The notes: a model not told the origin generated them from the letters alone. A stretch of 64,000 nt of DNA from Kiritimatiellia bacterium (GCA_050949565.1 JBMNFY010000011.1:70334-134333), one strand, 5' to 3'. Numbered from the stretch's first letter, positions 1-64,000 are shown. A program made the numbers and translations.

Positions 1-3000
1 CGTCAGCGGCCAGTGTAACTTGGGAGCCGTCATCGACCGTCACAGCCGGAGATGAACCGCTGAAATCCAACACACCGCTCTCAATGGTGCGCTCGGCCCC
101 CGCAACGGACAACGTTCCAATGTTTTGCAGGCCGCCCTGCAGCGAGATGGTCTGTGCCGTCGCAACATCGTTTGTGATAATGGCGGCTGCACCAACACCT
201 CCAGCGCGGATACCGCCCTGCCAATTGGTGGCAGTGGGCCAGTCGGCTTCTGCTGCGGTACCGATCCACACGCCATCTGCGGTCTGCTTGATCGGCCCAT
301 CAGCCAACAACACCTGCCGGGCGTGCGCCGCATAGACCTCGCGCGGATCATGCGCGTAGGCGGTCAGCACCTGCTCGCCGTTGTGCTCGCTGTCGTCCCC
401 CAACCGATAGAGGGCACGCGCCACGGCCAACTCCTTGAGGCAGTGGTTGCGCTCAATGTCAGCCTGCGCGTTTGAAAAGTCGGTAATCAGCGGCGCTGTC
501 GCGGCATTCGGCAACGCATAGCCCTGCACGAGCGGTAACAAGGCGGCAAGCCACATGGCGGCAGAACCGCTGTCAAAGCTTTCGCTTGCCAACGCGACCG
601 CACGGTAATGGGAGAAGCTCGACGCGGCGTTGAACTGGATGGCCTTGGCAAGCAACGGCGAGACGCCTCCCGGATCCAACGTGCGTCCGAGCGCGATCAG
701 ATAGCTATCCATCATGCTCACGGAACGTCCATATTGGCCCATGCCGCGGAAATTCCAACCGGCATCCCATGGATTCGAGCTTACGACATCAACCAGCGTC
801 TGCGCACCGACCGGATCGCCCAGCAACCCCAGAACGTGAGCGTAGATCAGCCGATCCGCCGGACTGCCTGCACTGGCATACGCCGTGCGCAACATCGGCA
901 GCGCGGTGGCGGTGTCGGCCAGCACCGTGGGCAACGTGGCATAGTTATCGACCAAGCCTGTAACAGCCAGTTGAATCACATCTTGGGAGAGCGGGAAGCT
1001 GTCCGTGTTATTGGCGTAAGCAGCATCAATAATGCCCACACCAACCAGATGCGCTTGCAGCGCCGCGATGTCTACCGAACGCACGTCGACACCGGCCTGA
1101 ACGGCCAGCGCCGCGGCGTAACCGGCCGCATAGCCTTGGTTCTGCACGTCGCGTTGCATGCGCAGCAGCGGCATGGCGTCGCGATGCGCGCTGATGCCAA
1201 GCCCTGTCACCAGCAGACCGTCCAGCGTCTTGGGCAACAACGCGCGGAACGGCAGGCTTGCCGTCCAAGAGGACGTGCCGGGGTCGTAGACGAAGAAGAG
1301 GTCATGCACCGTGAATCCGTGCGAGTCAAAGTTGCTGGTCGGCCGCACGATCGTGTCGGGCCATGTGCGGTTGTTCAAGATGTCGATCGGCGTGACAGTC
1401 ACCGCGCCCACCAGACGACGCCGCTCACGCGTCGCGGGATTCTGTGCGGCATCCCAGGTCGACGCAGGCATACTCTTGCGCGCGCGCCGCGCGAAGAAAA
1501 ACACGTCGGTCACATCGGCATCGCCCACGAAACCAATATCGTTGTTGAGATAGCTGTTGCCCAGCACATGCCGTGCCCAGCCCGCGCCCTGCACGGCAGG
1601 TTCACTGCCCGTGATGAACTCGGTCTGAGCACCGGCGGCTGCGGCCACATCGGCGTTGCCGGTCGAATCGATCACCGTCTGCGCACGGATGACGCCGCGC
1701 TGGCCGTCGGGCAACACGACCACCACGCCCTTCACCGCATCGCCGTCGACCACCGCCCCGTTCGCGAGCGTCCCGTAAAGCACGCGCACGTCGGCGGCAC
1801 GGCACGCCTGCCTATACCACTCTGCCTTGGCGGTGTAGAGCGCGGCACCGGTCGCCTTCCAGCCGGGGTCAACATCATTCGCCGTAAACCCGCACGCATT
1901 GCCGTAGTAGTACGCGCCGATGCGCCCGTCGGTCTGCACACCGCCCATCGTGTAGAGCACATCCAGCACCAGCGTGTCGGCACCGGCGCGGCCGGCACTG
2001 ATCGCGGCCGGCGCACCCGCCGTGCCCGCCCCGACCACCAAGACCCCGCACGTCGCCAGCACCGGCAGCGAACGTTCACCCTCCTCGACCACACCCAGCG
2101 CGTTCGTGGCCACCGGCGGCAGTCCTGCCAGCGCTTCACGCACCTCTTCGGTCCCCGGCACAACGCCAACATCCGGCGGCAGCGAGACACCGGCGAGCGG
2201 TGCGCGAGCCAGCGCCTCGACGGCCGCGACCGCACCAATGCGATCGGCCAGAGACATCATGCGCACCGGATGCTGCAGGTCGGCCGCCAGAGAACGCGGC
2301 AGGTCGGCCCGCACGCCCAGCACGTAGAGATACGGCACGTCTTGAGGCCGGAATGCGTCCAGATCCAGCGCATTGGCACCGGGCCACGCCGTGGCCTGCT
2401 CGGACGCCACACCGACGATGTGATCCGGCGGCAACCACGAGAGACGGTCCGCCTGATCCAAGCAGGTCTTGGTCCACGTCAGATCACGCGCTGTCTGCTC
2501 GATCTCCAAAAGCTCCAGCATGCCGCCCGTTTGCATGGGCACGGTGAAACTGCAACGGTAAACGCGTCCATCCACACTCGTCGGCATGCCTGCCGGCGCC
2601 TCCACACCACCGATCGTGACCGGATAGGTATGGCTCGGCAGGGCCTCGACACTCAGCCCCGGCGCGGAGGGTGCGTTCGTAGCATCTGCGATCACAATCC
2701 GCGAGAACGAGTAATCACCAGGCGTAAAGTCGGTCTTGACCGCCCCCGCGCAACGGGCGGGCCACGCGCCCTCGGTCGCGTCGATGACGACCCGCGCCGT
2801 CACCGCTTGGCGTCCCGCGCGGTTCGCCAGCACCACGCCAGCAGGGTTTCCATCGGCATCCCGCAGGACATCGCACACCGGCGCACCGCCCAGAAAAGGG
2901 ACCCCCTGCTCTTCCAACGTAAGGTCCAGCGTGCGCTTCAGCGTCAGCGGCGTGACGTGGCAACAACTGCCCCCTACCGGATCATTCGGGTCGGTATGGA

Positions 3001-3739
3001 CGACCAGTTCGTCGAGCAACTGACGCACATACGTACCTCCCGGCGTGATATTGCACGCTAGACGCAGAAAGCGGGCACTGAACGGAGCGCCCGGCACGAT
3101 CCGGGCGACCCAAGTACTGTCGCCGTCCGTTGTCAATTGCTCAAGTTCTGTGTTGTATGCGACGGCAGTCCACGTCACGCCGTCATCACTGCGCTCAAGG
3201 CCGGCGACCGTTGTTGAAAATGGGCTATTGCCGGAGAGGCGGACGTAGTAGTACAGATCCAGTTGCGTCACACTGCCCGCGCCGGCAAATGTGACCGTGA
3301 TCACTACGTCCGAGTTATACTGGACGCTGCCTGTGACTGCATTGAACTTAACGCCATCGGTCAACCGGGTATTACCGGGATCGCCGTGCGAGGCGTCCGG
3401 CACGACATTCGCCTGATAGGTAAACGGTACCTCGAGCGAGAAAACCTGTTGCGCCAACGGATGGGTATGGAATTCAGGAACCAGCGCGGGCCAGAGCTCA
3501 CGCGTCCCGGCCAGATCGTCGCCCAGATAGGTGCGTGGTGCCACAAGAAACACGCTGGCCCCATTAGTTTTCGCGGCCACCGCCGCAGCCACCGCCGCGC
3601 TGCCGCCGCCGACCACCACGACATCCGCATCGCGGACCACCGGCACGGAACGTGCGGTCTGCGCCACAGGTTCTGCTCTCAAAACGGCCTGCGTCAGGCA
3701 CGTCGCACCCACACACATGATCGCAACACACGTTCTCAT
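1..3739 (-). CDS. Secreted multidomain FAD-dependent oxidoreductase (two Rossmann/FAD_oxidored modules, helical C-domain) continuing into an autotransporter-passenger-like region; 3' end outside window
   Basis: Manual translation: GGAGG RBS then MRTCVAIMCVGATCLTQAVLRA (signal-like), DADVVVVGGGSAAVAAA near 3620, second GVLVVGAGTAGAPAA near 2040, ...YAHDPREVYAAHARQVL then GVWIGTAAEADWPTATNW. Not in the ORF track because it runs off the left edge; no listed minus ORF in 1-3739 uses this frame, consistent with one open frame. Confidence 0.8.
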   Translation of the reverse strand, partial: MRTCVAIMCVGATCLTQAVLRAEPVAQTARSVPVVRDADVVVVGGGSAAVAAAVAAKTNGASVFLVAPRTYLGDDLAGTRELWPALVPEFHTHPLAQQVFSLEVPFTYQANVVPDASHGDPGNTRLTDGVKFNAVTGSVQYNSDVVITVTFAGAGSVTQLDLYYYVRLSGNSPFSTTVAGLERSDDGVTWTAVAYNTELEQLTTDGDSTWVARIVPGAPFSARFLRLACNITPGGTYVRQLLDELVVHTDPNDPVGGSCCHVTPLTLKRTLDLTLEEQGVPFLGGAPVCDVLRDADGNPAGVVLANRAGRQAVTARVVIDATEGAWPARCAGAVKTDFTPGDYSFSRIVIADATNAPSAPGLSVEALPSHTYPVTIGGVEAPAGMPTSVDGRVYRCSFTVPMQTGGMLELLEIEQTARDLTWTKTCLDQADRLSWLPPDHIVGVASEQATAWPGANALDLDAFRPQDVPYLYVLGVRADLPRSLAADLQHPVRMMSLADRIGAVAAVEALARAPLAGVSLPPDVGVVPGTEEVREALAGLPPVATNALGVVEEGERSLPVLATCGVLVVGAGTAGAPAAISAGRAGADTLVLDVLYTMGGVQTDGRIGAYYYGNACGFTANDVDPGWKATGAALYTAKAEWYRQACRAADVRVLYGTLANGAVVDGDAVKGVVVVLPDGQRGVIRAQTVIDSTGNADVAAAAGAQTEFITGSEPAVQGAGWARHVLGNSYLNNDIGFVGDADVTDVFFFARRARKSMPASTWDAAQNPATRERRRLVGAVTVTPIDILNNRTWPDTIVRPTSNFDSHGFTVHDLFFVYDPGTSSWTASLPFRALLPKTLDGLLVTGLGISAHRDAMPLLRMQRDVQNQGYAAGYAAALAVQAGVDVRSVDIAALQAHLVGVGIIDAAYANNTDSFPLSQDVIQLAVTGLVDNYATLPTVLADTATALPMLRTAYASAGSPADRLIYAHVLGLLGDPVGAQTLVDVVSSNPWDAGWNFRGMGQYGRSVSMMDSYLIALGRTLDPGGVSPLLAKAIQFNAASSFSHYRAVALASESFDSGSAAMWLAALLPLVQGYALPNAATAPLITDFSNAQADIERNHCLKELAVARALYRLGDDSEHNGEQVLTAYAHDPREVYAAHARQVLLADGPIKQTADGVWIGTAAEADWPTATNWQGGIRAGGVGAAAIITNDVATAQTISLQGGLQNIGTLSVAGAERTIESGVLDFSGSSPAVTVDDGSQVTLAAD

Positions 3740-3827
3740 CACGCCTACCTCCTACGCTCCTCGCCAGCCCATCTAATACTTACTGGCTAGCACTGTACCG
3801 AAAACAGCGTGGCTTGGTCAACAGGGA

Positions 3828-5240
3828 TCAAGAGACAATGCCCAGCGGCGGCGTCTTTTCCCAGACACCACGGGTGAAGTCCGGCACGTCCACCGAACGA
3901 CTGCGATTCGCCACGGAATCCGCGCTCAACGTGCCGACCGCGCTCCAAGCGGCCGCGTCGTACACGGTCTGGTCCAGCGGTTCGCCGTTGCGCAGACAGT
4001 AGATCACGCGCCAGTTCATGATGAAGTCCATGCCGCCGTGTCCGCCGACCCGTTTCGCCTCGGCGCCCATGCGCTTCCAGAGCGGATGGTCGTAAGCTTC
4101 GAACCACGGTGCCATGTCTTGATCCCAGGCATGGTAGTTGGTGGTCTTTTTGTCGCCCAGAATCTTCTGGATCGCAGGCGGCAGATCCTCTTTCTTATAG
4201 TCCAGCGCAATGCGGTTCGGGAAACCACCGAACGTTCCGCGCGTGCCCTGAATCAAATTGTGGCGGCTGTAAGGGCGCGGGGTGGTCTCGTCCCACTGCA
4301 CCATGATCGAGCGCCCCTTGACAGTTTTGATGATCGTGGTGTTGATGTCACCGCAACGCCACTCCTTGATCTGGTTCCACTTGTGGTCAGCGGGGAAGCG
4401 CTCTTTGGCATACAGCGCGCGACCGAGCGCCGGAGACGACACCGAACTCAGATAATCAAAGCGATCCCCCTGGTTGATGCCCATGTACTGCGCTATCGGG
4501 CCCAGGCCGTGGGTCGGATACAGGTTGCCGTTGCGCCGCGCGTAGTGCAAGGTGCGCCACGAGCCCGTGCCGTGCTCCACTTGGTTCATCTGCCCGCGCA
4601 GCTCATGGATATAGGCGGCTTCACCGTGCAGCAACTCACCGAAAAGCCCTTGCCTGACCATGTTCAGCACCATCAGCTCCTCACGCCCATAATTGACGTT
4701 CTCAAGCATCATGCAGTGACGCCGCGTCTTCTCCGCCGTATCAACCAGCGCCCAGCACTCTTCTGTTGTGATCGCGGCGGGAACCTCGAGGAAAGCGTGC
4801 TTTCCAGCCCGCATCGTATCAAGCGCCTGTGGCGTGTGCAGTTCCCAAGGGGTTGCGATATAGACGATATCGACATCGTCACGCTCGAGCATCTTTTTGT
4901 AGGCTTCCGGACCATCGCTGAACGTCGCCGGCTTCGGCTTCCCTGCATCGGCAACGCGCTTGAGCGCACGATCTAACGTGGGCTGGTGGATGTCGCACAG
5001 CGCCGTGACCTCCGCCCCCTCGATTTTGAGCATGTCACCAAGATGGCCGCTGCCGCGTCCTAAGCCGATGAAACCCACGCGCACACGCTCCATCTTCGGC
5101 GTTCTGAGCCCCATCACAGTAGTTCCTGCACTACCTTGGGCGCGCGCTGAGGTCGGCTTAAGTACCTGCGCGGCAGCCGCACCGTATCCGGCCACGGCTG
5201 ACAATTTCAGAAAATCACGACGCGATGCTTTGTACGACAT
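3828..5240 (-). CDS. Tat-exported Gfo/Idh/MocA protein, GH109 alpha-N-acetylgalactosaminidase-like
   Basis: SRRDFLK Tat motif, [18 protein letters not shown] and GGHGGMD motifs; start chosen after GGGAG RBS. Confidence 0.88.
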
Positions 5241-5268
5241 TTCTTTCTCCCTGCTCTTTTGTCTGTTG

Positions 5269-5291
5269 CACAGTTTCAATTGAAAACTGTG
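5269..5291. promoter_or_regulatory. Palindromic operator upstream of GH109 gene
   Basis: CACAGTTTCAATTGAAAACTGTG near-perfect dyad about 30 bp upstream of the start, in an AT-rich leader. Confidence 0.5.
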
Positions 5292-5342
5292 TGGTATATT
5301 AAATCCTACATGCCCTTCAAGCAAGCGCAAAGGCGAGCATCA

Positions 5343-7451
5343 TCACTCACTGCGCGCGGGACGTCGCATCCCCATCTTTTCAAGCGGCAGCGGCTTGAAC
5401 CCCGGGATGCGCGTGAAGACCGGCGAATCGGGCTTCAACCGGAAATCTCGCTGCTGCATGTTGACGAACCCGGGATCGTCAAATGTCACGAATTGGAGTT
5501 CGTTGGTCACCCAGCGGTTGCTCTTAACCTCATCGCACTTCACAAACAGATTGCGCACGGCGATGTTGTCGCGCGCGGCACCGGGCTTTGGATCCATGAA
5601 CCCGATCAACTCCGGATATGCCTCGGTATAGGGCGGCTGCGTGATGTCCACCTCTTTGAGCAGCCGCTCCTGCCACAGCGGTGCCTCGATGAATGCCTTC
5701 CAACGCGCATCATTCCACGGAGCGGAACCCAACGCGCGTTTGCACTCGATGAAGACGCAGTTGTCCACGGTGTTGCCGTGTCCGCCATGCGAAAAGACCG
5801 TGCCGAAAGAACCTTTGCCGGGGTCGCCGCAACGGAAGAACAGATTGCCGTAGACCGTTTCGCCGCCATCGCCGTCGTCAAAGTAAACCGCCGCGTTGCC
5901 ATGCCCGCGCGGGCTCCCGATCTCGCTCCACAGGTTGTAGCGCAGCACGTTGCCGCGACAAGACGGATTACGCCCCTTGTAGAATGCGGCCGCGTCGTCA
6001 GAGGCCATGCAGACGTTGCTGACCACGTTGTACTCGAACAGGTGGTTGTTGCCGTGCATGCTGATCGCCTGATGCGGCGCGTCGTGAATCAGATTGTGGC
6101 GGGCCACGTTGCCGACACCGGAAAAATGCAGCGCGCTGGCGTACGTGAACTGATGCACGGAGAAACGCCGGATGTGCGTATCTTCCAGCACATGCCCCGC
6201 AGGCGTCAGCGTCTTGCGGTCTCCTCCGCCCAACGTCACGCCGCCCGTGCCGGTGTCGTAAATGTCGCACCGCGCGATCCGGTTGGATGCGCCGCCGTTC
6301 ATGTGAATCGACTTGCGCCGCAAATTGCGGAACACGCACTCCTCCACGGTCACCCGCCGACACTCGGTGATCGTCAGTCCATCTCCCTGCCCCTCTTCAA
6401 AGATCAGACCGCGCAACGCGATGTCGGTCGCATTCTGCAAAACGATGAGCGGTTCGTCACGCACCGCCAGCGCAACCCGTGCCTGCGTAAGATCCTGATC
6501 GGGCCAGAGGTAGAGCCGGTTCGCCGCGACATCAATGAAGTATTCGCCGGGACGATCCAACTCTTCGAGTAGATTGACCGCACGCCAGCGGCGCGGCGAC
6601 GGATTGCCCTGGCGCACACCGTAAACATGCGCCACCTTGAACGTAATCCGGCGCTGCGCGGGATCGATGGCCGCCACGCGGATCGCGTCGTCATACCAGT
6701 CGAAACACCAGAACCCATGCAGCCACACGCCCCGCTCCACCCGCCAACGCGCCGGACGGTCGCCCTCGTACTCAAATACGCCGCCGCGATTCTCTTTGGG
6801 ACGCGCCTTCTTCGGGTCAGCCGAATCCGAAACCGATCCATCGTTGCGCATCGTTCCTTGGTCGATGATCTTGGCGATCGTCGCCCAGCCCTCGTTCGGC
6901 CAGCAAGCCAGCGTCATACGGCGACCGTTGACAAACAGTTCCGGAATACCGAACGGCAACCGGAAATTGTCGCGCGGCACAGAGGTCTTCGGGAAACCCA
7001 GCGCATTCAGGTCCGCACAGCGCACCTGTCCGCGTGCCGCCGGATCGAGGCGTTCGTCGATCGCATCCCCCGCAAGCGGTTGGAACGCACCGCAAGGAAT
7101 CGGACGCGCACCGGTCAGAGAGACCACGGCACCCGGCGCCGCCTTATAGACGATCGGCGCACCCTCCGCGCCGGAGTCTTCCGCTTCCAACTTTAAACTG
7201 CGGGTCAACGCATAGCGTCCGGCATGCAACACCACCTCGGCGCCGCCCGGCAACGCCCCTGCTTTCTTAGCTGCGCGCACCGCATCACGCGCCCGTTCCA
7301 GCGTCGCAAACGGCGCATCGGCACTTCCCGGCCCCGCATCATTACCGTCCGGCCGCACATGAAACACACGCGCATCCGCACCGTACACGCCGAGCGCCGT
7401 TCCCCACACGCCTGCCAAGCAGAGCACCGTCATTCCGTATTTCAGCATCAT
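5343..7451 (-). CDS. Secreted right-handed parallel beta-helix protein (GH141-like/pectin-lyase fold)
   Basis: Signal peptide, FHVRPDGND...PFATLERARDA N-terminus, HNLIHD/YNVV beta-helix repeats; ATG overlaps ogt stop. Confidence 0.8.
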   Translation of the reverse strand: MMLKYGMTVLCLAGVWGTALGVYGADARVFHVRPDGNDAGPGSADAPFATLERARDAVRAAKKAGALPGGAEVVLHAGRYALTRSLKLEAEDSGAEGAPIVYKAAPGAVVSLTGARPIPCGAFQPLAGDAIDERLDPAARGQVRCADLNALGFPKTSVPRDNFRLPFGIPELFVNGRRMTLACWPNEGWATIAKIIDQGTMRNDGSVSDSADPKKARPKENRGGVFEYEGDRPARWRVERGVWLHGFWCFDWYDDAIRVAAIDPAQRRITFKVAHVYGVRQGNPSPRRWRAVNLLEELDRPGEYFIDVAANRLYLWPDQDLTQARVALAVRDEPLIVLQNATDIALRGLIFEEGQGDGLTITECRRVTVEECVFRNLRRKSIHMNGGASNRIARCDIYDTGTGGVTLGGGDRKTLTPAGHVLEDTHIRRFSVHQFTYASALHFSGVGNVARHNLIHDAPHQAISMHGNNHLFEYNVVSNVCMASDDAAAFYKGRNPSCRGNVLRYNLWSEIGSPRGHGNAAVYFDDGDGGETVYGNLFFRCGDPGKGSFGTVFSHGGHGNTVDNCVFIECKRALGSAPWNDARWKAFIEAPLWQERLLKEVDITQPPYTEAYPELIGFMDPKPGAARDNIAVRNLFVKCDEVKSNRWVTNELQFVTFDDPGFVNMQQRDFRLKPDSPVFTRIPGFKPLPLEKMGMRRPARSE

Positions 7452-7915
7452 CCCCTCATCCCCCTTTTTTCCAGCGCCAGCAGCCACGCCTTGCGCGACA
7501 GCCCGCCGCCATATCCCACCAAACTCCCGTCCGCGCCGATCACACGGTGGCACGGAATGATGATCGCAATCGGGTTGCGGTTATTGGCCATACCGACCGC
7601 GCGCGTGGCCTTGGGATTCCCGACAGCCGCCGCTGCCCGCTGATAACTCCACATCTCACCATACGGGATCGTTTCAAGCACAGCCCACACACGCCGTTGA
7701 AACGGCGTTCCCACCGGAGCCAACGGTAGCGAAAAAACCGTCAACCTGCCATCCAGATACGCCTGCAACTGGCGGAACGTCTCATCCAGCAACGCCCCCT
7801 CCGCCACGCTAGCATCCCTTGCCTCCTCGTCGGCAAAAAACACCCGCGTCACCGCGCCGTCCTTCACCTCAACGCCAATCCAACCCAGCTCTGTTTTTCG
7901 ATAAGCAAGTGCCAT
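7448..7915 (-). CDS. ogt: Methylated-DNA--protein-cysteine methyltransferase
   Basis: GTPFQRRVW, IPYGE and active-site IPCHRVI. Confidence 0.93.
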   Translation of the reverse strand: MALAYRKTELGWIGVEVKDGAVTRVFFADEEARDASVAEGALLDETFRQLQAYLDGRLTVFSLPLAPVGTPFQRRVWAVLETIPYGEMWSYQRAAAAVGNPKATRAVGMANNRNPIAIIIPCHRVIGADGSLVGYGGGLSRKAWLLALEKRGMRG

Positions 7916-7928
7916 GACCTTTTCTGTT

Positions 7929-8064
7929 AACGCTCAACCATGAAACACATGAAACTTCATGAAAATCAGGGACGAGCAGGTACCCATCCCTCTTGGCGAT
8001 CTCGGCATCTTGGCGGTTCCAAAAACTCCCCAAAAAATCTGTGTAATCTGTGCCATCTGTGGAT
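7929..8064. repeat. Repeat mosaic: CATGAAACA x3, CTTGGCG x3, ATCTGTG x3 modules
   Basis: 7929-7965 is identical to 8804-8840; 7936-8020 is inverted and degenerate at 39249-39308; 8037-8064 resembles 40142-40169. Confidence 0.9.
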
Positions 8065-8100
8065 AGAAATATCAGTGGATGAGAATAAATTGGCGGGGGT

Positions 8101-8427
8101 TCACTCCCCGTACATTTCCGTAATGGCACGGCGCAGAGCCGCAGCATCGCACTCGGGCAACGACCCCAGCTTGCGGCCAAACCGTTTTTTGCTGATGGTT
8201 CGGATTTGATCAACCGCGATTTCTGCCGGTCTGCCGGCGCATCGGATCTGAATGCGTGACCGCCAGCCCGGATGTATCTGGCTGGTCAACGGGCAGACCG
8301 TCACTGTCGCCAACACCTCATTCAGGGCATCCAGGCTCACAATCACAACCGGCCGTGTCTTGGCAATCTCTGATCCACGCACAGGATCCAGTTCTGCCCA
8401 AAAAATGTCGTACCGTTTTATATTCAC
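8101..8427 (-). CDS. MazF/PemK family endoribonuclease toxin
   Basis: LDPVRGSEIAKTRPVVIVS and DQIRTISKKR motifs. Confidence 0.92.
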   Translation of the reverse strand: MNIKRYDIFWAELDPVRGSEIAKTRPVVIVSLDALNEVLATVTVCPLTSQIHPGWRSRIQIRCAGRPAEIAVDQIRTISKKRFGRKLGSLPECDAAALRRAITEMYGE

Positions 8428-8753
8428 ATCCGCGCCGATTGTTTTGGATGGACGCGATAAGCGGCCGGTTTTTCAGCCGCCCGTTCTGCCTCCCACGGAA
8501 CGGTTTCGATTCCATCGGACGCAGTGACCTCCCATGCTAACCAATCCTCTTCCTCGGCGGCCATCGCCCGCGCCGTTTCCGCCCATGACAACTTTTGCCC
8601 CGTCTGCGGTTTCGGGCACAACAAGATGCCATCCTGAGTCTCATTCAGCACAAGCGTCTCCCCCACGTCGTATCTGCGCAGCACGTCCGCAGGGATTCTC
8701 ACTCCGCGCGAATTCCCGATCCTCACAACTTTCACCTCAACCGTTTGCATCAT
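8424..8753 (-). CDS. AbrB/MazE family antitoxin
   Basis: VVRIGNSRGVRIP N-terminus; 4-bp overlap with toxin; GGAGG RBS; GTAATTAC dyad at 8771-8778 upstream. Confidence 0.9.
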   Translation of the reverse strand: MMQTVEVKVVRIGNSRGVRIPADVLRRYDVGETLVLNETQDGILLCPKPQTGQKLSWAETARAMAAEEEDWLAWEVTASDGIETVPWEAERAAEKPAAYRVHPKQSARM

Positions 8754-8803
8754 AACCTCCCAACCAATACGTAATTACAGTACCAACATTTCGATGCAAG
8801 GTC

Positions 8804-8976
8804 AACGCTCAACCATGAAACACATGAAACTTCATGAAAAACCATGCCATGCCTTTCCGTGTGTTCAGTGTATTCCGTGGTTAAAAACCCCGCGCCACGC
8901 CCCCAAAAAACTCTGCGTCTCTGCGCCTCTGCGTTAAAAACCCCGAGCCATGCCCCAAAAATCGTAATCTGTGGAT
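8804..8976. repeat. Repeat mosaic: CATGAAACA x3, TTCCGTGTG x3, CTCTGCG x3, partial ATCTGTG
   Basis: Modules recur at 7929, 51688-51748, 19259/29036/33566/40091 and 8037/40142. Confidence 0.9.
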
Positions 8977-8988
8977 GCAAAAAAACGC

Positions 8989-11559
8989 TCAATTCGCCAC
9001 GATGTTAATCAAGCGGTTGGGGACGCAGATGACCTTACGGATCGTCTTGCCGTCCAAGGCTTCGCGCACCGCATCCTGCTCCAGCGCGAGCCGCTGCATC
9101 GTCTCCTCGTCGGCCGACGACGGCATCATGACGCGCGCCTTGGGCTTGCCCAGCACCTGCACGAGGATCTCCACCTCGTCCACCTTGAGATACTCTTCGT
9201 CGTACTCAGGCCAGGGCTCGTAGGCGAGCGTCTTATCGTGCCCCAGACGCTCCCAAAGCTCTTCGCCCAGATGCGGCGCGAACGGGGACAGCAGCAGCAC
9301 GAAGGTCTCCGCCGCCTCGCGCGGCAGCGGCTTGGCGTTGCCGGAGAAGCCATTGACGAAGATCATCATCTGGCTGATGGCCGTATTGAAACTCATTGCA
9401 TCGAGATCGTCCGTCACCTTTTTGATGGTGGCGTGCAGCAGACGGCGCTGCTCCGCGTCCAACGGGTCATCCGTGATCGGCTGTTCCACAACCATACGGA
9501 AGGCACGCTTGAGAAAACGGAACACGCCCTCCACACCTTTGGTATTCCAAGGCTTGACCGCCTCCAGCGGCCCCATGAACATCTCGTACAGGCGCATGCT
9601 GTCCGCGCCGTACTCGCGGATGACATCGTCGGGATTGACCACATTCTTCAGCGACTTGGACATCTTGGCCGGGAACTCGACGAGCTTCTCGCCGGTCTCG
9701 GTGTGGAAAGCGCCTTCGGTGCGCTGTTCCACCTTCTCCATCGGCACCAGCGCACCGCGCGCGTCCTTGTAGGAGAGACCCAGAATCATGCCTTGGTTCA
9801 CGAGCTTCTGGAACGGCTCAGGGGTTGACACATAGCCCAGATCAAACAGCACCTTGTGCCAGAAGCGGGAATAGAGCAGATGCAGTACCGCGTGTTCCGC
9901 GCCGCCGACGTACAAGTCCACCGGCATCCAATACTTTTCTTTGGCCGTATCGAACGCGGCACGCTCGTTGCGCGGATCGATGTAGCGCAGATAGTACCAG
10001 CAGGAGCCCGCCCACTGCGGCATCGTGTTGGTCTCGCGACGCCCCTTCGCCCCAGTGACCGGATCGGTGTAATCAAGCCATGCGCCCGCCTTTGCGAGCG
10101 GCGGCTCGCCGGTGCCGGTGGGCTTGTAGTCCTCCAACTCGGGCAGGAGCAGCGGCAGATCGTTATCATCCACCAGACGGATGGAGCCGTCCTCCATGTG
10201 AATCACCGGGAAAGGCTCACCCCAGTAGCGCTGCCGACTGAAGAGCCAGTCGCGCAGCTTGTACTTCACCGCGGCCTTGCCGACCCCGCGCGCGGCCAGC
10301 CACTCGGTGGTCACGCGCATGGAATCAGCGACAGCCATGCCGTTGATATCGAGCCCCTCGCTATTCGCCGAGCCGATCATGCGGCCATTGCCGGTCCAGC
10401 AGGCGCGGCCGGCCAGCACGTCATCCACAGATACGCCTTCAGCCGCCGCCTCGTCCGCGTCGGGCTCGATGATGCAGACGATCGGCAACTTGAATGTCTG
10501 GGCGAACTCAAAGTCACGCGTGTCATGCGCCGGCACGGCCATGATCGCGCCCGTGCCGTAACTGATCAGCACGTAGTCGGCGATCCAGATGGGAATCTCT
10601 CCGCCGGTCACGGGATTGACCGCGTACGCGCCGGTGAAGACTCCGGTCTTCTCGGTGTTCAGCTCGGTGCGATCCATGTCGCTCTTACGCGCGGCCTCCT
10701 CGCGGTAGCGGTCAACGTCGGTCCGCTGCGCGTCGGTCGTAATGCGCGTCACCAGCGGATGCTCGGGAGCCAGCACCATGTAGGTCGCACCGAACAGGGT
10801 GTCGGGACGCGTGGTGTACACTGTGACCTTTTCGTCGCATCCCGCGATTGTGAAATCGACCTCCGCGCCCTCCGACTTACCGATCCAATTGCGCTGCATC
10901 TCTTTGATGCCTTCCGGCCAGTCCAGTCCGTCCAGATCCGCCAGCAGGCGCTCGGCATACTCTGTGATGCGCAGCATCCATTGACGCATCGGCCTGCGGA
11001 TCACCGGATGGTTGCCGCGTTCGCTGCGTCCGTCGATCACCTCTTCGTTGGCGAGCACCGTACCGAGTGCGGGGCACCAGTTCACCGGCACCTCGGCCAT
11101 GTAGGCGAGGCCCTTCTTGTAAAGCTGCGTAAAAATCCACTGCGTCCACTTGTAGTAGCCGGGATCGGTGGTGTTCACCTCGCGATCCCAATCGTAACTG
11201 AATCCCAGCGCTTTGATCTGCTGGCGGAAACGATTAATATTGCGTTCGGTCGTGATCGCGGGATGCGTACCGGTCTCGACCGCATACTGCTCAGCCGGCA
11301 GACCGAATGCGTCCCAGCCCATCGGATGCAGCACGTTGAAACCGCGCATGCGCTTGTACCGGCAAAGGATGTCCGTCGCCGTATAGCCTTCGGGATGGCC
11401 GACGTGCAATCCTGAGCCGCTCGGATACGGAAACATATCGAGGCAATAGAACTTCGGCTTGCCCGCTTCAAAGTCATTCACCTTGAAGGTTTTGTTCGTC
11501 TCCCAATACGTCTGCCATTTTTTTTCAATCGCGGTGAAATCATACTCGTTCGTCGTCAT
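8989..11559 (-). CDS. leuS: Leucine--tRNA ligase
   Basis: [14 protein letters not shown] and KMSKS motifs, TTRPDT editing domain. Confidence 0.97.
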
Positions 11560-11628
11560 AACCGATTCCCATGGGTTAAAGAAAGTGGCATTGTAGCACG
11601 CAGCCCGCGAAACATCCACACCGAGAGA

Positions 11629-11925
11629 TGTTAGTTCATTAGTTCATTAGCGTTAGTGCATTAGTTTGGTCATCGGGATCGGGATCGCTATCGGGATCGG
11701 GATCGCCGCCAGTCAACCTCTCTTTATTGCGGCCACCCAGTGGCTCGCAATGATGAGTGTAAAAACGGACGGGAGGATGGGCACCGGGCGCGCGCAGGAT
11801 ATGCAATGAGGGGTACAAAACTCCTAACTCCTAAATCCTAAATCCCAACTCCTAAATCCGCGCGTAGCGCGGCTGCGCGGCGCAAGGTTTTAACCTCATC
11901 TTTGTGACCACTGGGTGGTCACAAA
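11629..11925. repeat. Repeat mosaic: TTAGT(T/G)CA heptamers, ATCGGG hexamers, two GACCAC-GTGGTC hairpins enclosing a CTCCTAA heptamer array
   Basis: Read directly; counterparts at 39170-39190, 39326-39353 and (inverted) 39965-40076. Confidence 0.9.
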
Positions 11926-12015
11926 AAGTGGGCGGATTGACTGACGCCGCGCGGAATTGGTACCCTGAACCAAACTCCAATTGTGAGCCCACCCCGTAAA
12001 CAGCAGGTGTCCGGT

Positions 12016-14004
12016 ATGATGATCCATGTTCTCCGCGCAAAGAATCGCGTCCCGCTGTGCGTCGCATTTGTCGCTTTGGCACTGACCGCCGCATCTCAGT
12101 CCATCTACGAAAGCGTATGCGGGGAAGCGCGTCACATTTCGCGTACTTCTCTGGCGGTCGCCGCGCCGCGCGAGGTTTGGGAGGCCACGCTAAAGCAACG
12201 CAGATCGATGTGGCACGAGATGCTGGGGCTGTCGCCCATGCCCGAGCGCGGCCCCCTGAAGGCGACCGTGACAGGGGTACTCGATCGCGGCGACTATGTG
12301 GTCGAGAAGATTCATTTCCAGAGTCTTCCCGGTGCCTACGTGATAGGCAACCTCTACCGTCCGGCGAAGGTGACCGGACGCCTGCCCGCAGTCTTGTACC
12401 TGTGCGGGCACTCCAAAGGGAAGGTCAATCCGCCATATCAGGCTAACCCGCGTTGGTTCGGCCAGCACGGATACGTGGCGCTTGTGCTGGATCCCATACA
12501 GCTTGGAGAGTCGCAAGGATTTCATCACGGCACCTACAGCGAAAAACGCTGGGATTGGCCCAGCCGGGGCTACACGCCTTTGGGCACGGAGGTGTGGAAT
12601 GCCATGCGCGCGCTCGACTACTTGGAGACCCGGCCTGACGTTGACGCTGGTCGCATGGGTGTGACCGGCCTCAGCGGCGGCGGCGTTGTTTCATGGTGCC
12701 TCGGGGCGGCGGACGAACGGGTCAAGGTTGTGGTGCCGGTGTGCCAGAGCGGCAGTATCGAAGACGTGGCGATAGACCGCTCCGCCGACGGTCACTGCGA
12801 CTGTGCGTTCTGGATCAACTATTACCGCTGGTGCTGGCCTGACATCGGTTCGCTGATAGCGCCACGCGCCTTGTTGATCGCCTCCGGCACGGAGGACATC
12901 TTGTGGCGTCCGTCAGGTTTCCGTGATGTGGCGCACCGCATCCGCGGCCAGTACATAGCACTGGACGCTACGGGACACTTTGATCTGGTCGAAGACGTCG
13001 CGCCGCACGGTTATACGCCAAAGTTGCGTAAGGCCATTTTTACGTGGTTCAACAGGCACCTGAAGGGCGACCCCACGCCGGTCGAGGATGACGTGACCGA
13101 GTTCGTCGAGCCGGAGGAGAACCTGCTGGTGTTCGGCGGCAAGTTGCCCGCGGACGACCTCACGCGGACGATCGACACCGTGCTGGTCCAACATGGCGCG
13201 CAGCCTGAAGTCACGACTGCGGCGGAGTGGCAGGCGCACCAGCGGGACGCGCTCGAACGGTTGCGCGCGTCAACATTCCGTAACATTCCGGCTGACCACG
13301 CGCCGCGCGGACGTAACGTCCGCCAAGATGGCAGCACGAAAAACGGAGAGTTTTTCATCACCCGCGAGTTCGCGTCATGCGACGGACTCAACCTGCGCGT
13401 GAAGATCATGCGGCGCGCCGGTGCGCCGCAGCCTGTGCCGACGGTGGCGTACGCCATTCAGCCTGCGGCGAAAAGCACGTTTTCCGGTGGCGGCTCTTCG
13501 CGTCCGGCCATCGCCGCACCACTGACGACCGCCGGCGTCGAGGTTCGCAATACGGGTTTCACTTCGGTCGGTCCGGGGTACCTGTGGACGTTACGGCGGA
13601 CCTACCCGCTCTTGGGGCAGACGCTGCCTGAACGGCAGGTGTGCGACCTGCTGGCTGGCATCGCGCTGTTGCGACGGGACACCCCCACCGGCCCGGTGGC
13701 CTTGTACGGGCAGGGACACACGGCGGTGCTGGCGGTTTATGCGGCCTTGCTCGATCCAGAGGTCAGCGAGGTCATCCTCGCTGGCTTGCCCGAGAGCCAC
13801 ACCGACCCCAATACGCCTGAATTTCTGGGCGTTCTGCGCGTCGGCGATCTGCCGCACAACCTCGCGTTGCTGTGGCCGCGCCCCATCACGTTCATAGGCA
13901 CCGTACCGCCAGCTTACGCATACACGCGGCAGGTCTACGAAAAACTAGGCACCGCCGACCGCTTCCGAGTGATCGACAGTGCGAAAGCATGGCGTCCGCT
14001 GTAG
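12016..14004 (+). CDS. Secreted alpha/beta hydrolase (acetylxylan esterase/dienelactone hydrolase-like, two domains)
   Basis: Signal peptide, PAVLYLCGH, nucleophile elbow GLSGGG, GHCDC. Confidence 0.8.
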   Translation: MMIHVLRAKNRVPLCVAFVALALTAASQSIYESVCGEARHISRTSLAVAAPREVWEATLKQRRSMWHEMLGLSPMPERGPLKATVTGVLDRGDYVVEKIHFQSLPGAYVIGNLYRPAKVTGRLPAVLYLCGHSKGKVNPPYQANPRWFGQHGYVALVLDPIQLGESQGFHHGTYSEKRWDWPSRGYTPLGTEVWNAMRALDYLETRPDVDAGRMGVTGLSGGGVVSWCLGAADERVKVVVPVCQSGSIEDVAIDRSADGHCDCAFWINYYRWCWPDIGSLIAPRALLIASGTEDILWRPSGFRDVAHRIRGQYIALDATGHFDLVEDVAPHGYTPKLRKAIFTWFNRHLKGDPTPVEDDVTEFVEPEENLLVFGGKLPADDLTRTIDTVLVQHGAQPEVTTAAEWQAHQRDALERLRASTFRNIPADHAPRGRNVRQDGSTKNGEFFITREFASCDGLNLRVKIMRRAGAPQPVPTVAYAIQPAAKSTFSGGGSSRPAIAAPLTTAGVEVRNTGFTSVGPGYLWTLRRTYPLLGQTLPERQVCDLLAGIALLRRDTPTGPVALYGQGHTAVLAVYAALLDPEVSEVILAGLPESHTDPNTPEFLGVLRVGDLPHNLALLWPRPITFIGTVPPAYAYTRQVYEKLGTADRFRVIDSAKAWRPL

Positions 14005-14083
14005 GTCAGGCTTGAGCGGTTGGAGTTGATCGTTTTTGCGAAGCGCCGAAAGGGACAAGCGTCTGCTTGACCGGTGGCAATGC

Positions 14084-14121
14084 AAAAAAGTACGGCGGGA
14101 CGTCCTGTCCCGCCGTACTTT
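14084..14121 (-). terminator. Intrinsic terminator (possibly bidirectional) between convergent genes
   Basis: 15-bp stem AAAGTACGGCGGGAC/GTCCCGCCGTACTTT with a T-run on the minus strand, downstream of pckG. Confidence 0.6.
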
Positions 14122-14143
14122 ACCACTCCGTGACGAAACACAG

Positions 14144-14192
14144 AGCAGAGCTTTTACACTCGTCATTGCGATCCACTGAGTGGTCGCAATAA
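14144..14192. repeat. GAGCAG..TTTTACACTC + ATTGCGA-CCACTGAGTGGTCGCAAT hairpin module
   Basis: Near-identical to 33501-33549; hairpin also at 40049 and (inverted) 11724. Confidence 0.85.
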
Positions 14193-14195
14193 GGC

Positions 14196-16103
14196 TTACT
14201 TCTCCAGCGCGGCTTTGATCTCGGCCAGCTTCGCCTTGAGCGCGTACGGCATGCGACTGCCGAACGGCTCGTACGATTTAGCGACAGCCTCGATCTCCTT
14301 CTTCCAGCCTTCGACGTCCACGGAGAGCAACTCCTTCATCGTCTTCTTCATCTCGGACGCACTACGCTGCGGATCGACATACCCGGTCATATCGATCGCG
14401 TCGGGCGTCGGCAGGAAGCCGATGGGCGTCTCCACCGCCTTGCCCTTGCCTTCGATGCGCTCGCAGACCCACTTCAAGACACGGATGTTGTCGCCAAAGC
14501 CGTTCCACATGAAGCCCTTTTCGTCCTTGCGGAACCAGTTCGTGAAGAACACCTTGGGCAGCTTGTTCACATCCGTGCGCAACGGCATGGTCAGCCAATG
14601 CAGCATGTAGTCGGCCGCATTGTAGCCGAAGAACGGCAGCATCGCCATCGGGTCACGGCGCACCACGCCGACCTCAGCGAGGTTAGCGGCGGTGGTTTCG
14701 GAGCCGGCGGCGGAACCCATGAACACCGCATGCGTCCAGTCCTTGGCCTGGTTCACCAGCGGGATCACAGTCGGACGGCGACCGCCAAACAGGAAGGCGG
14801 AAACCGGTACGCCGTTGGGGTCTTCCCACTCGTCGGCGATTACCGGGCACTGCGCGGCAGGCGCGGTGAAACGGGCGTTCGGATGCGCGGCCTTGACCTT
14901 CTTGCCATCTTTGTCGACCGTATCAGGCGTCCAATCGTTGCCCTGCCAGTCGATCGCGTGCGCCGGTGCCGGCACGCCCATGCCCTCCCACCAGATGTCG
15001 CCATCGTCGGTGAGCGCGCAGTTCGTGAAGATCGTGTTTTTCGTGATCGTGCGCATGGCGTTGGGGTTGCTGTCCATCGAGGTTCCCGGCGCCACACCGA
15101 AGAAACCGCTTTCGGGGTTGATCGCATACAGACGGCCATCCGCGCCGATCTTCATCCACGCGATATCGTCGCCGATCGTCTCGATCTTCCAGCCCGGGAG
15201 ACGCGGCTCCATCATGGCGAGGTTGGTCTTGCCGCACGCGCTCGGGAAAGCCGCCGTGATGTAATTCACCTTGCCCTCCGGCGAGGTGAGCTTCAGGATC
15301 AGCATGTGCTCGGCCAGCCAGCCCTCCTTGCGGGCGAGGCTGGAGGCGATACGCAGCGCCAGGCACTTCTTGCCGAGCAGGGCGTTGCCGCCGTAACCCG
15401 AACCGAACGACCAGATCTCGCTCGTCTCGGGGAAGTGCGAGATGTACTTCTTCTCAAGCGGGGCGCACGGCCAGGGCACATCCTTCTGCCTCGGCTTCAG
15501 CGGCGCGCCGACCGAGTGCAGGCACTTGATAAACTCGCCGTCCTTGCCCAACTGCTTCAGCACCTTCGTGCCGACGCGGGTCATGATGATCATGTTGACC
15601 ACAACGTAAGGCGAATCGGTCAGTTCGACGCCGATCTTGGAGATGGGAGAGCCGATCGGCCCCATCGAGAAGGGGATCACATACAGTGTGCGGCCTTTCA
15701 TGCACCCCTTATAGAGACCGGTCATCGTCGCCTTCAACTCAGCCGGGGCGACCCAGTTGTTCGTCGGGCCGGCGTCCTCCTGCTTCGTGGTCGAAATGTA
15801 CGTGCGGTTTTCGACGCGCGCCACGTCCGACCAGTGCGAGCGAGCCAGATAGCATCCGGGACGCTTCTTGGGGTTGAGCTTGATAAACGCGCCGCTCTCG
15901 ACCATGCTTTCGCAAATCGCGGTGTATTCCTTCTTGGTACCGTTACACCAGTAGACATCCTTTGCCTGGGTCAGCTTGGCAAAATCATTCACCCACTTGA
16001 TCAGCTCTTCGTGCTGGGTGGGATACTTGGCGGCGGATGCCTTGGCGGCTTTTGTCTTTGCAGTCGTTTTACACGCGCGTTTTGCAGTCTTCTTACAGGA
16101 CAT
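14196..16103 (-). CDS. pckG: Phosphoenolpyruvate carboxykinase (GTP)
   Basis: [25 protein letters not shown] motifs; start after GGAG RBS. Confidence 0.96.
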
Positions 16104-16386
16104 TTTGGTGATCTCCATGCTTGGTCTTTTTGTCACTCTAGCGGCCCGCCCAAGCTCCGGGCATGAGCAGCGGTAAAGTTGGCGCAACATGGTACAAATC
16201 ATTCCCCCCACCGACAAGTGAAATTTTTTTCGACCGCGCTGCCCCTAGGGTTCGATTACGCCACTCACCATTAACTAACTTTACACTGCCGTGCATGCTC
16301 CCTTATGATGAGTGGTCGAACATCAAGAACGATAAGGGCAATCGGGTGGTGACAGGGGACGGTTAATCTCGTACAGTTGGTCCTCG

Positions 16387-16529
16387 CACTTCGTCGGTTA
16401 CACCTCGTCGTTTTGTACTTCGGCGCGTACACTTAGTTTCTGCCGAATTGACGACTAAGTGTTTTCGACTAAGTGTGTAAGACTAAGTGTGTAGGACTAA
16501 GTGTGTAGGACTAAGTGTGTAGGACTAAG
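16387..16529. repeat. Inverted pair of 14-bp-period arrays: 4x CACTT(C/A)GTCG-like then 6x GACTAAGTGT
   Basis: GACTAAG at 16453, 16467, 16481, 16495, 16509, 16523; same architecture at 31781-31924 and 49448-50507. Confidence 0.92.
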
Positions 16530-16543
16530 GGAGAACGGGCCGC

Positions 16544-18301
16544 ATGGCATGTAAAGGCAGGGAGAGGCGGGATCGGACGTTGCGGCAGTGTGCTCGCGGC
16601 GTGGGTCTGGTGGCCTTGGTTTTCAGTTTGACGGTCGCCTCCCTACTGGCTGTCGACGCCGCGCGTGTCGGTCCCGCTGAAACGGTTCGCTCTGAAGTGC
16701 TGACGCAGGCGCTGGCCCAAAGTCGTAGCGAATCCGCTACAACGCAGACCGTGGCCTTTGCCCGCGAGATGGACCGTCTGGCGCGCCGTGCCTATTTCAA
16801 CAGTTTCTCATTCCGCCAGCAGGGCATGGCACTGATGGTACTGGGCCTGCTGATCACCGCCGGCTGTTTCGGGGTGGCGTACCGGCTGAGTCTGCGCATC
16901 CCCGATCCGCGCACCATCGACGGCAATGATCCCGCACGCGCCGATCGCTGGGCGGTGAATGCGGTGCTAGCGGCCGGCGCGTTGCTGTTGGTCGGCGCGA
17001 CTATCCTGCAAGTCCGTCAGCGGCACGCTGACTCCGTAGCCGACAGGGCGCTGCGCGCCAGCCTCGTCAATCCAGCGTTGAAGCCCGGCGAGACGCATGT
17101 CTGCCCATGCCGTCGCGGCACCTCGGCCGCCGATCTTGCCGCGCAGTGGCCGTTCCTGCGTGGACCTGAGATGTCGGGACGCACCACACTCACCAACCTG
17201 CCGCTCGCATGGGACGGGACAACCGACAAGAACATCCGCTGGAAAAGCAAACTGCCGCGCGGAGGATCCAGCACACCGGCGGTCTGGGGCCAGCGGCTCT
17301 TTCTGACGGCAGGCGATGAGCAGACGCGCAGTGTCATGGCGTATGATACCGCAACCGGCGAGTTGCTCTGGTCCACCGACATCCCGGACGGTGCGAAGGG
17401 GGGCGAGCCGTTACCGGAGACCAGTGACGATACCGGATTTGCCGCCTCCTCGCCAGCCTGCGACGAATCGCACGTCTATGCCATTTTCGCCAGTGGCGAC
17501 TTAGCCGCTCTCGATCATGACGGCAAGATCGTCTGGCAACTCTATTTGGGGCGTCCCCATAACACTTATGGACACGCTTCGTCGCTCGTCTACTGTGGCG
17601 AGATGCTGATCGTGCAGTGGGATCAAGAGGAGCACAGCCGCATTCTGGCACTCGATAAGACCTGCGGACGCACGCTCTGGGAGACCCCGCGCACGGCCGG
17701 CATGTCTTGGAGCACGCCGCTGATCATGCCGCTGTGTGACGGCTACGTACTGTTGGTGCATGCCAGCGGCAAGACGTGTGGCATGGAGTTGGCGACCGGC
17801 AAGAAACTCTGGGAGGTCGAAGCCGTTACTGGAGAGATCGCTCCGTCGCTGACATGGGAGAAGGATATCTGGTTGGCCGCAAACTGCTACTCACGCATGG
17901 TGGCGTACCGGATGCCGCAAGAGGGTGCACCGGAGATGCTCTGGGAGTGGGATGAAGGCAATCTGCCGGATGTCGCCAGCCCGGTGATCGCAGACGGACT
18001 CGTCTTTCTGGCTACTGACGCCGGCGAAGTCCTCTGCCATGACTTGGCTGACGGCAAGCAACTGTGGTACAAGGAGTTTGAGGACGGCTACTATGCCTCG
18101 CCTGTCGCTGCCGAGGGCCGGGTCTACATCGTGGATCGCAAGAAGGGGCTGTTCCGCGTCTATGCCGTCGCACGTGAGGCCAAGGAGTTGTCCGTCAACC
18201 CGATGGGCGAGGCGGTCTGCGCCACGCCGGCCTTTGCCAATGGGCAGATCTTCGTGCGCGGCCACAGCCACCTCTGGTGTATCGGTGCGGGCGCGCCGTG
18301 A
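16544..18301 (+). CDS. Membrane-anchored PQQ-like beta-propeller protein
   Basis: N-terminal hydrophobic helices, WPFLRGP, repeated (A/L)xDxxTGxxxW blades. Confidence 0.85.
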   Translation: MACKGRERRDRTLRQCARGVGLVALVFSLTVASLLAVDAARVGPAETVRSEVLTQALAQSRSESATTQTVAFAREMDRLARRAYFNSFSFRQQGMALMVLGLLITAGCFGVAYRLSLRIPDPRTIDGNDPARADRWAVNAVLAAGALLLVGATILQVRQRHADSVADRALRASLVNPALKPGETHVCPCRRGTSAADLAAQWPFLRGPEMSGRTTLTNLPLAWDGTTDKNIRWKSKLPRGGSSTPAVWGQRLFLTAGDEQTRSVMAYDTATGELLWSTDIPDGAKGGEPLPETSDDTGFAASSPACDESHVYAIFASGDLAALDHDGKIVWQLYLGRPHNTYGHASSLVYCGEMLIVQWDQEEHSRILALDKTCGRTLWETPRTAGMSWSTPLIMPLCDGYVLLVHASGKTCGMELATGKKLWEVEAVTGEIAPSLTWEKDIWLAANCYSRMVAYRMPQEGAPEMLWEWDEGNLPDVASPVIADGLVFLATDAGEVLCHDLADGKQLWYKEFEDGYYASPVAAEGRVYIVDRKKGLFRVYAVAREAKELSVNPMGEAVCATPAFANGQIFVRGHSHLWCIGAGAP

Positions 18302-18349
18302 CCACCGCGCCGTTTTTATTTCACAGCTTTTTCAGAACAGGTCGTCAAT

Positions 18350-19132
18350 ATGCGTGAGTGCTTGGATGTTTTTTTGCTGGCGGTGCTTCAGGGCATCACC
18401 GAGTTCCTGCCGATCAGTAGTTCTGGGCACTTAGTTCTCGCCCAGAATCTGCTCAAGACCAACACGCCGGGCGTGCGGCTGGAGATTGTGCTGCACCTCG
18501 GCACCATGATCTCCATCATAGCCTTCTATCGCAAGCCGCTGTGGGCGTTGACTTGCGGTGTGTTTAAGGGGCAGCGTGCGAGTTGGGCCGCGCTCGGCCG
18601 GATCATCCTCTCAGCGGTTCCAGCCGCCTTCTTCTACTTCCTGTGCCACGACAAGGTCCATGCCTTTTACGAAGACTCGCAGGCGGTCGGCGGCTTCCTG
18701 ATTTTCACCGGCGTCGTGCTACTCGCCCTGCGCTGGATGCGGAGCGGCAACGAATCGGTGAACGGTGCGCGCGCCTTGCTGACCGGTCTTGCGCAGGCAC
18801 TGGCGGTACTACCCGGCATCAGCCGCTCCGGCATGACCATCGCAGCGGCCCGCATGGCTGGAGTCGCGCCGGGACTGGCGGCCGAGTTCTCGTTTCTCAT
18901 GAGCCTGCCGCTATTGGTCGGTGCCGCGTTGCTGGACATCCTCGGACTCACAACACAAAACGGAAGTGCCGACTCCCTGCCCGGCTGGCTTCTTTTCGCC
19001 GGTGCGGTCGTCTCAGCCGTAGTGGGCTACGCGGCACTGGCACTGCTGGTGCGCACCCTGCACAGCGGACGCTTCTGGCTTTTCGGCCCCTACTGCATCG
19101 CGGCGGGGAGCATCACCCTGATCGTGCTTTGA
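18350..19132 (+). CDS. uppP: Undecaprenyl-diphosphate phosphatase
   Basis: QGITEFLPISSSGHL and PGISRSG motifs. Confidence 0.95.
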   Translation: MRECLDVFLLAVLQGITEFLPISSSGHLVLAQNLLKTNTPGVRLEIVLHLGTMISIIAFYRKPLWALTCGVFKGQRASWAALGRIILSAVPAAFFYFLCHDKVHAFYEDSQAVGGFLIFTGVVLLALRWMRSGNESVNGARALLTGLAQALAVLPGISRSGMTIAAARMAGVAPGLAAEFSFLMSLPLLVGAALLDILGLTTQNGSADSLPGWLLFAGAVVSAVVGYAALALLVRTLHSGRFWLFGPYCIAAGSITLIVL

Positions 19133-19167
19133 GTGTGAACGCCGAACCACGAAAATGCCAAGTGGTA

Positions 19168-19286
19168 CGGCTCGTGGGGACAGTCGCCCACCAGTGCTTC
19201 GCGTCTTCGCGCCTTCGCGTGAAACACCCGAGCAGTGCTTTTACTCTCCCCCAAAAACCTCTGCGTCTCTGCGCCTCTGCGTTAAA
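19168..19286. repeat. Repeat mosaic: REP-like GGCTCGTGGGGACA.TCGCCC, CTTCGCG x3, CTCTGCG x3
   Basis: Same module order as 33448-33593. Confidence 0.9.
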
Positions 19287-19326
19287 CAAACCCGAGCAGC
19301 GCAAAACAAACTCATGCACTAATGAA

Positions 19327-20862
19327 CTACCGATCCGACTCCCACTTCTCCAGCCACACGCATCGGTTACCGGGGCCGAACGCCTCAAGGAACGCGGGGG
19401 TATTTGTGTCGCACATGCGGTCACGCACAGGCACCTCCGTGATTTTACCGAACACGCCACCCGTCCGCTCGATGAAGACATTCCCGTCCAGACGCGGCAT
19501 AGATGAAGACCCGTCGAGGTTTTTGAGCCCGCTCCCCACATCCATCAAACGGTCAATCGAGTGGCAGATCACGTTATTGCGTATCACGTAGTTGAACGCC
19601 CGGTTGCGCTCAGCGTGGAACCACCCCTTCACGTGCGCCGCGCAACCGCGATCCGCACGCTGTTCGCTGAAGCCCACGCCCGCGTTCATCATGAGATTGT
19701 TCGCGTAAAGGATGTTCTCCATACGGCTCGGGTTACCGTCCTTCGCCGTAAGGAAGTATTCGATCGAGTAGTTGCACCTGTCGAACACATTGTGCGCGAA
19801 GAGGACGTTCTTCTGATCGAAGCGTTTCATCCCGTCTTTCGGAGGGATGTTGAACTGATGCGTCACGCCCGCATCATATATCTGGTCAAAAAAGCAGTTC
19901 GTGACCGTGTAGTTCTCGCAACCGCCGTAGATTTCCACACCGTTGCCGAGGCGCGTGGGATAGTCGCGCCCGTAGATGCCCTCCGCCTGAATGGATCCAC
20001 CGATCCAAACAAACTCGCTGTTCGACACCGTGAGGTTGCGGCAGGTGCCCGCCGCAACACCGTGCACGCCCACGTACTTGACGGTAAAGTTGTCAATCGT
20101 CACGTCATCAGCACCCCCCACGCCGAATCCTGACGTCTTCACGTTGAACTCGATTGAGCGGAAGCGTTCGCCTGGATTGCGTTCGCTGTAGAGGTACACG
20201 AGCCCCGTGCCGTCTTTGTAGTAGTCGTGCCAGAAATGCAGATCGCCATCAAGATCGCGGTAAGAGTTGAAGGGACGCCCCGTATACTTGTTGAACTTCT
20301 CCCCCGTTTTCTTGTCCGTGCGAATGACGATCTTGATCGCATGTGCGGCACCATCGTCGAAAACGAGCGTGCCCACATCCGTTTCGCCGATTGGATACGA
20401 CCACACACGCGGATTGTCCGTCCGCCGCCACTTCTTCGGATCGGCGCCGTTCTCCGGCGAACCATAGATCATCGGTTTCGGTCCGGTGCCGTATGCCGCG
20501 TAGGTTACACCCTTCTGTACGCATACTCTGCCGCGGTACACGCCGCCACGCTGATAGCGCACCCAACTACCGGGCGCGAGGTTCTCGCGATTGAGCCGTG
20601 CCGTCGTCTGCCAGGCCGTCGAAGGCGTACGGCCGTCCGCCGTGTCGTTGCCCTGCGCCGCTGAGACGTAGTAGACGGGCACACCTGCGGGCGGCGTGCT
20701 GTCTCCCGTTGCACGGATTTCCGCGATGCGCGCATCCATCACACGCCGCAACGCGGACGGCGAGTTGATCTGCGCGAGATCCAGTTCCTTCGCATCCAGT
20801 CCCGACACCAGCAGCCCCAGCCCCATCATCAAAGGACACAACTTGGCACTCATATCATCCAT
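19327..20862 (-). CDS. Secreted hypothetical beta-helix protein
   Basis: Signal peptide, YYVSAAQGND...AWQT motif, parallel beta-helix-like repeats; exact start uncertain. Confidence 0.7.
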   Translation of the reverse strand: MDDMSAKLCPLMMGLGLLVSGLDAKELDLAQINSPSALRRVMDARIAEIRATGDSTPPAGVPVYYVSAAQGNDTADGRTPSTAWQTTARLNRENLAPGSWVRYQRGGVYRGRVCVQKGVTYAAYGTGPKPMIYGSPENGADPKKWRRTDNPRVWSYPIGETDVGTLVFDDGAAHAIKIVIRTDKKTGEKFNKYTGRPFNSYRDLDGDLHFWHDYYKDGTGLVYLYSERNPGERFRSIEFNVKTSGFGVGGADDVTIDNFTVKYVGVHGVAAGTCRNLTVSNSEFVWIGGSIQAEGIYGRDYPTRLGNGVEIYGGCENYTVTNCFFDQIYDAGVTHQFNIPPKDGMKRFDQKNVLFAHNVFDRCNYSIEYFLTAKDGNPSRMENILYANNLMMNAGVGFSEQRADRGCAAHVKGWFHAERNRAFNYVIRNNVICHSIDRLMDVGSGLKNLDGSSSMPRLDGNVFIERTGGVFGKITEVPVRDRMCDTNTPAFLEAFGPGNRCVWLEKWESDR

Positions 20863-20948
20863 TCTCCCTCTTTCAGAAAAGTGTTACCCCTCAGCGCTCT
20901 CGCATAGTTTTTCTATGGTAGCACAAGGAGAAATCAGGTATCAACTGC

Positions 20949-22390
20949 AAGGACTTTCCCCAAAAAATCGGGGGCAATTATATCTAAGTCCTTGAAAACA
21001 AAGGGGATGCGTCTCTGACGGGCGTGCCTGAAAGTGAAAAAGTGGTTTTCCTCCGCCGGTTCTGCCAAAATGGCGGTTCAACCAAAAACCGGAAAGGAAA
21101 ACCGACATGAATCATAGCGCAACGGCGTTCAAAGCGCGAGAGCAACTCAAGAATTTTTTGGGGGAACTTTCCCCCCGGTTTTCCAAGCCGCTCGGCAAGT
21201 TCGTGGGCGACATGGTCTACGGGATACAGGCGTCGCAGGACGTGAAGCTCAGCCGGATCGCCCGCGCGCTCGACGAGCCGATATCGATGAAGAAACTGGA
21301 GGACAGGCTGAGCCGGATGCTCGGGAGCGAGGGCATCGAGCAGGGGATTTCCGACGCTGTCGCCCGTCTGGGCTCGCGTCACGTCCATCAGGACACGCTG
21401 ATCGTCATCGACCCGACCGACATCCGTAAGCTGTACGCGAAGAAGATGGAATATCTCGCCCGCGTCCGGGACGGGAGCACGGGGGAGATCGGCAACGGAT
21501 ACAGCGCCTGCCTGGCGGTCGCCTGCGAGAGCGGCGGCCGCCGGATCACGCCGTTGCACATGCGGCTGTGGTCGAGCGAGGCGGAGGGCTTCATCAGCCA
21601 GAACGACGAGGTGCTCGGCGTCATCGACCAGATCAGCTCCCGCGCGAAGAAGCGCGGCATCTACGTCATCGACCGCGGAGGCGACGGAGACTGGCTGTTC
21701 GACGGCCTGGACCGGCGCAAACTGGACTACATCGTGCGCCTCGTGGGCAACCGCAACCTGCTCCACGGCCGGCGGACCGCGCTGGCCGAAGAACTGGCGG
21801 CATCCTGCCCCATGAAGCACATCGAGATCGTCACGAGGGAGACGGGGGACGGGGTGAAAAGCTATAAGCTGGAGTTCGGCGCCATGACCGTCGCCCTGCC
21901 GCAGAGGCCCGACAAGCCCCTGCGCATGGTCGTGGTGAAGGGGTTCGGCGAGCGGCCGATGCTCCTGCTGACCACGCTGGCCGGGACGACGTCGCGCAAG
22001 TCCCTGTGGCAGGTCGTCGAGGGCTATCTGACGCGGTGGCGCGTCGAGGACGCGATCCGCTTCGTCAAGCAGAGCTACAACCTCGAGGACATCCGGGTCC
22101 TGACGTACCGGCGCCTGAAAAACATGGTCGCTCTGCTGCTGGCCGTCATCTACTTCAACTGCGTCTGGCTGGCCGGACGGCTGCGCTGCGAGATCCTGAC
22201 GACCAACATCACCCACGCCGCCAAGCGCATCTACGGCGTGGCCGAGTTCCTCCACTACGCCGTCGCCGACGGCCTCGGGAGGCTCTTCACGCGCCACGGG
22301 AAATGGTACGGCTACAAGCCGCCAGACCCCGAATCAAACCCGCTCGGACTGGTCTTTCTGGAATGACCAGATTTTTTGGGGAAACTCCTT
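20949..22390 (+). mobile_element. IS4-family insertion sequence, complete
   Basis: IRs AAGGACTTTCCCCAAAAAATC (20949-20969) / GATTTTTTGGGGAAACTCCTT (22370-22390); 9-bp target duplication ATCAACTGC at 20940-20948 and 22391-22399. Confidence 0.92.
21107..22366 (+). CDS. IS4-family DDE transposase
   Basis: IDPTD, IDRGGD and YREK-type YLTRWRVEDAIRFVK motif. Confidence 0.9.
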   Translation: MNHSATAFKAREQLKNFLGELSPRFSKPLGKFVGDMVYGIQASQDVKLSRIARALDEPISMKKLEDRLSRMLGSEGIEQGISDAVARLGSRHVHQDTLIVIDPTDIRKLYAKKMEYLARVRDGSTGEIGNGYSACLAVACESGGRRITPLHMRLWSSEAEGFISQNDEVLGVIDQISSRAKKRGIYVIDRGGDGDWLFDGLDRRKLDYIVRLVGNRNLLHGRRTALAEELAASCPMKHIEIVTRETGDGVKSYKLEFGAMTVALPQRPDKPLRMVVVKGFGERPMLLLTTLAGTTSRKSLWQVVEGYLTRWRVEDAIRFVKQSYNLEDIRVLTYRRLKNMVALLLAVIYFNCVWLAGRLRCEILTTNITHAAKRIYGVAEFLHYAVADGLGRLFTRHGKWYGYKPPDPESNPLGLVFLE

Positions 22391-22402
22391 ATCAACTGCG
22401 GT

Positions 22403-22431
22403 TTGCGGACGGGGCCGTTTTTTGGTATTCT
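22403..22431 (+). promoter_or_regulatory. Putative sigma70 promoter of mcsA-mcsB-clpC
   Basis: TTGCGG-17 bp-TATTCT with TGn extension. Confidence 0.5.
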
Positions 22432-22458
22432 CCATTTCTTACGTTTTGGACGAAAAAG

Positions 22459-23001
22459 ATGAAATGCGAACTGTGTCATAAAGCGGATGCGGAAACCGCG
22501 ATCCAGCGCGAGGTGGACGGCGAGGTTCAGGAGCTTTACGTCTGCCAGAACTGTGCCCGGCAGGAAGCCGCGCCGACCGCACCGCCGGTCTCAGAGGAGG
22601 GGCAGCCGACTCCGGAAGACGAGATGGAATCGATGCCGCTGATGGGCATGATCCTCGACGCGGCGTTTGAGATCGTGGGACGCGCCATGAATCTTGCCGA
22701 GCCGGCGTGCCCGGCGTGCGGCATCATGCGCCACGAATACCGCAAGCAGTCGCGCCTAGGATGCCCGGAGTGCTACACGGCATTTGCCAAGGAGATGGAC
22801 GCGGCGATCTTTGACCTGCATCGCGCCACGCAGCATGTCGGTAAGGTGCCGCAGCGGGCGCAAGCCCTTTGGCAGCGCCGTCAGCTTGAAAAGCGTCTGG
22901 AGGAGGCTGTCAAGGCGCAGCGCTATGAAGAGGCGATCGCACTACGCGATGAACTGCGTCGCCTGCCGGAGCCTGATGCTGCGGAAGGAGGCGCACCATG
23001 A
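22459..23001 (+). CDS. mcsA: McsA (protein-arginine kinase activator, UVR domain)
   Basis: Four CxxC pairs, LGCPECY, HVGKVP, C-terminal YEEAIALRD. Confidence 0.9.
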   Translation: MKCELCHKADAETAIQREVDGEVQELYVCQNCARQEAAPTAPPVSEEGQPTPEDEMESMPLMGMILDAAFEIVGRAMNLAEPACPACGIMRHEYRKQSRLGCPECYTAFAKEMDAAIFDLHRATQHVGKVPQRAQALWQRRQLEKRLEEAVKAQRYEEAIALRDELRRLPEPDAAEGGAP

Positions 23002-24056
23002 TTTTACCGTCGGAGGAACAAAAGACGCCCCGGCAACCCGCGTTGCCTGCGGAAGCCGCGACGATCGCGATGAGCTGCCGCGTGCGGCTGGCGCGTAATC
23101 TGGCGGGCGAGCGCTTCCCGGACTGGGCAACCGAGCGTGACCGCGAACGGATCTTGGATGCGGTGCACGAGGCCATGGACAAGGATGCCCCCGAACTGGG
23201 CATGGTGCCGATCGCAGGGATTGAGGCACAAGACCGCGACATCCTGTACGAATCGCGCCTGATCAGCAGAGAACTGATGGAGCGGGCAGCTGGCGGCGGC
23301 ATGGCGGTGGCGCAGGATGGCTCGGCCTGCGTCATGATCAATGAAGAGGACCACCTGCGCATCCAAGGATTCGCGCGGGGGCTGGACATGCAGACTGCTT
23401 GGCGGCGTGCTGATGAGCTGGATACGCGCCTGGAGCGCCATCTCACGTACGCATGGTCGCCGCGGCTGGGATATCTGACAGCCTGTCCGAGTAATGTCGG
23501 CACCGGTCTGCGCGCCGGGGTCATGCTGCACCTTTTGGGACTGCGGCTGTGGGACGAGATTGAACCGGTCGTGACCGCGCTGGAAAGGATGCGGCTGCTG
23601 GTGCGCGGCATCGGCGGCGAGGGCTCCGAAGCGGCCGGCCAGATCTATCAGGTGTCGAATATGGACACGCTGGGCATAGGCGAGGCGGAGATCATCCGCC
23701 GCGTGACGCGCATTTGTACGGAGGTGGTGCGGCAGGAGTACAACGCACGCGTGCGGCTCCTGCAAGAGTCGCCTTTGGTGCTGGCGGATTGTTTGGCGCG
23801 CTCGTTGAGCATCCTGCAGAACGCGCGCCTGCTGACCACGGCAGAGGCGCTGGAGTTTCTCTCGGCGTTGCGCTTAGGTGCGGCGATGGGATTGTGTACG
23901 CGCCTGAAGGTGGCGGATGTGGATACGTTGATCCTGATGATGCAACCCGGCCATTTGCAGAAGGGACTGGGCGCGGAGATGTCCTCCGACGAACGTGACG
24001 AGATGCGTGCGGACTTCCTGAGCCGCAAAGTAGCCCATGTCAAACTGAAGTGTTGA
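22998..24056 (+). CDS. mcsB: Protein arginine kinase McsB
   Basis: RVRLARN, NEEDHLRI, LTACPSNVGTGLRA. Confidence 0.93.
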   Translation: MILPSEEQKTPRQPALPAEAATIAMSCRVRLARNLAGERFPDWATERDRERILDAVHEAMDKDAPELGMVPIAGIEAQDRDILYESRLISRELMERAAGGGMAVAQDGSACVMINEEDHLRIQGFARGLDMQTAWRRADELDTRLERHLTYAWSPRLGYLTACPSNVGTGLRAGVMLHLLGLRLWDEIEPVVTALERMRLLVRGIGGEGSEAAGQIYQVSNMDTLGIGEAEIIRRVTRICTEVVRQEYNARVRLLQESPLVLADCLARSLSILQNARLLTTAEALEFLSALRLGAAMGLCTRLKVADVDTLILMMQPGHLQKGLGAEMSSDERDEMRADFLSRKVAHVKLKC

Positions 24057-24065
24057 GGAGAATCG

Positions 24066-26786
24066 ATGAACATTTTTGAGCATTTTACAGAGCGCGCGCG
24101 ACGCGCATTGCATTTGGCGGCACGCGAGGCCAGCCGCTTTAACCATCCCTATATCGGCACCGAGCACCTGTTGCTGGGGCTGGTGGCGCTGGGCGAGGGC
24201 GTGGCGGTTGAGGTGTTGGGCGAACTGGGCGTGTCACTGGACGATGTGCGCATCGCGGTCGAGCGTATGGTGGGGTTCGGCGGTGACATCAAGACCAAGG
24301 GTGACCTGCCCTACACGCCGCGCACCAAGAAGGTGCTGCAACTTGCGGTTGCCGAGGCGCACTCGATGCGGCAGCAGATGGTGGGCACCGAACACCTGCT
24401 GCTGGCGCTGCTGCGCGAGGGCGAAGGAATTGCCGCGCAGGTCTTGCAGTCGCTGAATGTGCAGATCGACGAGGTACAGGACGGCGTGCGCCGCTTCCTT
24501 GAGGCGATGGAAGAGATGGACGAGGACGACGAAGGTGAATTTGGCCCGTCCGACCGCGACGAGGAACAATCAGAGCCGATGCGCGATGGTCCGCCGCTGG
24601 GCATGCCGCCCATGGGTGGCACGAAAAAGGAGGCGAAGTCCAAAACGCCGGCGCTGAACGCATTCGGCCGCGACCTGACCGAACTGGCAAAAAAGGGTGA
24701 ATTGGACCCGGTGGTCGGACGCCACAACGAACTGGAACGTGTGATCCAAATCTTGAGCCGCCGCTCCAAAAACAACGCGGCACTGCTGGGCGAAGCCGGT
24801 GTCGGCAAGACGGCGGTGGTTGAGGGGCTGGCGCATGCGATTGTCAGCGGCGATGTGCCGGAGCGCATGCTCGATAAGCGCGTGATCGCGCTCGATATGG
24901 CGCTGATGGTGGCGGGTACGAAATACCGCGGCCAGTTCGAAGAGCGCATCAAGGCGGTCGTGGAAGAGATCCGGCGCGAAAAGAATGTCATTCTGTTTCT
25001 GGATGAACTGCACACGATTGTGGGCGCCGGCGGCGCCGAGGGCGCAATGGACGCCGCCAACATCATCAAACCCGCGCTGGCACGGGGTGAGTTGCAGTGC
25101 GTCGGCGCGACGACCCTGAGCGAGTACCGCAAGTCTATCGAGAAGGATGCCGCGCTGGAGCGCCGCTTCCAGACCGTGCGTGTTGAAGAGCCGACCGTCG
25201 AAGAGACGGTGGCGATCCTGCGCGGCATCGCACCGCGCTACGAGGCACATCACAATGTGCTGTACGAAGCCGAGGCGCTGGAGGCGGCGGCGAAGCTGAC
25301 GGCGCGCTACCAGCCCGGCCGGCAATTGCCCGACAAGGCGATCGACGCGATCGACGAGTCCGGTGCGCGGGTGCGCATGCGGGTGTCGGCGCGTCCGCCG
25401 GACATGCGCGAATTTGAACGGCATATCCGCGAGGTGAGCCAGAAAAAAGACGCGGCGATCCGTGACCAGCATTTTGAGGAGGCGGCGGCATTGCGCGATG
25501 AAGAGCGCAAGGCCAAGCAAGAACTGGATGCCGCCGTGGCGGCGTGGAAGGCCGAGCACTGCGAGAAGCCCCAGCCGGTGACGGTCGACGATGTGACCGA
25601 GACGGTGGCATACATCACCGGCGTGCCGATCAAGCGCATGAGCGAGACCGAGTTGGCACGCATGCTCAACATCGAGCAGGAACTGCAAGAGGCGGTCGTG
25701 GGACAGATCCCGGCGATCCAAGCGGTAGCGCGTGCGCTGCGGCGGTCGCGGGCCGACCTCAAGGATCCCAAGCGGCCGATCGGCTCCTTTATCTTTCTGG
25801 GGCCAACCGGCGTGGGCAAGACCCTCCTGGCCAAGGCGCTGGCTGAAAAGATGTTCGGCGACGAGAAGGCGCTGGTGCAGATCGACATGTCGGAGTACAT
25901 GGAGAAGTTCACCGTCTCGCGCCTCATCGGTTCGCCGCCCGGCTATGTCGGCCACGAAGAGGGCGGACAGCTCACCGAGCGCGTGCGGCGTCGGCCGTAC
26001 AGTGTGGTGCTTTTCGATGAAGTTGAAAAGGCCCACCCGGACGTGATGAACATGCTGCTGCAGCTTCTGGAGGAGGGCCGGCTCACGGACAGCCTCGGGC
26101 GTCAGGTTGACTTCCGCAACACGGTGGTGATCCTGACGTCCAACCTCGGCTTCGACACGGCCAAGCAGGGACAGGGGCTGGGCTTCGCGCAAGAATCGGC
26201 GCAGGAAGACTACGACCGTTTGCGCAACCGCATGATCGACGCGGCCAAACGGATCTTCAAGCCGGAACTGATGAACCGGTTTGACGACATCATCGTCTTC
26301 CGCAAGCTGGACAAGGAGGATGTCGTCAAGATCCTCGACATCGAACTGGCCAAGCTGCGGGAACGGCTCGCCGCCAAATCGATCACGCTTGAGCCTGACG
26401 AGGCGGCCACCGAATTTCTGGTCAACAAGGGCTTTGATCCCGCTTTGGGCGCCCGGCCGCTGCGGCGTACCGTCGAGCGCTACTTAGAAGATCGGCTGGC
26501 CGAGGAGCTGTTGCGCGGTGTGCTGACCGCGGGCGTGATCGAGGTCAGCGTAGCTGCGGACGGCGAGGGCCTGACTTTCCGCATGCGTGACGAACTGCCC
26601 CTGCGCACGTCAGACACGCAGGCGCTGACGCCGGAGGGTGACGCGCCGAAAAAGAAGCGTACCACGACCGCAAAGAAAACCGGTACAACAAAGAAAAAAC
26701 CACGGAAAACCACGAAAAAAACCAGCGCGACCACAAAAAAACGTGCGCCGCGCACAAAAAAGGACAGTGAAAAGAACCGCGATTGA
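24066..26786 (+). CDS. clpC: ATP-dependent Clp protease ATP-binding subunit ClpC
   Basis: Two Clp-N repeats, GEAGVGKT and GPTGVGKT Walker A motifs, UVR middle domain, basic C-terminal tail. Confidence 0.95.
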
Positions 26787-26848
26787 AAAATCCCGCTTGC
26801 CAGACAGGGCTCAGTGTTGATACCTTATCGCGTTTCACGGAGGAAAAA

Positions 26849-27109
26849 ATGGTCAAAATCAGACTTCGCAGAACAGGCTGCAAAAACAACGCTGCGTTTC
26901 GCGTTGTGGCGACAGACGAGCGTTCGCCTCGCGACGGCAGATTTCTTGAGATTCTGGGCTGGTACGAGCCCAAGCGTGAAGGCGAGAACTTCAAGGTGGA
27001 TCTGGAGCGCGTCGAGCACTGGCTGTCTAAGGGTGCCCGGATGAGCGAGACCGTGGCGAGCATGGTTCGCAAGACCCAAAAAGCTGCGGCTGATACAACA
27101 GCAGTGTAA
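26849..27109 (+). CDS. rpsP: 30S ribosomal protein S16
   Basis: MVKIRLRRTG...SPRDGRFLEILG; GGAGG RBS. Confidence 0.96.
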   Translation: MVKIRLRRTGCKNNAAFRVVATDERSPRDGRFLEILGWYEPKREGENFKVDLERVEHWLSKGARMSETVASMVRKTQKAAADTTAV

Positions 27110-27127
27110 GGCCGTGCGGCGGCCGGT

Positions 27128-27856
27128 ATGGGCGACCCCCTGCAGATTGATGTGCTGACCGTGTTTCCGGGCATGCTCCGCGGATTTCTCGAAGAGAGCA
27201 TGTTGCGGCGGGCGGCGCGACAGGGGGCAGTTGTTTTCAGGACGGTGGATCTGCGCGACTTCGCGCACGACGCGCGGCGCACGGTGGACGACCGTCCGTA
27301 TGGTGGCGGCCCCGGCATGATCATGAAGCCGGAGCCGTGGTTCGAGGCGATTGAAACGGTGCGCACTCCGGAAGCGCGGGTGATCCTGATGACCCCGTCC
27401 GGTGTGACGTTCCGGCAGGCGGAGGCGCGGCGGCTGGCGAAGGCCAGTCACCTGATCTTTGTCTGCGGCCACTATGAGGGCGTTGACGACCGCGTGCGCG
27501 CGGCACTGGTGACGGATGAGTTGTCGATCGGCGACTACGTGCTCACCAACGGGGTCCTGCCCGCAGCGGTGGTGATTGATGCGGTTGTGCGGTTGCTACC
27601 CGGTGTGCTGGGCGGCGGCGAGGAGGCGACCCGGGACGAGTCCTTTAGCGAGGACCGGCTGGAGTTTCCGCAGTACACGCGTCCGCCGGTGTATCGCGGA
27701 ATGGCGGTGCCGACGGTTTTACAAAACGGCAACCATGCCGAGGTAGATGCTTGGCGCGCGCGTCAGGCGTTGGACAGGACAGCGAAACGGCGGCCGGATT
27801 TGTTAGAACGTGAATTCACTAGAGTGCGTGAAGCACAGGTTGGAGAAGAGAGATGA
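27128..27856 (+). CDS. trmD: tRNA (guanine-N1)-methyltransferase
   Basis: [29 protein letters not shown]. Confidence 0.96.
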
Positions 27857-28215
27857 TTGCGAAAGCGATTGATAAAATAGATGCCGAGCAGGTTGCCAAG
27901 GCAAATGAAGGCAAGAAAGCCCCGGAGATCAAGGTGGGCGACAGCGTGAAAGTTTTTGTGCGCATCAAGGAAGGCGGTAAAGAGCGCTTGCAGGCGTTCG
28001 CCGGCACCGTGATCGCCCGCGACAATGGTTCCGGAAACACCGCGACGTTCACGGTCCGTCGCATCTCGTTCGGCGTGGGCGTAGAGAAGGTCTTCCCGCT
28101 GAACTCGCCGTATATCGACCGCGTCGAGGTGGAGCGTTCCGCCCGCGTGCGTCGCGCCAAGCTCTACTTCCTGCGTAGCCGCACGGGCAAGAAGGCCCGC
28201 CTGCGCGAGGCGTGA
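27853..28215 (+). CDS. rplS: 50S ribosomal protein L19
   Basis: [30 protein letters not shown]. Confidence 0.96.
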
Positions 28216-28219
28216 GAAG

Positions 28220-28687
28220 TTGCGCGTCATCATCTGCCAAAAACAACGCCGCTTTGCTATCGACACATCTGCGGTCAAGCGGATGGTGCGTGACTTTGCG
28301 GAGTTGGCTCAGACATCTGCCGAACATCCGTGGCAGGAAATCACCGTCCACCTGTACGACGATGACGGTATTGCATCGATCAATCGAGCAATCATGGACC
28401 ACGACGGCCCCACGGATGTCATCACACAGCGCTACACGCCCATTCCCGGCGAGTCCGCCGGTCTAATTGGCGAACTGTTCGTCAATGTCGAACGCGCGCA
28501 CCAAGCCGCGCCACGCCGCACGGGATGGTCGCCCGACCACGAACTCGCGCTCTATCTCGCACACGGCTGCGACCATCTGACCGGTGCCGACGACACCACA
28601 CCGCGCGAACGCGCCCGCATGCGCCGCCGCGAGCTAGCATGGCTCCGGAAGGTGTCCCCCAGGCGATTGTTTGCAGACGACCAGTAA
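28220..28687 (+). CDS. ybeY: rRNA maturation endoribonuclease YbeY
   Basis: DGPTDVIT and HGCDHLTGADD (variant of HGxLHLxGxDH). Confidence 0.8.
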   Translation: MRVIICQKQRRFAIDTSAVKRMVRDFAELAQTSAEHPWQEITVHLYDDDGIASINRAIMDHDGPTDVITQRYTPIPGESAGLIGELFVNVERAHQAAPRRTGWSPDHELALYLAHGCDHLTGADDTTPRERARMRRRELAWLRKVSPRRLFADDQ

Positions 28688-29061
28688 GAGGTAATAGGTA
28701 GTAGGTAAGAGGTAATAAGTTTTCGGGAAGGGCAAGCGTAAGCGGGGGCCTGGTGGATGCCGGACGCATAGCAGCACCCGCAGTACCCGCAGTGCCGAGC
28801 GGCGTGGCACGGGCATCTTGCCCGTGGTGGCGGCGTGAAGCGCCGCCCGGACGAGCGACGCTCGTCCCTCCCGGCGCTCCGCGAGACGGGTGGCCGGGCT
28901 TGTGCAGAGCACGGTGCGGCCGGACGCATAGCAGTACCCGCAGTGCCCGCAGTACCCGCAGTGCCGGAGAACTCTCCGCGCACGGCGCGGAAGGAAACGA
29001 TGCCGCGACCTGCGGCTGGAGCAGCCCCAAAAAACCTCTGCGTCTGTGCCTCTGCGTTAAA
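28684..29061. repeat. Repeat mosaic: AGGTAA(T/G) heptamers, two GCAGTACCC arrays, two REP-like hairpins, CTCTGCG module
   Basis: 28684-28720 heptamers; 28762-28797 and 28919-28966 direct copies; hairpins at 28804-28826 and 28849-28871; 29036-29061. Confidence 0.88.
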
Positions 29062-29133
29062 ATAAGCCCGAACATTGACATCTACGGCAAAAATCTGGCA
29101 TGCTCTCGGGAACGAAAGAAGGAATGGAGAGGC

Positions 29134-30768
29134 ATGGCGATCACAGATTTTTTGGAACGCAACGCACGGCTCTACCCCAATGAAATTAGTCTGGTAGAGG
29201 TCAACCCGGCAAACGAACCGGACCGCACGCTGACATGGCGTGAGTACGCCCTGATTGAGGCCTCCTCCGCCGAGAGATACCGGCGCGAGATGACGTGGCG
29301 TGAGTTCGACATCAAAGCCAACCGCTTCGCCAACCTGTTGCTGACGCGTGGTGTGCGGCGCGGCGACAAGGTCGCTATCCTGCTGATGAACTGCCTGGAG
29401 TGGCTGCCGATCTACTTCGGCATCCTGAAAACCGGTGCGCTGGCCGTGCCGATGAATTTCCGCTACACGTCCGAGGAGATCAAATACTGCCTGGAACTGG
29501 CCGAGGTCAACACGCTGGTCTTCGGGCCGGAGTTCATCGGGCGCGTGGAACAGGTGTTCGACCACCTGCACGGGGTGAAATCGTTTTTCTATGTGGGGCC
29601 AAGTGTGCCGACCTTCGCGGACAGTTACGACACGCTCGTGAACTACTGCTCGTCGACCGCGCCGGCGGTGGAACTGTGTGACGGGGATGATGCCGCGATC
29701 TACTTTTCGTCCGGCACGACAGGCTTCCCCAAGGCAATCCTGCACACGCATTCGGCGCTGATTTCCGCCTGCCAGACGGAGCAGAACCACCACGGGCAGA
29801 CACGCGAGGATGTTTTTCTGTGCATCCCCCCACTCTACCACACCGGCGCTAAGATGCACTGGTTCGGCAGTTTACTTACAGGTGGCCGTGCCGTGCTGTT
29901 GCGAGGGGTCAAGCCGGAGTGGATCATGCGGGTGGTCTCGGAAGAAAAGGTGACGATTGTCTGGCTGCTGGTACCGTGGGCGCAGGACATATTGGACGCG
30001 ATCGATCGAGGCGAGTTACAACTCTCGGGCTACCGTCTTGCCCAGTGGCGTCTGATGCACATCGGCGCCCAGCCGGTGCCGCCCAGCCTGATCCGGCGTT
30101 GGAAAGCGGTCTTCCCAGATCACCGCTACGACACCAACTATGGGCTCAGCGAATCGATCGGCCCGGGCTGCGTACACCTCGGCGTCGAGAACATCCACAA
30201 GGTGGGGGCGATCGGCAAGGCCGGCCATCTCTGGCAGACCGAGATCGTGGACGAGTCCGGCGCTCCGGTCGAGCCTGGGACGGTCGGCGAGTTGATCGTC
30301 AAAGGCCCGGGCGTGATGAAGTGCTACTACAACAACCCCGAGGCCACAGCCGCCATTCTCAAAGGGGATTGGCTCTACACGGGCGACATGGCGCGCGCGG
30401 ACGAAGAGGGCTTCATTTATCTTGTGGACCGCAAAAAGGATGTGATCATCAGCGGTGGCGAAAACATCTACCCCGTGCAAATCGAGGACTTCCTGCGGAC
30501 GCATCCGGCGATCAAGGATGTCGCGGTCATCGGATTGCCGGACGACCGGCTGGGAGAAATCGCGGCGGCGATCATTCAGGTCAAGCAAGAGGCCGAACTG
30601 AGCGAGGCAGAGGTCACGGAGTTCTGCCTGGACCTGCCGCGTTACAAGCGGCCGCGCCGGGTGATTTTCGCCGATGTGCCCCGCAACCCCACGGGCAAAA
30701 TCGAGAAGCCGAAGTTGCGTGAGATCTATTACGGCAAACGATTGGTAGAAGCGCAAACCACGAAGTGA
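29134..30768 (+). CDS. Class I adenylate-forming enzyme (acyl-CoA ligase)
   Basis: FSSGTTGFPK, YGLSE, TGD, DRKKD, GKIEK; start after GGAGAGG RBS; TTGACA at 29075-29080. Confidence 0.9.
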   Translation: MAITDFLERNARLYPNEISLVEVNPANEPDRTLTWREYALIEASSAERYRREMTWREFDIKANRFANLLLTRGVRRGDKVAILLMNCLEWLPIYFGILKTGALAVPMNFRYTSEEIKYCLELAEVNTLVFGPEFIGRVEQVFDHLHGVKSFFYVGPSVPTFADSYDTLVNYCSSTAPAVELCDGDDAAIYFSSGTTGFPKAILHTHSALISACQTEQNHHGQTREDVFLCIPPLYHTGAKMHWFGSLLTGGRAVLLRGVKPEWIMRVVSEEKVTIVWLLVPWAQDILDAIDRGELQLSGYRLAQWRLMHIGAQPVPPSLIRRWKAVFPDHRYDTNYGLSESIGPGCVHLGVENIHKVGAIGKAGHLWQTEIVDESGAPVEPGTVGELIVKGPGVMKCYYNNPEATAAILKGDWLYTGDMARADEEGFIYLVDRKKDVIISGGENIYPVQIEDFLRTHPAIKDVAVIGLPDDRLGEIAAAIIQVKQEAELSEAEVTEFCLDLPRYKRPRRVIFADVPRNPTGKIEKPKLREIYYGKRLVEAQTTK

Positions 30769-30770
30769 AT

Positions 30771-31652
30771 ATGAAAGGAACACGGTACATGAAGATGAAT
30801 CAAGTGCTGAGCATGCTTGCTGTCTGCGGGTTGGTCTGCGGCGCTGAGGCGCAAGTGCGGCGCTCCTCGCGTAATCTGCAACCGCTGACACGCCGTCCCG
30901 AAACGACCGCGGAGCGCACGCTGAGCGGCAACAGCAAGGCAGGAGTGTCGACCATTCCCCAAAAACCGGAGCAGCCCGTCGCAACGATTACGCGCGTCAC
31001 TTTTCTGGGGCCGAAATCCGGATGGGGCATCGTGAAGGCAAGAAGCCCCTACTACGCGCCTGACGGTAAGCGGCTGGGCACACTGTCCGGCGGCACGGTT
31101 TTCACGTACAACGACGTAAAATCCTCCTCCCGTAACGATATGCTGGTCTGCACGGTGCAGCGCGAGATGGAAAAAGACGGCCCCTACCTGATCGACTGCA
31201 CGGATATCGCAGGGTTTGAGGGCGACCCCGCGACGCTCGACCCCGAGATGGTCCAGAATCTTTCACGTTATTTCACGGTGAACGGACGTCTCGAAGAGCG
31301 CCGAGCCATGCTGGAGCGCGATGCAAAAGCCAAAAACCCGCACGCTGAGTTGGTGCAACAGACCTCTCAGGAGTATCAGGCGAGCATTAAAAAAGCCACC
31401 GAGATGGAGCGCGAGGCGAACAGCCTGACCGGCTCACGCAGATCCAAGGCCCTGGATGCCCTGCGCTCCCTCAAATATGAGCAGGCGGCGATCAAGACAC
31501 GGGCGGATAAAGCAGCCGCCGCCTCCAAAGAGTGGGAGGCGAAAAATAAGCTTGATCCTGCCGTGATCGATGCCGACCCCGAGATCCGCGCCCTGCGGGC
31601 CGAACTCGAAGAGGCACGCAAACCGGTGGCGAACCTGATCCCCGCCCAGTAG
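30771..31652 (+). CDS. Secreted hypothetical protein with coiled-coil C-terminus
   Basis: Signal peptide VLSMLAVCGLVCGAEA; start uncertain (30765-30796). Confidence 0.7.
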   Translation: MKGTRYMKMNQVLSMLAVCGLVCGAEAQVRRSSRNLQPLTRRPETTAERTLSGNSKAGVSTIPQKPEQPVATITRVTFLGPKSGWGIVKARSPYYAPDGKRLGTLSGGTVFTYNDVKSSSRNDMLVCTVQREMEKDGPYLIDCTDIAGFEGDPATLDPEMVQNLSRYFTVNGRLEERRAMLERDAKAKNPHAELVQQTSQEYQASIKKATEMEREANSLTGSRRSKALDALRSLKYEQAAIKTRADKAAAASKEWEAKNKLDPAVIDADPEIRALRAELEEARKPVANLIPAQ

Positions 31653-31654
31653 AA

Positions 31655-31988
31655 TTTAGGAGTTAGGAGTTAGGAGTTAGGATTTTTCCACTTGAGCGTT
31701 GAGCGTTTTCTACTTCGGTGTTCTGCGTTCTGCGTTCGACGTTCACAAAGCAGACGGCGTGACCGCCGCCGGACGAGCGACACTTCATCCAAACACTTCG
31801 TCGCCTACTCTTCGTCGCTTACTCTTAGTCGCGACACTTCGTCGCCGAGTGCAATCGACTAAGTTTGGGGACTGAGTGTTTTTTTCGACTAAGTGTTTGG
31901 ACTAAGCGTAGCCGACTAAGTGTGCTTCCGCCCGTTGCGCAGAGGGGAAAACTCCTAAATCCTAAATCCCAAATCCTAAATCCGCGCG
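31655..31988. repeat. Composite ~335-bp element bounded by inverted TTAGGA(G/T)/CTCCTAA heptamer arrays with an internal 5+5 GACTAAG inverted array
   Basis: Read directly; same module order at 49277-50530. Confidence 0.9.
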
Positions 31989-32013
31989 CCGTGTCGGCTC
32001 GCAGGAACGCTCT

Positions 32014-33294
32014 CTATTCCTTGTCAACGTGAAACACGCGCCGCGCTTTGCCTTCGCCGCGAGGCAGCGTACCCGGCTTGAAGATGTCGCCCTTGGGGCT
32101 GAAGCCGAGCCGCTCCTTCAACTTCTTTTCGACCATGTAGCCGGTCACGCCCTCTTCCGCTTCGACGTTGATGCGTATGTCGGTCACGCCGTGATCGTTC
32201 TCCAGAATGATCTGGTATTCCGGCAGCACGCCGGGGATCTCCATCAGCGCCTGCTCCACCTGTTTCGGGAAGAAGTTCACGCCTTTGACGATCAGCATAT
32301 CGTCGCAACGCCCCTCAATACGATCAATGCGCAGGCTGGTGCGGCCGCAGGCGCAACGCTCGCGGCTCACGACGCGGGTCAGGTCACGTGTGCGGTAACG
32401 GATCACAGGGATCGCCTCACGCGTTAGCGACGTGAAGACCACCTCGCCCACCGCGCCATCCGGTAGCGGCGCACCGGTCTCGGGGTCCACGATCTCGGTG
32501 ATGTATTGATCCTCCCACACGTGAATGCCGCAACGCGCCTCGCAATCCATGCCTGTCGTACCCACGCCACCGGTCTCGGTCATGCCGTAGATATCGAACG
32601 CTTTAATGCCGAGGCGCGTCTCGACCCGTTTGCGCATCTCGTCAGAGAACGTTTCCGCGCCGAAGATGCCGATTTCGAGGTCGGGCAAGTCCAAGCCTTT
32701 TTCATCAAGCATCTCGATGATCCGCGTTGCATACGAGACCACCGAACCGATACCCCTGACTTTGAAGTCGCGCATCAGCTTGATCTGCCGCGCGGTATTG
32801 CCCGAGCTGGTCGGTATGGTGAAAAGTCCCGCGCGGCGCGCACCGTGGTAGAAGCCGAAGCCGCCGTTGAAGAGCCCGAAGGTCGGCGTGACCTGAATCG
32901 CGTCACCCGGCTGCAAGCCGGCCATGATCTGGCAGCGCGCCATGCACTCCGCCCACTGCGCCAGATCCGCCTCGGTGTAGGCCATCACAATCGCCGCGCC
33001 GGTCGAGCCGGAACTCATGTGCATTTCACGGATTGAACTGCGCGGCATGCAGAGCATGTTGAGCGGATACTGATCGCGGAAATCATCCTTGGTCAGGAAC
33101 GGCAAATCCCGGATATTGTCCAGATCGCGGATATCCCCAGGCTCGATGTTGGCCTCGGACAGCCTGCGGTGGTAGAACTCGCTATTCGCCCAAGCGTGTT
33201 TGACCGTCCACTGCAATCCCTTCAACTGCATCGCCGCCAACTCATCGCGGCTCAGGGTCTCCATCCGCTCATTCCAATACTGGAGTTTTTTCAT
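32014..33294 (-). CDS. paaK: Phenylacetate--CoA ligase family protein
   Basis: HMSSGSTG, DIYGMTE, IRYRTRD, GRCDDMLIVKGVN. Confidence 0.85.
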   Translation of the reverse strand: MKKLQYWNERMETLSRDELAAMQLKGLQWTVKHAWANSEFYHRRLSEANIEPGDIRDLDNIRDLPFLTKDDFRDQYPLNMLCMPRSSIREMHMSSGSTGAAIVMAYTEADLAQWAECMARCQIMAGLQPGDAIQVTPTFGLFNGGFGFYHGARRAGLFTIPTSSGNTARQIKLMRDFKVRGIGSVVSYATRIIEMLDEKGLDLPDLEIGIFGAETFSDEMRKRVETRLGIKAFDIYGMTETGGVGTTGMDCEARCGIHVWEDQYITEIVDPETGAPLPDGAVGEVVFTSLTREAIPVIRYRTRDLTRVVSRERCACGRTSLRIDRIEGRCDDMLIVKGVNFFPKQVEQALMEIPGVLPEYQIILENDHGVTDIRINVEAEEGVTGYMVEKKLKERLGFSPKGDIFKPGTLPRGEGKARRVFHVDKE

Positions 33295-33391
33295 ACTCAA
33301 TCCTTGAATCCCGAAGGTCGCACCGACCTCCTCTTGTTGCTTTAAATAGAAACTAATTTAGCGTTTTGACCGACCGTCGGCAAGCGAAAGT

Positions 33392-33593
33392 GAGTTGGAG
33401 TTTAGGATTTAGGAGTTGGAATTTGGGATTGATGCACAGCGCGGCTACGGCTCGTGGGGACACTCGCCCTCCAACCTTCGCGTCTTCGCTTGAAACAACA
33501 GAGCAGGGCTTTTACACTCATCATTGCGACCACTGAGTGGTCGCAATAACGCCCCCCCAAAAAACCTCTGCGTCTCTGCGCCTCTGCGTTAAA
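33392..33593. repeat. Repeat mosaic: TTAGGA heptamers, REP-like hairpin, CTTCGCG, GACCAC hairpin, CTCTGCG x3
   Basis: Modules shared with 19168-19286, 14144-14192 and 40035-40118. Confidence 0.9.
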
Positions 33594-36417
33594 AAAATCG
33601 CGCCAAAAAGCGTCCGGTGTAGGAGTCGGGGCAGGCGGCGACCTCTTCGGGTGTGCCGGCGGCAACCAGCCGCCCGCCTTCGTCGCCGCCGCCGGGGCCG
33701 AGGTCGATGATGAAATCGGCGCACTTGATGATGTCGAGGTTGTGCTCGATCACTACGACCGTGTTGCCGGACTCGCGCAGACGCAGTAGCAGGTCGAGCA
33801 GCTTGTGTACGTCCGCGAAGTGCAGACCGGTGGTCGGTTCGTCCAGCAGGTAGAGCGTCTTGCCGGTCGCGCGTTTGGAAAGCTCGGCCGAGAGCTTGAT
33901 GCGCTGCGCTTCGCCGCCTGATAGCGTGGTCGATGGCTGGCCGAGACGCACGTAGCCGAGTCCGACCTCCGAGAGCGTGCGCAGCTTGTTGGCGATCTTG
34001 GGCAGCGGCGCGAAAAAATCCAGAGCGTCATCCACCGTCATGTCGAGCACCTCGGCGATCGTCTTGCCGCCGTACCGCACGCTCAGGGTCTCTTTGTTGT
34101 AGCGCAGACCGTTACACTGCTCGCACGGCACATAAATGTCCGGCAGGAAGTGCATTTCCAGACGGCGCACGCCGTCGCCTTTGCACACTTCGCAGCGTCC
34201 GCCCTTGACGTTGAAGCTGAAACGCCCCGACCCGTAACCACGCACTTTGGCGGCGGGCGTGGCGGCGAACAGTTCGCGGATCGGCGTGAAGGCACCGGTG
34301 TAGGTGACGGGATTGCTGCGCGGTGTGCGTCCGATCGGGCTCTGGTCGATTTCGATGACCTTGTCAAGCAACTCGATGCCAGTGATCTTCTTGAAAGCGC
34401 CGGGCCGTTCTTTGGAATCGTAGAAGTGGCGGAAGAGATGCCGCTTGAGGATGTCGCTCACCAACGTGGACTTGCCTGAACCGGAGACGCCGGTCACGCA
34501 GACCAGACAGCCGAGCGGGATTTCGACATCGATGTTCTTGAGGTTGTTTTCGGAAGCGCCCGTGATTTTGAGACGCGCCTTGCCCGGCTTGACGCGCGTT
34601 GCGGGCACCTCGATGCGCGTCCGTCCGGAGAGATAGGCTGCGGTCTGCGAACGCTCGCATGCCAGCAGTCCCGCCAGTTCGCCTTGATACACCACCTCGC
34701 CGCCCTCGCGCCCGGCACCGGGCCCCATGTCCACGATGTAGTCCGCCGAGCGGATCATCTCTTCGTCATGCTCGACGATCAACACGGTGTTGCCGCGCTG
34801 CTGGAGTTGGCGCAGCATGGCGATCAACCGTTCGTTGTCGCGCGGGTGCAGGCCGATGGTCGGCTCGTCCAGCACATAGAGCACGCCAACCAGACCGGAG
34901 CCGATCTGCGTCGCCAGCCGGATGCGCTGCATCTCGCCGCCCGAAAGGGTCGAGCTTTCGCGGTCGAGCGTGAGGTAATCAAGTCCTACATCGTTCAGGA
35001 ACTGCAAGCGTCGGCGGATCTCCTTCAGCACCTCGCCCACGGCCGCCGCATCGGTGGGGGTGAGCGCAAGCGTTTCGAAAAAGGCCAGGCTCTGCTTGAC
35101 CGTCATGGCCATGACTTCCACGATCGAACGATCCGCCACGGTGCAGGCGCGCGCCTCTGCTCGCAATCGTACGCCATGGCATTCAGGACAGATCTGGCGG
35201 CTCATGTAGCGCCGCAACTTCTCGCGCACCTCGTCGAATTCCGACTCGCTGTAGCGCCGCGCCAGACTCGGCAGCACGCCTTCAAAAGGCTTCTCGGTTT
35301 TACGCCACGCGCCGCGCATCCAAAAGCGCAGCGTGACCGGCTCATCGCCCGAGCCGTGCAACAGCACCTGACGGAACGACTCCGGCAGCTCGTTGTAGGG
35401 CGTGTCCATGTCGATCTCGTAGGCCGCGGCCACCGCCTTGAGCAGATGCTTGTAGTACACCACCATGCGGAAGCCACCGTGCCGCCAGGCATGGATCGCG
35501 CCATCGGCCAGCGACAGCGTCTTGTCGGGCACCACGAGGTCCTCGTCAAAGATCAACTGCGCACCGAGGCCCGCGCAGGTCGGACAGGCACCGAACGGGT
35601 TGTTGAAGGAAAACGAGCGCGGTTTCAGTTCCTCAAAGCTGATCGCACAATCTGGACAGGCATTCTTTTCGGAAAAGAGTTCTTCGCGCGCGTCGCCTTC
35701 TGGGGGCATGCTTTGCACAAGGATCAGGCCCTCGCTCTGCTTGAGCGCCAGTTCGACCGAATCGGTCAGGCGCCGCCGTACGTCCTCCCCGGCGACCAGC
35801 CGATCCACCACGGCCTCGATGGTGTGCTTTTTGTTTTTGTCGAGGCGCGGGACATCTTCGAGCGCCAGCATCTCGCCGTTGACGCGCACGCGTACAAACC
35901 CTTGGCGGCGGATCGACTCAAACACCTCTTCGTGGCGTCCCTTGCGACCGCGCACCAGCGGCGCGAGCACCACCAGCCGTGTGCCGACGGGTTGCGCCAA
36001 CAGATGATCGACGATCTGCTCCGCGCTCTGCCGCTGTACCGGCTTGCCGCAACGCGGGCAATGCGCATGGCCGATGCTACCGTAGAGCAGGCGCAGGTAG
36101 TCGTGGATTTCGGTCACAGTCGCCACGATCGAGCGCGGATTCCCGCCCGATGTACGCTGCTCGATCGAGATCGCGGGCGAAAGCGCTTCAATGTGGTCGA
36201 CCTCCGGCTTCTGCATCTGGTCGAGAAACTGCCGCGCGTAGGCGGAGAGGCTCTCGACATAGCGCCGCTGGCCTTCGGCGTACAGGGTATCGAAGGCGAG
36301 CGACGACTTGCCGGAACCGCTGAGGCCGGTCACCACGGTCAATGAATGGCGCGGGATGCGCACGTCAACGTTCTTCAGATTGTGCTGACGTGCGCCGGTA
36401 ATGATGATGTCTGACAT
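33589..36417 (-). CDS. uvrA: Excinuclease ABC subunit A
   Basis: GARQHNLKN, two Walker A motifs, LSGGE signatures, Zn fingers. Confidence 0.97.
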
Positions 36418-36448
36418 AGCCTAACGCGGGCAGAGCCCGCAATCCAAG

Positions 36449-39055
36449 TTACTCGTCATCATCATCCGGATCGGCGATGCTGACCGATACCAACGTCGCA
36501 TCCTCAGCGAGGTTTACGAGGCGGACGCCCTTGGCGGCACGGCCGATGATCCGAACCTCATTGACCGGCGAGCGCACCATCATGCCGTTGGAGGCGATGG
36601 CGATGAAGGACTGGTCTTCGCGCACAGCGTGCGCGGCCACGACCCTGCCGTTGCGTTCGTCGACGCCCTTGATCGCGATGACGCCGCCGCCGCCGCGGTG
36701 TTGCGCCGAGAAGTCGCTGAACTCGGTACGCTTACCGTAACCGTTCTCGGTGGCGATCAGCAGCGTTTCCTGGTCGTTCACGATGTCGAAACTGCGCACA
36801 ACGTCGCCCGGTGCCAAGCGGATGCCGCGCACGCCCGCTGAGGCGCGTCCCATGCAACGCACGCTTGTCTCGCGTTCGGTGCCGTCCGCATCGGTGCGTT
36901 TGAACGAGACCGGGAAGCGGATGGCCTTGCCGTCGGCCGTGACCAGCAGGATATGGTCGTTCTCATTAACCAGCCGCACCTGAATCAGGCGGTCACTGGC
37001 GGTCTGCTCGTCCGACTCATCCTGCGTGTCAGCGTCGGTATCGACGGTGCCAGCGTCAGCCGCTTCATCGTCGGCATCGCCCGGCATATCCTTGAACTTG
37101 ATCGCGATGATGCCCTTGCGGTTGACGTTACGGAAATCGGCGAGCGCGGTGCGCTTGACGATCCCGTTTTCGGTGGCGAAGAAGACATCCTCGCCGGTAT
37201 CGAAAGAGCGGATGGGCAACAGAGCCACGACCGATTCGCCTTCGCGCAATTCGAGCAAGTTCACGATGGGCTTGCCGAACGAGGTACGGGGCGCTTCGGG
37301 AATCTCGTAGGCATCCTTCTTGAAGACGCGGCCCTGGCTGGTGAAGAGCAACAGCGTGTCGTGCGTCTCCGCCACGAAAACCGTGGTGATGAAATCCTCC
37401 TCCTTGATCGCCGCGCCGGTGATCCCCCTGCCGCCGCGCCGCTGTTCGCGGTACGTGGTGAGCGGAACGCGCTTGACATAACCGCGCTGGCTTAACGTGA
37501 TGACACACGGCTCATCGGCAATCAAGTCCTTGATGTCGACCTCACCCTCCATCGGCACGATGTCGGTGCGGCGCACATCGCCGCGCTTGCCGGAGAGAAC
37601 GTACTTGGCCTTGAGGTCGGCCAGATCGTCTTTGATCAGGCCATAGATTTTGTCGGGCGACGCCAGCAGATCCTTGAGGTACGCAATACGCTCGCAGAGC
37701 GCTTTGAACTCGGCTTCGACCTTTTCGCGCTCCAGCCCAGTAAGTTGGTAGAGGCGCATATCGAGGATGGCGTCAACCTGCTTGTCAGAAAACTCAAAGC
37801 GCGCCACCAAGCGGGTCTTGGCCTCGTCACGGTTCTTCGAGGCGCGGATGATGGCGACCACTTCGTCCAGATGATCCAGCGCGATAAGCAGCCCGTCCAA
37901 AATGTGCTTGCGCGCCTCAGCCTTGTCCAGCTCAAAGCGGGTGCGGCGCGTCAACACGTCAAAGCGGTGATCCACATGGCAGCGGATCATCTCCTTGAGC
38001 GTCATGACCTTGGGACGTCCCCGGTCGATCGCCAGCATGATCGCGCCGAAAGTGCTCTGGAGCTGGGTATGCTTGTAGAGGTTGTTGAGCACGACCTGTC
38101 CGATCGCGCCGCGCTTCAGCTCAATCACCACGCGGATGCCGTCACTCGCGCTCTCATCGCGGATGTCGGAGATGCCCTCGATGACCTTCTCATTCACCAA
38201 GTTAGCCATCCGCTCGATCATCGCCGCCTTGTTCACCATGTAGGGAATCTCGGTGATGATGATCGCCTCTTTGTTCTTGTACTCGACGATCTCGGCCTTG
38301 CCGCGCACCATGAGCGAACCACGCCCAAGCTTGTACATCGCCTCGATACCGCGCTCGCCGCAGATGATCCCGCCGGTCGGGAAGTCCGGTCCTTTGATGA
38401 ACTGCATCAGCTCGTCGATCGTGCAGTCCGGATTGTCCACATAATACGTGATACCGTCGACCAACTCACCCAGATTGTGCGGCGGGATGTTGGTGGCCAT
38501 GCCGACCGCGATACCCGAGGAACCGTTCATCAGCAGATTGGGCAGGCGCGACGGCAGGACCACCGGCTCCTGCTCCTTCTCATCGTAGTTCGGGCGGAAG
38601 TCGACCGTGTCCTTGTCGAGGTCGGCCAGCATCTCCTCGGCCAGCCGGTCCATGCGGCATTCGGTGTAACGCATGGCGGCAGCAGAGTCGCCGTCGATCG
38701 ATCCAAAGTTGCCCTGGCCATCCACCAGCGGGTAGCGCATGGAAAAGTCCTGCGCCAGACGAACGAGCGTATCATAAATGGCGCTGTCGCCGTGGGGATG
38801 GTATTTACCCATCGTATCACCGACCACGCGCGCGGACTTCTTGTAGGCCTTGTTGTATGCGAGCCCTAGCTCGTGCATCGTAAAAAGGACGCGTCGGTGA
38901 ACCGGCTTCAGGCCGTCGCGCGCATCCGGCAGCGCGCGCCCGACGATGACGCTCATCGAATAGTCGATATACGACGTGCGCATTTCATCTTCGATATTGA
39001 TCGGGCTGACGTTGGGTTCTTCGCCCGAAACAGGGACAATCTCTTCTTCGCTCAT
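36449..39055 (-). CDS. gyrA: DNA gyrase subunit A
   Basis: [16 protein letters not shown] and GyrA-box QRRGGRG. Confidence 0.96.
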
Positions 39056-39169
39056 GCTTTCTCCGCTAGTGACAAAAAACAAAAATAAGCATACCATTTC
39101 CCGCCGCAGAAAACCACTTTTTCTGGTGTCAGAGCCGCGATTTTTTAATGTAGAGGCAGGGAGAAGTTC

Positions 39170-39353
39170 GTTAGTGCATTAGTGCATTGGTTTGTTTGGG
39201 CAGAGCTCGGGTTTATTTTAATCACAACAAAGCGCCAGTGTGTTTTCTGGAACCGCCAAGGCCAAGAGAAGCCCCTGATTTTCATGAAGTTTCAGGTGTT
39301 TCATGGTTCCACGGGTTTCATCCAAATCGGGATCGGGATCGCTATTGGTATCG
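39170..39353. repeat. Repeat mosaic: TTAGTGCA, inverted CTTGGCG/CATGAAA pair, ATCGGG hexamers
   Basis: Matches 11629-11705 and the reverse complement of 7936-8020. Confidence 0.85.
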
Positions 39354-39372
39354 TCCTTAACTGAGGTAACGG

Positions 39373-39401
39373 TTGACACGTTCAACAGGCAGACGTAAAC
39401 T
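39373..39401 (+). promoter_or_regulatory. Sigma70 promoter for orphan gene
   Basis: TTGACA-17 bp-TAAACT. Confidence 0.65.
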
Positions 39402-39460
39402 TCCGACAAATCCAGAGACGACAATGTTTTTCATTCTCGATTCGGATGCGGAGGTTCGTC

Positions 39461-39973
39461 ATGAGCAAGACAGACACTCACACCAACAATCACCTGACCG
39501 CCGTTTCCGATGGCATGCCCCCGGCCTACGACACCGTCTCCGTGCCCTCTGCGCCTTCTGTGAGGAAACTCATCCGGGACACACCGCTTATTATCTTTGT
39601 CTTGTTATGCAGCGTATTTCAAATGTCATGCATTCAAGTTGACGGTAATTTTAACACCGGGGTTGCCGCCATTTCCAATCAGGTGGAGGATTCGGTTTCA
39701 TCAGGAATGTTGCTGACCTCAGCGTATACCGATTATTTTCAAGAATTCAATAGATGGCCTGACTCCCATGCCAAGCTTGTTGAATACTACAAGACCAAAG
39801 CGAAAACGGATGCATCGTTGATCGCGGTGTATAAACAGTTGGAAGAGTTCACGGAAGTAAAAGTTGTCAGCATTGAGGATCGGATTATAGAACTGGAGTT
39901 CAAGCGTCCGCCGATTTCGCCTGTAAATGGCAACCGTTCCGTGGCAACAGGCAAAGTAATCATTTTTTTGTGA
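39461..39973 (+). CDS. Orphan hypothetical membrane-anchored/lipoprotein-like protein, AT-richer than flanks
   Basis: GGAGGT RBS, consensus promoter, hydrophobic stretch LIIFVLLCSVFQMSC. Confidence 0.6.
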   Translation: MSKTDTHTNNHLTAVSDGMPPAYDTVSVPSAPSVRKLIRDTPLIIFVLLCSVFQMSCIQVDGNFNTGVAAISNQVEDSVSSGMLLTSAYTDYFQEFNRWPDSHAKLVEYYKTKAKTDASLIAVYKQLEEFTEVKVVSIEDRIIELEFKRPPISPVNGNRSVATGKVIIFL

Positions 39974-40169
39974 CCACTCAGTGGTCACAAAGACGAGGTT
40001 AAAACCTTGCAGCCGCGCAGCCGCACCCCGCCCGTTTTTACACTCACCATTGCGACCACTGGGTGGTCGCAATAACGCCCCCCAAAAAACCTCTGCGTCT
40101 CTGCGCCTCTGCGTTAAATTAACCCGAGCAATGCCCAAAAAATCTGCGTGGTCTGTGCCATCTGTGGAT
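39965..40169. repeat. Repeat mosaic: GACCAC-GTGGTC hairpin doublet, CTCTGCG x3, ATCTGTG x3
   Basis: Hairpins at 39967-39991 and 40049-40073; 40091-40118; 40142-40169. Confidence 0.9.
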
Positions 40170-40247
40170 GAGAAAACCCGGCAACCGCCCGGTTCTGTAT
40201 TGAGCATCGGCGTCATCCATGCTAAATTGCGCATCACACGACTTGAG

Positions 40248-40337
40248 GCCAGAGTGGTGGAATGGCAGACACAGTGGACTTAAAATCCACAGGCGGGTGA
40301 AATCGTCGTGGGGGTTCGAGTCCCCCCTCTGGCACCA
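40248..40337 (+). tRNA. tRNA-Leu(TAA)
   Basis: GCCAGAG/CTCTGGC acceptor stem, GTGGA-CTTAAAA-TCCAC anticodon arm, long variable arm, GGTTCGAGTCC, encoded CCA; TTGAGC-17-TAAATT upstream. Confidence 0.95.
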
Positions 40338-40434
40338 AAACAAAAAGGCCCAAGGCCGTCGAACTTGACCTTTAGCCGCGGACGTCCTTTTTACGAATTT
40401 GCAAGACGGCCTGTTTTCTGCAAGAATACGCGTC

Positions 40435-43122
40435 ATGAGATGTTCGTTTCTGTTTCTCGCGACATGCCTCGCGCTGCGCGCATACGTCCTCCCGGCGGCT
40501 GCCCAGGAGACCGATCCCGGACGCGCGCCGACCGGCGTCATCACGCGCCCCGGCGACTTGTTGAAAGAGGCCGACGGCACGGAGTTCCGTTTCGCGTATT
40601 TCCCGTCGTCCGATCGGCTGCGCCTGCTTGTCCTGCAAAAAACGCCTGCCTTCTCGCGATGGGATGTTGCGCTCAGACGTAAGGGCGACGACCGCGTTCT
40701 CTCCCGTTACGGCGGCGCGCTCCCCATGCCCACCGCAGGCGAGACCGTCTCGGCCCCGATGCTGGACGAAGGCGTGTATGAACTCACCTTGAACCTGACA
40801 GCGCCGGACGGTAAGCAACGCGACATCACGCGTACCTTCACGCGCAAACATTTCCCTTGGGAAAACTCCACACTGGGTAGCGAAAGAATTGTCATCCCGC
40901 CCTTCACGCCGATGACCGTGGATAAAAAGCGCGCCAGCGTTTCCTGTGTCCTGCGCACCCACGACATCGACGGCAACGGCCTGTGGAAGCAGGTGACCAG
41001 TCAAGGCGTCCCCTTGCTGGAGGCCCCCATGCGTCTGGAAATCGAATCCGCTGGCAAAGACTACACGGCCCAAGGCGGCAAGGTGACCTTCACGGAAAAA
41101 GCGGCGGACCGCGTACAGGGCCATGCGTCATGGCACGCCGGGCCGGTGCGTGGACGCACCGACTTCTCCGTCGAATACGACGGTGTGGCGAAACTTTCGC
41201 TTCGGCTCGAACCGGCCCAGGAACGCGTGGACGCCCTGCGTCTGGTTATCCCCCTTCGGACAAGTGAGACGTGGCTCATGCACCCCGTAACCGACCTGCT
41301 GCGCTTTCACTACGCGGGCCGCATCCCGGACGGCGCGGGCATTCTCTGGGAATACAGCGGCAAGACCAACACGGTGCGCTACACCGAGACGGGGAAACCC
41401 GACGTCGACGGCAAGGTGTGGGACTCGCGTCATGTGGGACGCCACCAATTGCCCGCCCCGTTCGTGCCCTACATCTGGATGGGCGGCACTGAGCGCGGGA
41501 TCTGTTGGTTCGCCGAGAACGACCGTGACTGGAACCTCGACCCGCAGCGTCCCGCCCTCGAAATCAGACGACAGGGCGAGACCACCTCGCTGGTCGTCCA
41601 TCTCTTCACGCGCCCCACATCCCTGACACGCCCGCGCACCCTCACCTTCGGGCTGATGGCCACGCCGGCCAAGCCGATGCCCGAAACGCCCGTGAACTTC
41701 CGGCGCTGGTTTCCCGGGGCGCAGGTCACCAATACCGAGCAGGTGGTGAATTTCGGATTCATGCCTGCCTGCTACTACTGGGGCGCGGCGGGGCCCAGCT
41801 TCGCATTCTATCCCGCCTTCAAGAATTTTTCCGTCTATGACGAGTTCGTCCGTCTGCGCAAAGGCGGAACCGCCGACTTCGCGTTCACCGAGAATTGGCT
41901 CAAGCAGTTCCAGGCCGCCGAATTCACGTCGCGCCTCGACGAGCACGGACATCCCCCGAACATCGTCACCTACCGCAACCACATCGACTGGTCGCTGCGC
42001 TTTTTCAACAAGGGCGCGTGGTCGTCGCAACCCGAAAAAGGGCGCACGGGGTGGGTCATCCCCTACACAAATGCGCGCGCGATCAACTGGGGCGAAGAGG
42101 CGGAGACCTTCATGGACGAGTGGAGCACCATGGACATCGCCGACCCGCGCTGGCCGGGCGAGGAGCGCTTCATACGCGGCAAAGACAGTATCTGCCGCCT
42201 CGCGCGCTACGGCAAGGTCTCGATCCCCGGCGAAACCTCGGGCATCGCCTACGCTATCGATCCTTTGCCGAGCTGGCAGAACATGGTCCTGCACTACTTG
42301 AAGCGCATGATGGAAACCTTTGCGGACGGCATTTACTTCGACGACTTCTTCCTCTCGCCGAACTACACGCCAACCGGCCCGGGTTACGTGGCCGAAGACG
42401 GCACGCTCCGTCCCGGAGTCAACATCTTCGGCTTCCGCGAGTTGACCCGGCGCACCGCCGTGATGCAGCACCAGATGGGGCGCCGTCCGCTGCTGTTCAT
42501 CCATATGACCAACGCCAACCTCATCCCGCTGCTCTCCTTCGGCACGATCATTCTGGATCACGAATGGCGCGACCAAGGCGCATTCAAAGACAAGGACTGC
42601 CAAGAGCGACTCTATCTTGACGGCGACACAAGCCTGCTGCTCGCGCAAAGCACCGGCCTGCAGAGCGGCTGCCTCAGCGTCTGGCACAACCTCTTCCACG
42701 GCGACGAGCGCATCACGCGCAGCGCACTGGGCGTGTCGCTCACGCACGAGATCAAGTGCGGCCTCTGGTACGGCCCGCTCCACGTGCGCACCACCGCGCT
42801 GCTGGCGAACTTCGGATACGGTCTGCCCGACTGCCGCGTCTGGCGCTACTGGGACGCGAACCAGCCTGTAAAGACCGAAGGCGCACCGGCGAAAACAATC
42901 GTGATGGCGCGCGCGGGACGCGCACTCCTCGCCGTCTCAAGTTACGGTCCGGGAGGCGATGTCTCGCTCGCGCTCGATTTGGCGGCACTCGGGGTGCCCG
43001 CCGATGCCGTAGCCCGCAACGCCGAAACCGGCGAGCCCATCGAACGCACAGCCGGAGGGCGGTTCAAGCTGTCCCTTCCGCGCCATGACTTCCGCCTGAT
43101 CGAGGTCGGGCCAGGACAGTAA
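40435..43122 (+). CDS. Large secreted hypothetical protein, probable glycoside hydrolase-like (beta-sandwich plus TIM barrel)
   Basis: Signal peptide, DGIYFDD motif, aromatic-rich; family assignment is inference. Confidence 0.7.
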   Translation: MRCSFLFLATCLALRAYVLPAAAQETDPGRAPTGVITRPGDLLKEADGTEFRFAYFPSSDRLRLLVLQKTPAFSRWDVALRRKGDDRVLSRYGGALPMPTAGETVSAPMLDEGVYELTLNLTAPDGKQRDITRTFTRKHFPWENSTLGSERIVIPPFTPMTVDKKRASVSCVLRTHDIDGNGLWKQVTSQGVPLLEAPMRLEIESAGKDYTAQGGKVTFTEKAADRVQGHASWHAGPVRGRTDFSVEYDGVAKLSLRLEPAQERVDALRLVIPLRTSETWLMHPVTDLLRFHYAGRIPDGAGILWEYSGKTNTVRYTETGKPDVDGKVWDSRHVGRHQLPAPFVPYIWMGGTERGICWFAENDRDWNLDPQRPALEIRRQGETTSLVVHLFTRPTSLTRPRTLTFGLMATPAKPMPETPVNFRRWFPGAQVTNTEQVVNFGFMPACYYWGAAGPSFAFYPAFKNFSVYDEFVRLRKGGTADFAFTENWLKQFQAAEFTSRLDEHGHPPNIVTYRNHIDWSLRFFNKGAWSSQPEKGRTGWVIPYTNARAINWGEEAETFMDEWSTMDIADPRWPGEERFIRGKDSICRLARYGKVSIPGETSGIAYAIDPLPSWQNMVLHYLKRMMETFADGIYFDDFFLSPNYTPTGPGYVAEDGTLRPGVNIFGFRELTRRTAVMQHQMGRRPLLFIHMTNANLIPLLSFGTIILDHEWRDQGAFKDKDCQERLYLDGDTSLLLAQSTGLQSGCLSVWHNLFHGDERITRSALGVSLTHEIKCGLWYGPLHVRTTALLANFGYGLPDCRVWRYWDANQPVKTEGAPAKTIVMARAGRALLAVSSYGPGGDVSLALDLAALGVPADAVARNAETGEPIERTAGGRFKLSLPRHDFRLIEVGPGQ

Positions 43123-43128
43123 TCGGTT

Positions 43129-45987
43129 ATGAGCATGCCTTTAACACGGACATTTATCGGATGGGAGCGGCCGCTTTGCGAGACCGTGCCCGCCTTTTTG
43201 TTGGCGCAGGCGGACGGCGGCCTGCTGGATCTGCGCCGTACCGTCGTGATCGCGCCGACCCGCCAGTCGAGCTGGCGGCTGCGCGGCGCACTGCCGCTGG
43301 CCGCAGACGCGCGGGGCGTCGCCTGCATCGGGCCGGAGATCGTCACGCCGCCCGTCTTGCTGGCACCGCCGCAAGCGCCGGGCATGGCGTCGGGCTTCCG
43401 AAGTCTGCTCGCTTGGACGGCTGTGCTCAAAGCGGCCGGACCGGATGAGTTCCGCGCTTTTCTCGGGGCCGGCGACAAGCGTCCGGCTACAACCGCATGG
43501 GCGTTGCAAATCGCCCGCCAGCTTCAGCAGTTGCGGAAGGAACTGGCCGACGGCGGCCTCACCTTGGCGGACGTTGCTGATCTCGACGACGCCTTCGAGG
43601 AGACCGAGCGCTGGGCCGATATGAAAGCGCTCGAAGGCCGTTACCGTGAGCAGGTAACGGCGTGGGGACTGCGCGATGCGGTCGACGCCAAACTCGCCCA
43701 TGTCCGTGACAGCGCGCGGCCGGCGGAAGTCGAGCGCATCATCGTGGCCGCTGTGCCTGATCCCCCCCGGTTGCTCGAAAAGCTGCTGGCGCGTTGGGCC
43801 GAGGACGGCGCCATCGTGGACATCCTCATCGCAGCGCCCGAGAGCGAGGCCGCCGCGTTCGACGCCTGGGGACGTCCCGTGCCGGATGCGTGGGCGCGTC
43901 GACCCATCGCGTTGAACGACGAGGATCTGTGGCTGGAGGCCACGCCCGATGACCAGGCCGCACGCATCGCTCAGTCGGTGGCGGAAGCGCTGAAGGCGCA
44001 GCCCTGCCCTGCCGCATCGCGGCCGCAACTTGCCATCGGCGTTCCCGACCGCGAAACCGTCGCGCCGCTGCAGCGCGCGCTGGCGGATCTCGGCCTTCCG
44101 GCTTTCGATCCGCAGAACCAACCCTTCACGCAAACGCCGCTCGCTCGGCTCGTGCATGCGCTGCTCGACCTGCGCGCTTCTGACGGCTATGCCGAGGTCG
44201 CCGCCCTCTTGCGCCATCCGGATGTCTTGGACGCGATCGGCGACGGCACTGACGTGCTGCGGAAGCTTGATGCGTTTCAGTCCGAGTTCCTGCCGGTCAC
44301 GCTGGACGACCTTCACGAACGGGGAGCCGCAGACCCTAGACATCAACCGCCCGCAGTGCCGCAACATGCCGTGACGCTGGTGCGGGCGTGGCGCGAGCAC
44401 CTGACGCAGGGCGATCTGGCAGCGAGATTGCGCACGGTCTTGCAGCAGATTTACCAACCGCGCCTGCTTGATTCAACCAACCGGGCGGACGCGGCCTTTC
44501 AACAAGCCGTCACCATTTTCGATGATTGCCTGCGCGAATTGGAAGAGGCCGGGGCAGACGCGCGGGGCAGTCAGGACGGTGCCGACATCCTGCTCGCCCG
44601 CCTGCACGAGAGCAGCGTCAAGCCTGAACGGCAAGGCGAGCCGCTCGATCTCGAAGGGTGGCTGGAACTGGCGTGGAACCCCGCGCCGCTGCTCTTTGTG
44701 GCCGGTATGAATGAAGGCTTTGTGCCTGACGGCCACATGGGCGACATTTTCCTGCCGGACTCGCTGCGCACCCGGCTTGGTCTGCGCGACGACCGCCTAC
44801 GCGTAGCACGCGATGCCTACGTGCTGGAAGCATTGATCGCGCAACGCCGCAGCGGAGGACGCGTGATCCTGATTGTCGGCAAGACCTCCGCTGGCGGCGA
44901 CCCGCTCCGCCCCTCGCGTCTGCTCTTCCGGTGCCCCGACTCCGAGCTGGTAGCGCGCGCGAAAAAACTTTTCCGCGAGATACCACCGCCGGGCACGGCA
45001 TCGGCCTTCACCATCGGCTTCAAACTCGACCCGGGGCGCGTACCGTCCGACAGCCTCAACCAACGGCGCAAGCAGGTGTTGAGTCCGACGCTGTTCCGCG
45101 ACTATCTGGAAAGTCCGCTCCTGTTCTACCTGAAGCATGTGCTCGACATGGAGCCGCAGGACGACCGCGAACGCGAGCTGGACGCGCTGGCCTTCGGCAC
45201 CCTGATTCACGCCGTCCTCGACCAGATGGCCGCTGACCGCAGCCTGTGGGCGTGCGACGACGCCGAGCGGCTGGGACGCTGGATGGAGGACAAGCTACGG
45301 GAACTGATGCGTGCGCGTTACGGCGCACGGCCTTGGCTGGGCGTTGAACTGGCCGTCAACAGCGCCGTGCAACGGCTCAAGATGTTCGCCGAAAAGCAAG
45401 TCGCCTGGCACGCCGACGGCTGGGAGATCATCCAGCACGAAGAGCACAGGGGCAAACACATCGAGATCAACGGCGTCACCGTCCGCGGCCAGATCGACCG
45501 CATTGACAAAAGGATTGAAGACGGGAAGGCGGTCTACTGCATACTCGACTACAAAACTTCAGACAAGGCGAAGACGCCGTCGGAAGCGCATGTGGGGCCG
45601 TCCTTCGGCGACAATGAATTTTTAGCGGCGGCGCAGATTCCCAAGGGGCTTATTGCAAACAGCAAAACCGACAAACGTTGGGTCGATTTGCAGTTGCCGC
45701 TGTACCGCGAGCTTGCCAAGCAGGAGTGCCCGGGCGAGATCCGGCTCGGCTACGTCAGCCTGTCGAGCGCGTTGGGCAGCGTCGCATTCAACCTGTGGGA
45801 TACCTACACGGACGCGCTGCATGCCTCCGCCATGACCTGCGTCGAAGCTGTTGTCGAACGCATCAAGGCGGGTGATTTCCAGCAAGCGGGGCGTCCTCGG
45901 TTTGTGGCTGACTTCGCCGGTGTGCTGCTCGGCGACGCCGCGAAAACCATCGAGCCGCCGACATGTCCTTGGAGGGCCGACGCATGA
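43129..45987 (+). CDS. AddB-like PD-(D/E)XK nuclease subunit
   Basis: Inactive helicase-like N-part, FGTLIHAVL, GQIDRID, ILDYKTS, DLQLPLY; overlaps the UvrD gene. Confidence 0.85.
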   Translation: MSMPLTRTFIGWERPLCETVPAFLLAQADGGLLDLRRTVVIAPTRQSSWRLRGALPLAADARGVACIGPEIVTPPVLLAPPQAPGMASGFRSLLAWTAVLKAAGPDEFRAFLGAGDKRPATTAWALQIARQLQQLRKELADGGLTLADVADLDDAFEETERWADMKALEGRYREQVTAWGLRDAVDAKLAHVRDSARPAEVERIIVAAVPDPPRLLEKLLARWAEDGAIVDILIAAPESEAAAFDAWGRPVPDAWARRPIALNDEDLWLEATPDDQAARIAQSVAEALKAQPCPAASRPQLAIGVPDRETVAPLQRALADLGLPAFDPQNQPFTQTPLARLVHALLDLRASDGYAEVAALLRHPDVLDAIGDGTDVLRKLDAFQSEFLPVTLDDLHERGAADPRHQPPAVPQHAVTLVRAWREHLTQGDLAARLRTVLQQIYQPRLLDSTNRADAAFQQAVTIFDDCLRELEEAGADARGSQDGADILLARLHESSVKPERQGEPLDLEGWLELAWNPAPLLFVAGMNEGFVPDGHMGDIFLPDSLRTRLGLRDDRLRVARDAYVLEALIAQRRSGGRVILIVGKTSAGGDPLRPSRLLFRCPDSELVARAKKLFREIPPPGTASAFTIGFKLDPGRVPSDSLNQRRKQVLSPTLFRDYLESPLLFYLKHVLDMEPQDDRERELDALAFGTLIHAVLDQMAADRSLWACDDAERLGRWMEDKLRELMRARYGARPWLGVELAVNSAVQRLKMFAEKQVAWHADGWEIIQHEEHRGKHIEINGVTVRGQIDRIDKRIEDGKAVYCILDYKTSDKAKTPSEAHVGPSFGDNEFLAAAQIPKGLIANSKTDKRWVDLQLPLYRELAKQECPGEIRLGYVSLSSALGSVAFNLWDTYTDALHASAMTCVEAVVERIKAGDFQQAGRPRFVADFAGVLLGDAAKTIEPPTCPWRADA

Positions 45988-48900
45988 ACCTCGTTCAGAA
46001 CCGCTCCATCTCCGCTTCGGCCGGAACCGGCAAGACCTTCCGCCTCGCCCACCGCTACATCGGCCTGATGGCCGCCGGCGTGGCGCCGGATCGCATCTGC
46101 GCGCTCACCTTTTCCCGCAAGGCGGCGGGCGAGATTTTCGATAAGATCGTCGAACATCTTTGCGCGGCCGTGACCGACGATAAAAAGCGCGGCCAAACCG
46201 CCGCAACGATTGAAAAGGAAGGGTTTGCTCCCCCCGACCAGGCGGACGACTACCTGCGCCTGTTGCGCACCCTGCTCGACCACGGCCACCGCCTGCGGAT
46301 CGGCACGCTCGACAGCTTTATCCTCGGCGTCGTGCGCGCCTTCCCGCTGGAGCTGGGCGTGCCACCCGAAACGCGCCCCATGGATAACAACGGCGGCGAG
46401 GCCGAAGCCACGCGCCTATCCATTCTGACCCGCCTTCTCGATCCGCGATCCCCGCTCGAAGCGAACTGGCAGGAGGCGTTCCTGAGCGCCTTCCGCATGT
46501 CGCAACACGGACGCGAGACCAAGCGGCTGTTGTCCGTCCTGAATAAACTGATCATGGACTACCACGCCTTTTATCGGGCACACGGCGCACAGGCGTGGCA
46601 CTGGGGCGACCCAGAACGCATCTGGCCACAAGCCGACCGCTGGTGGGAGACCGGCCCCAGCGATCCGCCGCCCGATACGCTAGCCGAAAGTCTGCGCACG
46701 GTGTTCGGCGATGCAAGCCGACCGGCCAAGCTCGGCAACCAAATTGCGGAAATCGTAACCGCCGCCCTGTCGCACGCGATCGACAAGCCATGGCCGAAGA
46801 GGGACGACAAAGCCTCGCTTCAACTTCTGCAGAACGCCGCCAGCCCCCAGCCGCCCACGCTCGTCTACTACAACAAAGAGTACCCGCTTCCCCAGCCGTT
46901 ATGGGACGGCGTGCGGTTTGCGCTGTGCCATGCGATCGATGTGGAGATCAAGCGCGCACTGAGGCAGACACAGGGGCTGCGTGCCGTGCTCGCCCGTTAT
47001 GATGAAAGCTACGCCGCCGCGCAGACACGCGACGGGCACTTCACCTTTGAAGACCTTTCGCGCCTTCTCGGCTCCGACAACCACGCGCCCAGCCGCGTCC
47101 CCGACGCAGCGAACCGGCTCTACATCGACTACCGTCTGGATGGCAAGTTGGATCACTGGCTGATGGATGAGTTCCAAGACACGAGCGACACGCAATGGGC
47201 CGCGCTCGCGAACCTCGTGGACGAAGTCATCCAGGACGACGCGCGCTCCTTTTTCTTCGTGGGCGATATCAAGCAGTCGATTTACGGGTGGCGCGGCGGC
47301 AACTACCGTCTCTTCAACAAGATTCAGGAGAAGTATCAGGGCGGTGGCGCGCGCGCCATCGTCAGCGAGTCGATCCAAACATGCCACCGCTCGTTGCCGG
47401 CCATCATTGACGTCGTCAACCAGACATTCGATGATCTCGCCGCTTGGACGCCGTCCATCGGTGAACAGGCGGGGTTGCGTGCCGCTGCCGTCCAAGCCTT
47501 TGCCCGCGCCTGGACGTACCACGAAAGCGCAAGGACAAACGAAGGGGCGGGGTTCGTTTCGCTGCTCGAATACGAACCCCCGAAAACAAATGCAGCGCCG
47601 CCGACCGAATCCGACGATGGCGAAGAAGATGCCGGATGTCCCGCCCAGTTCGAGGCTGTCGCGGCGATCCTGAAACAGACCCAGCCCTTCGAGCGCGGAC
47701 TGACAGCCGCCGTGCTCGTGCGCAACAACAAGACCGGCCGTGCGTGTGTGGATGCGCTCCGACGCCTGCTGCCGGATGTGCCGTGCGTGCATGAAGGCAA
47801 AGGCGGCATCACCGACAATCCGGTCGTGACCCTGCTGCTGGCACTGGTCCATTACGCCACGCACCCCGGCGACACGGTCGCCCTGCGCCATCTCCAGATG
47901 AGTCCGTTGGGAAGCGCCTGCGCAGACATCGGATACAACGCGCTGCCGGTGGTCTTATTGCGATCGCTTCAGATGCGCGGGTTCGCCGCCACGCTACGTG
48001 AATGGGGCGAAAAGCTGGGCGACTTGGACTCCTTCAGTCAGCGACGCCTGAGTGAGTTTTTGGCGGCCGCCGAAAGTTTCGATGCGCTGGGCGTGTGCGA
48101 CCCCGACCGCTTCACGGATCATATCGAATCCTATGAGACCCGATCCGACGCCGCCGCAGGTTCGGTACGCGTGATGACCGTCCATCAGGCCAAGGGGCTG
48201 GGATTCGATCTGGTCGTGATCCCCTTCGAGGCCCGGCGCGACAGCTTTGAAAAACCGAAAACGCCGCAACTTCTGGCGGGCGACGACTGGGTGCTCAACC
48301 CGCCGAACCGTCAAGTGCTGGACGCCGCAGGCGGCGCACCGGTGGACGCCTACGACGCCGCGCGCGCCGACGCAAACTTCGCCCAGCTCTGTGTACTCTA
48401 CGTGGCCATGACCCGCGCCCAGCGGGCGATGTACTTGGTTGTGCCGAAGAGGGCGAAAAACCCGACCACCGCCAGCGAGGTCGATTTGCTGCGCGAGCGC
48501 TTGCAGTCCGACGTTCCTCCGGATGTGGGGCCAGGCGGATTCACGCAGCTCTACACTCACGGCGACCCTGATTGGTTCCAGCAACACCAAGCACCGACAG
48601 CCGACGCGCCGGAGAGTCCAGCCGCACCGCTCCGTATTGGGTTTACGACCGACATCATTTTGCGCGAACCTTCAAAAGAACACCTCGATGGTCACACCTT
48701 CCCGGCCCAGTGGTTGTTCAATGCTGAGGCTGGCGACGTACGCGCCTTCGGCTCCGCCATCCACCGCCTTTTCCAAAAGATCGCGTGGCTTGAAGAGACC
48801 GACATCGAGCGCGTCATCACCGAGTGGCGGCAAGAGTCCGCAGAGTCCGCAATTTTGCTGGGTGATGTCGAACGCCAGTTCAGAGCGTGCCTGCAAAACA

Positions 48901-49250
48901 GCGAGGTACAAAAAGCGCTCTCGAGACCTACCGCAGGAAGAGCGGAAGTTTGGATCGAAGCTCCGTTCAACCTGCTGGTTAACATCGACGGGCAAAAGCA
49001 ACTCATGAGCGGACGCTTCGACCGCCTCGTGATTGAGAGAGACGCGGCGGGATGCCCCGTACACGCGACGATCATCGACTTCAAGAGTAACCGCATCGCC
49101 ACGGAACAGCAGATTCAAGAAACCGCCCGCGGCTACGCTGGCCAGATGTGCGACTACGCCCGCGCCGCCGCGCAACTTCTCGGCCTGTCTCCCGAGCACG
49201 TCACCCCTACCCTGCTCTTCACGCGGCTGGGGCGGATTGTCTTATTGTGA
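45984..49250 (+). CDS. AddA-like UvrD helicase-nuclease
   Basis: ASAGTGKT, DEFQDT, GDIKQSIYGWRG, LYVAMTRA, C-terminal GRFDRL..IIDFKS. Confidence 0.9.
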   Translation: MNLVQNRSISASAGTGKTFRLAHRYIGLMAAGVAPDRICALTFSRKAAGEIFDKIVEHLCAAVTDDKKRGQTAATIEKEGFAPPDQADDYLRLLRTLLDHGHRLRIGTLDSFILGVVRAFPLELGVPPETRPMDNNGGEAEATRLSILTRLLDPRSPLEANWQEAFLSAFRMSQHGRETKRLLSVLNKLIMDYHAFYRAHGAQAWHWGDPERIWPQADRWWETGPSDPPPDTLAESLRTVFGDASRPAKLGNQIAEIVTAALSHAIDKPWPKRDDKASLQLLQNAASPQPPTLVYYNKEYPLPQPLWDGVRFALCHAIDVEIKRALRQTQGLRAVLARYDESYAAAQTRDGHFTFEDLSRLLGSDNHAPSRVPDAANRLYIDYRLDGKLDHWLMDEFQDTSDTQWAALANLVDEVIQDDARSFFFVGDIKQSIYGWRGGNYRLFNKIQEKYQGGGARAIVSESIQTCHRSLPAIIDVVNQTFDDLAAWTPSIGEQAGLRAAAVQAFARAWTYHESARTNEGAGFVSLLEYEPPKTNAAPPTESDDGEEDAGCPAQFEAVAAILKQTQPFERGLTAAVLVRNNKTGRACVDALRRLLPDVPCVHEGKGGITDNPVVTLLLALVHYATHPGDTVALRHLQMSPLGSACADIGYNALPVVLLRSLQMRGFAATLREWGEKLGDLDSFSQRRLSEFLAAAESFDALGVCDPDRFTDHIESYETRSDAAAGSVRVMTVHQAKGLGFDLVVIPFEARRDSFEKPKTPQLLAGDDWVLNPPNRQVLDAAGGAPVDAYDAARADANFAQLCVLYVAMTRAQRAMYLVVPKRAKNPTTASEVDLLRERLQSDVPPDVGPGGFTQLYTHGDPDWFQQHQAPTADAPESPAAPLRIGFTTDIILREPSKEHLDGHTFPAQWLFNAEAGDVRAFGSAIHRLFQKIAWLEETDIERVITEWRQESAESAILLGDVERQFRACLQNSEVQKALSRPTAGRAEVWIEAPFNLLVNIDGQKQLMSGRFDRLVIERDAAGCPVHATIIDFKSNRIATEQQIQETARGYAGQMCDYARAAAQLLGLSPEHVTPTLLFTRLGRIVLL

Positions 49251-49541
49251 CCACGCAGTGGCTCGCGCAGCGCGTCGATTTAGGATTGAGGAGTTAGGAT
49301 TTTCCACTTCTGAGTTCGATGTTCTGGGTTCTACGTTCTGAGTTCACAAAAGTAGCGGCGTGACCGCCGCCGGGCAAGCAGACGCTTGCCCCTCCCGGCG
49401 CTTCGCGAACCGACGAAGGACGGGAGGGCGAGTGTCCCCACGAGCCGCACTTCGTCGCGACACTTCGTCGTTTACACCTAGTCCAAACACTTTGTCGCTA
49501 GCGCAATCGACTAAGTGTAGCGACTAAGCGTAACCGACTAA

Positions 49542-50485
49542 GGGCTTATCCGTAAATAACCATCACCTTGTTGAGAGTAATCATACCCGCAGCCAGATGT
49601 AGGAGCGCGTAATATGAAAGGTCGGCCTTCTCGTACCGCTTATCGATCTTCCGAAAGCGGTTCGTCCATGAATGGTTTGCCTCTACGACCCATCTTCGCG
49701 CCTTGAACTCTGGATTGCGTTTTATTTCTGCAGCCTCTTTGTTTCGCGGGCTAATGTGCGGAATATATCCCCACGCGGCCACGATATCGCCCTTGCCTGT
49801 ATATGCTGCATCAAGACAGAGGTTTTCGATCACGCCTTCGCCGCCAGACTCAGGCGGCTGCCGCACAACCTTGGCGGCGAGAAGCGCGTCAATTTCCTTG
49901 CTGTCATGTACGTTGGCTCCGGTTACGACGATCGACAGCGGGACGCCACGCCCGTCGGCGAGGACGTGGCGCTTGGTACCTTTTTTTCCCCCTGTCCGTT
50001 GGGTTGGGCCCTACGGATTCGCGTGCCAGCGGTGCTTTATTGTTAGTGCTGTCGGCAGATTGCCACTCCCAGGCGATACCTTCGAGATCATCGTATTCGG
50101 CGAGCCCCTTGCGCCAGATCGCCAGGAAAAATCCCGCCCCGGCCCACTCCTGAAAGCGCTTGTGCACTGCCGAACTGCCCAATCCCCCGAACTTTTCACG
50201 AGGAAGCGCGTTCCAGATGAGCCCGTTGCGAAGAACGTAGACAATCGCCTCGAAGTAAAGCCGGTCGCTGTAGATCGGCTTCCTGCCGCCGCCGGGCTTT
50301 CGCTTGTACGTGCGGGATGGATCCCTGCGCGTCTCCGGCAGCAGCGGCTCGACCAGAGCCCAAAACTCGTCACTAATCTCCCAAGTGCGTATTCTCGCCA
50401 TCTGATTGTCCTCCTGATGTGGTTGGTTGGCGGGAATTTTATCAGGAAACGCTGGGAAATGAAACAATTATTTGCGGATAAGCCC
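49542..50485 (-). mobile_element. IS5-family insertion sequence, complete
   Basis: IRs GGGCTTATCCGTAAATAA / TTATTTGCGGATAAGCCC (17/18 match); duplicated TAA (or CTAAG if the ends are drawn 1 bp inward). Confidence 0.93.
49546..50401 (-). CDS. IS5-family transposase in two frames joined at a G5A7 tract (49981-49992)
   Basis: Frame 1 WEISDEFWALVEPLLP...GPNPTDRGKK; next frame GTKRHVLADGRGVPL...LDAAY...RWVVEANHSW. Confidence 0.88.
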
Positions 50486-50600
50486 TAAGTGTGTGGAACT
50501 AAGTGTTTCCGTGCGTTGCGCGGAGGGAAAGCGGTGCCGCAACCCGCGCACAGCGCGGCTCTTGTCACCGCACTCCAAGACGGAGACCTTTCGCCCCCCT

Positions 50601-51014
50601 TCAAACAGGTGTGCCGGGATGAAAAATGCCGTGCTCAAACAGGTAGCGTTCGGCGTCTTCTTTGCTACGCGGCTTTACGGACATGAGCGGCCCCTCGTCA
50701 AAACTGAATGTCCGATCGCCGGGTGCCGTATGACGCCGAGCCCACTCCGCGCCGTCTTTTCCGATGAAGGGGTTATACCCCTCGAACGCTTCGACATACG
50801 CCGCCACGAGCTGGGCGTCGTCACAGAGGGTCTTCCCACCCACGGGTTCGTCAAAACATACTACTCCCTTAGTGAACGGAACAGTCGGTTTGAAACCGCC
50901 GGTCAATATTCCAATACCGCAACGCGCCGTGAACGTCCATCCACACTCATCTTTGGTCAAAGAAAAGTCATATACCCCTTTCACGTCGTGTAAGATGATG
51001 TCATCAAAAGCCAT
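50601..51014 (-). CDS. Orphan hypothetical protein
   Basis: GAGGGAG RBS before ATG, 137-aa open frame co-oriented with the RM remnant; no family recognised. Confidence 0.5.
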   Translation of the reverse strand: MAFDDIILHDVKGVYDFSLTKDECGWTFTARCGIGILTGGFKPTVPFTKGVVCFDEPVGGKTLCDDAQLVAAYVEAFEGYNPFIGKDGAEWARRHTAPGDRTFSFDEGPLMSVKPRSKEDAERYLFEHGIFHPGTPV

Positions 51015-51042
51015 GGCTCTCCCTCAGATTTCGTCAACGTCG

Positions 51043-51252
51043 TTACTTCGCGCCCTTGCGGCGGTTGCATTCCCGGCAAAGCATCTGGCAATTTTCAAGG
51101 CCGGTCTTGCCGCCTTCGCTCCAAGGTGTGATGTGATCCGCCTCCATCTCCGCTTCTTGAAACTGTTTGCGACAAAGGGAACACTTGCCTTTCTGGCGTT
51201 CGTATGCGCTGCGTTTCTGGGCGGGCGTGAAGGCGCGGATGTTCAGATACAC
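51043..51252 (-). pseudogene. C-terminal HNH domain remnant of a DUF262/HNH-type restriction nuclease
   Basis: CSLC...EADHITPWSEGGKT..NCQMLCRECNRRK, preceded by YLNIRAF. Confidence 0.75.
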
Positions 51253-51374
51253 AGGACAGACTTGCCCTCGAACTGGTCTCGATAATGGCGCACCTCCGCC
51301 TCGATGTCGGGCATTTGCGTATAGAACTCATCCGCCTTGTTCTTCTTTGCCTGTGTTAGAGTTGATGTCGCCAT
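51243..51374 (-). pseudogene. N-terminal remnant of an EcoRI-family adenine methyltransferase
   Basis: LTQAKKNKADEFYTQMPDIEAEVRHY...KSVLC, truncated just before the expected NCDDP. Confidence 0.8.
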
Positions 51375-51498
51375 TCGCTTTCCTGTTTTGCGCCCGCGCG
51401 GTGCGCATGATTCACCCCGAAGCACGTGTTGCCGCGCATGGTAACACGCCGTAGCAGACTGGGCAAGCGTCGACCGCGCATCGCGCGGCGCGCGCGGC

Positions 51499-51748
51499 GG
51501 ATTTAGGATTGAGGATTTAGGAGTTAGCCTGCCTGCGCCACGAAAAAACCATGGAGTAACTGCGACAAAAAGTTCAAGTTATAGGCAAGGAGTTGAGCAT
51601 GCAGACTTTGAGCAAAGCCCCGTAAATATTGGCTTCCGTTGAGATCCGCGCCGCATCTATTTGGTGCAGAACGCAATTTCTGATTGGAACCACGGAACAC
51701 ACTAAACACACGGAAACAGCGCCATGCCTTTCCGTGTGTTCGGTGTGT
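51499..51748. repeat. TTAGGA heptamer array (51499-51527) and CACACGGAA/TTCCGTGTG inverted module (51688-51748)
   Basis: Right arm GCCATGCCTTTCCGTGTGTTC matches 8846-8866. Confidence 0.85.
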
Positions 51749-52052
51749 CTTGACGGAGAACGTAACGTCGCCTGCTCCGGCAACATCGAAACCCTGCTTG
51801 ACTATGCGATAACGGATGAAGGCGGACATCCGGCGATGACCAACTACTGCTTCGCGGGACTGGTCAAGTGAAGAGTCGCACTTCGCCACAGACAGCACGG
51901 CACTCGTCTTCGACGACGCGGCGTTGCCATCAAGATCGTCAACGCCCAAAGCGGCATCTGGTACACGCTCTACGCCGTGGACGATCTTTCCTTTTTCATT
52001 CGCCATCGGCCGACAGATTGCGCTACGCTGTTCTCTTTACTGGGACATGTCT

Positions 52053-53015
52053 ATGAAGACCTATAACCACCTGTTCGGGCCGGTGCCCTCACGCCGTTAC
52101 GGCCTTTCGCTCGGCGTGGACCTCGCCGCGCCGAAAACCTGTACCCTCGACTGCATCTTCTGTCAGCTTGGTGCCACCCCGCGCACCACGCTCACACGCA
52201 CCGACTCGCCGCCGATGGACGCGATTCTCGCAGAGTTAAGGCACTGGCTGGCGCGAACGGAAACGGAAAAAAAAGAAAGGCTCGACTTTGTCACGGCGGC
52301 GGGTTCAGGCGAACCGACGCTGCACCTGCGCTTCGGCGACCTCTTTCGCTTCGCGCGCGCCGAGATGCCCGGCCGCTCGCTGCTGCTCAGCAACGGCTCG
52401 CTCTTCTATCTGCCCGAAGTCCGGCGCGATGCCGCACTGGCGGATGTCGTCAAGCTCTCGCTGCATGCTTGGGATCAGGCCTCGTTCGAACGCATCTCGC
52501 GCCCGCATCCCTTGCTCCGTTTTGACGCGATCCTCGACGGCTACCGCGCCTTCCGCCAGAGCTTCGTCGGCCGGCTCGACCTCGAGGTCTTCATCATCCC
52601 CGGCATTAACGACCGCGACGACCAGGCCCAGCGCATCGCCGCGCTGGCGCGTAGCTTCGCGCCGGATACCATCACGCTCAACACGGCTGTCCGTCCGCCC
52701 GCCGACAGCACGGTCACCGCCTGCCCGCCTGAACGCCTGCGCGCGCTCAACGCGCTCTTCGGCACCGCCGTGCGCGAAAGTGGCACCGTGCCCACACGCG
52801 CCGCCGGCGAGTTGAGTGGTGAAGCGCTGATCGCGCTGATCGAACGCCATCCGATGGCGCTTAGCGCTCTCGCAACGACCTTCGGACACAGCGAAAGCGA
52901 CCTGCGCGCTTTCGTTGAACCGCTCGCGCGCCAAGGCCGCCTGCGCCTTTTCGAATCGCAAGGGACGCTCTTTGTCGGTGGGATCGGCACGAGCAGTGAT
53001 CCGGCAGACCATTGA
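52053..53015 (+). CDS. Radical SAM protein
   Basis: FGPVPSRRYGLSLG, CTLDCIFC, GSGEPTL. Confidence 0.88.
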   Translation: MKTYNHLFGPVPSRRYGLSLGVDLAAPKTCTLDCIFCQLGATPRTTLTRTDSPPMDAILAELRHWLARTETEKKERLDFVTAAGSGEPTLHLRFGDLFRFARAEMPGRSLLLSNGSLFYLPEVRRDAALADVVKLSLHAWDQASFERISRPHPLLRFDAILDGYRAFRQSFVGRLDLEVFIIPGINDRDDQAQRIAALARSFAPDTITLNTAVRPPADSTVTACPPERLRALNALFGTAVRESGTVPTRAAGELSGEALIALIERHPMALSALATTFGHSESDLRAFVEPLARQGRLRLFESQGTLFVGGIGTSSDPADH

Positions 53016-53083
53016 GTTGCGCAAAAGTACTACAAAAGTTGCGCAACTGTCCTATTGAAAAAACGGGCACGAAAGCGTATTGT
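53015..53083 (+). promoter_or_regulatory. Tandem operator plus sigma70 promoter for the sugar operon
   Basis: AGTTGCGCAA at 53015 and 53037 (22-bp spacing), then TTGAAA-17 bp-TATTGT. Confidence 0.6.
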
Positions 53084-53171
53084 GGTTGGCGTAAGTATGG
53101 CGGGCGGTTTGCCGGATGCCGGGGTGGGATGCCGGAATGGCCGCCGCGAACGATCACAAAGGAAAGGTTTG

Positions 53172-54596
53172 ATGATGAGGACACAGGCTGATTTTTCACG
53201 GCGGACATTTCTGAAGGGAACGGCATTGACAGCGGGGGCGGCCGCAATGGGCGGATGCCTGTCCACACGCAAGGTGGCGCGTTTCCGCAAACCGGGCGAG
53301 ATGCTGCGCCTGGGCGTGATCGGGGCCGGCGGACAGGGTGTGACCAACTGGACGCAGATGTTAGAGTGCGGCAACGTGCGTGTGGTGGCGATGTGCGACA
53401 CCGATGCGACGATGCTGGAAAACGCCAAAGGCTGGTACCGCGAAAAGGGGCTCAAGGCGGATTTCAATACCTACGCGGACTACCGCAAGCTGCTGGAAAG
53501 CGAGCGGGAACTGGATGCGGTTTTGGTGGCAACGCCCGACCACACCCACGCGCCGGCTGCCATTCAGGCAATGAAGCGCGGTTGCCATGCTTACGTCGAG
53601 AAACCGCTGGTGCGCACCATCTGGGAAGCACGTTACTTTGAGAAGGTCGCCAAAGAGTATGGCGTCATCACGCAAATGGGCAACCACGGCAGCGCGCGCG
53701 ACGGCACACGCCGCGGCGTCGAGATCCTGCGCTCCGGTTTGCTGGGCAATGTGACCGAAGTGCATGTCTGGACGAATCGCCCTGAAATCTCCCCCGGCAA
53801 CAAGTGGGGCTGGAAACAGCCGTTGAAGCGGCCGGAAGGCGAGGATCCGATCCCGCCGGAGCTGAGTTGGGATCTCTGGCTGGGCACTTCGCCGGCCCGT
53901 CCGTTCAAGAAGGGCGTGTACCACCGCATCATGTGGCGCGCGTTCTATGATTTCGGCACCGGGGCGTTCGGCGACATGGCCTGCCACACGATGAATCTGG
54001 CGTTCCGCGGATTGGATCTGGGCGAGGTGACCGCGGGCGAAGCGGTGGAAATCTCGGAGCGTTTCGATGACACCTATCCGCTGTACAGCAAGGTGCGGCT
54101 CACCTACGCGGCGCGCGGTAAAAAACCGCCGGTCGATCTCTACTGGTATGACGGCTACCGCAAACCGTCGGCCGAGATCATGCCGCAAGTGATCGCCACG
54201 CTCGGCCAGGTGCCGACGACCGGCTGCTTCATCATGGGCGACAAGGGTGTGATGGTCAACACCGATGACTACGGCGAGCACAGTTACATCGCGCTCAAGG
54301 GCGAGGACAAGATGAAGTCCATCACCAAGCACGAGGCGTGCGAGGCGATCCCGATCACGCTGCCGCGCGCAAAGGAGCAGAACCAACGGCGCGAATTTGT
54401 TGATGCCTGCTTCGGGAAGACGTGCGCGTCGTCGGATATCGACCACTCCATACCGCTCGTCGAGAGCATGCTGGTCGGTTGCTTGGCGCAGCGCATCCCT
54501 GGCAAGATCAAATGGGATGCGTCCAAGTGCATATCCGACAACGCGCAAGCGAATGCTCTGATCAAGCCCTACATCCGGGCCGGATGGGAGTATTGA
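53172..54596 (+). CDS. Tat-exported Gfo/Idh/MocA oxidoreductase
   Basis: SRRTFLK, GVIGAGGQG, ATPDHTH, EKPL, GDMACH. Confidence 0.9.
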   Translation: MMRTQADFSRRTFLKGTALTAGAAAMGGCLSTRKVARFRKPGEMLRLGVIGAGGQGVTNWTQMLECGNVRVVAMCDTDATMLENAKGWYREKGLKADFNTYADYRKLLESERELDAVLVATPDHTHAPAAIQAMKRGCHAYVEKPLVRTIWEARYFEKVAKEYGVITQMGNHGSARDGTRRGVEILRSGLLGNVTEVHVWTNRPEISPGNKWGWKQPLKRPEGEDPIPPELSWDLWLGTSPARPFKKGVYHRIMWRAFYDFGTGAFGDMACHTMNLAFRGLDLGEVTAGEAVEISERFDDTYPLYSKVRLTYAARGKKPPVDLYWYDGYRKPSAEIMPQVIATLGQVPTTGCFIMGDKGVMVNTDDYGEHSYIALKGEDKMKSITKHEACEAIPITLPRAKEQNQRREFVDACFGKTCASSDIDHSIPLVESMLVGCLAQRIPGKIKWDASKCISDNAQANALIKPYIRAGWEY

Positions 54597-55408
54597 TGAT
54601 GAAAAAACTCATCGCAACGGTTGGATTTCTGGCGACAGTTGCCTGCATGGCAGCGGAAAAATCGCCGCTCACGCTGGCGCTCCAGGCCTATACCTTCAAA
54701 GACCGCACGATGGTCGAGACCATTGAGGTGGCCAAACGTCTAGGGTTCAGTGCCATCGAACTCACGCCCGTCCAGAAACTAGGCGGGACCTTCACAGGGA
54801 CGTGTACCCACGCCGGTATGTCGCCGGAGACGCGCGCGGCTGTGCGCGCCTACTTGGCCAACTGCGGGGTGAAGGCGCTCAGTTATGGCGTCGTCAACGC
54901 CCCGGATGAGGCCGGTTGGCGCAAGCAGTTCGAGTTCGTGCGCGATCTCGGCATAGGGATGTTGCTCACCGAGCCGCCACCCGGCCAGTTGCCGCTGATT
55001 GATCGGCTGGCGCAAGAATACAAAATACGGGTACATATCCACAATCATGCACGCACCAATCCGTGGTGGGACCCTGCGTTTATGGCCTCAAAGGTTGCAG
55101 CTTGCAGCGAGTGGATCGGTGCCGGAGCAGACACCGGACATTGGGTGCCCGCCGGGATCAAGCCCGCTGAGGGTATCCGACAACTCGCGGCTTCGCGTAT
55201 TTTCGCACTGCACCTCGTGGACGTCAATGCGGCGGGCAGGCCGGTGCCGTACGGCACCGGTGTCGGCGGTATCGCGGAGATCCTCGACACCCTCAAGGCC
55301 AAGGGCGATCCGGTCGTCGTCACGCTCGAATACGAACAGTGGGATGAGCTCACCGAAAAGAATGTCCGTGCCTGTGTAGACTGGTTTAACGCCTACCTGA
55401 AGCAGTGA
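54596..55408 (+). CDS. Secreted sugar-phosphate isomerase/epimerase-type TIM barrel (AP_endonuc_2)
   Basis: Signal peptide, TEP, HNH, DTGHW, HLVD, LEYE. Confidence 0.85.
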   Translation: MMKKLIATVGFLATVACMAAEKSPLTLALQAYTFKDRTMVETIEVAKRLGFSAIELTPVQKLGGTFTGTCTHAGMSPETRAAVRAYLANCGVKALSYGVVNAPDEAGWRKQFEFVRDLGIGMLLTEPPPGQLPLIDRLAQEYKIRVHIHNHARTNPWWDPAFMASKVAACSEWIGAGADTGHWVPAGIKPAEGIRQLAASRIFALHLVDVNAAGRPVPYGTGVGGIAEILDTLKAKGDPVVVTLEYEQWDELTEKNVRACVDWFNAYLKQ

Positions 55409-55414
55409 CCGTTC

Positions 55415-56299
55415 ATGATTGAACGCGACTACCAGCAAACTCATGCGGTTCCGGCCGTTCCGAGTTACCTGCCCGGAACGGCGATTGAGATCGTGCGCAC
55501 GGACAGGCCGGCACGCCCCCCCGCCCATGCGTTGTTCGACTTCGACGGTACGCTGAGCCTGATCCGTGAAGGGTGGATGGAGATCATGATCCCGATGCTG
55601 ACCCGGCACCTGTTGCCGTATGCGCAGCCGGGGGAAACCGAAGACAGCATCACTGCGCTGGTGCGTGATTTCGTCACGACGCTGACGGGCAAGCAGACCA
55701 TCTATCAGATGATCCGGCTGGCCGAGGAGATCCGCCTGCGCGGCGGGACGCCTCTCGCGCCGCTCGACTATAAAGCCGAATATCATGACTTGCTCATGGC
55801 TCGTATTGACGCAAGACGCCGTGGACTGGCCGACGGAACGTTGTTCCGCGACGCTCTGCTGGTGCCCGGCTCGCTGGATATCCTCGCTGGACTGCACGAG
55901 CGCGGCGTTGCCCTGTATATCGCCTCTGGTACAGATGAAGCATACGTGCTCGAAGAGGCGCGGCTCTTGGGGCTGGACACTTTTATGTCCGGACGGATCT
56001 ACGGCGCACAGGCCGACTACGCCTCTTTCTCCAAAGAGCAGGTCATTCAAAACATCCTTACGGAGAACCGTGTGGAAGGCACCGATCTGGTGGCTTTCGG
56101 TGACGGATATGTTGAAATCGCAGACTGTAAAGCCGTCGGCGGCTTTGCCGTGGCGGTCGCGAGCGACGAGGCTAATCGCTCTGGACGCTGCGACGCCTGG
56201 AAGCGCGAGCGCCTGATCGGTGCCGGCGCGGATATCGTCATCCCGGACTACCGGGAAAGCGCCGCGCTGCTCGATTACCTCTGGGGCGGTGAGGCATGA
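55415..56299 (+). CDS. HAD family hydrolase
   Basis: FDFDGTLS, IASGT, FGDG. Confidence 0.88.
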   Translation: MIERDYQQTHAVPAVPSYLPGTAIEIVRTDRPARPPAHALFDFDGTLSLIREGWMEIMIPMLTRHLLPYAQPGETEDSITALVRDFVTTLTGKQTIYQMIRLAEEIRLRGGTPLAPLDYKAEYHDLLMARIDARRRGLADGTLFRDALLVPGSLDILAGLHERGVALYIASGTDEAYVLEEARLLGLDTFMSGRIYGAQADYASFSKEQVIQNILTENRVEGTDLVAFGDGYVEIADCKAVGGFAVAVASDEANRSGRCDAWKRERLIGAGADIVIPDYRESAALLDYLWGGEA

Positions 56300-57351
56300 A
56301 GAGGCTTGTCGACACATTCGACGCAGCAAGGCTGCATGCGCTACTCACCCGCTTTGAAGGGCTGCGCGTGGCGGTGTTGGGCGATTTCTTTTTGGACCAA
56401 TATTTTGAGATCGATCCCGCATGCGTGGAGACCTCGGTGGAAACCGGTCGGCAGGCGCATCAGGTGACAGCCATTCGCCATGCGCCGGGCGCGGCGGGCA
56501 CGGTGGTCAACAATCTGGCCGCGCTCGGCATAAGACCAATCGCCGTGCTGGGCATCACGGGAGACGACGGCAACGGCTGGGCGCTGCGACGCGACCTGAC
56601 GGCATTAGGCTGTGATCTCACGCACCTGCTTACCGACGCCGCCTGCGTAACCCCGACTTATCTCAAAATCCGCGACCGCACACTTCCGGGGCTCGATGGG
56701 GAGCGGGATCGCTTCGACATCAAAAACCGCTCGCCCTTGCCCGAGCGTGTCGGCGAAGCATTGCTCGCAGCGGTCGACCGGCTTCTGCCCACTCTTGATG
56801 CCCTGCTCGTGATGGATCAAGTTCCCGAAGAGGGGTGCGGCGTCATGTCGCTAGCTGTGATCGATGCCCTATCCGAACGCGCCAAGCGTCATCCGCAAAC
56901 GCTGTTCTGGGCCGATTCGCGCCGCAGGATCCGCCGCTACCGCAACATCACGCTTAAAGCCAACCAGTTTGAAATTGCAGGTGTGACGGAGCCGTTGCCC
57001 GGCACCAGTGTGCCAGATGAAACGTTGGCGCGTGCGGCCGACGAGTTCGCAGCCCTAGTCGGCGCGCCGGTCTTTGTCACGGCGGAAGCACGCGGCGTCC
57101 GCATCGCGGGGCCTCTCTCGGCCACCGTTCCGCCGGTTCGCGTGACGGGGCCGATCGACCCCACAGGCGCGGGCGACGCCTTTTCGGCCGGTGCTGCGGC
57201 GGCTCTGGCAGCCGGTGCCACGCATCCGGAAGCGGCCTTGATGGGCAATCTGGCCGCGTCGGTCACCATCCGTCAACTCGGCACGACAGGTACCGCTTCG
57301 CCGTCCGACCTCGCCGCCGCACTCGCGCTCTGGAGGGAACAGCAGTCATGA
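56296..57351 (+). CDS. PfkB family carbohydrate kinase (HldE kinase-domain-like)
   Basis: VLGDFFLDQY, PGAAGTV, DPTGAGD. Confidence 0.88.
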   Translation: MKRLVDTFDAARLHALLTRFEGLRVAVLGDFFLDQYFEIDPACVETSVETGRQAHQVTAIRHAPGAAGTVVNNLAALGIRPIAVLGITGDDGNGWALRRDLTALGCDLTHLLTDAACVTPTYLKIRDRTLPGLDGERDRFDIKNRSPLPERVGEALLAAVDRLLPTLDALLVMDQVPEEGCGVMSLAVIDALSERAKRHPQTLFWADSRRRIRRYRNITLKANQFEIAGVTEPLPGTSVPDETLARAADEFAALVGAPVFVTAEARGVRIAGPLSATVPPVRVTGPIDPTGAGDAFSAGAAAALAAGATHPEAALMGNLAASVTIRQLGTTGTASPSDLAAALALWREQQS

Positions 57352-58463
57352 AGCAACTCTTCGACCGGCGTTCCCTCGCCCCGCGTCCGCTCGCCGAGCG
57401 CCGCAATAAAATTGATTTCGCGCGTACTCAGATCAACCCCGAAACCTACGAACCGCAACTTACGGACGATGCGCGCGAAACCGTTCGGCAACTCGCCTGC
57501 GAGATACGCGCCGCCCGTGACTGCGGTGCATCGGTCGTGATGGCGTTCGGTGCGCATTCCATCAAGAACGGACTTGCTCCGGTGTTGACCGGTCTCATGC
57601 AGGACGGTTGGATCACCCACTTCGCGACCAACGGCGCCGGCGTGATTCACGATTGGGAGTTCGCCTTCCAAGGGTTCTCCGGAGAAGACGTGCAGCGCTA
57701 TGTCGCCGAAGGTCAGTTCGGCCTTTGGGAGGAAACCGGCCTGTATCTGAATCTAGCGCTTGCGGTTGGCGCCTACGAGGGGCGCGGCTACGGCGAGGCG
57801 GTCGGTGCGTTTATCACAGATGAGGGTTTGACGATCCCCGCGCCCGGCGATCTGGATGCCGCGATCGCGGCAGGAGCCGCAGCGGATGCGGATGAAGTGA
57901 CGCTGGCGCGTGCGGCGGCTGCGGCCGACCTGAAAGCGATCATGCGCTACATTCCGGCTGATCCGGGTTTCCTGCATGTGCCGCACCCCTTCAAGACGTA
58001 CAGTCTGCAAGCGGCGGCTTATCTGGCCGGTACGCCGTCGACGGCACATCCCATGTTCGGACACGACATCATCTACACGCACCCGTTGAATCGCGGCGCA
58101 CCGATCGGGCGCACCGCCGACCGTGATTTCCTGAGCTTCGTGGACTCGGTCAGCAGACTCGAACAGGGCGTCTACCTGTCGGTCGGGTCCGCGGTCATGT
58201 CGCCGATGATTTTCGAGAAGGCGTTGTCGATGTCGCGTAATGTGGCGCGGCAGCGGGGCCAAGCGATTGAAAACTTTACGATCCATGTGGTTGACCTCGC
58301 GCCCGCAACGTGGGACTGGGCGCACGACGGAGAACCGCCGCAGGATAATCCCGCCTACTATCTGCGCTTTTGCAAAACCTTTTCGCGCATGGGCGGACGT
58401 ATGACTTACACCAGCGCGGACAACCGCGCATTTCTCGTAGCGCTCTATCACGAACTCGCATAA
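57348..58463 (+). CDS. Conserved hypothetical protein (possibly deoxyhypusine-synthase-like fold)
   Basis: FGAHSIKNG, ATNGAGVIHD, VGSAVMSP motifs; overlaps the upstream kinase stop. Confidence 0.7.
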   Translation: MKQLFDRRSLAPRPLAERRNKIDFARTQINPETYEPQLTDDARETVRQLACEIRAARDCGASVVMAFGAHSIKNGLAPVLTGLMQDGWITHFATNGAGVIHDWEFAFQGFSGEDVQRYVAEGQFGLWEETGLYLNLALAVGAYEGRGYGEAVGAFITDEGLTIPAPGDLDAAIAAGAAADADEVTLARAAAAADLKAIMRYIPADPGFLHVPHPFKTYSLQAAAYLAGTPSTAHPMFGHDIIYTHPLNRGAPIGRTADRDFLSFVDSVSRLEQGVYLSVGSAVMSPMIFEKALSMSRNVARQRGQAIENFTIHVVDLAPATWDWAHDGEPPQDNPAYYLRFCKTFSRMGGRMTYTSADNRAFLVALYHELA

Positions 58464-58483
58464 CAACAAGGAGACCCAAAACC

Positions 58484-59071
58484 ATGACGAAGGCTCTAGA
58501 GTCTTACGCGGCGGATGCCGCCGCCAAATTGATGTTGACCGATTTCAGAAAACTGGCAGAGATCGGCGACGTGTTGTTGCGCGCGAAGGCTGAAAACCGG
58601 ACGATCTTTCTGATCGGCAACGGCGGCAGCGCCGCAACGGCTTCGCATGTGACCAATGATCTGGTCAAAGGGTGCAGGATCGGCGACACGCCGGGATTCC
58701 GCGCGTTTTGTCTGAGCGACTCCAACGCGCTGGTGACCTGTCTGGCGAATGATTTTTGCTATGCCGATATCTACGCGATTCTGCTGCAAACTTACGCGCA
58801 GGCGGGTGATATCGTGATCGCGTTCAGCGGCAGCGGCAACTCGCCGAACATCCTCAACGGATTGACCGCAGCGCGCGCGATGGGACTCACCACCATCGGT
58901 TTCGGCGGACGCGACGGCGGCCAGATGAAGGCGCTCTGCGACCTCGTGCTCATCGCTCCCACCGATTCGATGGAGCTGTTGGAGGACTTGCACCTGATCT
59001 ACTTCCACAACCTTGTTTGCGCGATGCGCCCCGCGCTTGCAGAGAATTTAGGAGAAGGAGTTAGGATTTAG
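58484..59071 (+). CDS. SIS-domain sugar-phosphate isomerase (GmhA-like)
   Basis: GNGGSAATASH, CLAND, SGSGNSPN, EDLH. Confidence 0.88.
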   Translation: MTKALESYAADAAAKLMLTDFRKLAEIGDVLLRAKAENRTIFLIGNGGSAATASHVTNDLVKGCRIGDTPGFRAFCLSDSNALVTCLANDFCYADIYAILLQTYAQAGDIVIAFSGSGNSPNILNGLTAARAMGLTTIGFGGRDGGQMKALCDLVLIAPTDSMELLEDLHLIYFHNLVCAMRPALAENLGEGVRI

Positions 59072-59080
59072 GAGTTGGGC

Positions 59081-60010
59081 ATGTTGATTGGGGCGATAGA
59101 CGGCGGCGGCACCAAGGTGCTCACCGCAGTGATGACAGAGACCGGTGCCATCGTGGCGCGGCGGCAGGATGCCGTGCCGACAGCCGATGTTCCGGCCTAT
59201 TTCAAAAGGTGCGCGGAGTTGCTTGAAGCCTGCGCACAAGAGGCTGGCGTGACGGTGCAGGCATTGGACGGCGTGGGCATGAACATCCCCGGCATGGTGA
59301 CGCCTGACGGGCATGTGCTGGGATCGCCCTCGGCCGGCTGGGGCACGTTTCACGCGCGCCCCTTGCTGGCCGATATGCTGGCGTTGCCGAGCGAGCGTCT
59401 TTTCTTTGAAAACGACATCAACGCCTGTGCATTGGCGGAGCAACGCTTCGGCGGCGCGGGCGATGACTTTGTCTGGATCACGATCAGCACCGGCAACGGC
59501 GGCGCGGTCGTGGCGAACGGCCGTCTGGTGCGCGGCAGCGGCGGCTGCGCCGGTGAATTCGGGCACGTCAAAGTCGAGTATGACGCGCCCTATCCCTGCG
59601 GATGCGGCGGACGCGGTTGTTTGGAGGCGCACGCATCGGGCGTCGCCATCGCGCGGCGCGCCGTCGAGGCGGGCCTGCCCGCCGACACGGACGCCAAGCG
59701 TTGCGAAGAGTTGGCGCGCCAAGGGAACGCCACCGCGCAAGCAGTCTACGCGCAAACCGGCGTCTACCTCGGGCGCGCGCTGGCTGTCGCCGCGAACCTG
59801 TTGAATCCCGCGCAGGCGTTTATCGGCGGCGGCGCATCGAAGGCGCTCGACCTGATGTTGCCGACCATCCAGCAAACCCTGCTCAAAGAAGCGATCCCGC
59901 AGTGTCAAGCGCTGCGCGTCACGCCGACAAGCTTGGGATACGAGGCAGCCCTGCTAGGCGCCGCCTCCGTATGCCTCGAAGGGCTCAGTAAGTCTGGCGC
60001 AGGTGTTTGA
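59081..60010 (+). CDS. ROK family sugar kinase
   Basis: DGGGTK, ENDINA, GEFGH, CGCGGRGCLE. Confidence 0.9.
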   Translation: MLIGAIDGGGTKVLTAVMTETGAIVARRQDAVPTADVPAYFKRCAELLEACAQEAGVTVQALDGVGMNIPGMVTPDGHVLGSPSAGWGTFHARPLLADMLALPSERLFFENDINACALAEQRFGGAGDDFVWITISTGNGGAVVANGRLVRGSGGCAGEFGHVKVEYDAPYPCGCGGRGCLEAHASGVAIARRAVEAGLPADTDAKRCEELARQGNATAQAVYAQTGVYLGRALAVAANLLNPAQAFIGGGASKALDLMLPTIQQTLLKEAIPQCQALRVTPTSLGYEAALLGAASVCLEGLSKSGAGV

Positions 60011-62543
60011 CGGTCAGCGACTGGACGAAATCGTCGAACGTTACATTCGCATCCTTGGGCTTAAAGGTCAGAGTGATCGGACGCCCCGGGAAGAGCGCGA
60101 AGCTGTTGTCGCTAAACTCCCCGCGGATACCCTCCGCATTCACCCAAACGTAGAAGGCCGGCTTATCGGTCGTCAGTGTGATGGTCCACTGTCCCTGCCG
60201 GTCGGCGGGAATTGCGTCCACCAGCGCATCGCCCAGCGCATGGCGCTTGTAGGCGTGGAAGAACCACTCGTTCCGGTGCGTCACCGTGTTCCCGGCAACA
60301 TCGCCGCGCAGCACGATTTCGAGAAAACGGTCGATACGTTCCGTGTCATCACCGAATTGCGACAGCGGGAACTTGCCGAGCATTTTGGCGGAGTGCGGTG
60401 CCAGTTCGGCCGGCAACTCTACCCCGTCGAAGCGTTTCCCATCGAATTCCCACACCTCGACCGTCGCAGTGGCGGCGACAGTCTCAGCGTTGTCGTTTAT
60501 CGCCCAGAATTCAAGGTTCGAGCCCTGATCGACCGGAATGGTCATCACAGCCAACGGCGCGTAAAAGCGCCGGGCGTGATAGTGCAGGTGCTTCCACTTG
60601 CCGCCGTACTCGAGGCTTGACCACGAGGCCACCGGCCAGTTGTCGTTAAGCTGCCAATAGAGCGTGCCCATGCAACGCGGTTGCAACCGACGCCACGCCT
60701 CGACCGCCGTCTTGATCGCCAGTGCCTGTTGCACCTGTGAAAGGTAGAGCACGTTATCAAAGCCCGCAGGGAAGCGGAAATAACGCGCCATGGTCTCCAG
60801 CATACGCGCGTTGCCGCCGCGATTTTTCTGGTGATGCTCAAAATCAGGTGCCGTCGGATTCATCTGATCCGGCCCGACAAAGGTTTTCGCCACTTCCGGC
60901 GAAGAGAAGGACTGATACCCGAACTCCGAACAGAAACGCGGCCTGTAGGTGTAATACGCGGAGAAATCCTTATTCTCGTGCCACACGGTCCAGTTGTGCA
61001 TATCGCCGCGGCTGTCATCGTGCCACGCATCGCCGAAGTCGCCAGGCCCCGAGCAAGGCGAAGAGGGCCAGAAGGTGCGGTTGGGGTCGTATGTCTCCAC
61101 CGTCTCGGCCAGCACGCGGCTGAGGCGGTCGTAGTTGATCAGATAACGATCGCGGTTTTTGCGGCTCGGCTCAAACCAAGTAAGCGCGCCGATGCACTCG
61201 TTGTCGCCGCACCAGAGCGCGATGCAGGTGTGGTCACGCAGACGGCGCAACTGATGGGACAGTTCCGCGCGCACTTCGTCCAGAAACGCACGGTCTGCGG
61301 GGTACAGCGCACACGAGAACATGAAGTCGTGCCACACCATCAACCCCAGTTCATCGCAAATCTCATAGAAATCGTCGTCCTCAAATTGACCGCCGCCCCA
61401 CAGGCGGATCATGTTCATGTTCGCATCGCGCGCCGACTCCAGCAGGTCGCGGTAGCGCTCAGGCGTCTGGCGTTCGGGCAGGGCGTCGCACGGTATCCAA
61501 TTCGCCCCTTTGCAGAAGAGGTCCACCCCGTTCACGCGGAACGTCATGCTCATGCCCGGCCGCGCCGACTTGTCACCGGGGTCGGGTTGATTGATCACCT
61601 CGATCGTCCGCAATCCCAGCCGCCGCGTCAACGTATCCGCGCCGACCGTCACCTTGAGGTCATAGAGGTGCTGATCCCCCGCGCCATTCGGCCACCACAG
61701 CTTCGGCCGCACGACCACCACCGTCGCCGAGACGCGATTCGCGCCAGGCTTCAGCATCACCGGCTGCGCCACGCGCGCCTCGCCGAGCGCCACCGCCAGC
61801 GTGCTTTCGCCGCCGTCGGCAGAGGTCACCTCCGCTGTGACCGTCACCTCGCACACGTCGGGACGGTGAACCTGATCGCAATAGACATAATCGATGCGTG
61901 CGAGATCGCTGCCCAGCAACTTCACGGGCCCCGCGAAACCGGTGGCCATCACCGCAATACCCCAGTCCCAACCGCCGTGACAAGCGGGTTTGCGGATCAG
62001 GTTAATGTGCGGTACCCGTCCGTTGTCCACCATCGGGATCGGATAGCTGAGTGCGTCGCCGCGCTCCTCCGTGATCTGCTCCGCACTACGGAACAGCGCC
62101 GTGATCATGTTGCGTCCCGGCCGTAACAACGGCTTGACCTCAAAATCATACCGGCGGAAACGATTGCCGGTCTCTCCGACCTTCCGACCGTTGATCGCGA
62201 GTTCGCAGAAGGTGTCCACGTGCTCCAGACGCAGGATCACCGACTGGCACTCCAGCAAGGTGGTCGGCACCTCGAACGACCGTTCCGCCAGCCACGCCTT
62301 CTGTCCCACCCACTGTATATCCATCTCATTCGCGCCGAAATACGGATCAGGGATGCGGCCAGCCGCCAACAAAGCACTGTGTACGTCGCCGGGTACATTC
62401 AGCGGTACGGCCGGCTGTTCGCCATCGGCCAGACGCACGGACCAGACACCCGCCAGATCGACACTCACGGTTGCACCGGCCATCTGAACTGCCAATGCCA
62501 CACAACCCCATACCAAACACCAAGCAAACCGCATCGTCCTCAT
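59985..62543 (-). CDS. Beta-mannosidase, GH2
   Basis: GWDWG, KGANWIP, RLWGGG, WCGDNE, CSEFG, YWQLND. Confidence 0.9.
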   Translation of the reverse strand: MRTMRFAWCLVWGCVALAVQMAGATVSVDLAGVWSVRLADGEQPAVPLNVPGDVHSALLAAGRIPDPYFGANEMDIQWVGQKAWLAERSFEVPTTLLECQSVILRLEHVDTFCELAINGRKVGETGNRFRRYDFEVKPLLRPGRNMITALFRSAEQITEERGDALSYPIPMVDNGRVPHINLIRKPACHGGWDWGIAVMATGFAGPVKLLGSDLARIDYVYCDQVHRPDVCEVTVTAEVTSADGGESTLAVALGEARVAQPVMLKPGANRVSATVVVVRPKLWWPNGAGDQHLYDLKVTVGADTLTRRLGLRTIEVINQPDPGDKSARPGMSMTFRVNGVDLFCKGANWIPCDALPERQTPERYRDLLESARDANMNMIRLWGGGQFEDDDFYEICDELGLMVWHDFMFSCALYPADRAFLDEVRAELSHQLRRLRDHTCIALWCGDNECIGALTWFEPSRKNRDRYLINYDRLSRVLAETVETYDPNRTFWPSSPCSGPGDFGDAWHDDSRGDMHNWTVWHENKDFSAYYTYRPRFCSEFGYQSFSSPEVAKTFVGPDQMNPTAPDFEHHQKNRGGNARMLETMARYFRFPAGFDNVLYLSQVQQALAIKTAVEAWRRLQPRCMGTLYWQLNDNWPVASWSSLEYGGKWKHLHYHARRFYAPLAVMTIPVDQGSNLEFWAINDNAETVAATATVEVWEFDGKRFDGVELPAELAPHSAKMLGKFPLSQFGDDTERIDRFLEIVLRGDVAGNTVTHRNEWFFHAYKRHALGDALVDAIPADRQGQWTITLTTDKPAFYVWVNAEGIRGEFSDNSFALFPGRPITLTFKPKDANVTFDDFVQSLTVKHLRQTY

Positions 62544-62673
62544 TCTTCGTCATCTCCCCCTTGATCACTGCCCCCACGGGCCGACTCCGTCGGCGGCCTA
62601 GAAAACAGCCGCGCATGGTTAAGGTAAATGATTGCCGGCCCCGCCGTCAATTGAAACTCGGCAACTCGGCGAG

Positions 62674-63959
62674 TCAGGAACCCCCGTTCCCGTCCGAGAC
62701 AAAGATCTCCGCCTCGCCGATATCCATCGGATAAGCGCCATCGCAGGCCGGGACGCGTGTGCCGTTCTTTCGCACGTACTTCACGCCGGGCGCGAACGTC
62801 GCCGTGAACACAGACACCGCATTGGGATCGCGGTTAACAACCACGAACACCTCCCGCGAACCCTTCCGCAGAACCGAGACCAGCAGGTCGCCGTCCGGCA
62901 CGAACGACGTCACAAAGCCCGGGAGATCCCTTCGGGCGTCAAAGGCCAACGTTCCTTGAGGAATGTTTCCTGCGTGTCGGATGCGCACCGGCACCGAACC
63001 GAGGAAGACATCAGCACGCGCTTGCAACTCGCGATTGACCTCCGCCATCCGCCAGTAGGAGGGATTGATCCGACCCTCTGGGGACAGCGGGGCACCGTCC
63101 AGAAGGTAATTCTCGACGCTCTGGGCGCGAGGACAGAAATCGTAGTACTGCAATCCCTGGGCACCATAGGCGAGGTTTGAATACTGCTGTAACTTCAGGT
63201 GCGCGACCGTCGGCATCGGGTTGTCGAACGCCTTGTGGTTCCGGATGGGAACAACCGCCGCAAACGCCCAGAACGGAACGTCCGTCCGACACGAACGCTC
63301 AGACACAGCTTCCAGCGTAGCATACCAGTCCTTGCGCAAAACGAGTGGCGACTTCGCACGCGTCAGTGGACGGGAAAACCGTGCGGCGTAGATTGGATAG
63401 ACATCGAACGTATAGAGCCCGGCTGGCACTTCACGGATGGACGTGTCCAGATACTCGTCGAAGGTCTCGACACCATACCAGCGCTTCATATCATCGACAA
63501 TCCCGAACCAATTCATATACACGGGGTGTGCGTCATCGACCGCCCGAATCCGTCGCGTAATCGCGCCCAGCTCCTTCATTTTCTGAACGGGAGGTTCGTC
63601 CGCCAGATAGTAGGCAGCAAGCGCCGGATGATTCTTGATCTGCGGAATGACCTTCTCCGGATCACCGACCACCGTCGGGCTGTGTAACAGGAGCCGGATG
63701 CCCGCCTCTTCAGCCGCATCCAGACATTTCCTGATTCCGTCGAGGCCCTCCACCCACTGGATCGTATGGTTACAACCGCAATCGCGGATCAGACGATAAT
63801 GCGCCGCATCCACCTCAGACGACTTGAACGGCCACCCCCACGCCACGATCGGCATCTCATCGGCCACACGTTTAACATGACTTCGGCATACACCGAACCA
63901 GCAAGCGCCAAGGCGACAACCACCCATCGAGCAAGCGCAAAAAGTCGTTTCCCAAACAT
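62674..63959 (-). pseudogene. Secreted glycoside hydrolase-like hypothetical protein, apparently frameshifted near 63875
   Basis: Signal peptide MFGKRLFALARWVVVALALAGSVYA lies in ORF 63789-63983 while the body (EMPIVAW, YYLADEP, FDVYP, LAYGAQG) lies in ORF 62674-63927. Confidence 0.55.
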
Positions 63960-64000
63960 CGAGATACTCACTTCGTTGTTCACATCGTAGCGGAACTTCT

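Follow-up and report, generated by a model that had tools for sequence, protein, structure and literature searches.

The intergenic gaps of the 64,000-nt stretch of Kiritimatiellia bacterium DNA analysed here (hereafter the window) contain numerous short tandem repeats, which raises the question of what these repeats are and whether they have any part in the acquisition of the small accessory genes found among them. An initial annotation had described a mosaic assembled from a shared list of repeat modules and had interpreted it as a cassette-like system. The repeat mosaic is real; as a whole, that description was partly confirmed and its interpretation partly supported.

Inventory of the repeat modules

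The modules were present at the places named, as established with TRF and by direct reading of the sequence. Seven TTAGGA(G/T) arrays (11819, 31656, 31953, 33401, 49277, 51499 and 59048, TRF), three CATGAAA x3 sites (7938, 8813 and, on the opposite strand, 39280) and three sites of GACTAAG 14-mers were recovered in the numbers reported. The CTCTGCG x3 modules are all on the + strand as described, with four sites found (8911, 19259, 33566 and 40091) in place of five; these four copies are identical 23-mers, for a chance expectation of 0.01. The three sites claimed for ATCTGTG x3 were reduced to one exact copy (8036), a degenerate one (40136) and a single-unit remnant (~8967), and the seven GACCAC/GTGGTC hairpins to four exact and three degenerate ones, the latter recognized by eye (11728, 14168 and 49250). 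A scan of the window at a relaxed threshold returned 22 triple-heptamer candidates: the 13 non-coding ones are genuine, and the nine located within ORFs comprise eight weak matches (1-2 mismatches) and a GCAGTRCCC array in an over-called ORF start. The features are as follows.

7921-8066, + strand: module cluster left of mazF, with CATGAAA x3 (7938-7965, left-arm form), CTTGGCG x3 (7991-8015) and ATCTGTG x3 (8036-8062)
8101-8753, - strand: mazF (8101-8427, Pfam PemK, 3.7e-27) and mazE (8424-8753, MazE, 3.1e-06)
8803-8975, + strand: module chain ahead of the leuS stop, with CATGAAA x3 (8813-8841), TTCCGTG x3 (8855-8880) and CTCTGCG x3 (8910-8935)
~8967-8974, + strand: lone ATCTGTGG remnant closing this chain
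11631-11706, + strand: TTAGTTCA/TTAGTGCA 8-mer array (11631-11666) and ATCGGG 6-mer array (11672-11706)
11724-11931: composite block of ~210 nt, with an imperfect hairpin, a TCCTAAA array (11819-11859) and a GTGACCAC hairpin (~11899-11925)
14135-14192: CTTCGCG-type block, tail only, including a GCGA(T)CCAC...GTGGTCGC hairpin; the esterase and PEPCK genes on either side are convergent
16380-16529, + strand: CACTTCGTC-type words, then GACTAAGTGTGTAG x5.5 (16453-16529)
19168-19325, + strand: CTTCGCG x3 block (19196-19221), CTCTGCG x3 (19258-19283) and inverted TTAGTKCA words; the block recurs
28684-28965, + strand: GTAATAG 7-mers (28684-28717) and GCAGTRCCC 9-mer arrays (28771-28793 and 28931-28965), with two GC-rich hairpins between the arrays
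31656-31983: nested palindrome without a gene, with outer arms TTAGGAG x4 and TCCTAAA x4 and an interior of TTGAGCG and GTTCTGC 7-mers and a CACTTCGTC / GACTAAGTG stem
33401-33590, + strand: TTTAGGA array (33401-33430), CTTCGCG and GCGACCAC hairpin block (33448-33549) and CTCTGCG x3 (33565-33590)
39171-39341: TTAGTGCA x2, degenerate CGCCAAG module, TTTCATG x3 (39280-39305) and ATCGGG x2.7 (39326-39341)
39446-39973, + strand: 175-aa orphan ORF within a stretch of 47% GC, no Pfam family above cut-off; missing from the site upstream of gyrA in G001 and G003
39965-40165, + strand: GTGACCAC hairpin, GCGACCAC hairpin, CTCTGCG x3 (40090-40115) and ATCTGYG x3 (40136-40163), directly upstream of tRNA-Leu (40248-40337)
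49247-49542, + strand: left part of a TTAGGAK-type composite, with TTAGGAK (49277-49302), GTTCTGR (49308-49345), hairpins and CACTTCGTC / GACTAAG arrays
49543-50475, - strand: IS5-family element of two ORFs (DUF4096 and DDE domain), inserted at CTAAG within the GACTAAG array, which picks up again at 50476-50525
50601-51374, - strand: orphan ORF of 137 aa, HNH endonuclease fragment (51043-51252) and 40-aa EcoRI-methylase N-terminal fragment (51255-51374)
51499-51752: TTAGGAK array (51499-51527) and same-family inverted doublet CACGGAA x3 / TTCCGTG x3 (51685-51752)
59048-59076, + strand: TTAGGAG array forming the whole SIS-ROK gap, inside an operon

The last two fragments of the 50601-51374 island bear out the restriction-modification (RM) remnant reported earlier. 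The large genes at 43129-49250 are AddB/AddA-like and do not belong to an RM system.

The claim that modules recur in a conserved order was upheld, as blocks of 100-270 nt comprising two to four modules are found again at many loci with 70-94% identity. Further copies of the block at 8811-8961 (72-84% identity) include tandem satellites on contigs C18 and C5; the composite at 11724-11931 recurs at least 10 times with 71-82% identity over 215-226 nt, and the block upstream of tRNA-Leu has other copies at 80-85% identity over 150-168 nt. The composite interrupted by the IS5 element is homologous to the one at 31.7 kb, which folds as RNA at -127.5 kcal/mol (z -5.0). The uvrA stop codon is the TTA tail of the CTCTGCG x3 module at 33565-33590, and the final AGGAG of the 59048-59076 array is located 8 nt ahead of the ROK ATG.

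Genome-wide distribution

When searched genome-wide, every module family proved multi-copy and mostly intergenic with the exception of GCAGTRCCC, which is confined to the 28.7-kb site and has no other copies. Raw triple-heptamer matches amounted to 1233, versus 0 in a shuffled 1 Mb, and 848 of the 982 phased triple-heptamer loci are intergenic in a genome of which ~15% is called intergenic. These loci fall into 35 families, led by CTCTGCG (173), CATGAAA (162) and TTCCGTG (91). ATCGGG-type arrays occur 69 times, and the hairpin families of the 28.7-kb site number 241 and 158 copies.

Arrays are borne by 617 of the 2492 gaps. By orientation of the neighbouring genes, they were counted in 155/313 convergent, 331/1001 co-directional and 109/400 divergent gaps, a location bias; the modules favour gene 3' ends. 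As had been proposed, several non-autonomous repeat families share the same gaps, where they pile up and are nested in one another; at C17:555-566 kb, each successive gap of a co-directional gene row is occupied and arms are nested. Blocks of several modules are copied whole or expanded into satellites, and tandem amplification on the kilobase scale is also observed. Only 13 of 706 phased modules have an inverted partner of their own family within 700 nt, so that a REPIN-like doublet is not the unit of replication.

Cognate gene cassettes

Two kinds of small genes are bracketed by the same repeats in this genome. GxxExxY genes are found at six loci, one of them split (PF13366, 1e-40), and full four-helix-bundle genes number nine (PF05635, 6e-28; match to PDB 2RLD, 7e-30). 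By eye, cognate inverted arrays flank all six of the former and all nine of the latter, and in a shuffle-controlled arm test 10 of 14 gene models passed versus 0 of 110 random genes of 90-220 aa. The type 1 cassette consists of a ~130-aa GxxExxY/PDDEXK_3 nuclease gene between two inverted arms, each carrying one heptamer three times at a spacing of 8-10 nt, or about one helical turn, with the consensus CCCCCAAAAAA-[7-mer x3]-(GG)TTAAAAA. Its arm units are CACGGAA, CGCAGAG, CATGAAA (twice), CACGAAT and CGCAAAG. In the type 2 cassette, the gene encodes a four-helix-bundle protein of the 23S-rRNA-intervening-sequence family and lies between inverted arms of contiguous 6-8-mers, such as TTAGGAG, GAACGCA and others. 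Modules of the phased triple-heptamer kind (CTCTGCG, CATGAAA, TTCCGTG and others) are the inverted end arms of GxxExxY/PDDEXK_3 nuclease cassettes, and the contiguous 6-8-mer arrays (TTAGGAK, GTTCTGC, ATCGGG) are those of four-helix-bundle cassettes. The outer arms of the 31656-31983 palindrome are the ones bracketing the four-helix-bundle gene at C17:395355-395961, and ATCGGG-type arrays flank a degenerate four-helix-bundle gene in the congener G001.

For each gene there are up to about 170 solo arms. In this assembly, which is 92% complete, at least seven abundant heptamer families lack a cognate gene (CTCTGTG 72 loci, CTTCGTG 40, CTTTGTG 26, TTTCGTG 26, CTTCGCG 23, ATCTGTG 23 and CTTGGCG 19). 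The same assembly yielded no cognate gene for the 14-mers or the ATCGGG arrays, nor was one found in this genome for the words and array at 16380-16529, an array with ~3 copies in G002. The association of arrays with four-helix-bundle and GxxExxY genes, which the initial annotation had mentioned, is true in this genome. Two further associations named with it are weak: one of the two DUF1016 genes follows a four-helix-bundle cassette, and RAYT-like genes carry their own, different palindromes. A literature search for a published description of the gene-repeat link found none.

The cassettes are also found in other genomes. Within the class, GxxExxY is present in 108 of 151 genomes, with inverted phased-heptamer arms at 23 of 28 testable loci, and four-helix-bundle genes in 30 of 61 genomes, with arms at 23 of 29 loci (internal period 7 at 16 loci, 8 at five and 6 at two). 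About a third of the testable loci in other phyla display such arms (25/77). The nuclease residues D...ExK and GxxExxY are conserved without change in all 30 sequences compared, and the structure model (pLDDT 92) has Cas4, lambda exonuclease and AddAB-type nucleases as nearest folds. Proteins sharing a heptamer are 62% identical versus 49% for other pairs, a value reached by none of 5000 label shuffles. The nearest protein has the same heptamer at only 10 of 22 loci, and this covariation can be explained by co-inheritance alone.

Variation among related genomes

Module content differs from that of G002, a congener of 96-98% identity, in six of seven comparable gaps. Between the same flanking genes, orthologous gaps of congeners range from 38-48 bp without a module to mosaics of 230-440 bp, and one position is occupied by different heptamer families in G000 and G002. 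The PaaK-uvrA gap, site of the modules at 33401-33590, exists in three states across the genus; it measures 38 bp in G001 and holds, in G003 and G005, a gene that is RAYT-like, has a PNHVH motif and is accompanied by a 28-nt palindrome array. Contigs of near-identical strains from three metagenome studies match at the 14.1- and 16.3-kb gaps with 0-5 differences, without any change at 14135-14192, and the modules are stable within the species. The sites are polymorphic among congeners, in support of the initial interpretation. No target-site duplication was found, nor any single module with a clean junction between filled and empty site, and no transposition or homing event was caught. From the sequences compared, the congener differences look like segment replacement.

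Accessory genes and rival explanations

The proposal that modules are platforms where small accessory genes such as TA pairs, orphans and RM fragments are captured or exchanged, in the manner of integron cassettes devoid of attC or IntI (for instance through nuclease-triggered gene conversion between cognate arms), draws on real observations. In the window, four of five accessory islands are module-flanked (mazEF, the 175-aa orphan, IS5 and the 137-aa orphan with RM fragments, the exception being an IS4-like element). The mazEF pair lies between ~38-nt direct repeats containing the CATGAAA module and is missing from this site in the 97%-identical G002, which retains one CATGAAA arm. At the same ogt-leuS locus, G005 carries a hicAB pair between direct repeats of an AACGCTC array and ~30 nt; a gene with a 430-bp mosaic is present in G002 and missing from G000, and Fic and Schlafen/AlbA_2 genes are located between inward-facing arms elsewhere in the genome. 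However, the clustering around cargo was not confirmed beyond the window, where eight of the 15 module-bearing gaps already lie purely between core genes (leuS, PEPCK, uppP, ybeY, uvrA, SIS/ROK and others). The expected TA enrichment is not clear either, with six of 12 toxin genes within 600 nt of a module versus 35% among genes overall and 32% among small ones. Direct-repeat flanks like those of mazEF surround 68 gene intervals of 96-710 aa, which is unsurprising since a quarter of the gaps carry a few dozen families. Moreover, mazEF occupies the same ogt-leuS locus in the more distant congeners G001 and G005 (74% identity) without adjoining heptamer modules, and a different, module-free context in G018, of another genus; mazEF is thus older than the modules around it. 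The IS5 element lies inside a module cluster because its own CTAAG target is in the repeat (full copies at CTAAG/CTTAG in 3/3 cases, with an empty site in G002). No tyrosine recombinase was found on this contig, and specific bracketing by inverted arms is limited to the two cognate gene families. The integron-like platform is not supported by these observations and is improbable.

The modules might instead be host cis-elements and not selfish DNA, acting as stabilizers or terminators at transcript ends, as translational insulators in operons or as binding arrays for nucleoid or regulatory proteins, the small genes then being regulators of the arrays. The preference for convergent and co-directional over divergent gaps, the stability within the species, the strong RNA fold of the 31.7-kb composite, the stop codons supplied in all frames by TTAGGAG arrays, the uvrA stop codon formed by a module tail and the AGGAG ahead of the ROK start would all agree with such a role. 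This explanation is nevertheless unlikely in view of the module-free congener gaps, the exchange of families at one position, the kilobase-scale tandem amplification, the dozens of interchangeable families and the same layout around the nuclease gene in many phyla. Finally, the phased heptamers could be ordinary REP/REPIN elements mobilized by a RAYT (Y1 HUH) transposase. A Y1_Tnp gene at C8:242526-243581 is indeed bracketed by GGGGTCGTAGTTTGACATTAGAC repeats, small doublets of which exist elsewhere, and the PaaK-uvrA gap of G003 and G005 holds the RAYT-like gene. The RAYT-linked repeats, however, differ in sequence from all listed module families, the genes enclosed by heptamer arrays are those of PDDEXK_3 and four-helix-bundle proteins, inverted doublets are rare and the G003 gene has no Pfam match at E 0.001, which makes a RAYT origin very improbable.

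Proposed explanation

The mosaic is probably a BIME-like build-up of non-coding, mostly solo terminal arms of two superfamilies of palindromic small-gene cassettes that are intact elsewhere in the genome; REP-like GC hairpins and 14-mer hairpin elements are interspersed among these arms. The encoded protein would bind its own heptamers, at three sites on one helix face in the case of the nuclease, and would drive copying or cutting at the arm boundary. Inserts with paired arms may fold as RNA hairpins and be tolerated between genes, as rRNA intervening sequences are. Accessory genes would adjoin arms as both build up in the same gaps, which are permissive and prone to recombination, with the arms presumably serving as substrates for deletion and rearrangement and not as capture sites. 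The multiplication of solo arms is not explained by inverted doublets, which are too rare.

Comparison with known systems

The closest analogues are BIMEs, REP-RAYT systems and rRNA intervening sequences. The BIMEs (bacterial interspersed mosaic elements) of enterobacteria are extragenic mosaics in which a few REP/PU motifs follow one another in a recurrent order, at several hundred sites per genome and chiefly at the 3' ends of genes. The mosaic described here shares the extragenic location, small parts list, recurring order, preference for 3' ends and several hundred sites, but its parts are tandem heptamer arrays of dozens of families in place of a few palindromic motifs, and array families have a cognate small gene bracketed by the array, although families without one exist. 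MITEs and other non-autonomous IS derivatives are gene-less palindromic copies sharing ends with a gene-bearing relative, as the 31656-31983 palindrome does with C17:395355-395961; here, however, no target-site duplication was seen, no DDE or other known transposase is involved and single arms predominate. Integron cassettes, which depend on attC and IntI, likewise have short imperfect palindromic boundaries between small genes, and some accessory genes do lie between repeats here. In contrast, no recombinase is nearby, the attC architecture is absent, most of the genes next to the repeats belong to the core and may have either orientation, and only two cognate families are specifically bracketed.

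In the REP/REPIN-RAYT system, as presented by Bertels & Rainey 2011 (PMC3116915), repeat families are tied to one or few copies of a repeat-flanked gene and form clusters and tandem arrays. Short intergenic repeats in hundreds of copies tied to a repeat-flanked gene, with clusters and tandem arrays, are found here as well. The gene here nevertheless encodes a PD-(D/E)XK nuclease or a four-helix-bundle protein where RAYT systems have a Y1 HUH transposase; heptamer arrays, phased or contiguous, take the place of GTAG-tagged palindromes; and same-family inverted doublets are scarce, whereas doublets are the over-represented unit in REPINs. The rRNA intervening sequence of Coxiella burnetii (PMC4990558) comprises a 28-bp terminal stem, three tandem GACAGAT heptamers and an S23p ORF, and is discussed as a possible former mobile element. 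The elements described here differ from it in being located between protein-coding genes and not in rRNA helices, and in consisting mostly of arms without a gene, present in some 100 or more copies, beside a second, nuclease-encoding class of cassette. They resemble it in the PF05635 family of the protein, in terminal inverted repeats that form a long stem and in tandem heptamers adjoining the ORF.

Cognate genes of the repeat arrays

The intergenic arrays of the window were related to genes located elsewhere in the same genome, an assembly of 4.66 Mb with approximately 60% GC in 21 contigs. This genome was found to contain six GxxExxY loci (one of them split), nine full four-helix-bundle genes, two DUF1016 genes and a few weak Y1-transposase hits; profile searches detected none of these genes within the window, which has arms only. 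The GxxExxY protein matches PF13366 at 1e-40, over the HMM cut-off, and belongs to the TIGR04256/PDDEXK_3 family. The four-helix-bundle protein matches PF05635 at 6e-28 and PDB entry 2RLD at 7e-30, and belongs to the 23S_rRNA_IVP/TIGR02436 family. All GxxExxY genes lie between inverted phased triple heptamers of their own type (CACGGAA, CGCAGAG, CATGAAA twice, CACGAAT and CGCAAAG) and all four-helix-bundle genes between inverted contiguous arrays of their own unit, such as TTAGGAG (C17:395 kb) or GAACGCA/GTTCTGC (C8:62 kb). A shuffle-controlled bracketing test was passed by 10 of 14 gene models and by none of 110 random genes of 90-220 aa, the failures corresponding to wrong gene models or imperfect arms. 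The tie between such arrays and these two gene families, mentioned in the initial annotation, is therefore real in this genome and takes the form of inverted cognate arms.

Since the GxxExxY genes are bracketed by their own heptamers, the CTCTGCG, CATGAAA and TTCCGTG modules of the window are arms of nuclease cassettes; by the same token, the TTAGGAK and GTTCTGC arrays found there represent four-helix-bundle cassette arms. One copy in the window has no gene:

31656-31983, nested palindrome devoid of genes; TTAGGAK arrays as outer arms; RNA fold z -5.0

Its arms match those of the four-helix-bundle cassette at C17:395355-395961. Arrays of the ATCGGG type border a degenerate four-helix-bundle gene in the congener G001; a search of the source genome returned no cognate gene for these arrays or for the GACTAAG 14-mers, and many heptamer families have no cognate gene there. 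Nesting is directly visible at C17:555-566 kb, where a row of co-directional genes carries CATGAAA elements in every gap, two of them bearing the nuclease gene and two having foreign modules nested within. An association with DUF1016 had also been mentioned; the link is weak, one of the two DUF1016 (YhcG_C) genes lying immediately beyond the downstream arm of a four-helix-bundle cassette (C17:1211488-1212823). Fic, DEAD helicase and Schlafen/AlbA_2 genes were seen between inward-facing arms elsewhere in the genome, layouts that are expected by chance because the arms are so numerous.

Composition and genomic abundance of the modules

Tandem Repeats Finder and direct reading recovered the parts list that the initial annotation had assigned to the long gaps of the window, with some corrections to the counts. 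The CTCTGCG triplet occupies four sites instead of five, all on the + strand as claimed, in the form of identical 23-mers (chance expectation 0.01). One of the three ATCTGTG sites is exact, the others being a degenerate copy and a single-unit remnant, and three of the seven GACCAC hairpins are degenerate. The GCAGTRCCC array was found at a single site in a genome-wide search. The restriction-modification remnant at 51.0-51.4 kb consists of an HNH fragment and a 40-aa EcoRI-methylase fragment, and the genes at 43-49 kb are AddB/AddA-like. Genes flanking the module gaps encode 60-1095 aa in both orientations; 8 of 15 gaps have core genes only on either side, and most gaps neighbour housekeeping genes (ogt, leuS, PEPCK, uppP, rplS/ybeY, uvrA, gyrA, tRNA-Leu).

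The genome was scanned for any heptamer repeated three times at a spacing of 8-10 nt with at most one mismatch. This yielded 1233 raw hits, versus none in one shuffled megabase, and 982 phased loci, of which 848 fall in the approximately 15% of the genome left intergenic by a crude gene caller. The loci form 35 heptamer families, the majority of type xxxxGYG (CRYNRAR on the opposite strand). The consensus module of about 45 nt reads CCCCCAAAAAA, the heptamer three times and (GG)TTAAAAA, and nothing is conserved further out. Short tandem arrays of period 6-10 are present in 617 of 2492 gaps and in 42-50% of those of at least 200 nt. They show a preference for gene 3' ends, occupying 155/313 convergent, 331/1001 co-directional and 109/400 divergent gaps. 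Solo arms dominate: a same-family inverted partner within 700 nt exists for only 13 of 706 phased modules, versus a direct partner for 240. Genome-wide, CTCTGCG is balanced between strands (50 + and 43 -), so its uniform orientation in the window is local. The GYG form displays a weak strand bias relative to GC skew, with 48 + and 87 - under positive skew and 90 + and 72 - under negative skew.

Multi-module blocks of 100-270 nt from the window recur at many loci with 70-94% identity, and also as tandem satellites. The earlier observation that modules recur in conserved order is accordingly correct, and the order appears conserved because whole blocks are reused. An assembly artefact could be dismissed, since contigs from independent metagenome runs, as well as related genomes, contain the same modules. 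At least half of a 10-kb stretch is contained in at least 20 digester, bioreactor or sludge runs from 19 studies. A quarter of intergenic gaps are filled by these arrays, which break short-read assemblies precisely at gene junctions.

Several junctions between modules and genes were noted in passing. The ORF at 28753-30768 has a probably over-called start: its AMP-binding domain begins at residue 169, and its first ~80 codons (28753-29250) consist of repeat modules and hairpins. The last ~8 codons of uvrA (33589-33620) are unlike those of G001, with the gene's stop codon supplied by the TTA within the TTAAAAA tail of a CTCTGCG module; the BamB-like gene of G002 likewise has a new C-terminus supplied by inserted mosaic. 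In the SIS-ROK gap, the TTAGGAG array at 59048-59076 places AGGAG 8 nt upstream of the ROK ATG and yields TAG stops in all frames. Such arrays may insulate translation or provide ribosome-binding sites.

Distribution and protein features

Of 151 genomes sampled from the class, 108 carry GxxExxY genes. Strict triple-heptamer detection recovered an identical inverted heptamer at only 7 of 30 class loci and was replaced by an ungapped inverted-repeat test against shuffles, under which 23 of 28 testable loci, from 30 genomes, display inverted phased-heptamer arms. Four-helix-bundle genes occur in 30 of 61 genomes, with inverted arms at 23 of 29 loci, the internal period being 7 (16 loci), 8 (5) or 6 (2). 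The arm test was extended to named genomes from many phyla, where 25 of 77 testable loci passed and several others carry similar sub-threshold arms; the partnership also extends to MAGs of many phyla.

Protein pairs with a common heptamer are 62% identical, versus 49% for the others, a difference reached by none of 5000 label shuffles. The nearest protein carries the same heptamer at only 10 of 22 loci, and co-inheritance alone could explain the correlation. The D...ExK catalytic and GxxExxY motifs are invariant in all 30 aligned sequences. The nearest structural neighbours of the predicted fold (pLDDT 92) are Cas4, lambda exonuclease and the AddAB/AdnAB nuclease domains; a PDB sequence search returned no solved relative below E 0.66.

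Literature searches, judged by title and abstract, returned no published link between GxxExxY genes and repeat arrays. Nothing was found for TIGR02436, for intervening sequence protein and four helix bundle with repeats, or for STRR heptamers. PDDEXK_3 returned a superfamily survey only, intergenic palindromic heptamer repeats with nuclease a repeat-finder method paper only, and S23p a single relevant article, on Coxiella.

Turnover of the modules

Modules are polymorphic between congeners: 6 of 7 comparable gaps differ between the source genome and G002, of the same genus, despite flanks of 96-98% identity. At ogt-leuS, G002 is devoid of mazEF and carries CATGAAA-CTTTGCG-ATTCGCG-CTCTGTG-ATCTGYG in place of the resident set, with similar inter-module spacers. 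The BamB-uppP gap measures 48 bp in the source genome versus a mosaic of ~440 bp in G002, and the region downstream of uppP also differs. The 14-mer array has ~3 copies in G002 versus 5.5, with a different left neighbour. The 49.3-kb composite is ~350 bp longer in G002 and has no IS5, its flanks lying on separate contigs; at 58.49 kb G002 presents an oxidoreductase paralogue and a 430-bp mosaic. The PaaK-uvrA gap is 38 bp long in G001 and a 228-bp heptamer mosaic in the source genome; G003 and G005 have a RAYT-like gene with a 28-nt palindrome array there. The arrays mark the points where the gene content of congeners differs.

For the 14.1- and 16.3-kb gaps, contigs of three metagenome studies agree with the window to within 0-5 differences, and only the IS4-like element (20939-22389) is polymorphic among them. 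Taken with the differences between congeners, this stability indicates that modules change at the scale of species, not of strains. The empty site of the IS4-like element is solid, 20938 being joined to 22390 with a side of 255 in runs X3 and X11. Metagenome joints skipping mazEF or linking module clusters were discarded, their sides being 18-30 nt long and subject to repeat cross-matching, and an RNA-run contig over 7925-8837 was rejected as evidence of transcription. At least 12 near-identical copies of the IS4-like element occur in the source genome, and G023, which belongs to another family, carries one that is 99% identical; the element looks like an active IS. The leuS gene (8993-11614) is 94% identical to that of G023, of the same order, versus only 89% to those of same-genus genomes, with other genes at 67-73% identity to G023; these values suggest that leuS may have been transferred horizontally.

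Accessory genes and RAYT-type elements

The initial annotation considered that modules cluster around accessory cargo and capture it in the manner of integrons. Within the window, four of the five accessory islands are module-flanked; the capture mechanism found no wider support. No recombinase lies nearby: PF00589 tyrosine recombinases give seven hits in the whole genome, none on contig C11, whose positions 70334-134333 form the window; the window proteins scanned yielded no recombinase either. Of 12 toxin genes belonging to toxin-antitoxin (TA) systems, 6 have a module nearby, versus 35% of all genes, an unconvincing enrichment. Direct-repeat flanks resembling those of mazEF surround 68 gene intervals of all sizes, and the mazEF layout is hence a common one. 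At the ogt-leuS locus mazEF is found in G001 and G005 without adjacent heptamer modules, and it also occurs in another genus in a module-free context. Judged from this distribution, mazEF is ancestral at the locus and its absence from G002 is best explained by loss, for which the flanking direct repeats are plausible end points. IS5 resides in repeats because these offer its CTAAG/CTTAG target, all three full copies being located at this sequence within GACTAAG-type words.

The ogt-leuS locus is a genus-wide hot spot: mazEF occupies it in three genomes, G005 has hicAB there and G001 a four-helix-bundle cassette. The hicB/hicA pair of G005 (L011 3220-3646) is flanked by direct repeats made up of an AACGCTC-type 7-mer array and a further ~30 nt. 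Another stretch of the window, 39100-40000, has 47% GC versus ~60% elsewhere, contains a 175-aa orphan and adjoins tRNA-Leu; in G001 and G003 a different gene directly abuts gyrA at this position. It is probably foreign DNA inserted near a tRNA gene.

The initial annotation had mentioned RAYT genes as further neighbours of such arrays. The heptamer arrays border PF13366 and PF05635 genes, not Y1 HUH (RAYT) genes. A Y1_Tnp gene of 351 aa (1e-11) at C8:242458-244875 lies between GGGGTCGTAGTTTGACATTAGAC repeats, which are unlike the heptamers and form inverted doublets of 190-480 bp on C4, C8 and C15. The gene and its repeats make up a REPIN-like system of their own. In the PaaK-uvrA gap, a 309-aa ORF (L026 281-1210 in G003; L028 in G005) with a PNHVH (HUH-like) motif is bordered by a 28-nt CACGGCATGCCG... 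tandem palindrome array. Pfam returned nothing for this ORF at E 0.001; it may represent a divergent RAYT.

Possible mechanism and significance

A mechanism can be inferred in which each protein would recognize its own heptamers and promote cutting or copying at the arm boundary, paired arms making the insert a foldable, excisable hairpin in RNA. In a more far-reaching reading, to which we give a low probability, the heptamer arrays would be address labels of recombinase-free selfish cassettes related to rRNA intervening sequences and spread across phyla. The labels would be read by the small proteins of the cassettes themselves, a Cas4/RecB-like mini-nuclease reading phased triplets and a four-helix-bundle oligomer reading contiguous arrays. 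Solo arms would serve as landing pads, and a cut at one of them would be repaired from any copy with the same arms, thereby shuttling the DNA between cognate arms, usually the nuclease gene and at times a TA pair or another gene.

If the link between genes and repeats is functional, it would constitute a REP-RAYT-like partnership with different enzymes, namely a PD-(D/E)XK nuclease of ~130 aa and the long unexplained rRNA intervening-sequence protein. It would also offer a testable origin for rRNA intervening sequences and a function for two large families of 'hypothetical' proteins.

Comparison with known systems

Integrons possess an IntI-type tyrosine recombinase beside the array, whereas the PF00589 search placed none on C11; their cassettes are small, promoterless, co-oriented and each provided with attC, whereas the genes observed here span 60-1095 aa in both orientations with tandem-heptamer boundaries. 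MITEs share terminal inverted repeats with an autonomous relative, as 31656-31983 does with C17:395355-395961. They also generate target-site duplications; none was visible at the element ends read, and no clean single-element filled/empty pair was obtained. The REP-RAYT system (PMC3116915) is similar as a gene-repeat partnership and differs in its proteins and repeat grammar: the repeat flanks a Y1 HUH gene instead of PF13366/PF05635 genes, and inverted doublets are over-represented in REPINs, compared with 13 of 706 same-family inverted partners here. The mosaic is also BIME-like. The intervening sequences of 23S rRNA have the S23p ORF family (PF05635) in common with the cassettes located outside the window. 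The Coxiella intervening sequence carries a gene of that family together with a 28-bp stem and three tandem GACAGAT heptamers, and is excised by RNase III (PMC4990558). Elements of this kind sit inside a helix of 23S rRNA, from which RNase III removes them, whereas all copies examined here lie between or beside protein-coding genes. Both systems combine an inverted-repeat stem with tandem heptamers next to the ORF, an arrangement found here at 23 of 29 class loci and, in gene-less form, in the window copy with z -5.0.
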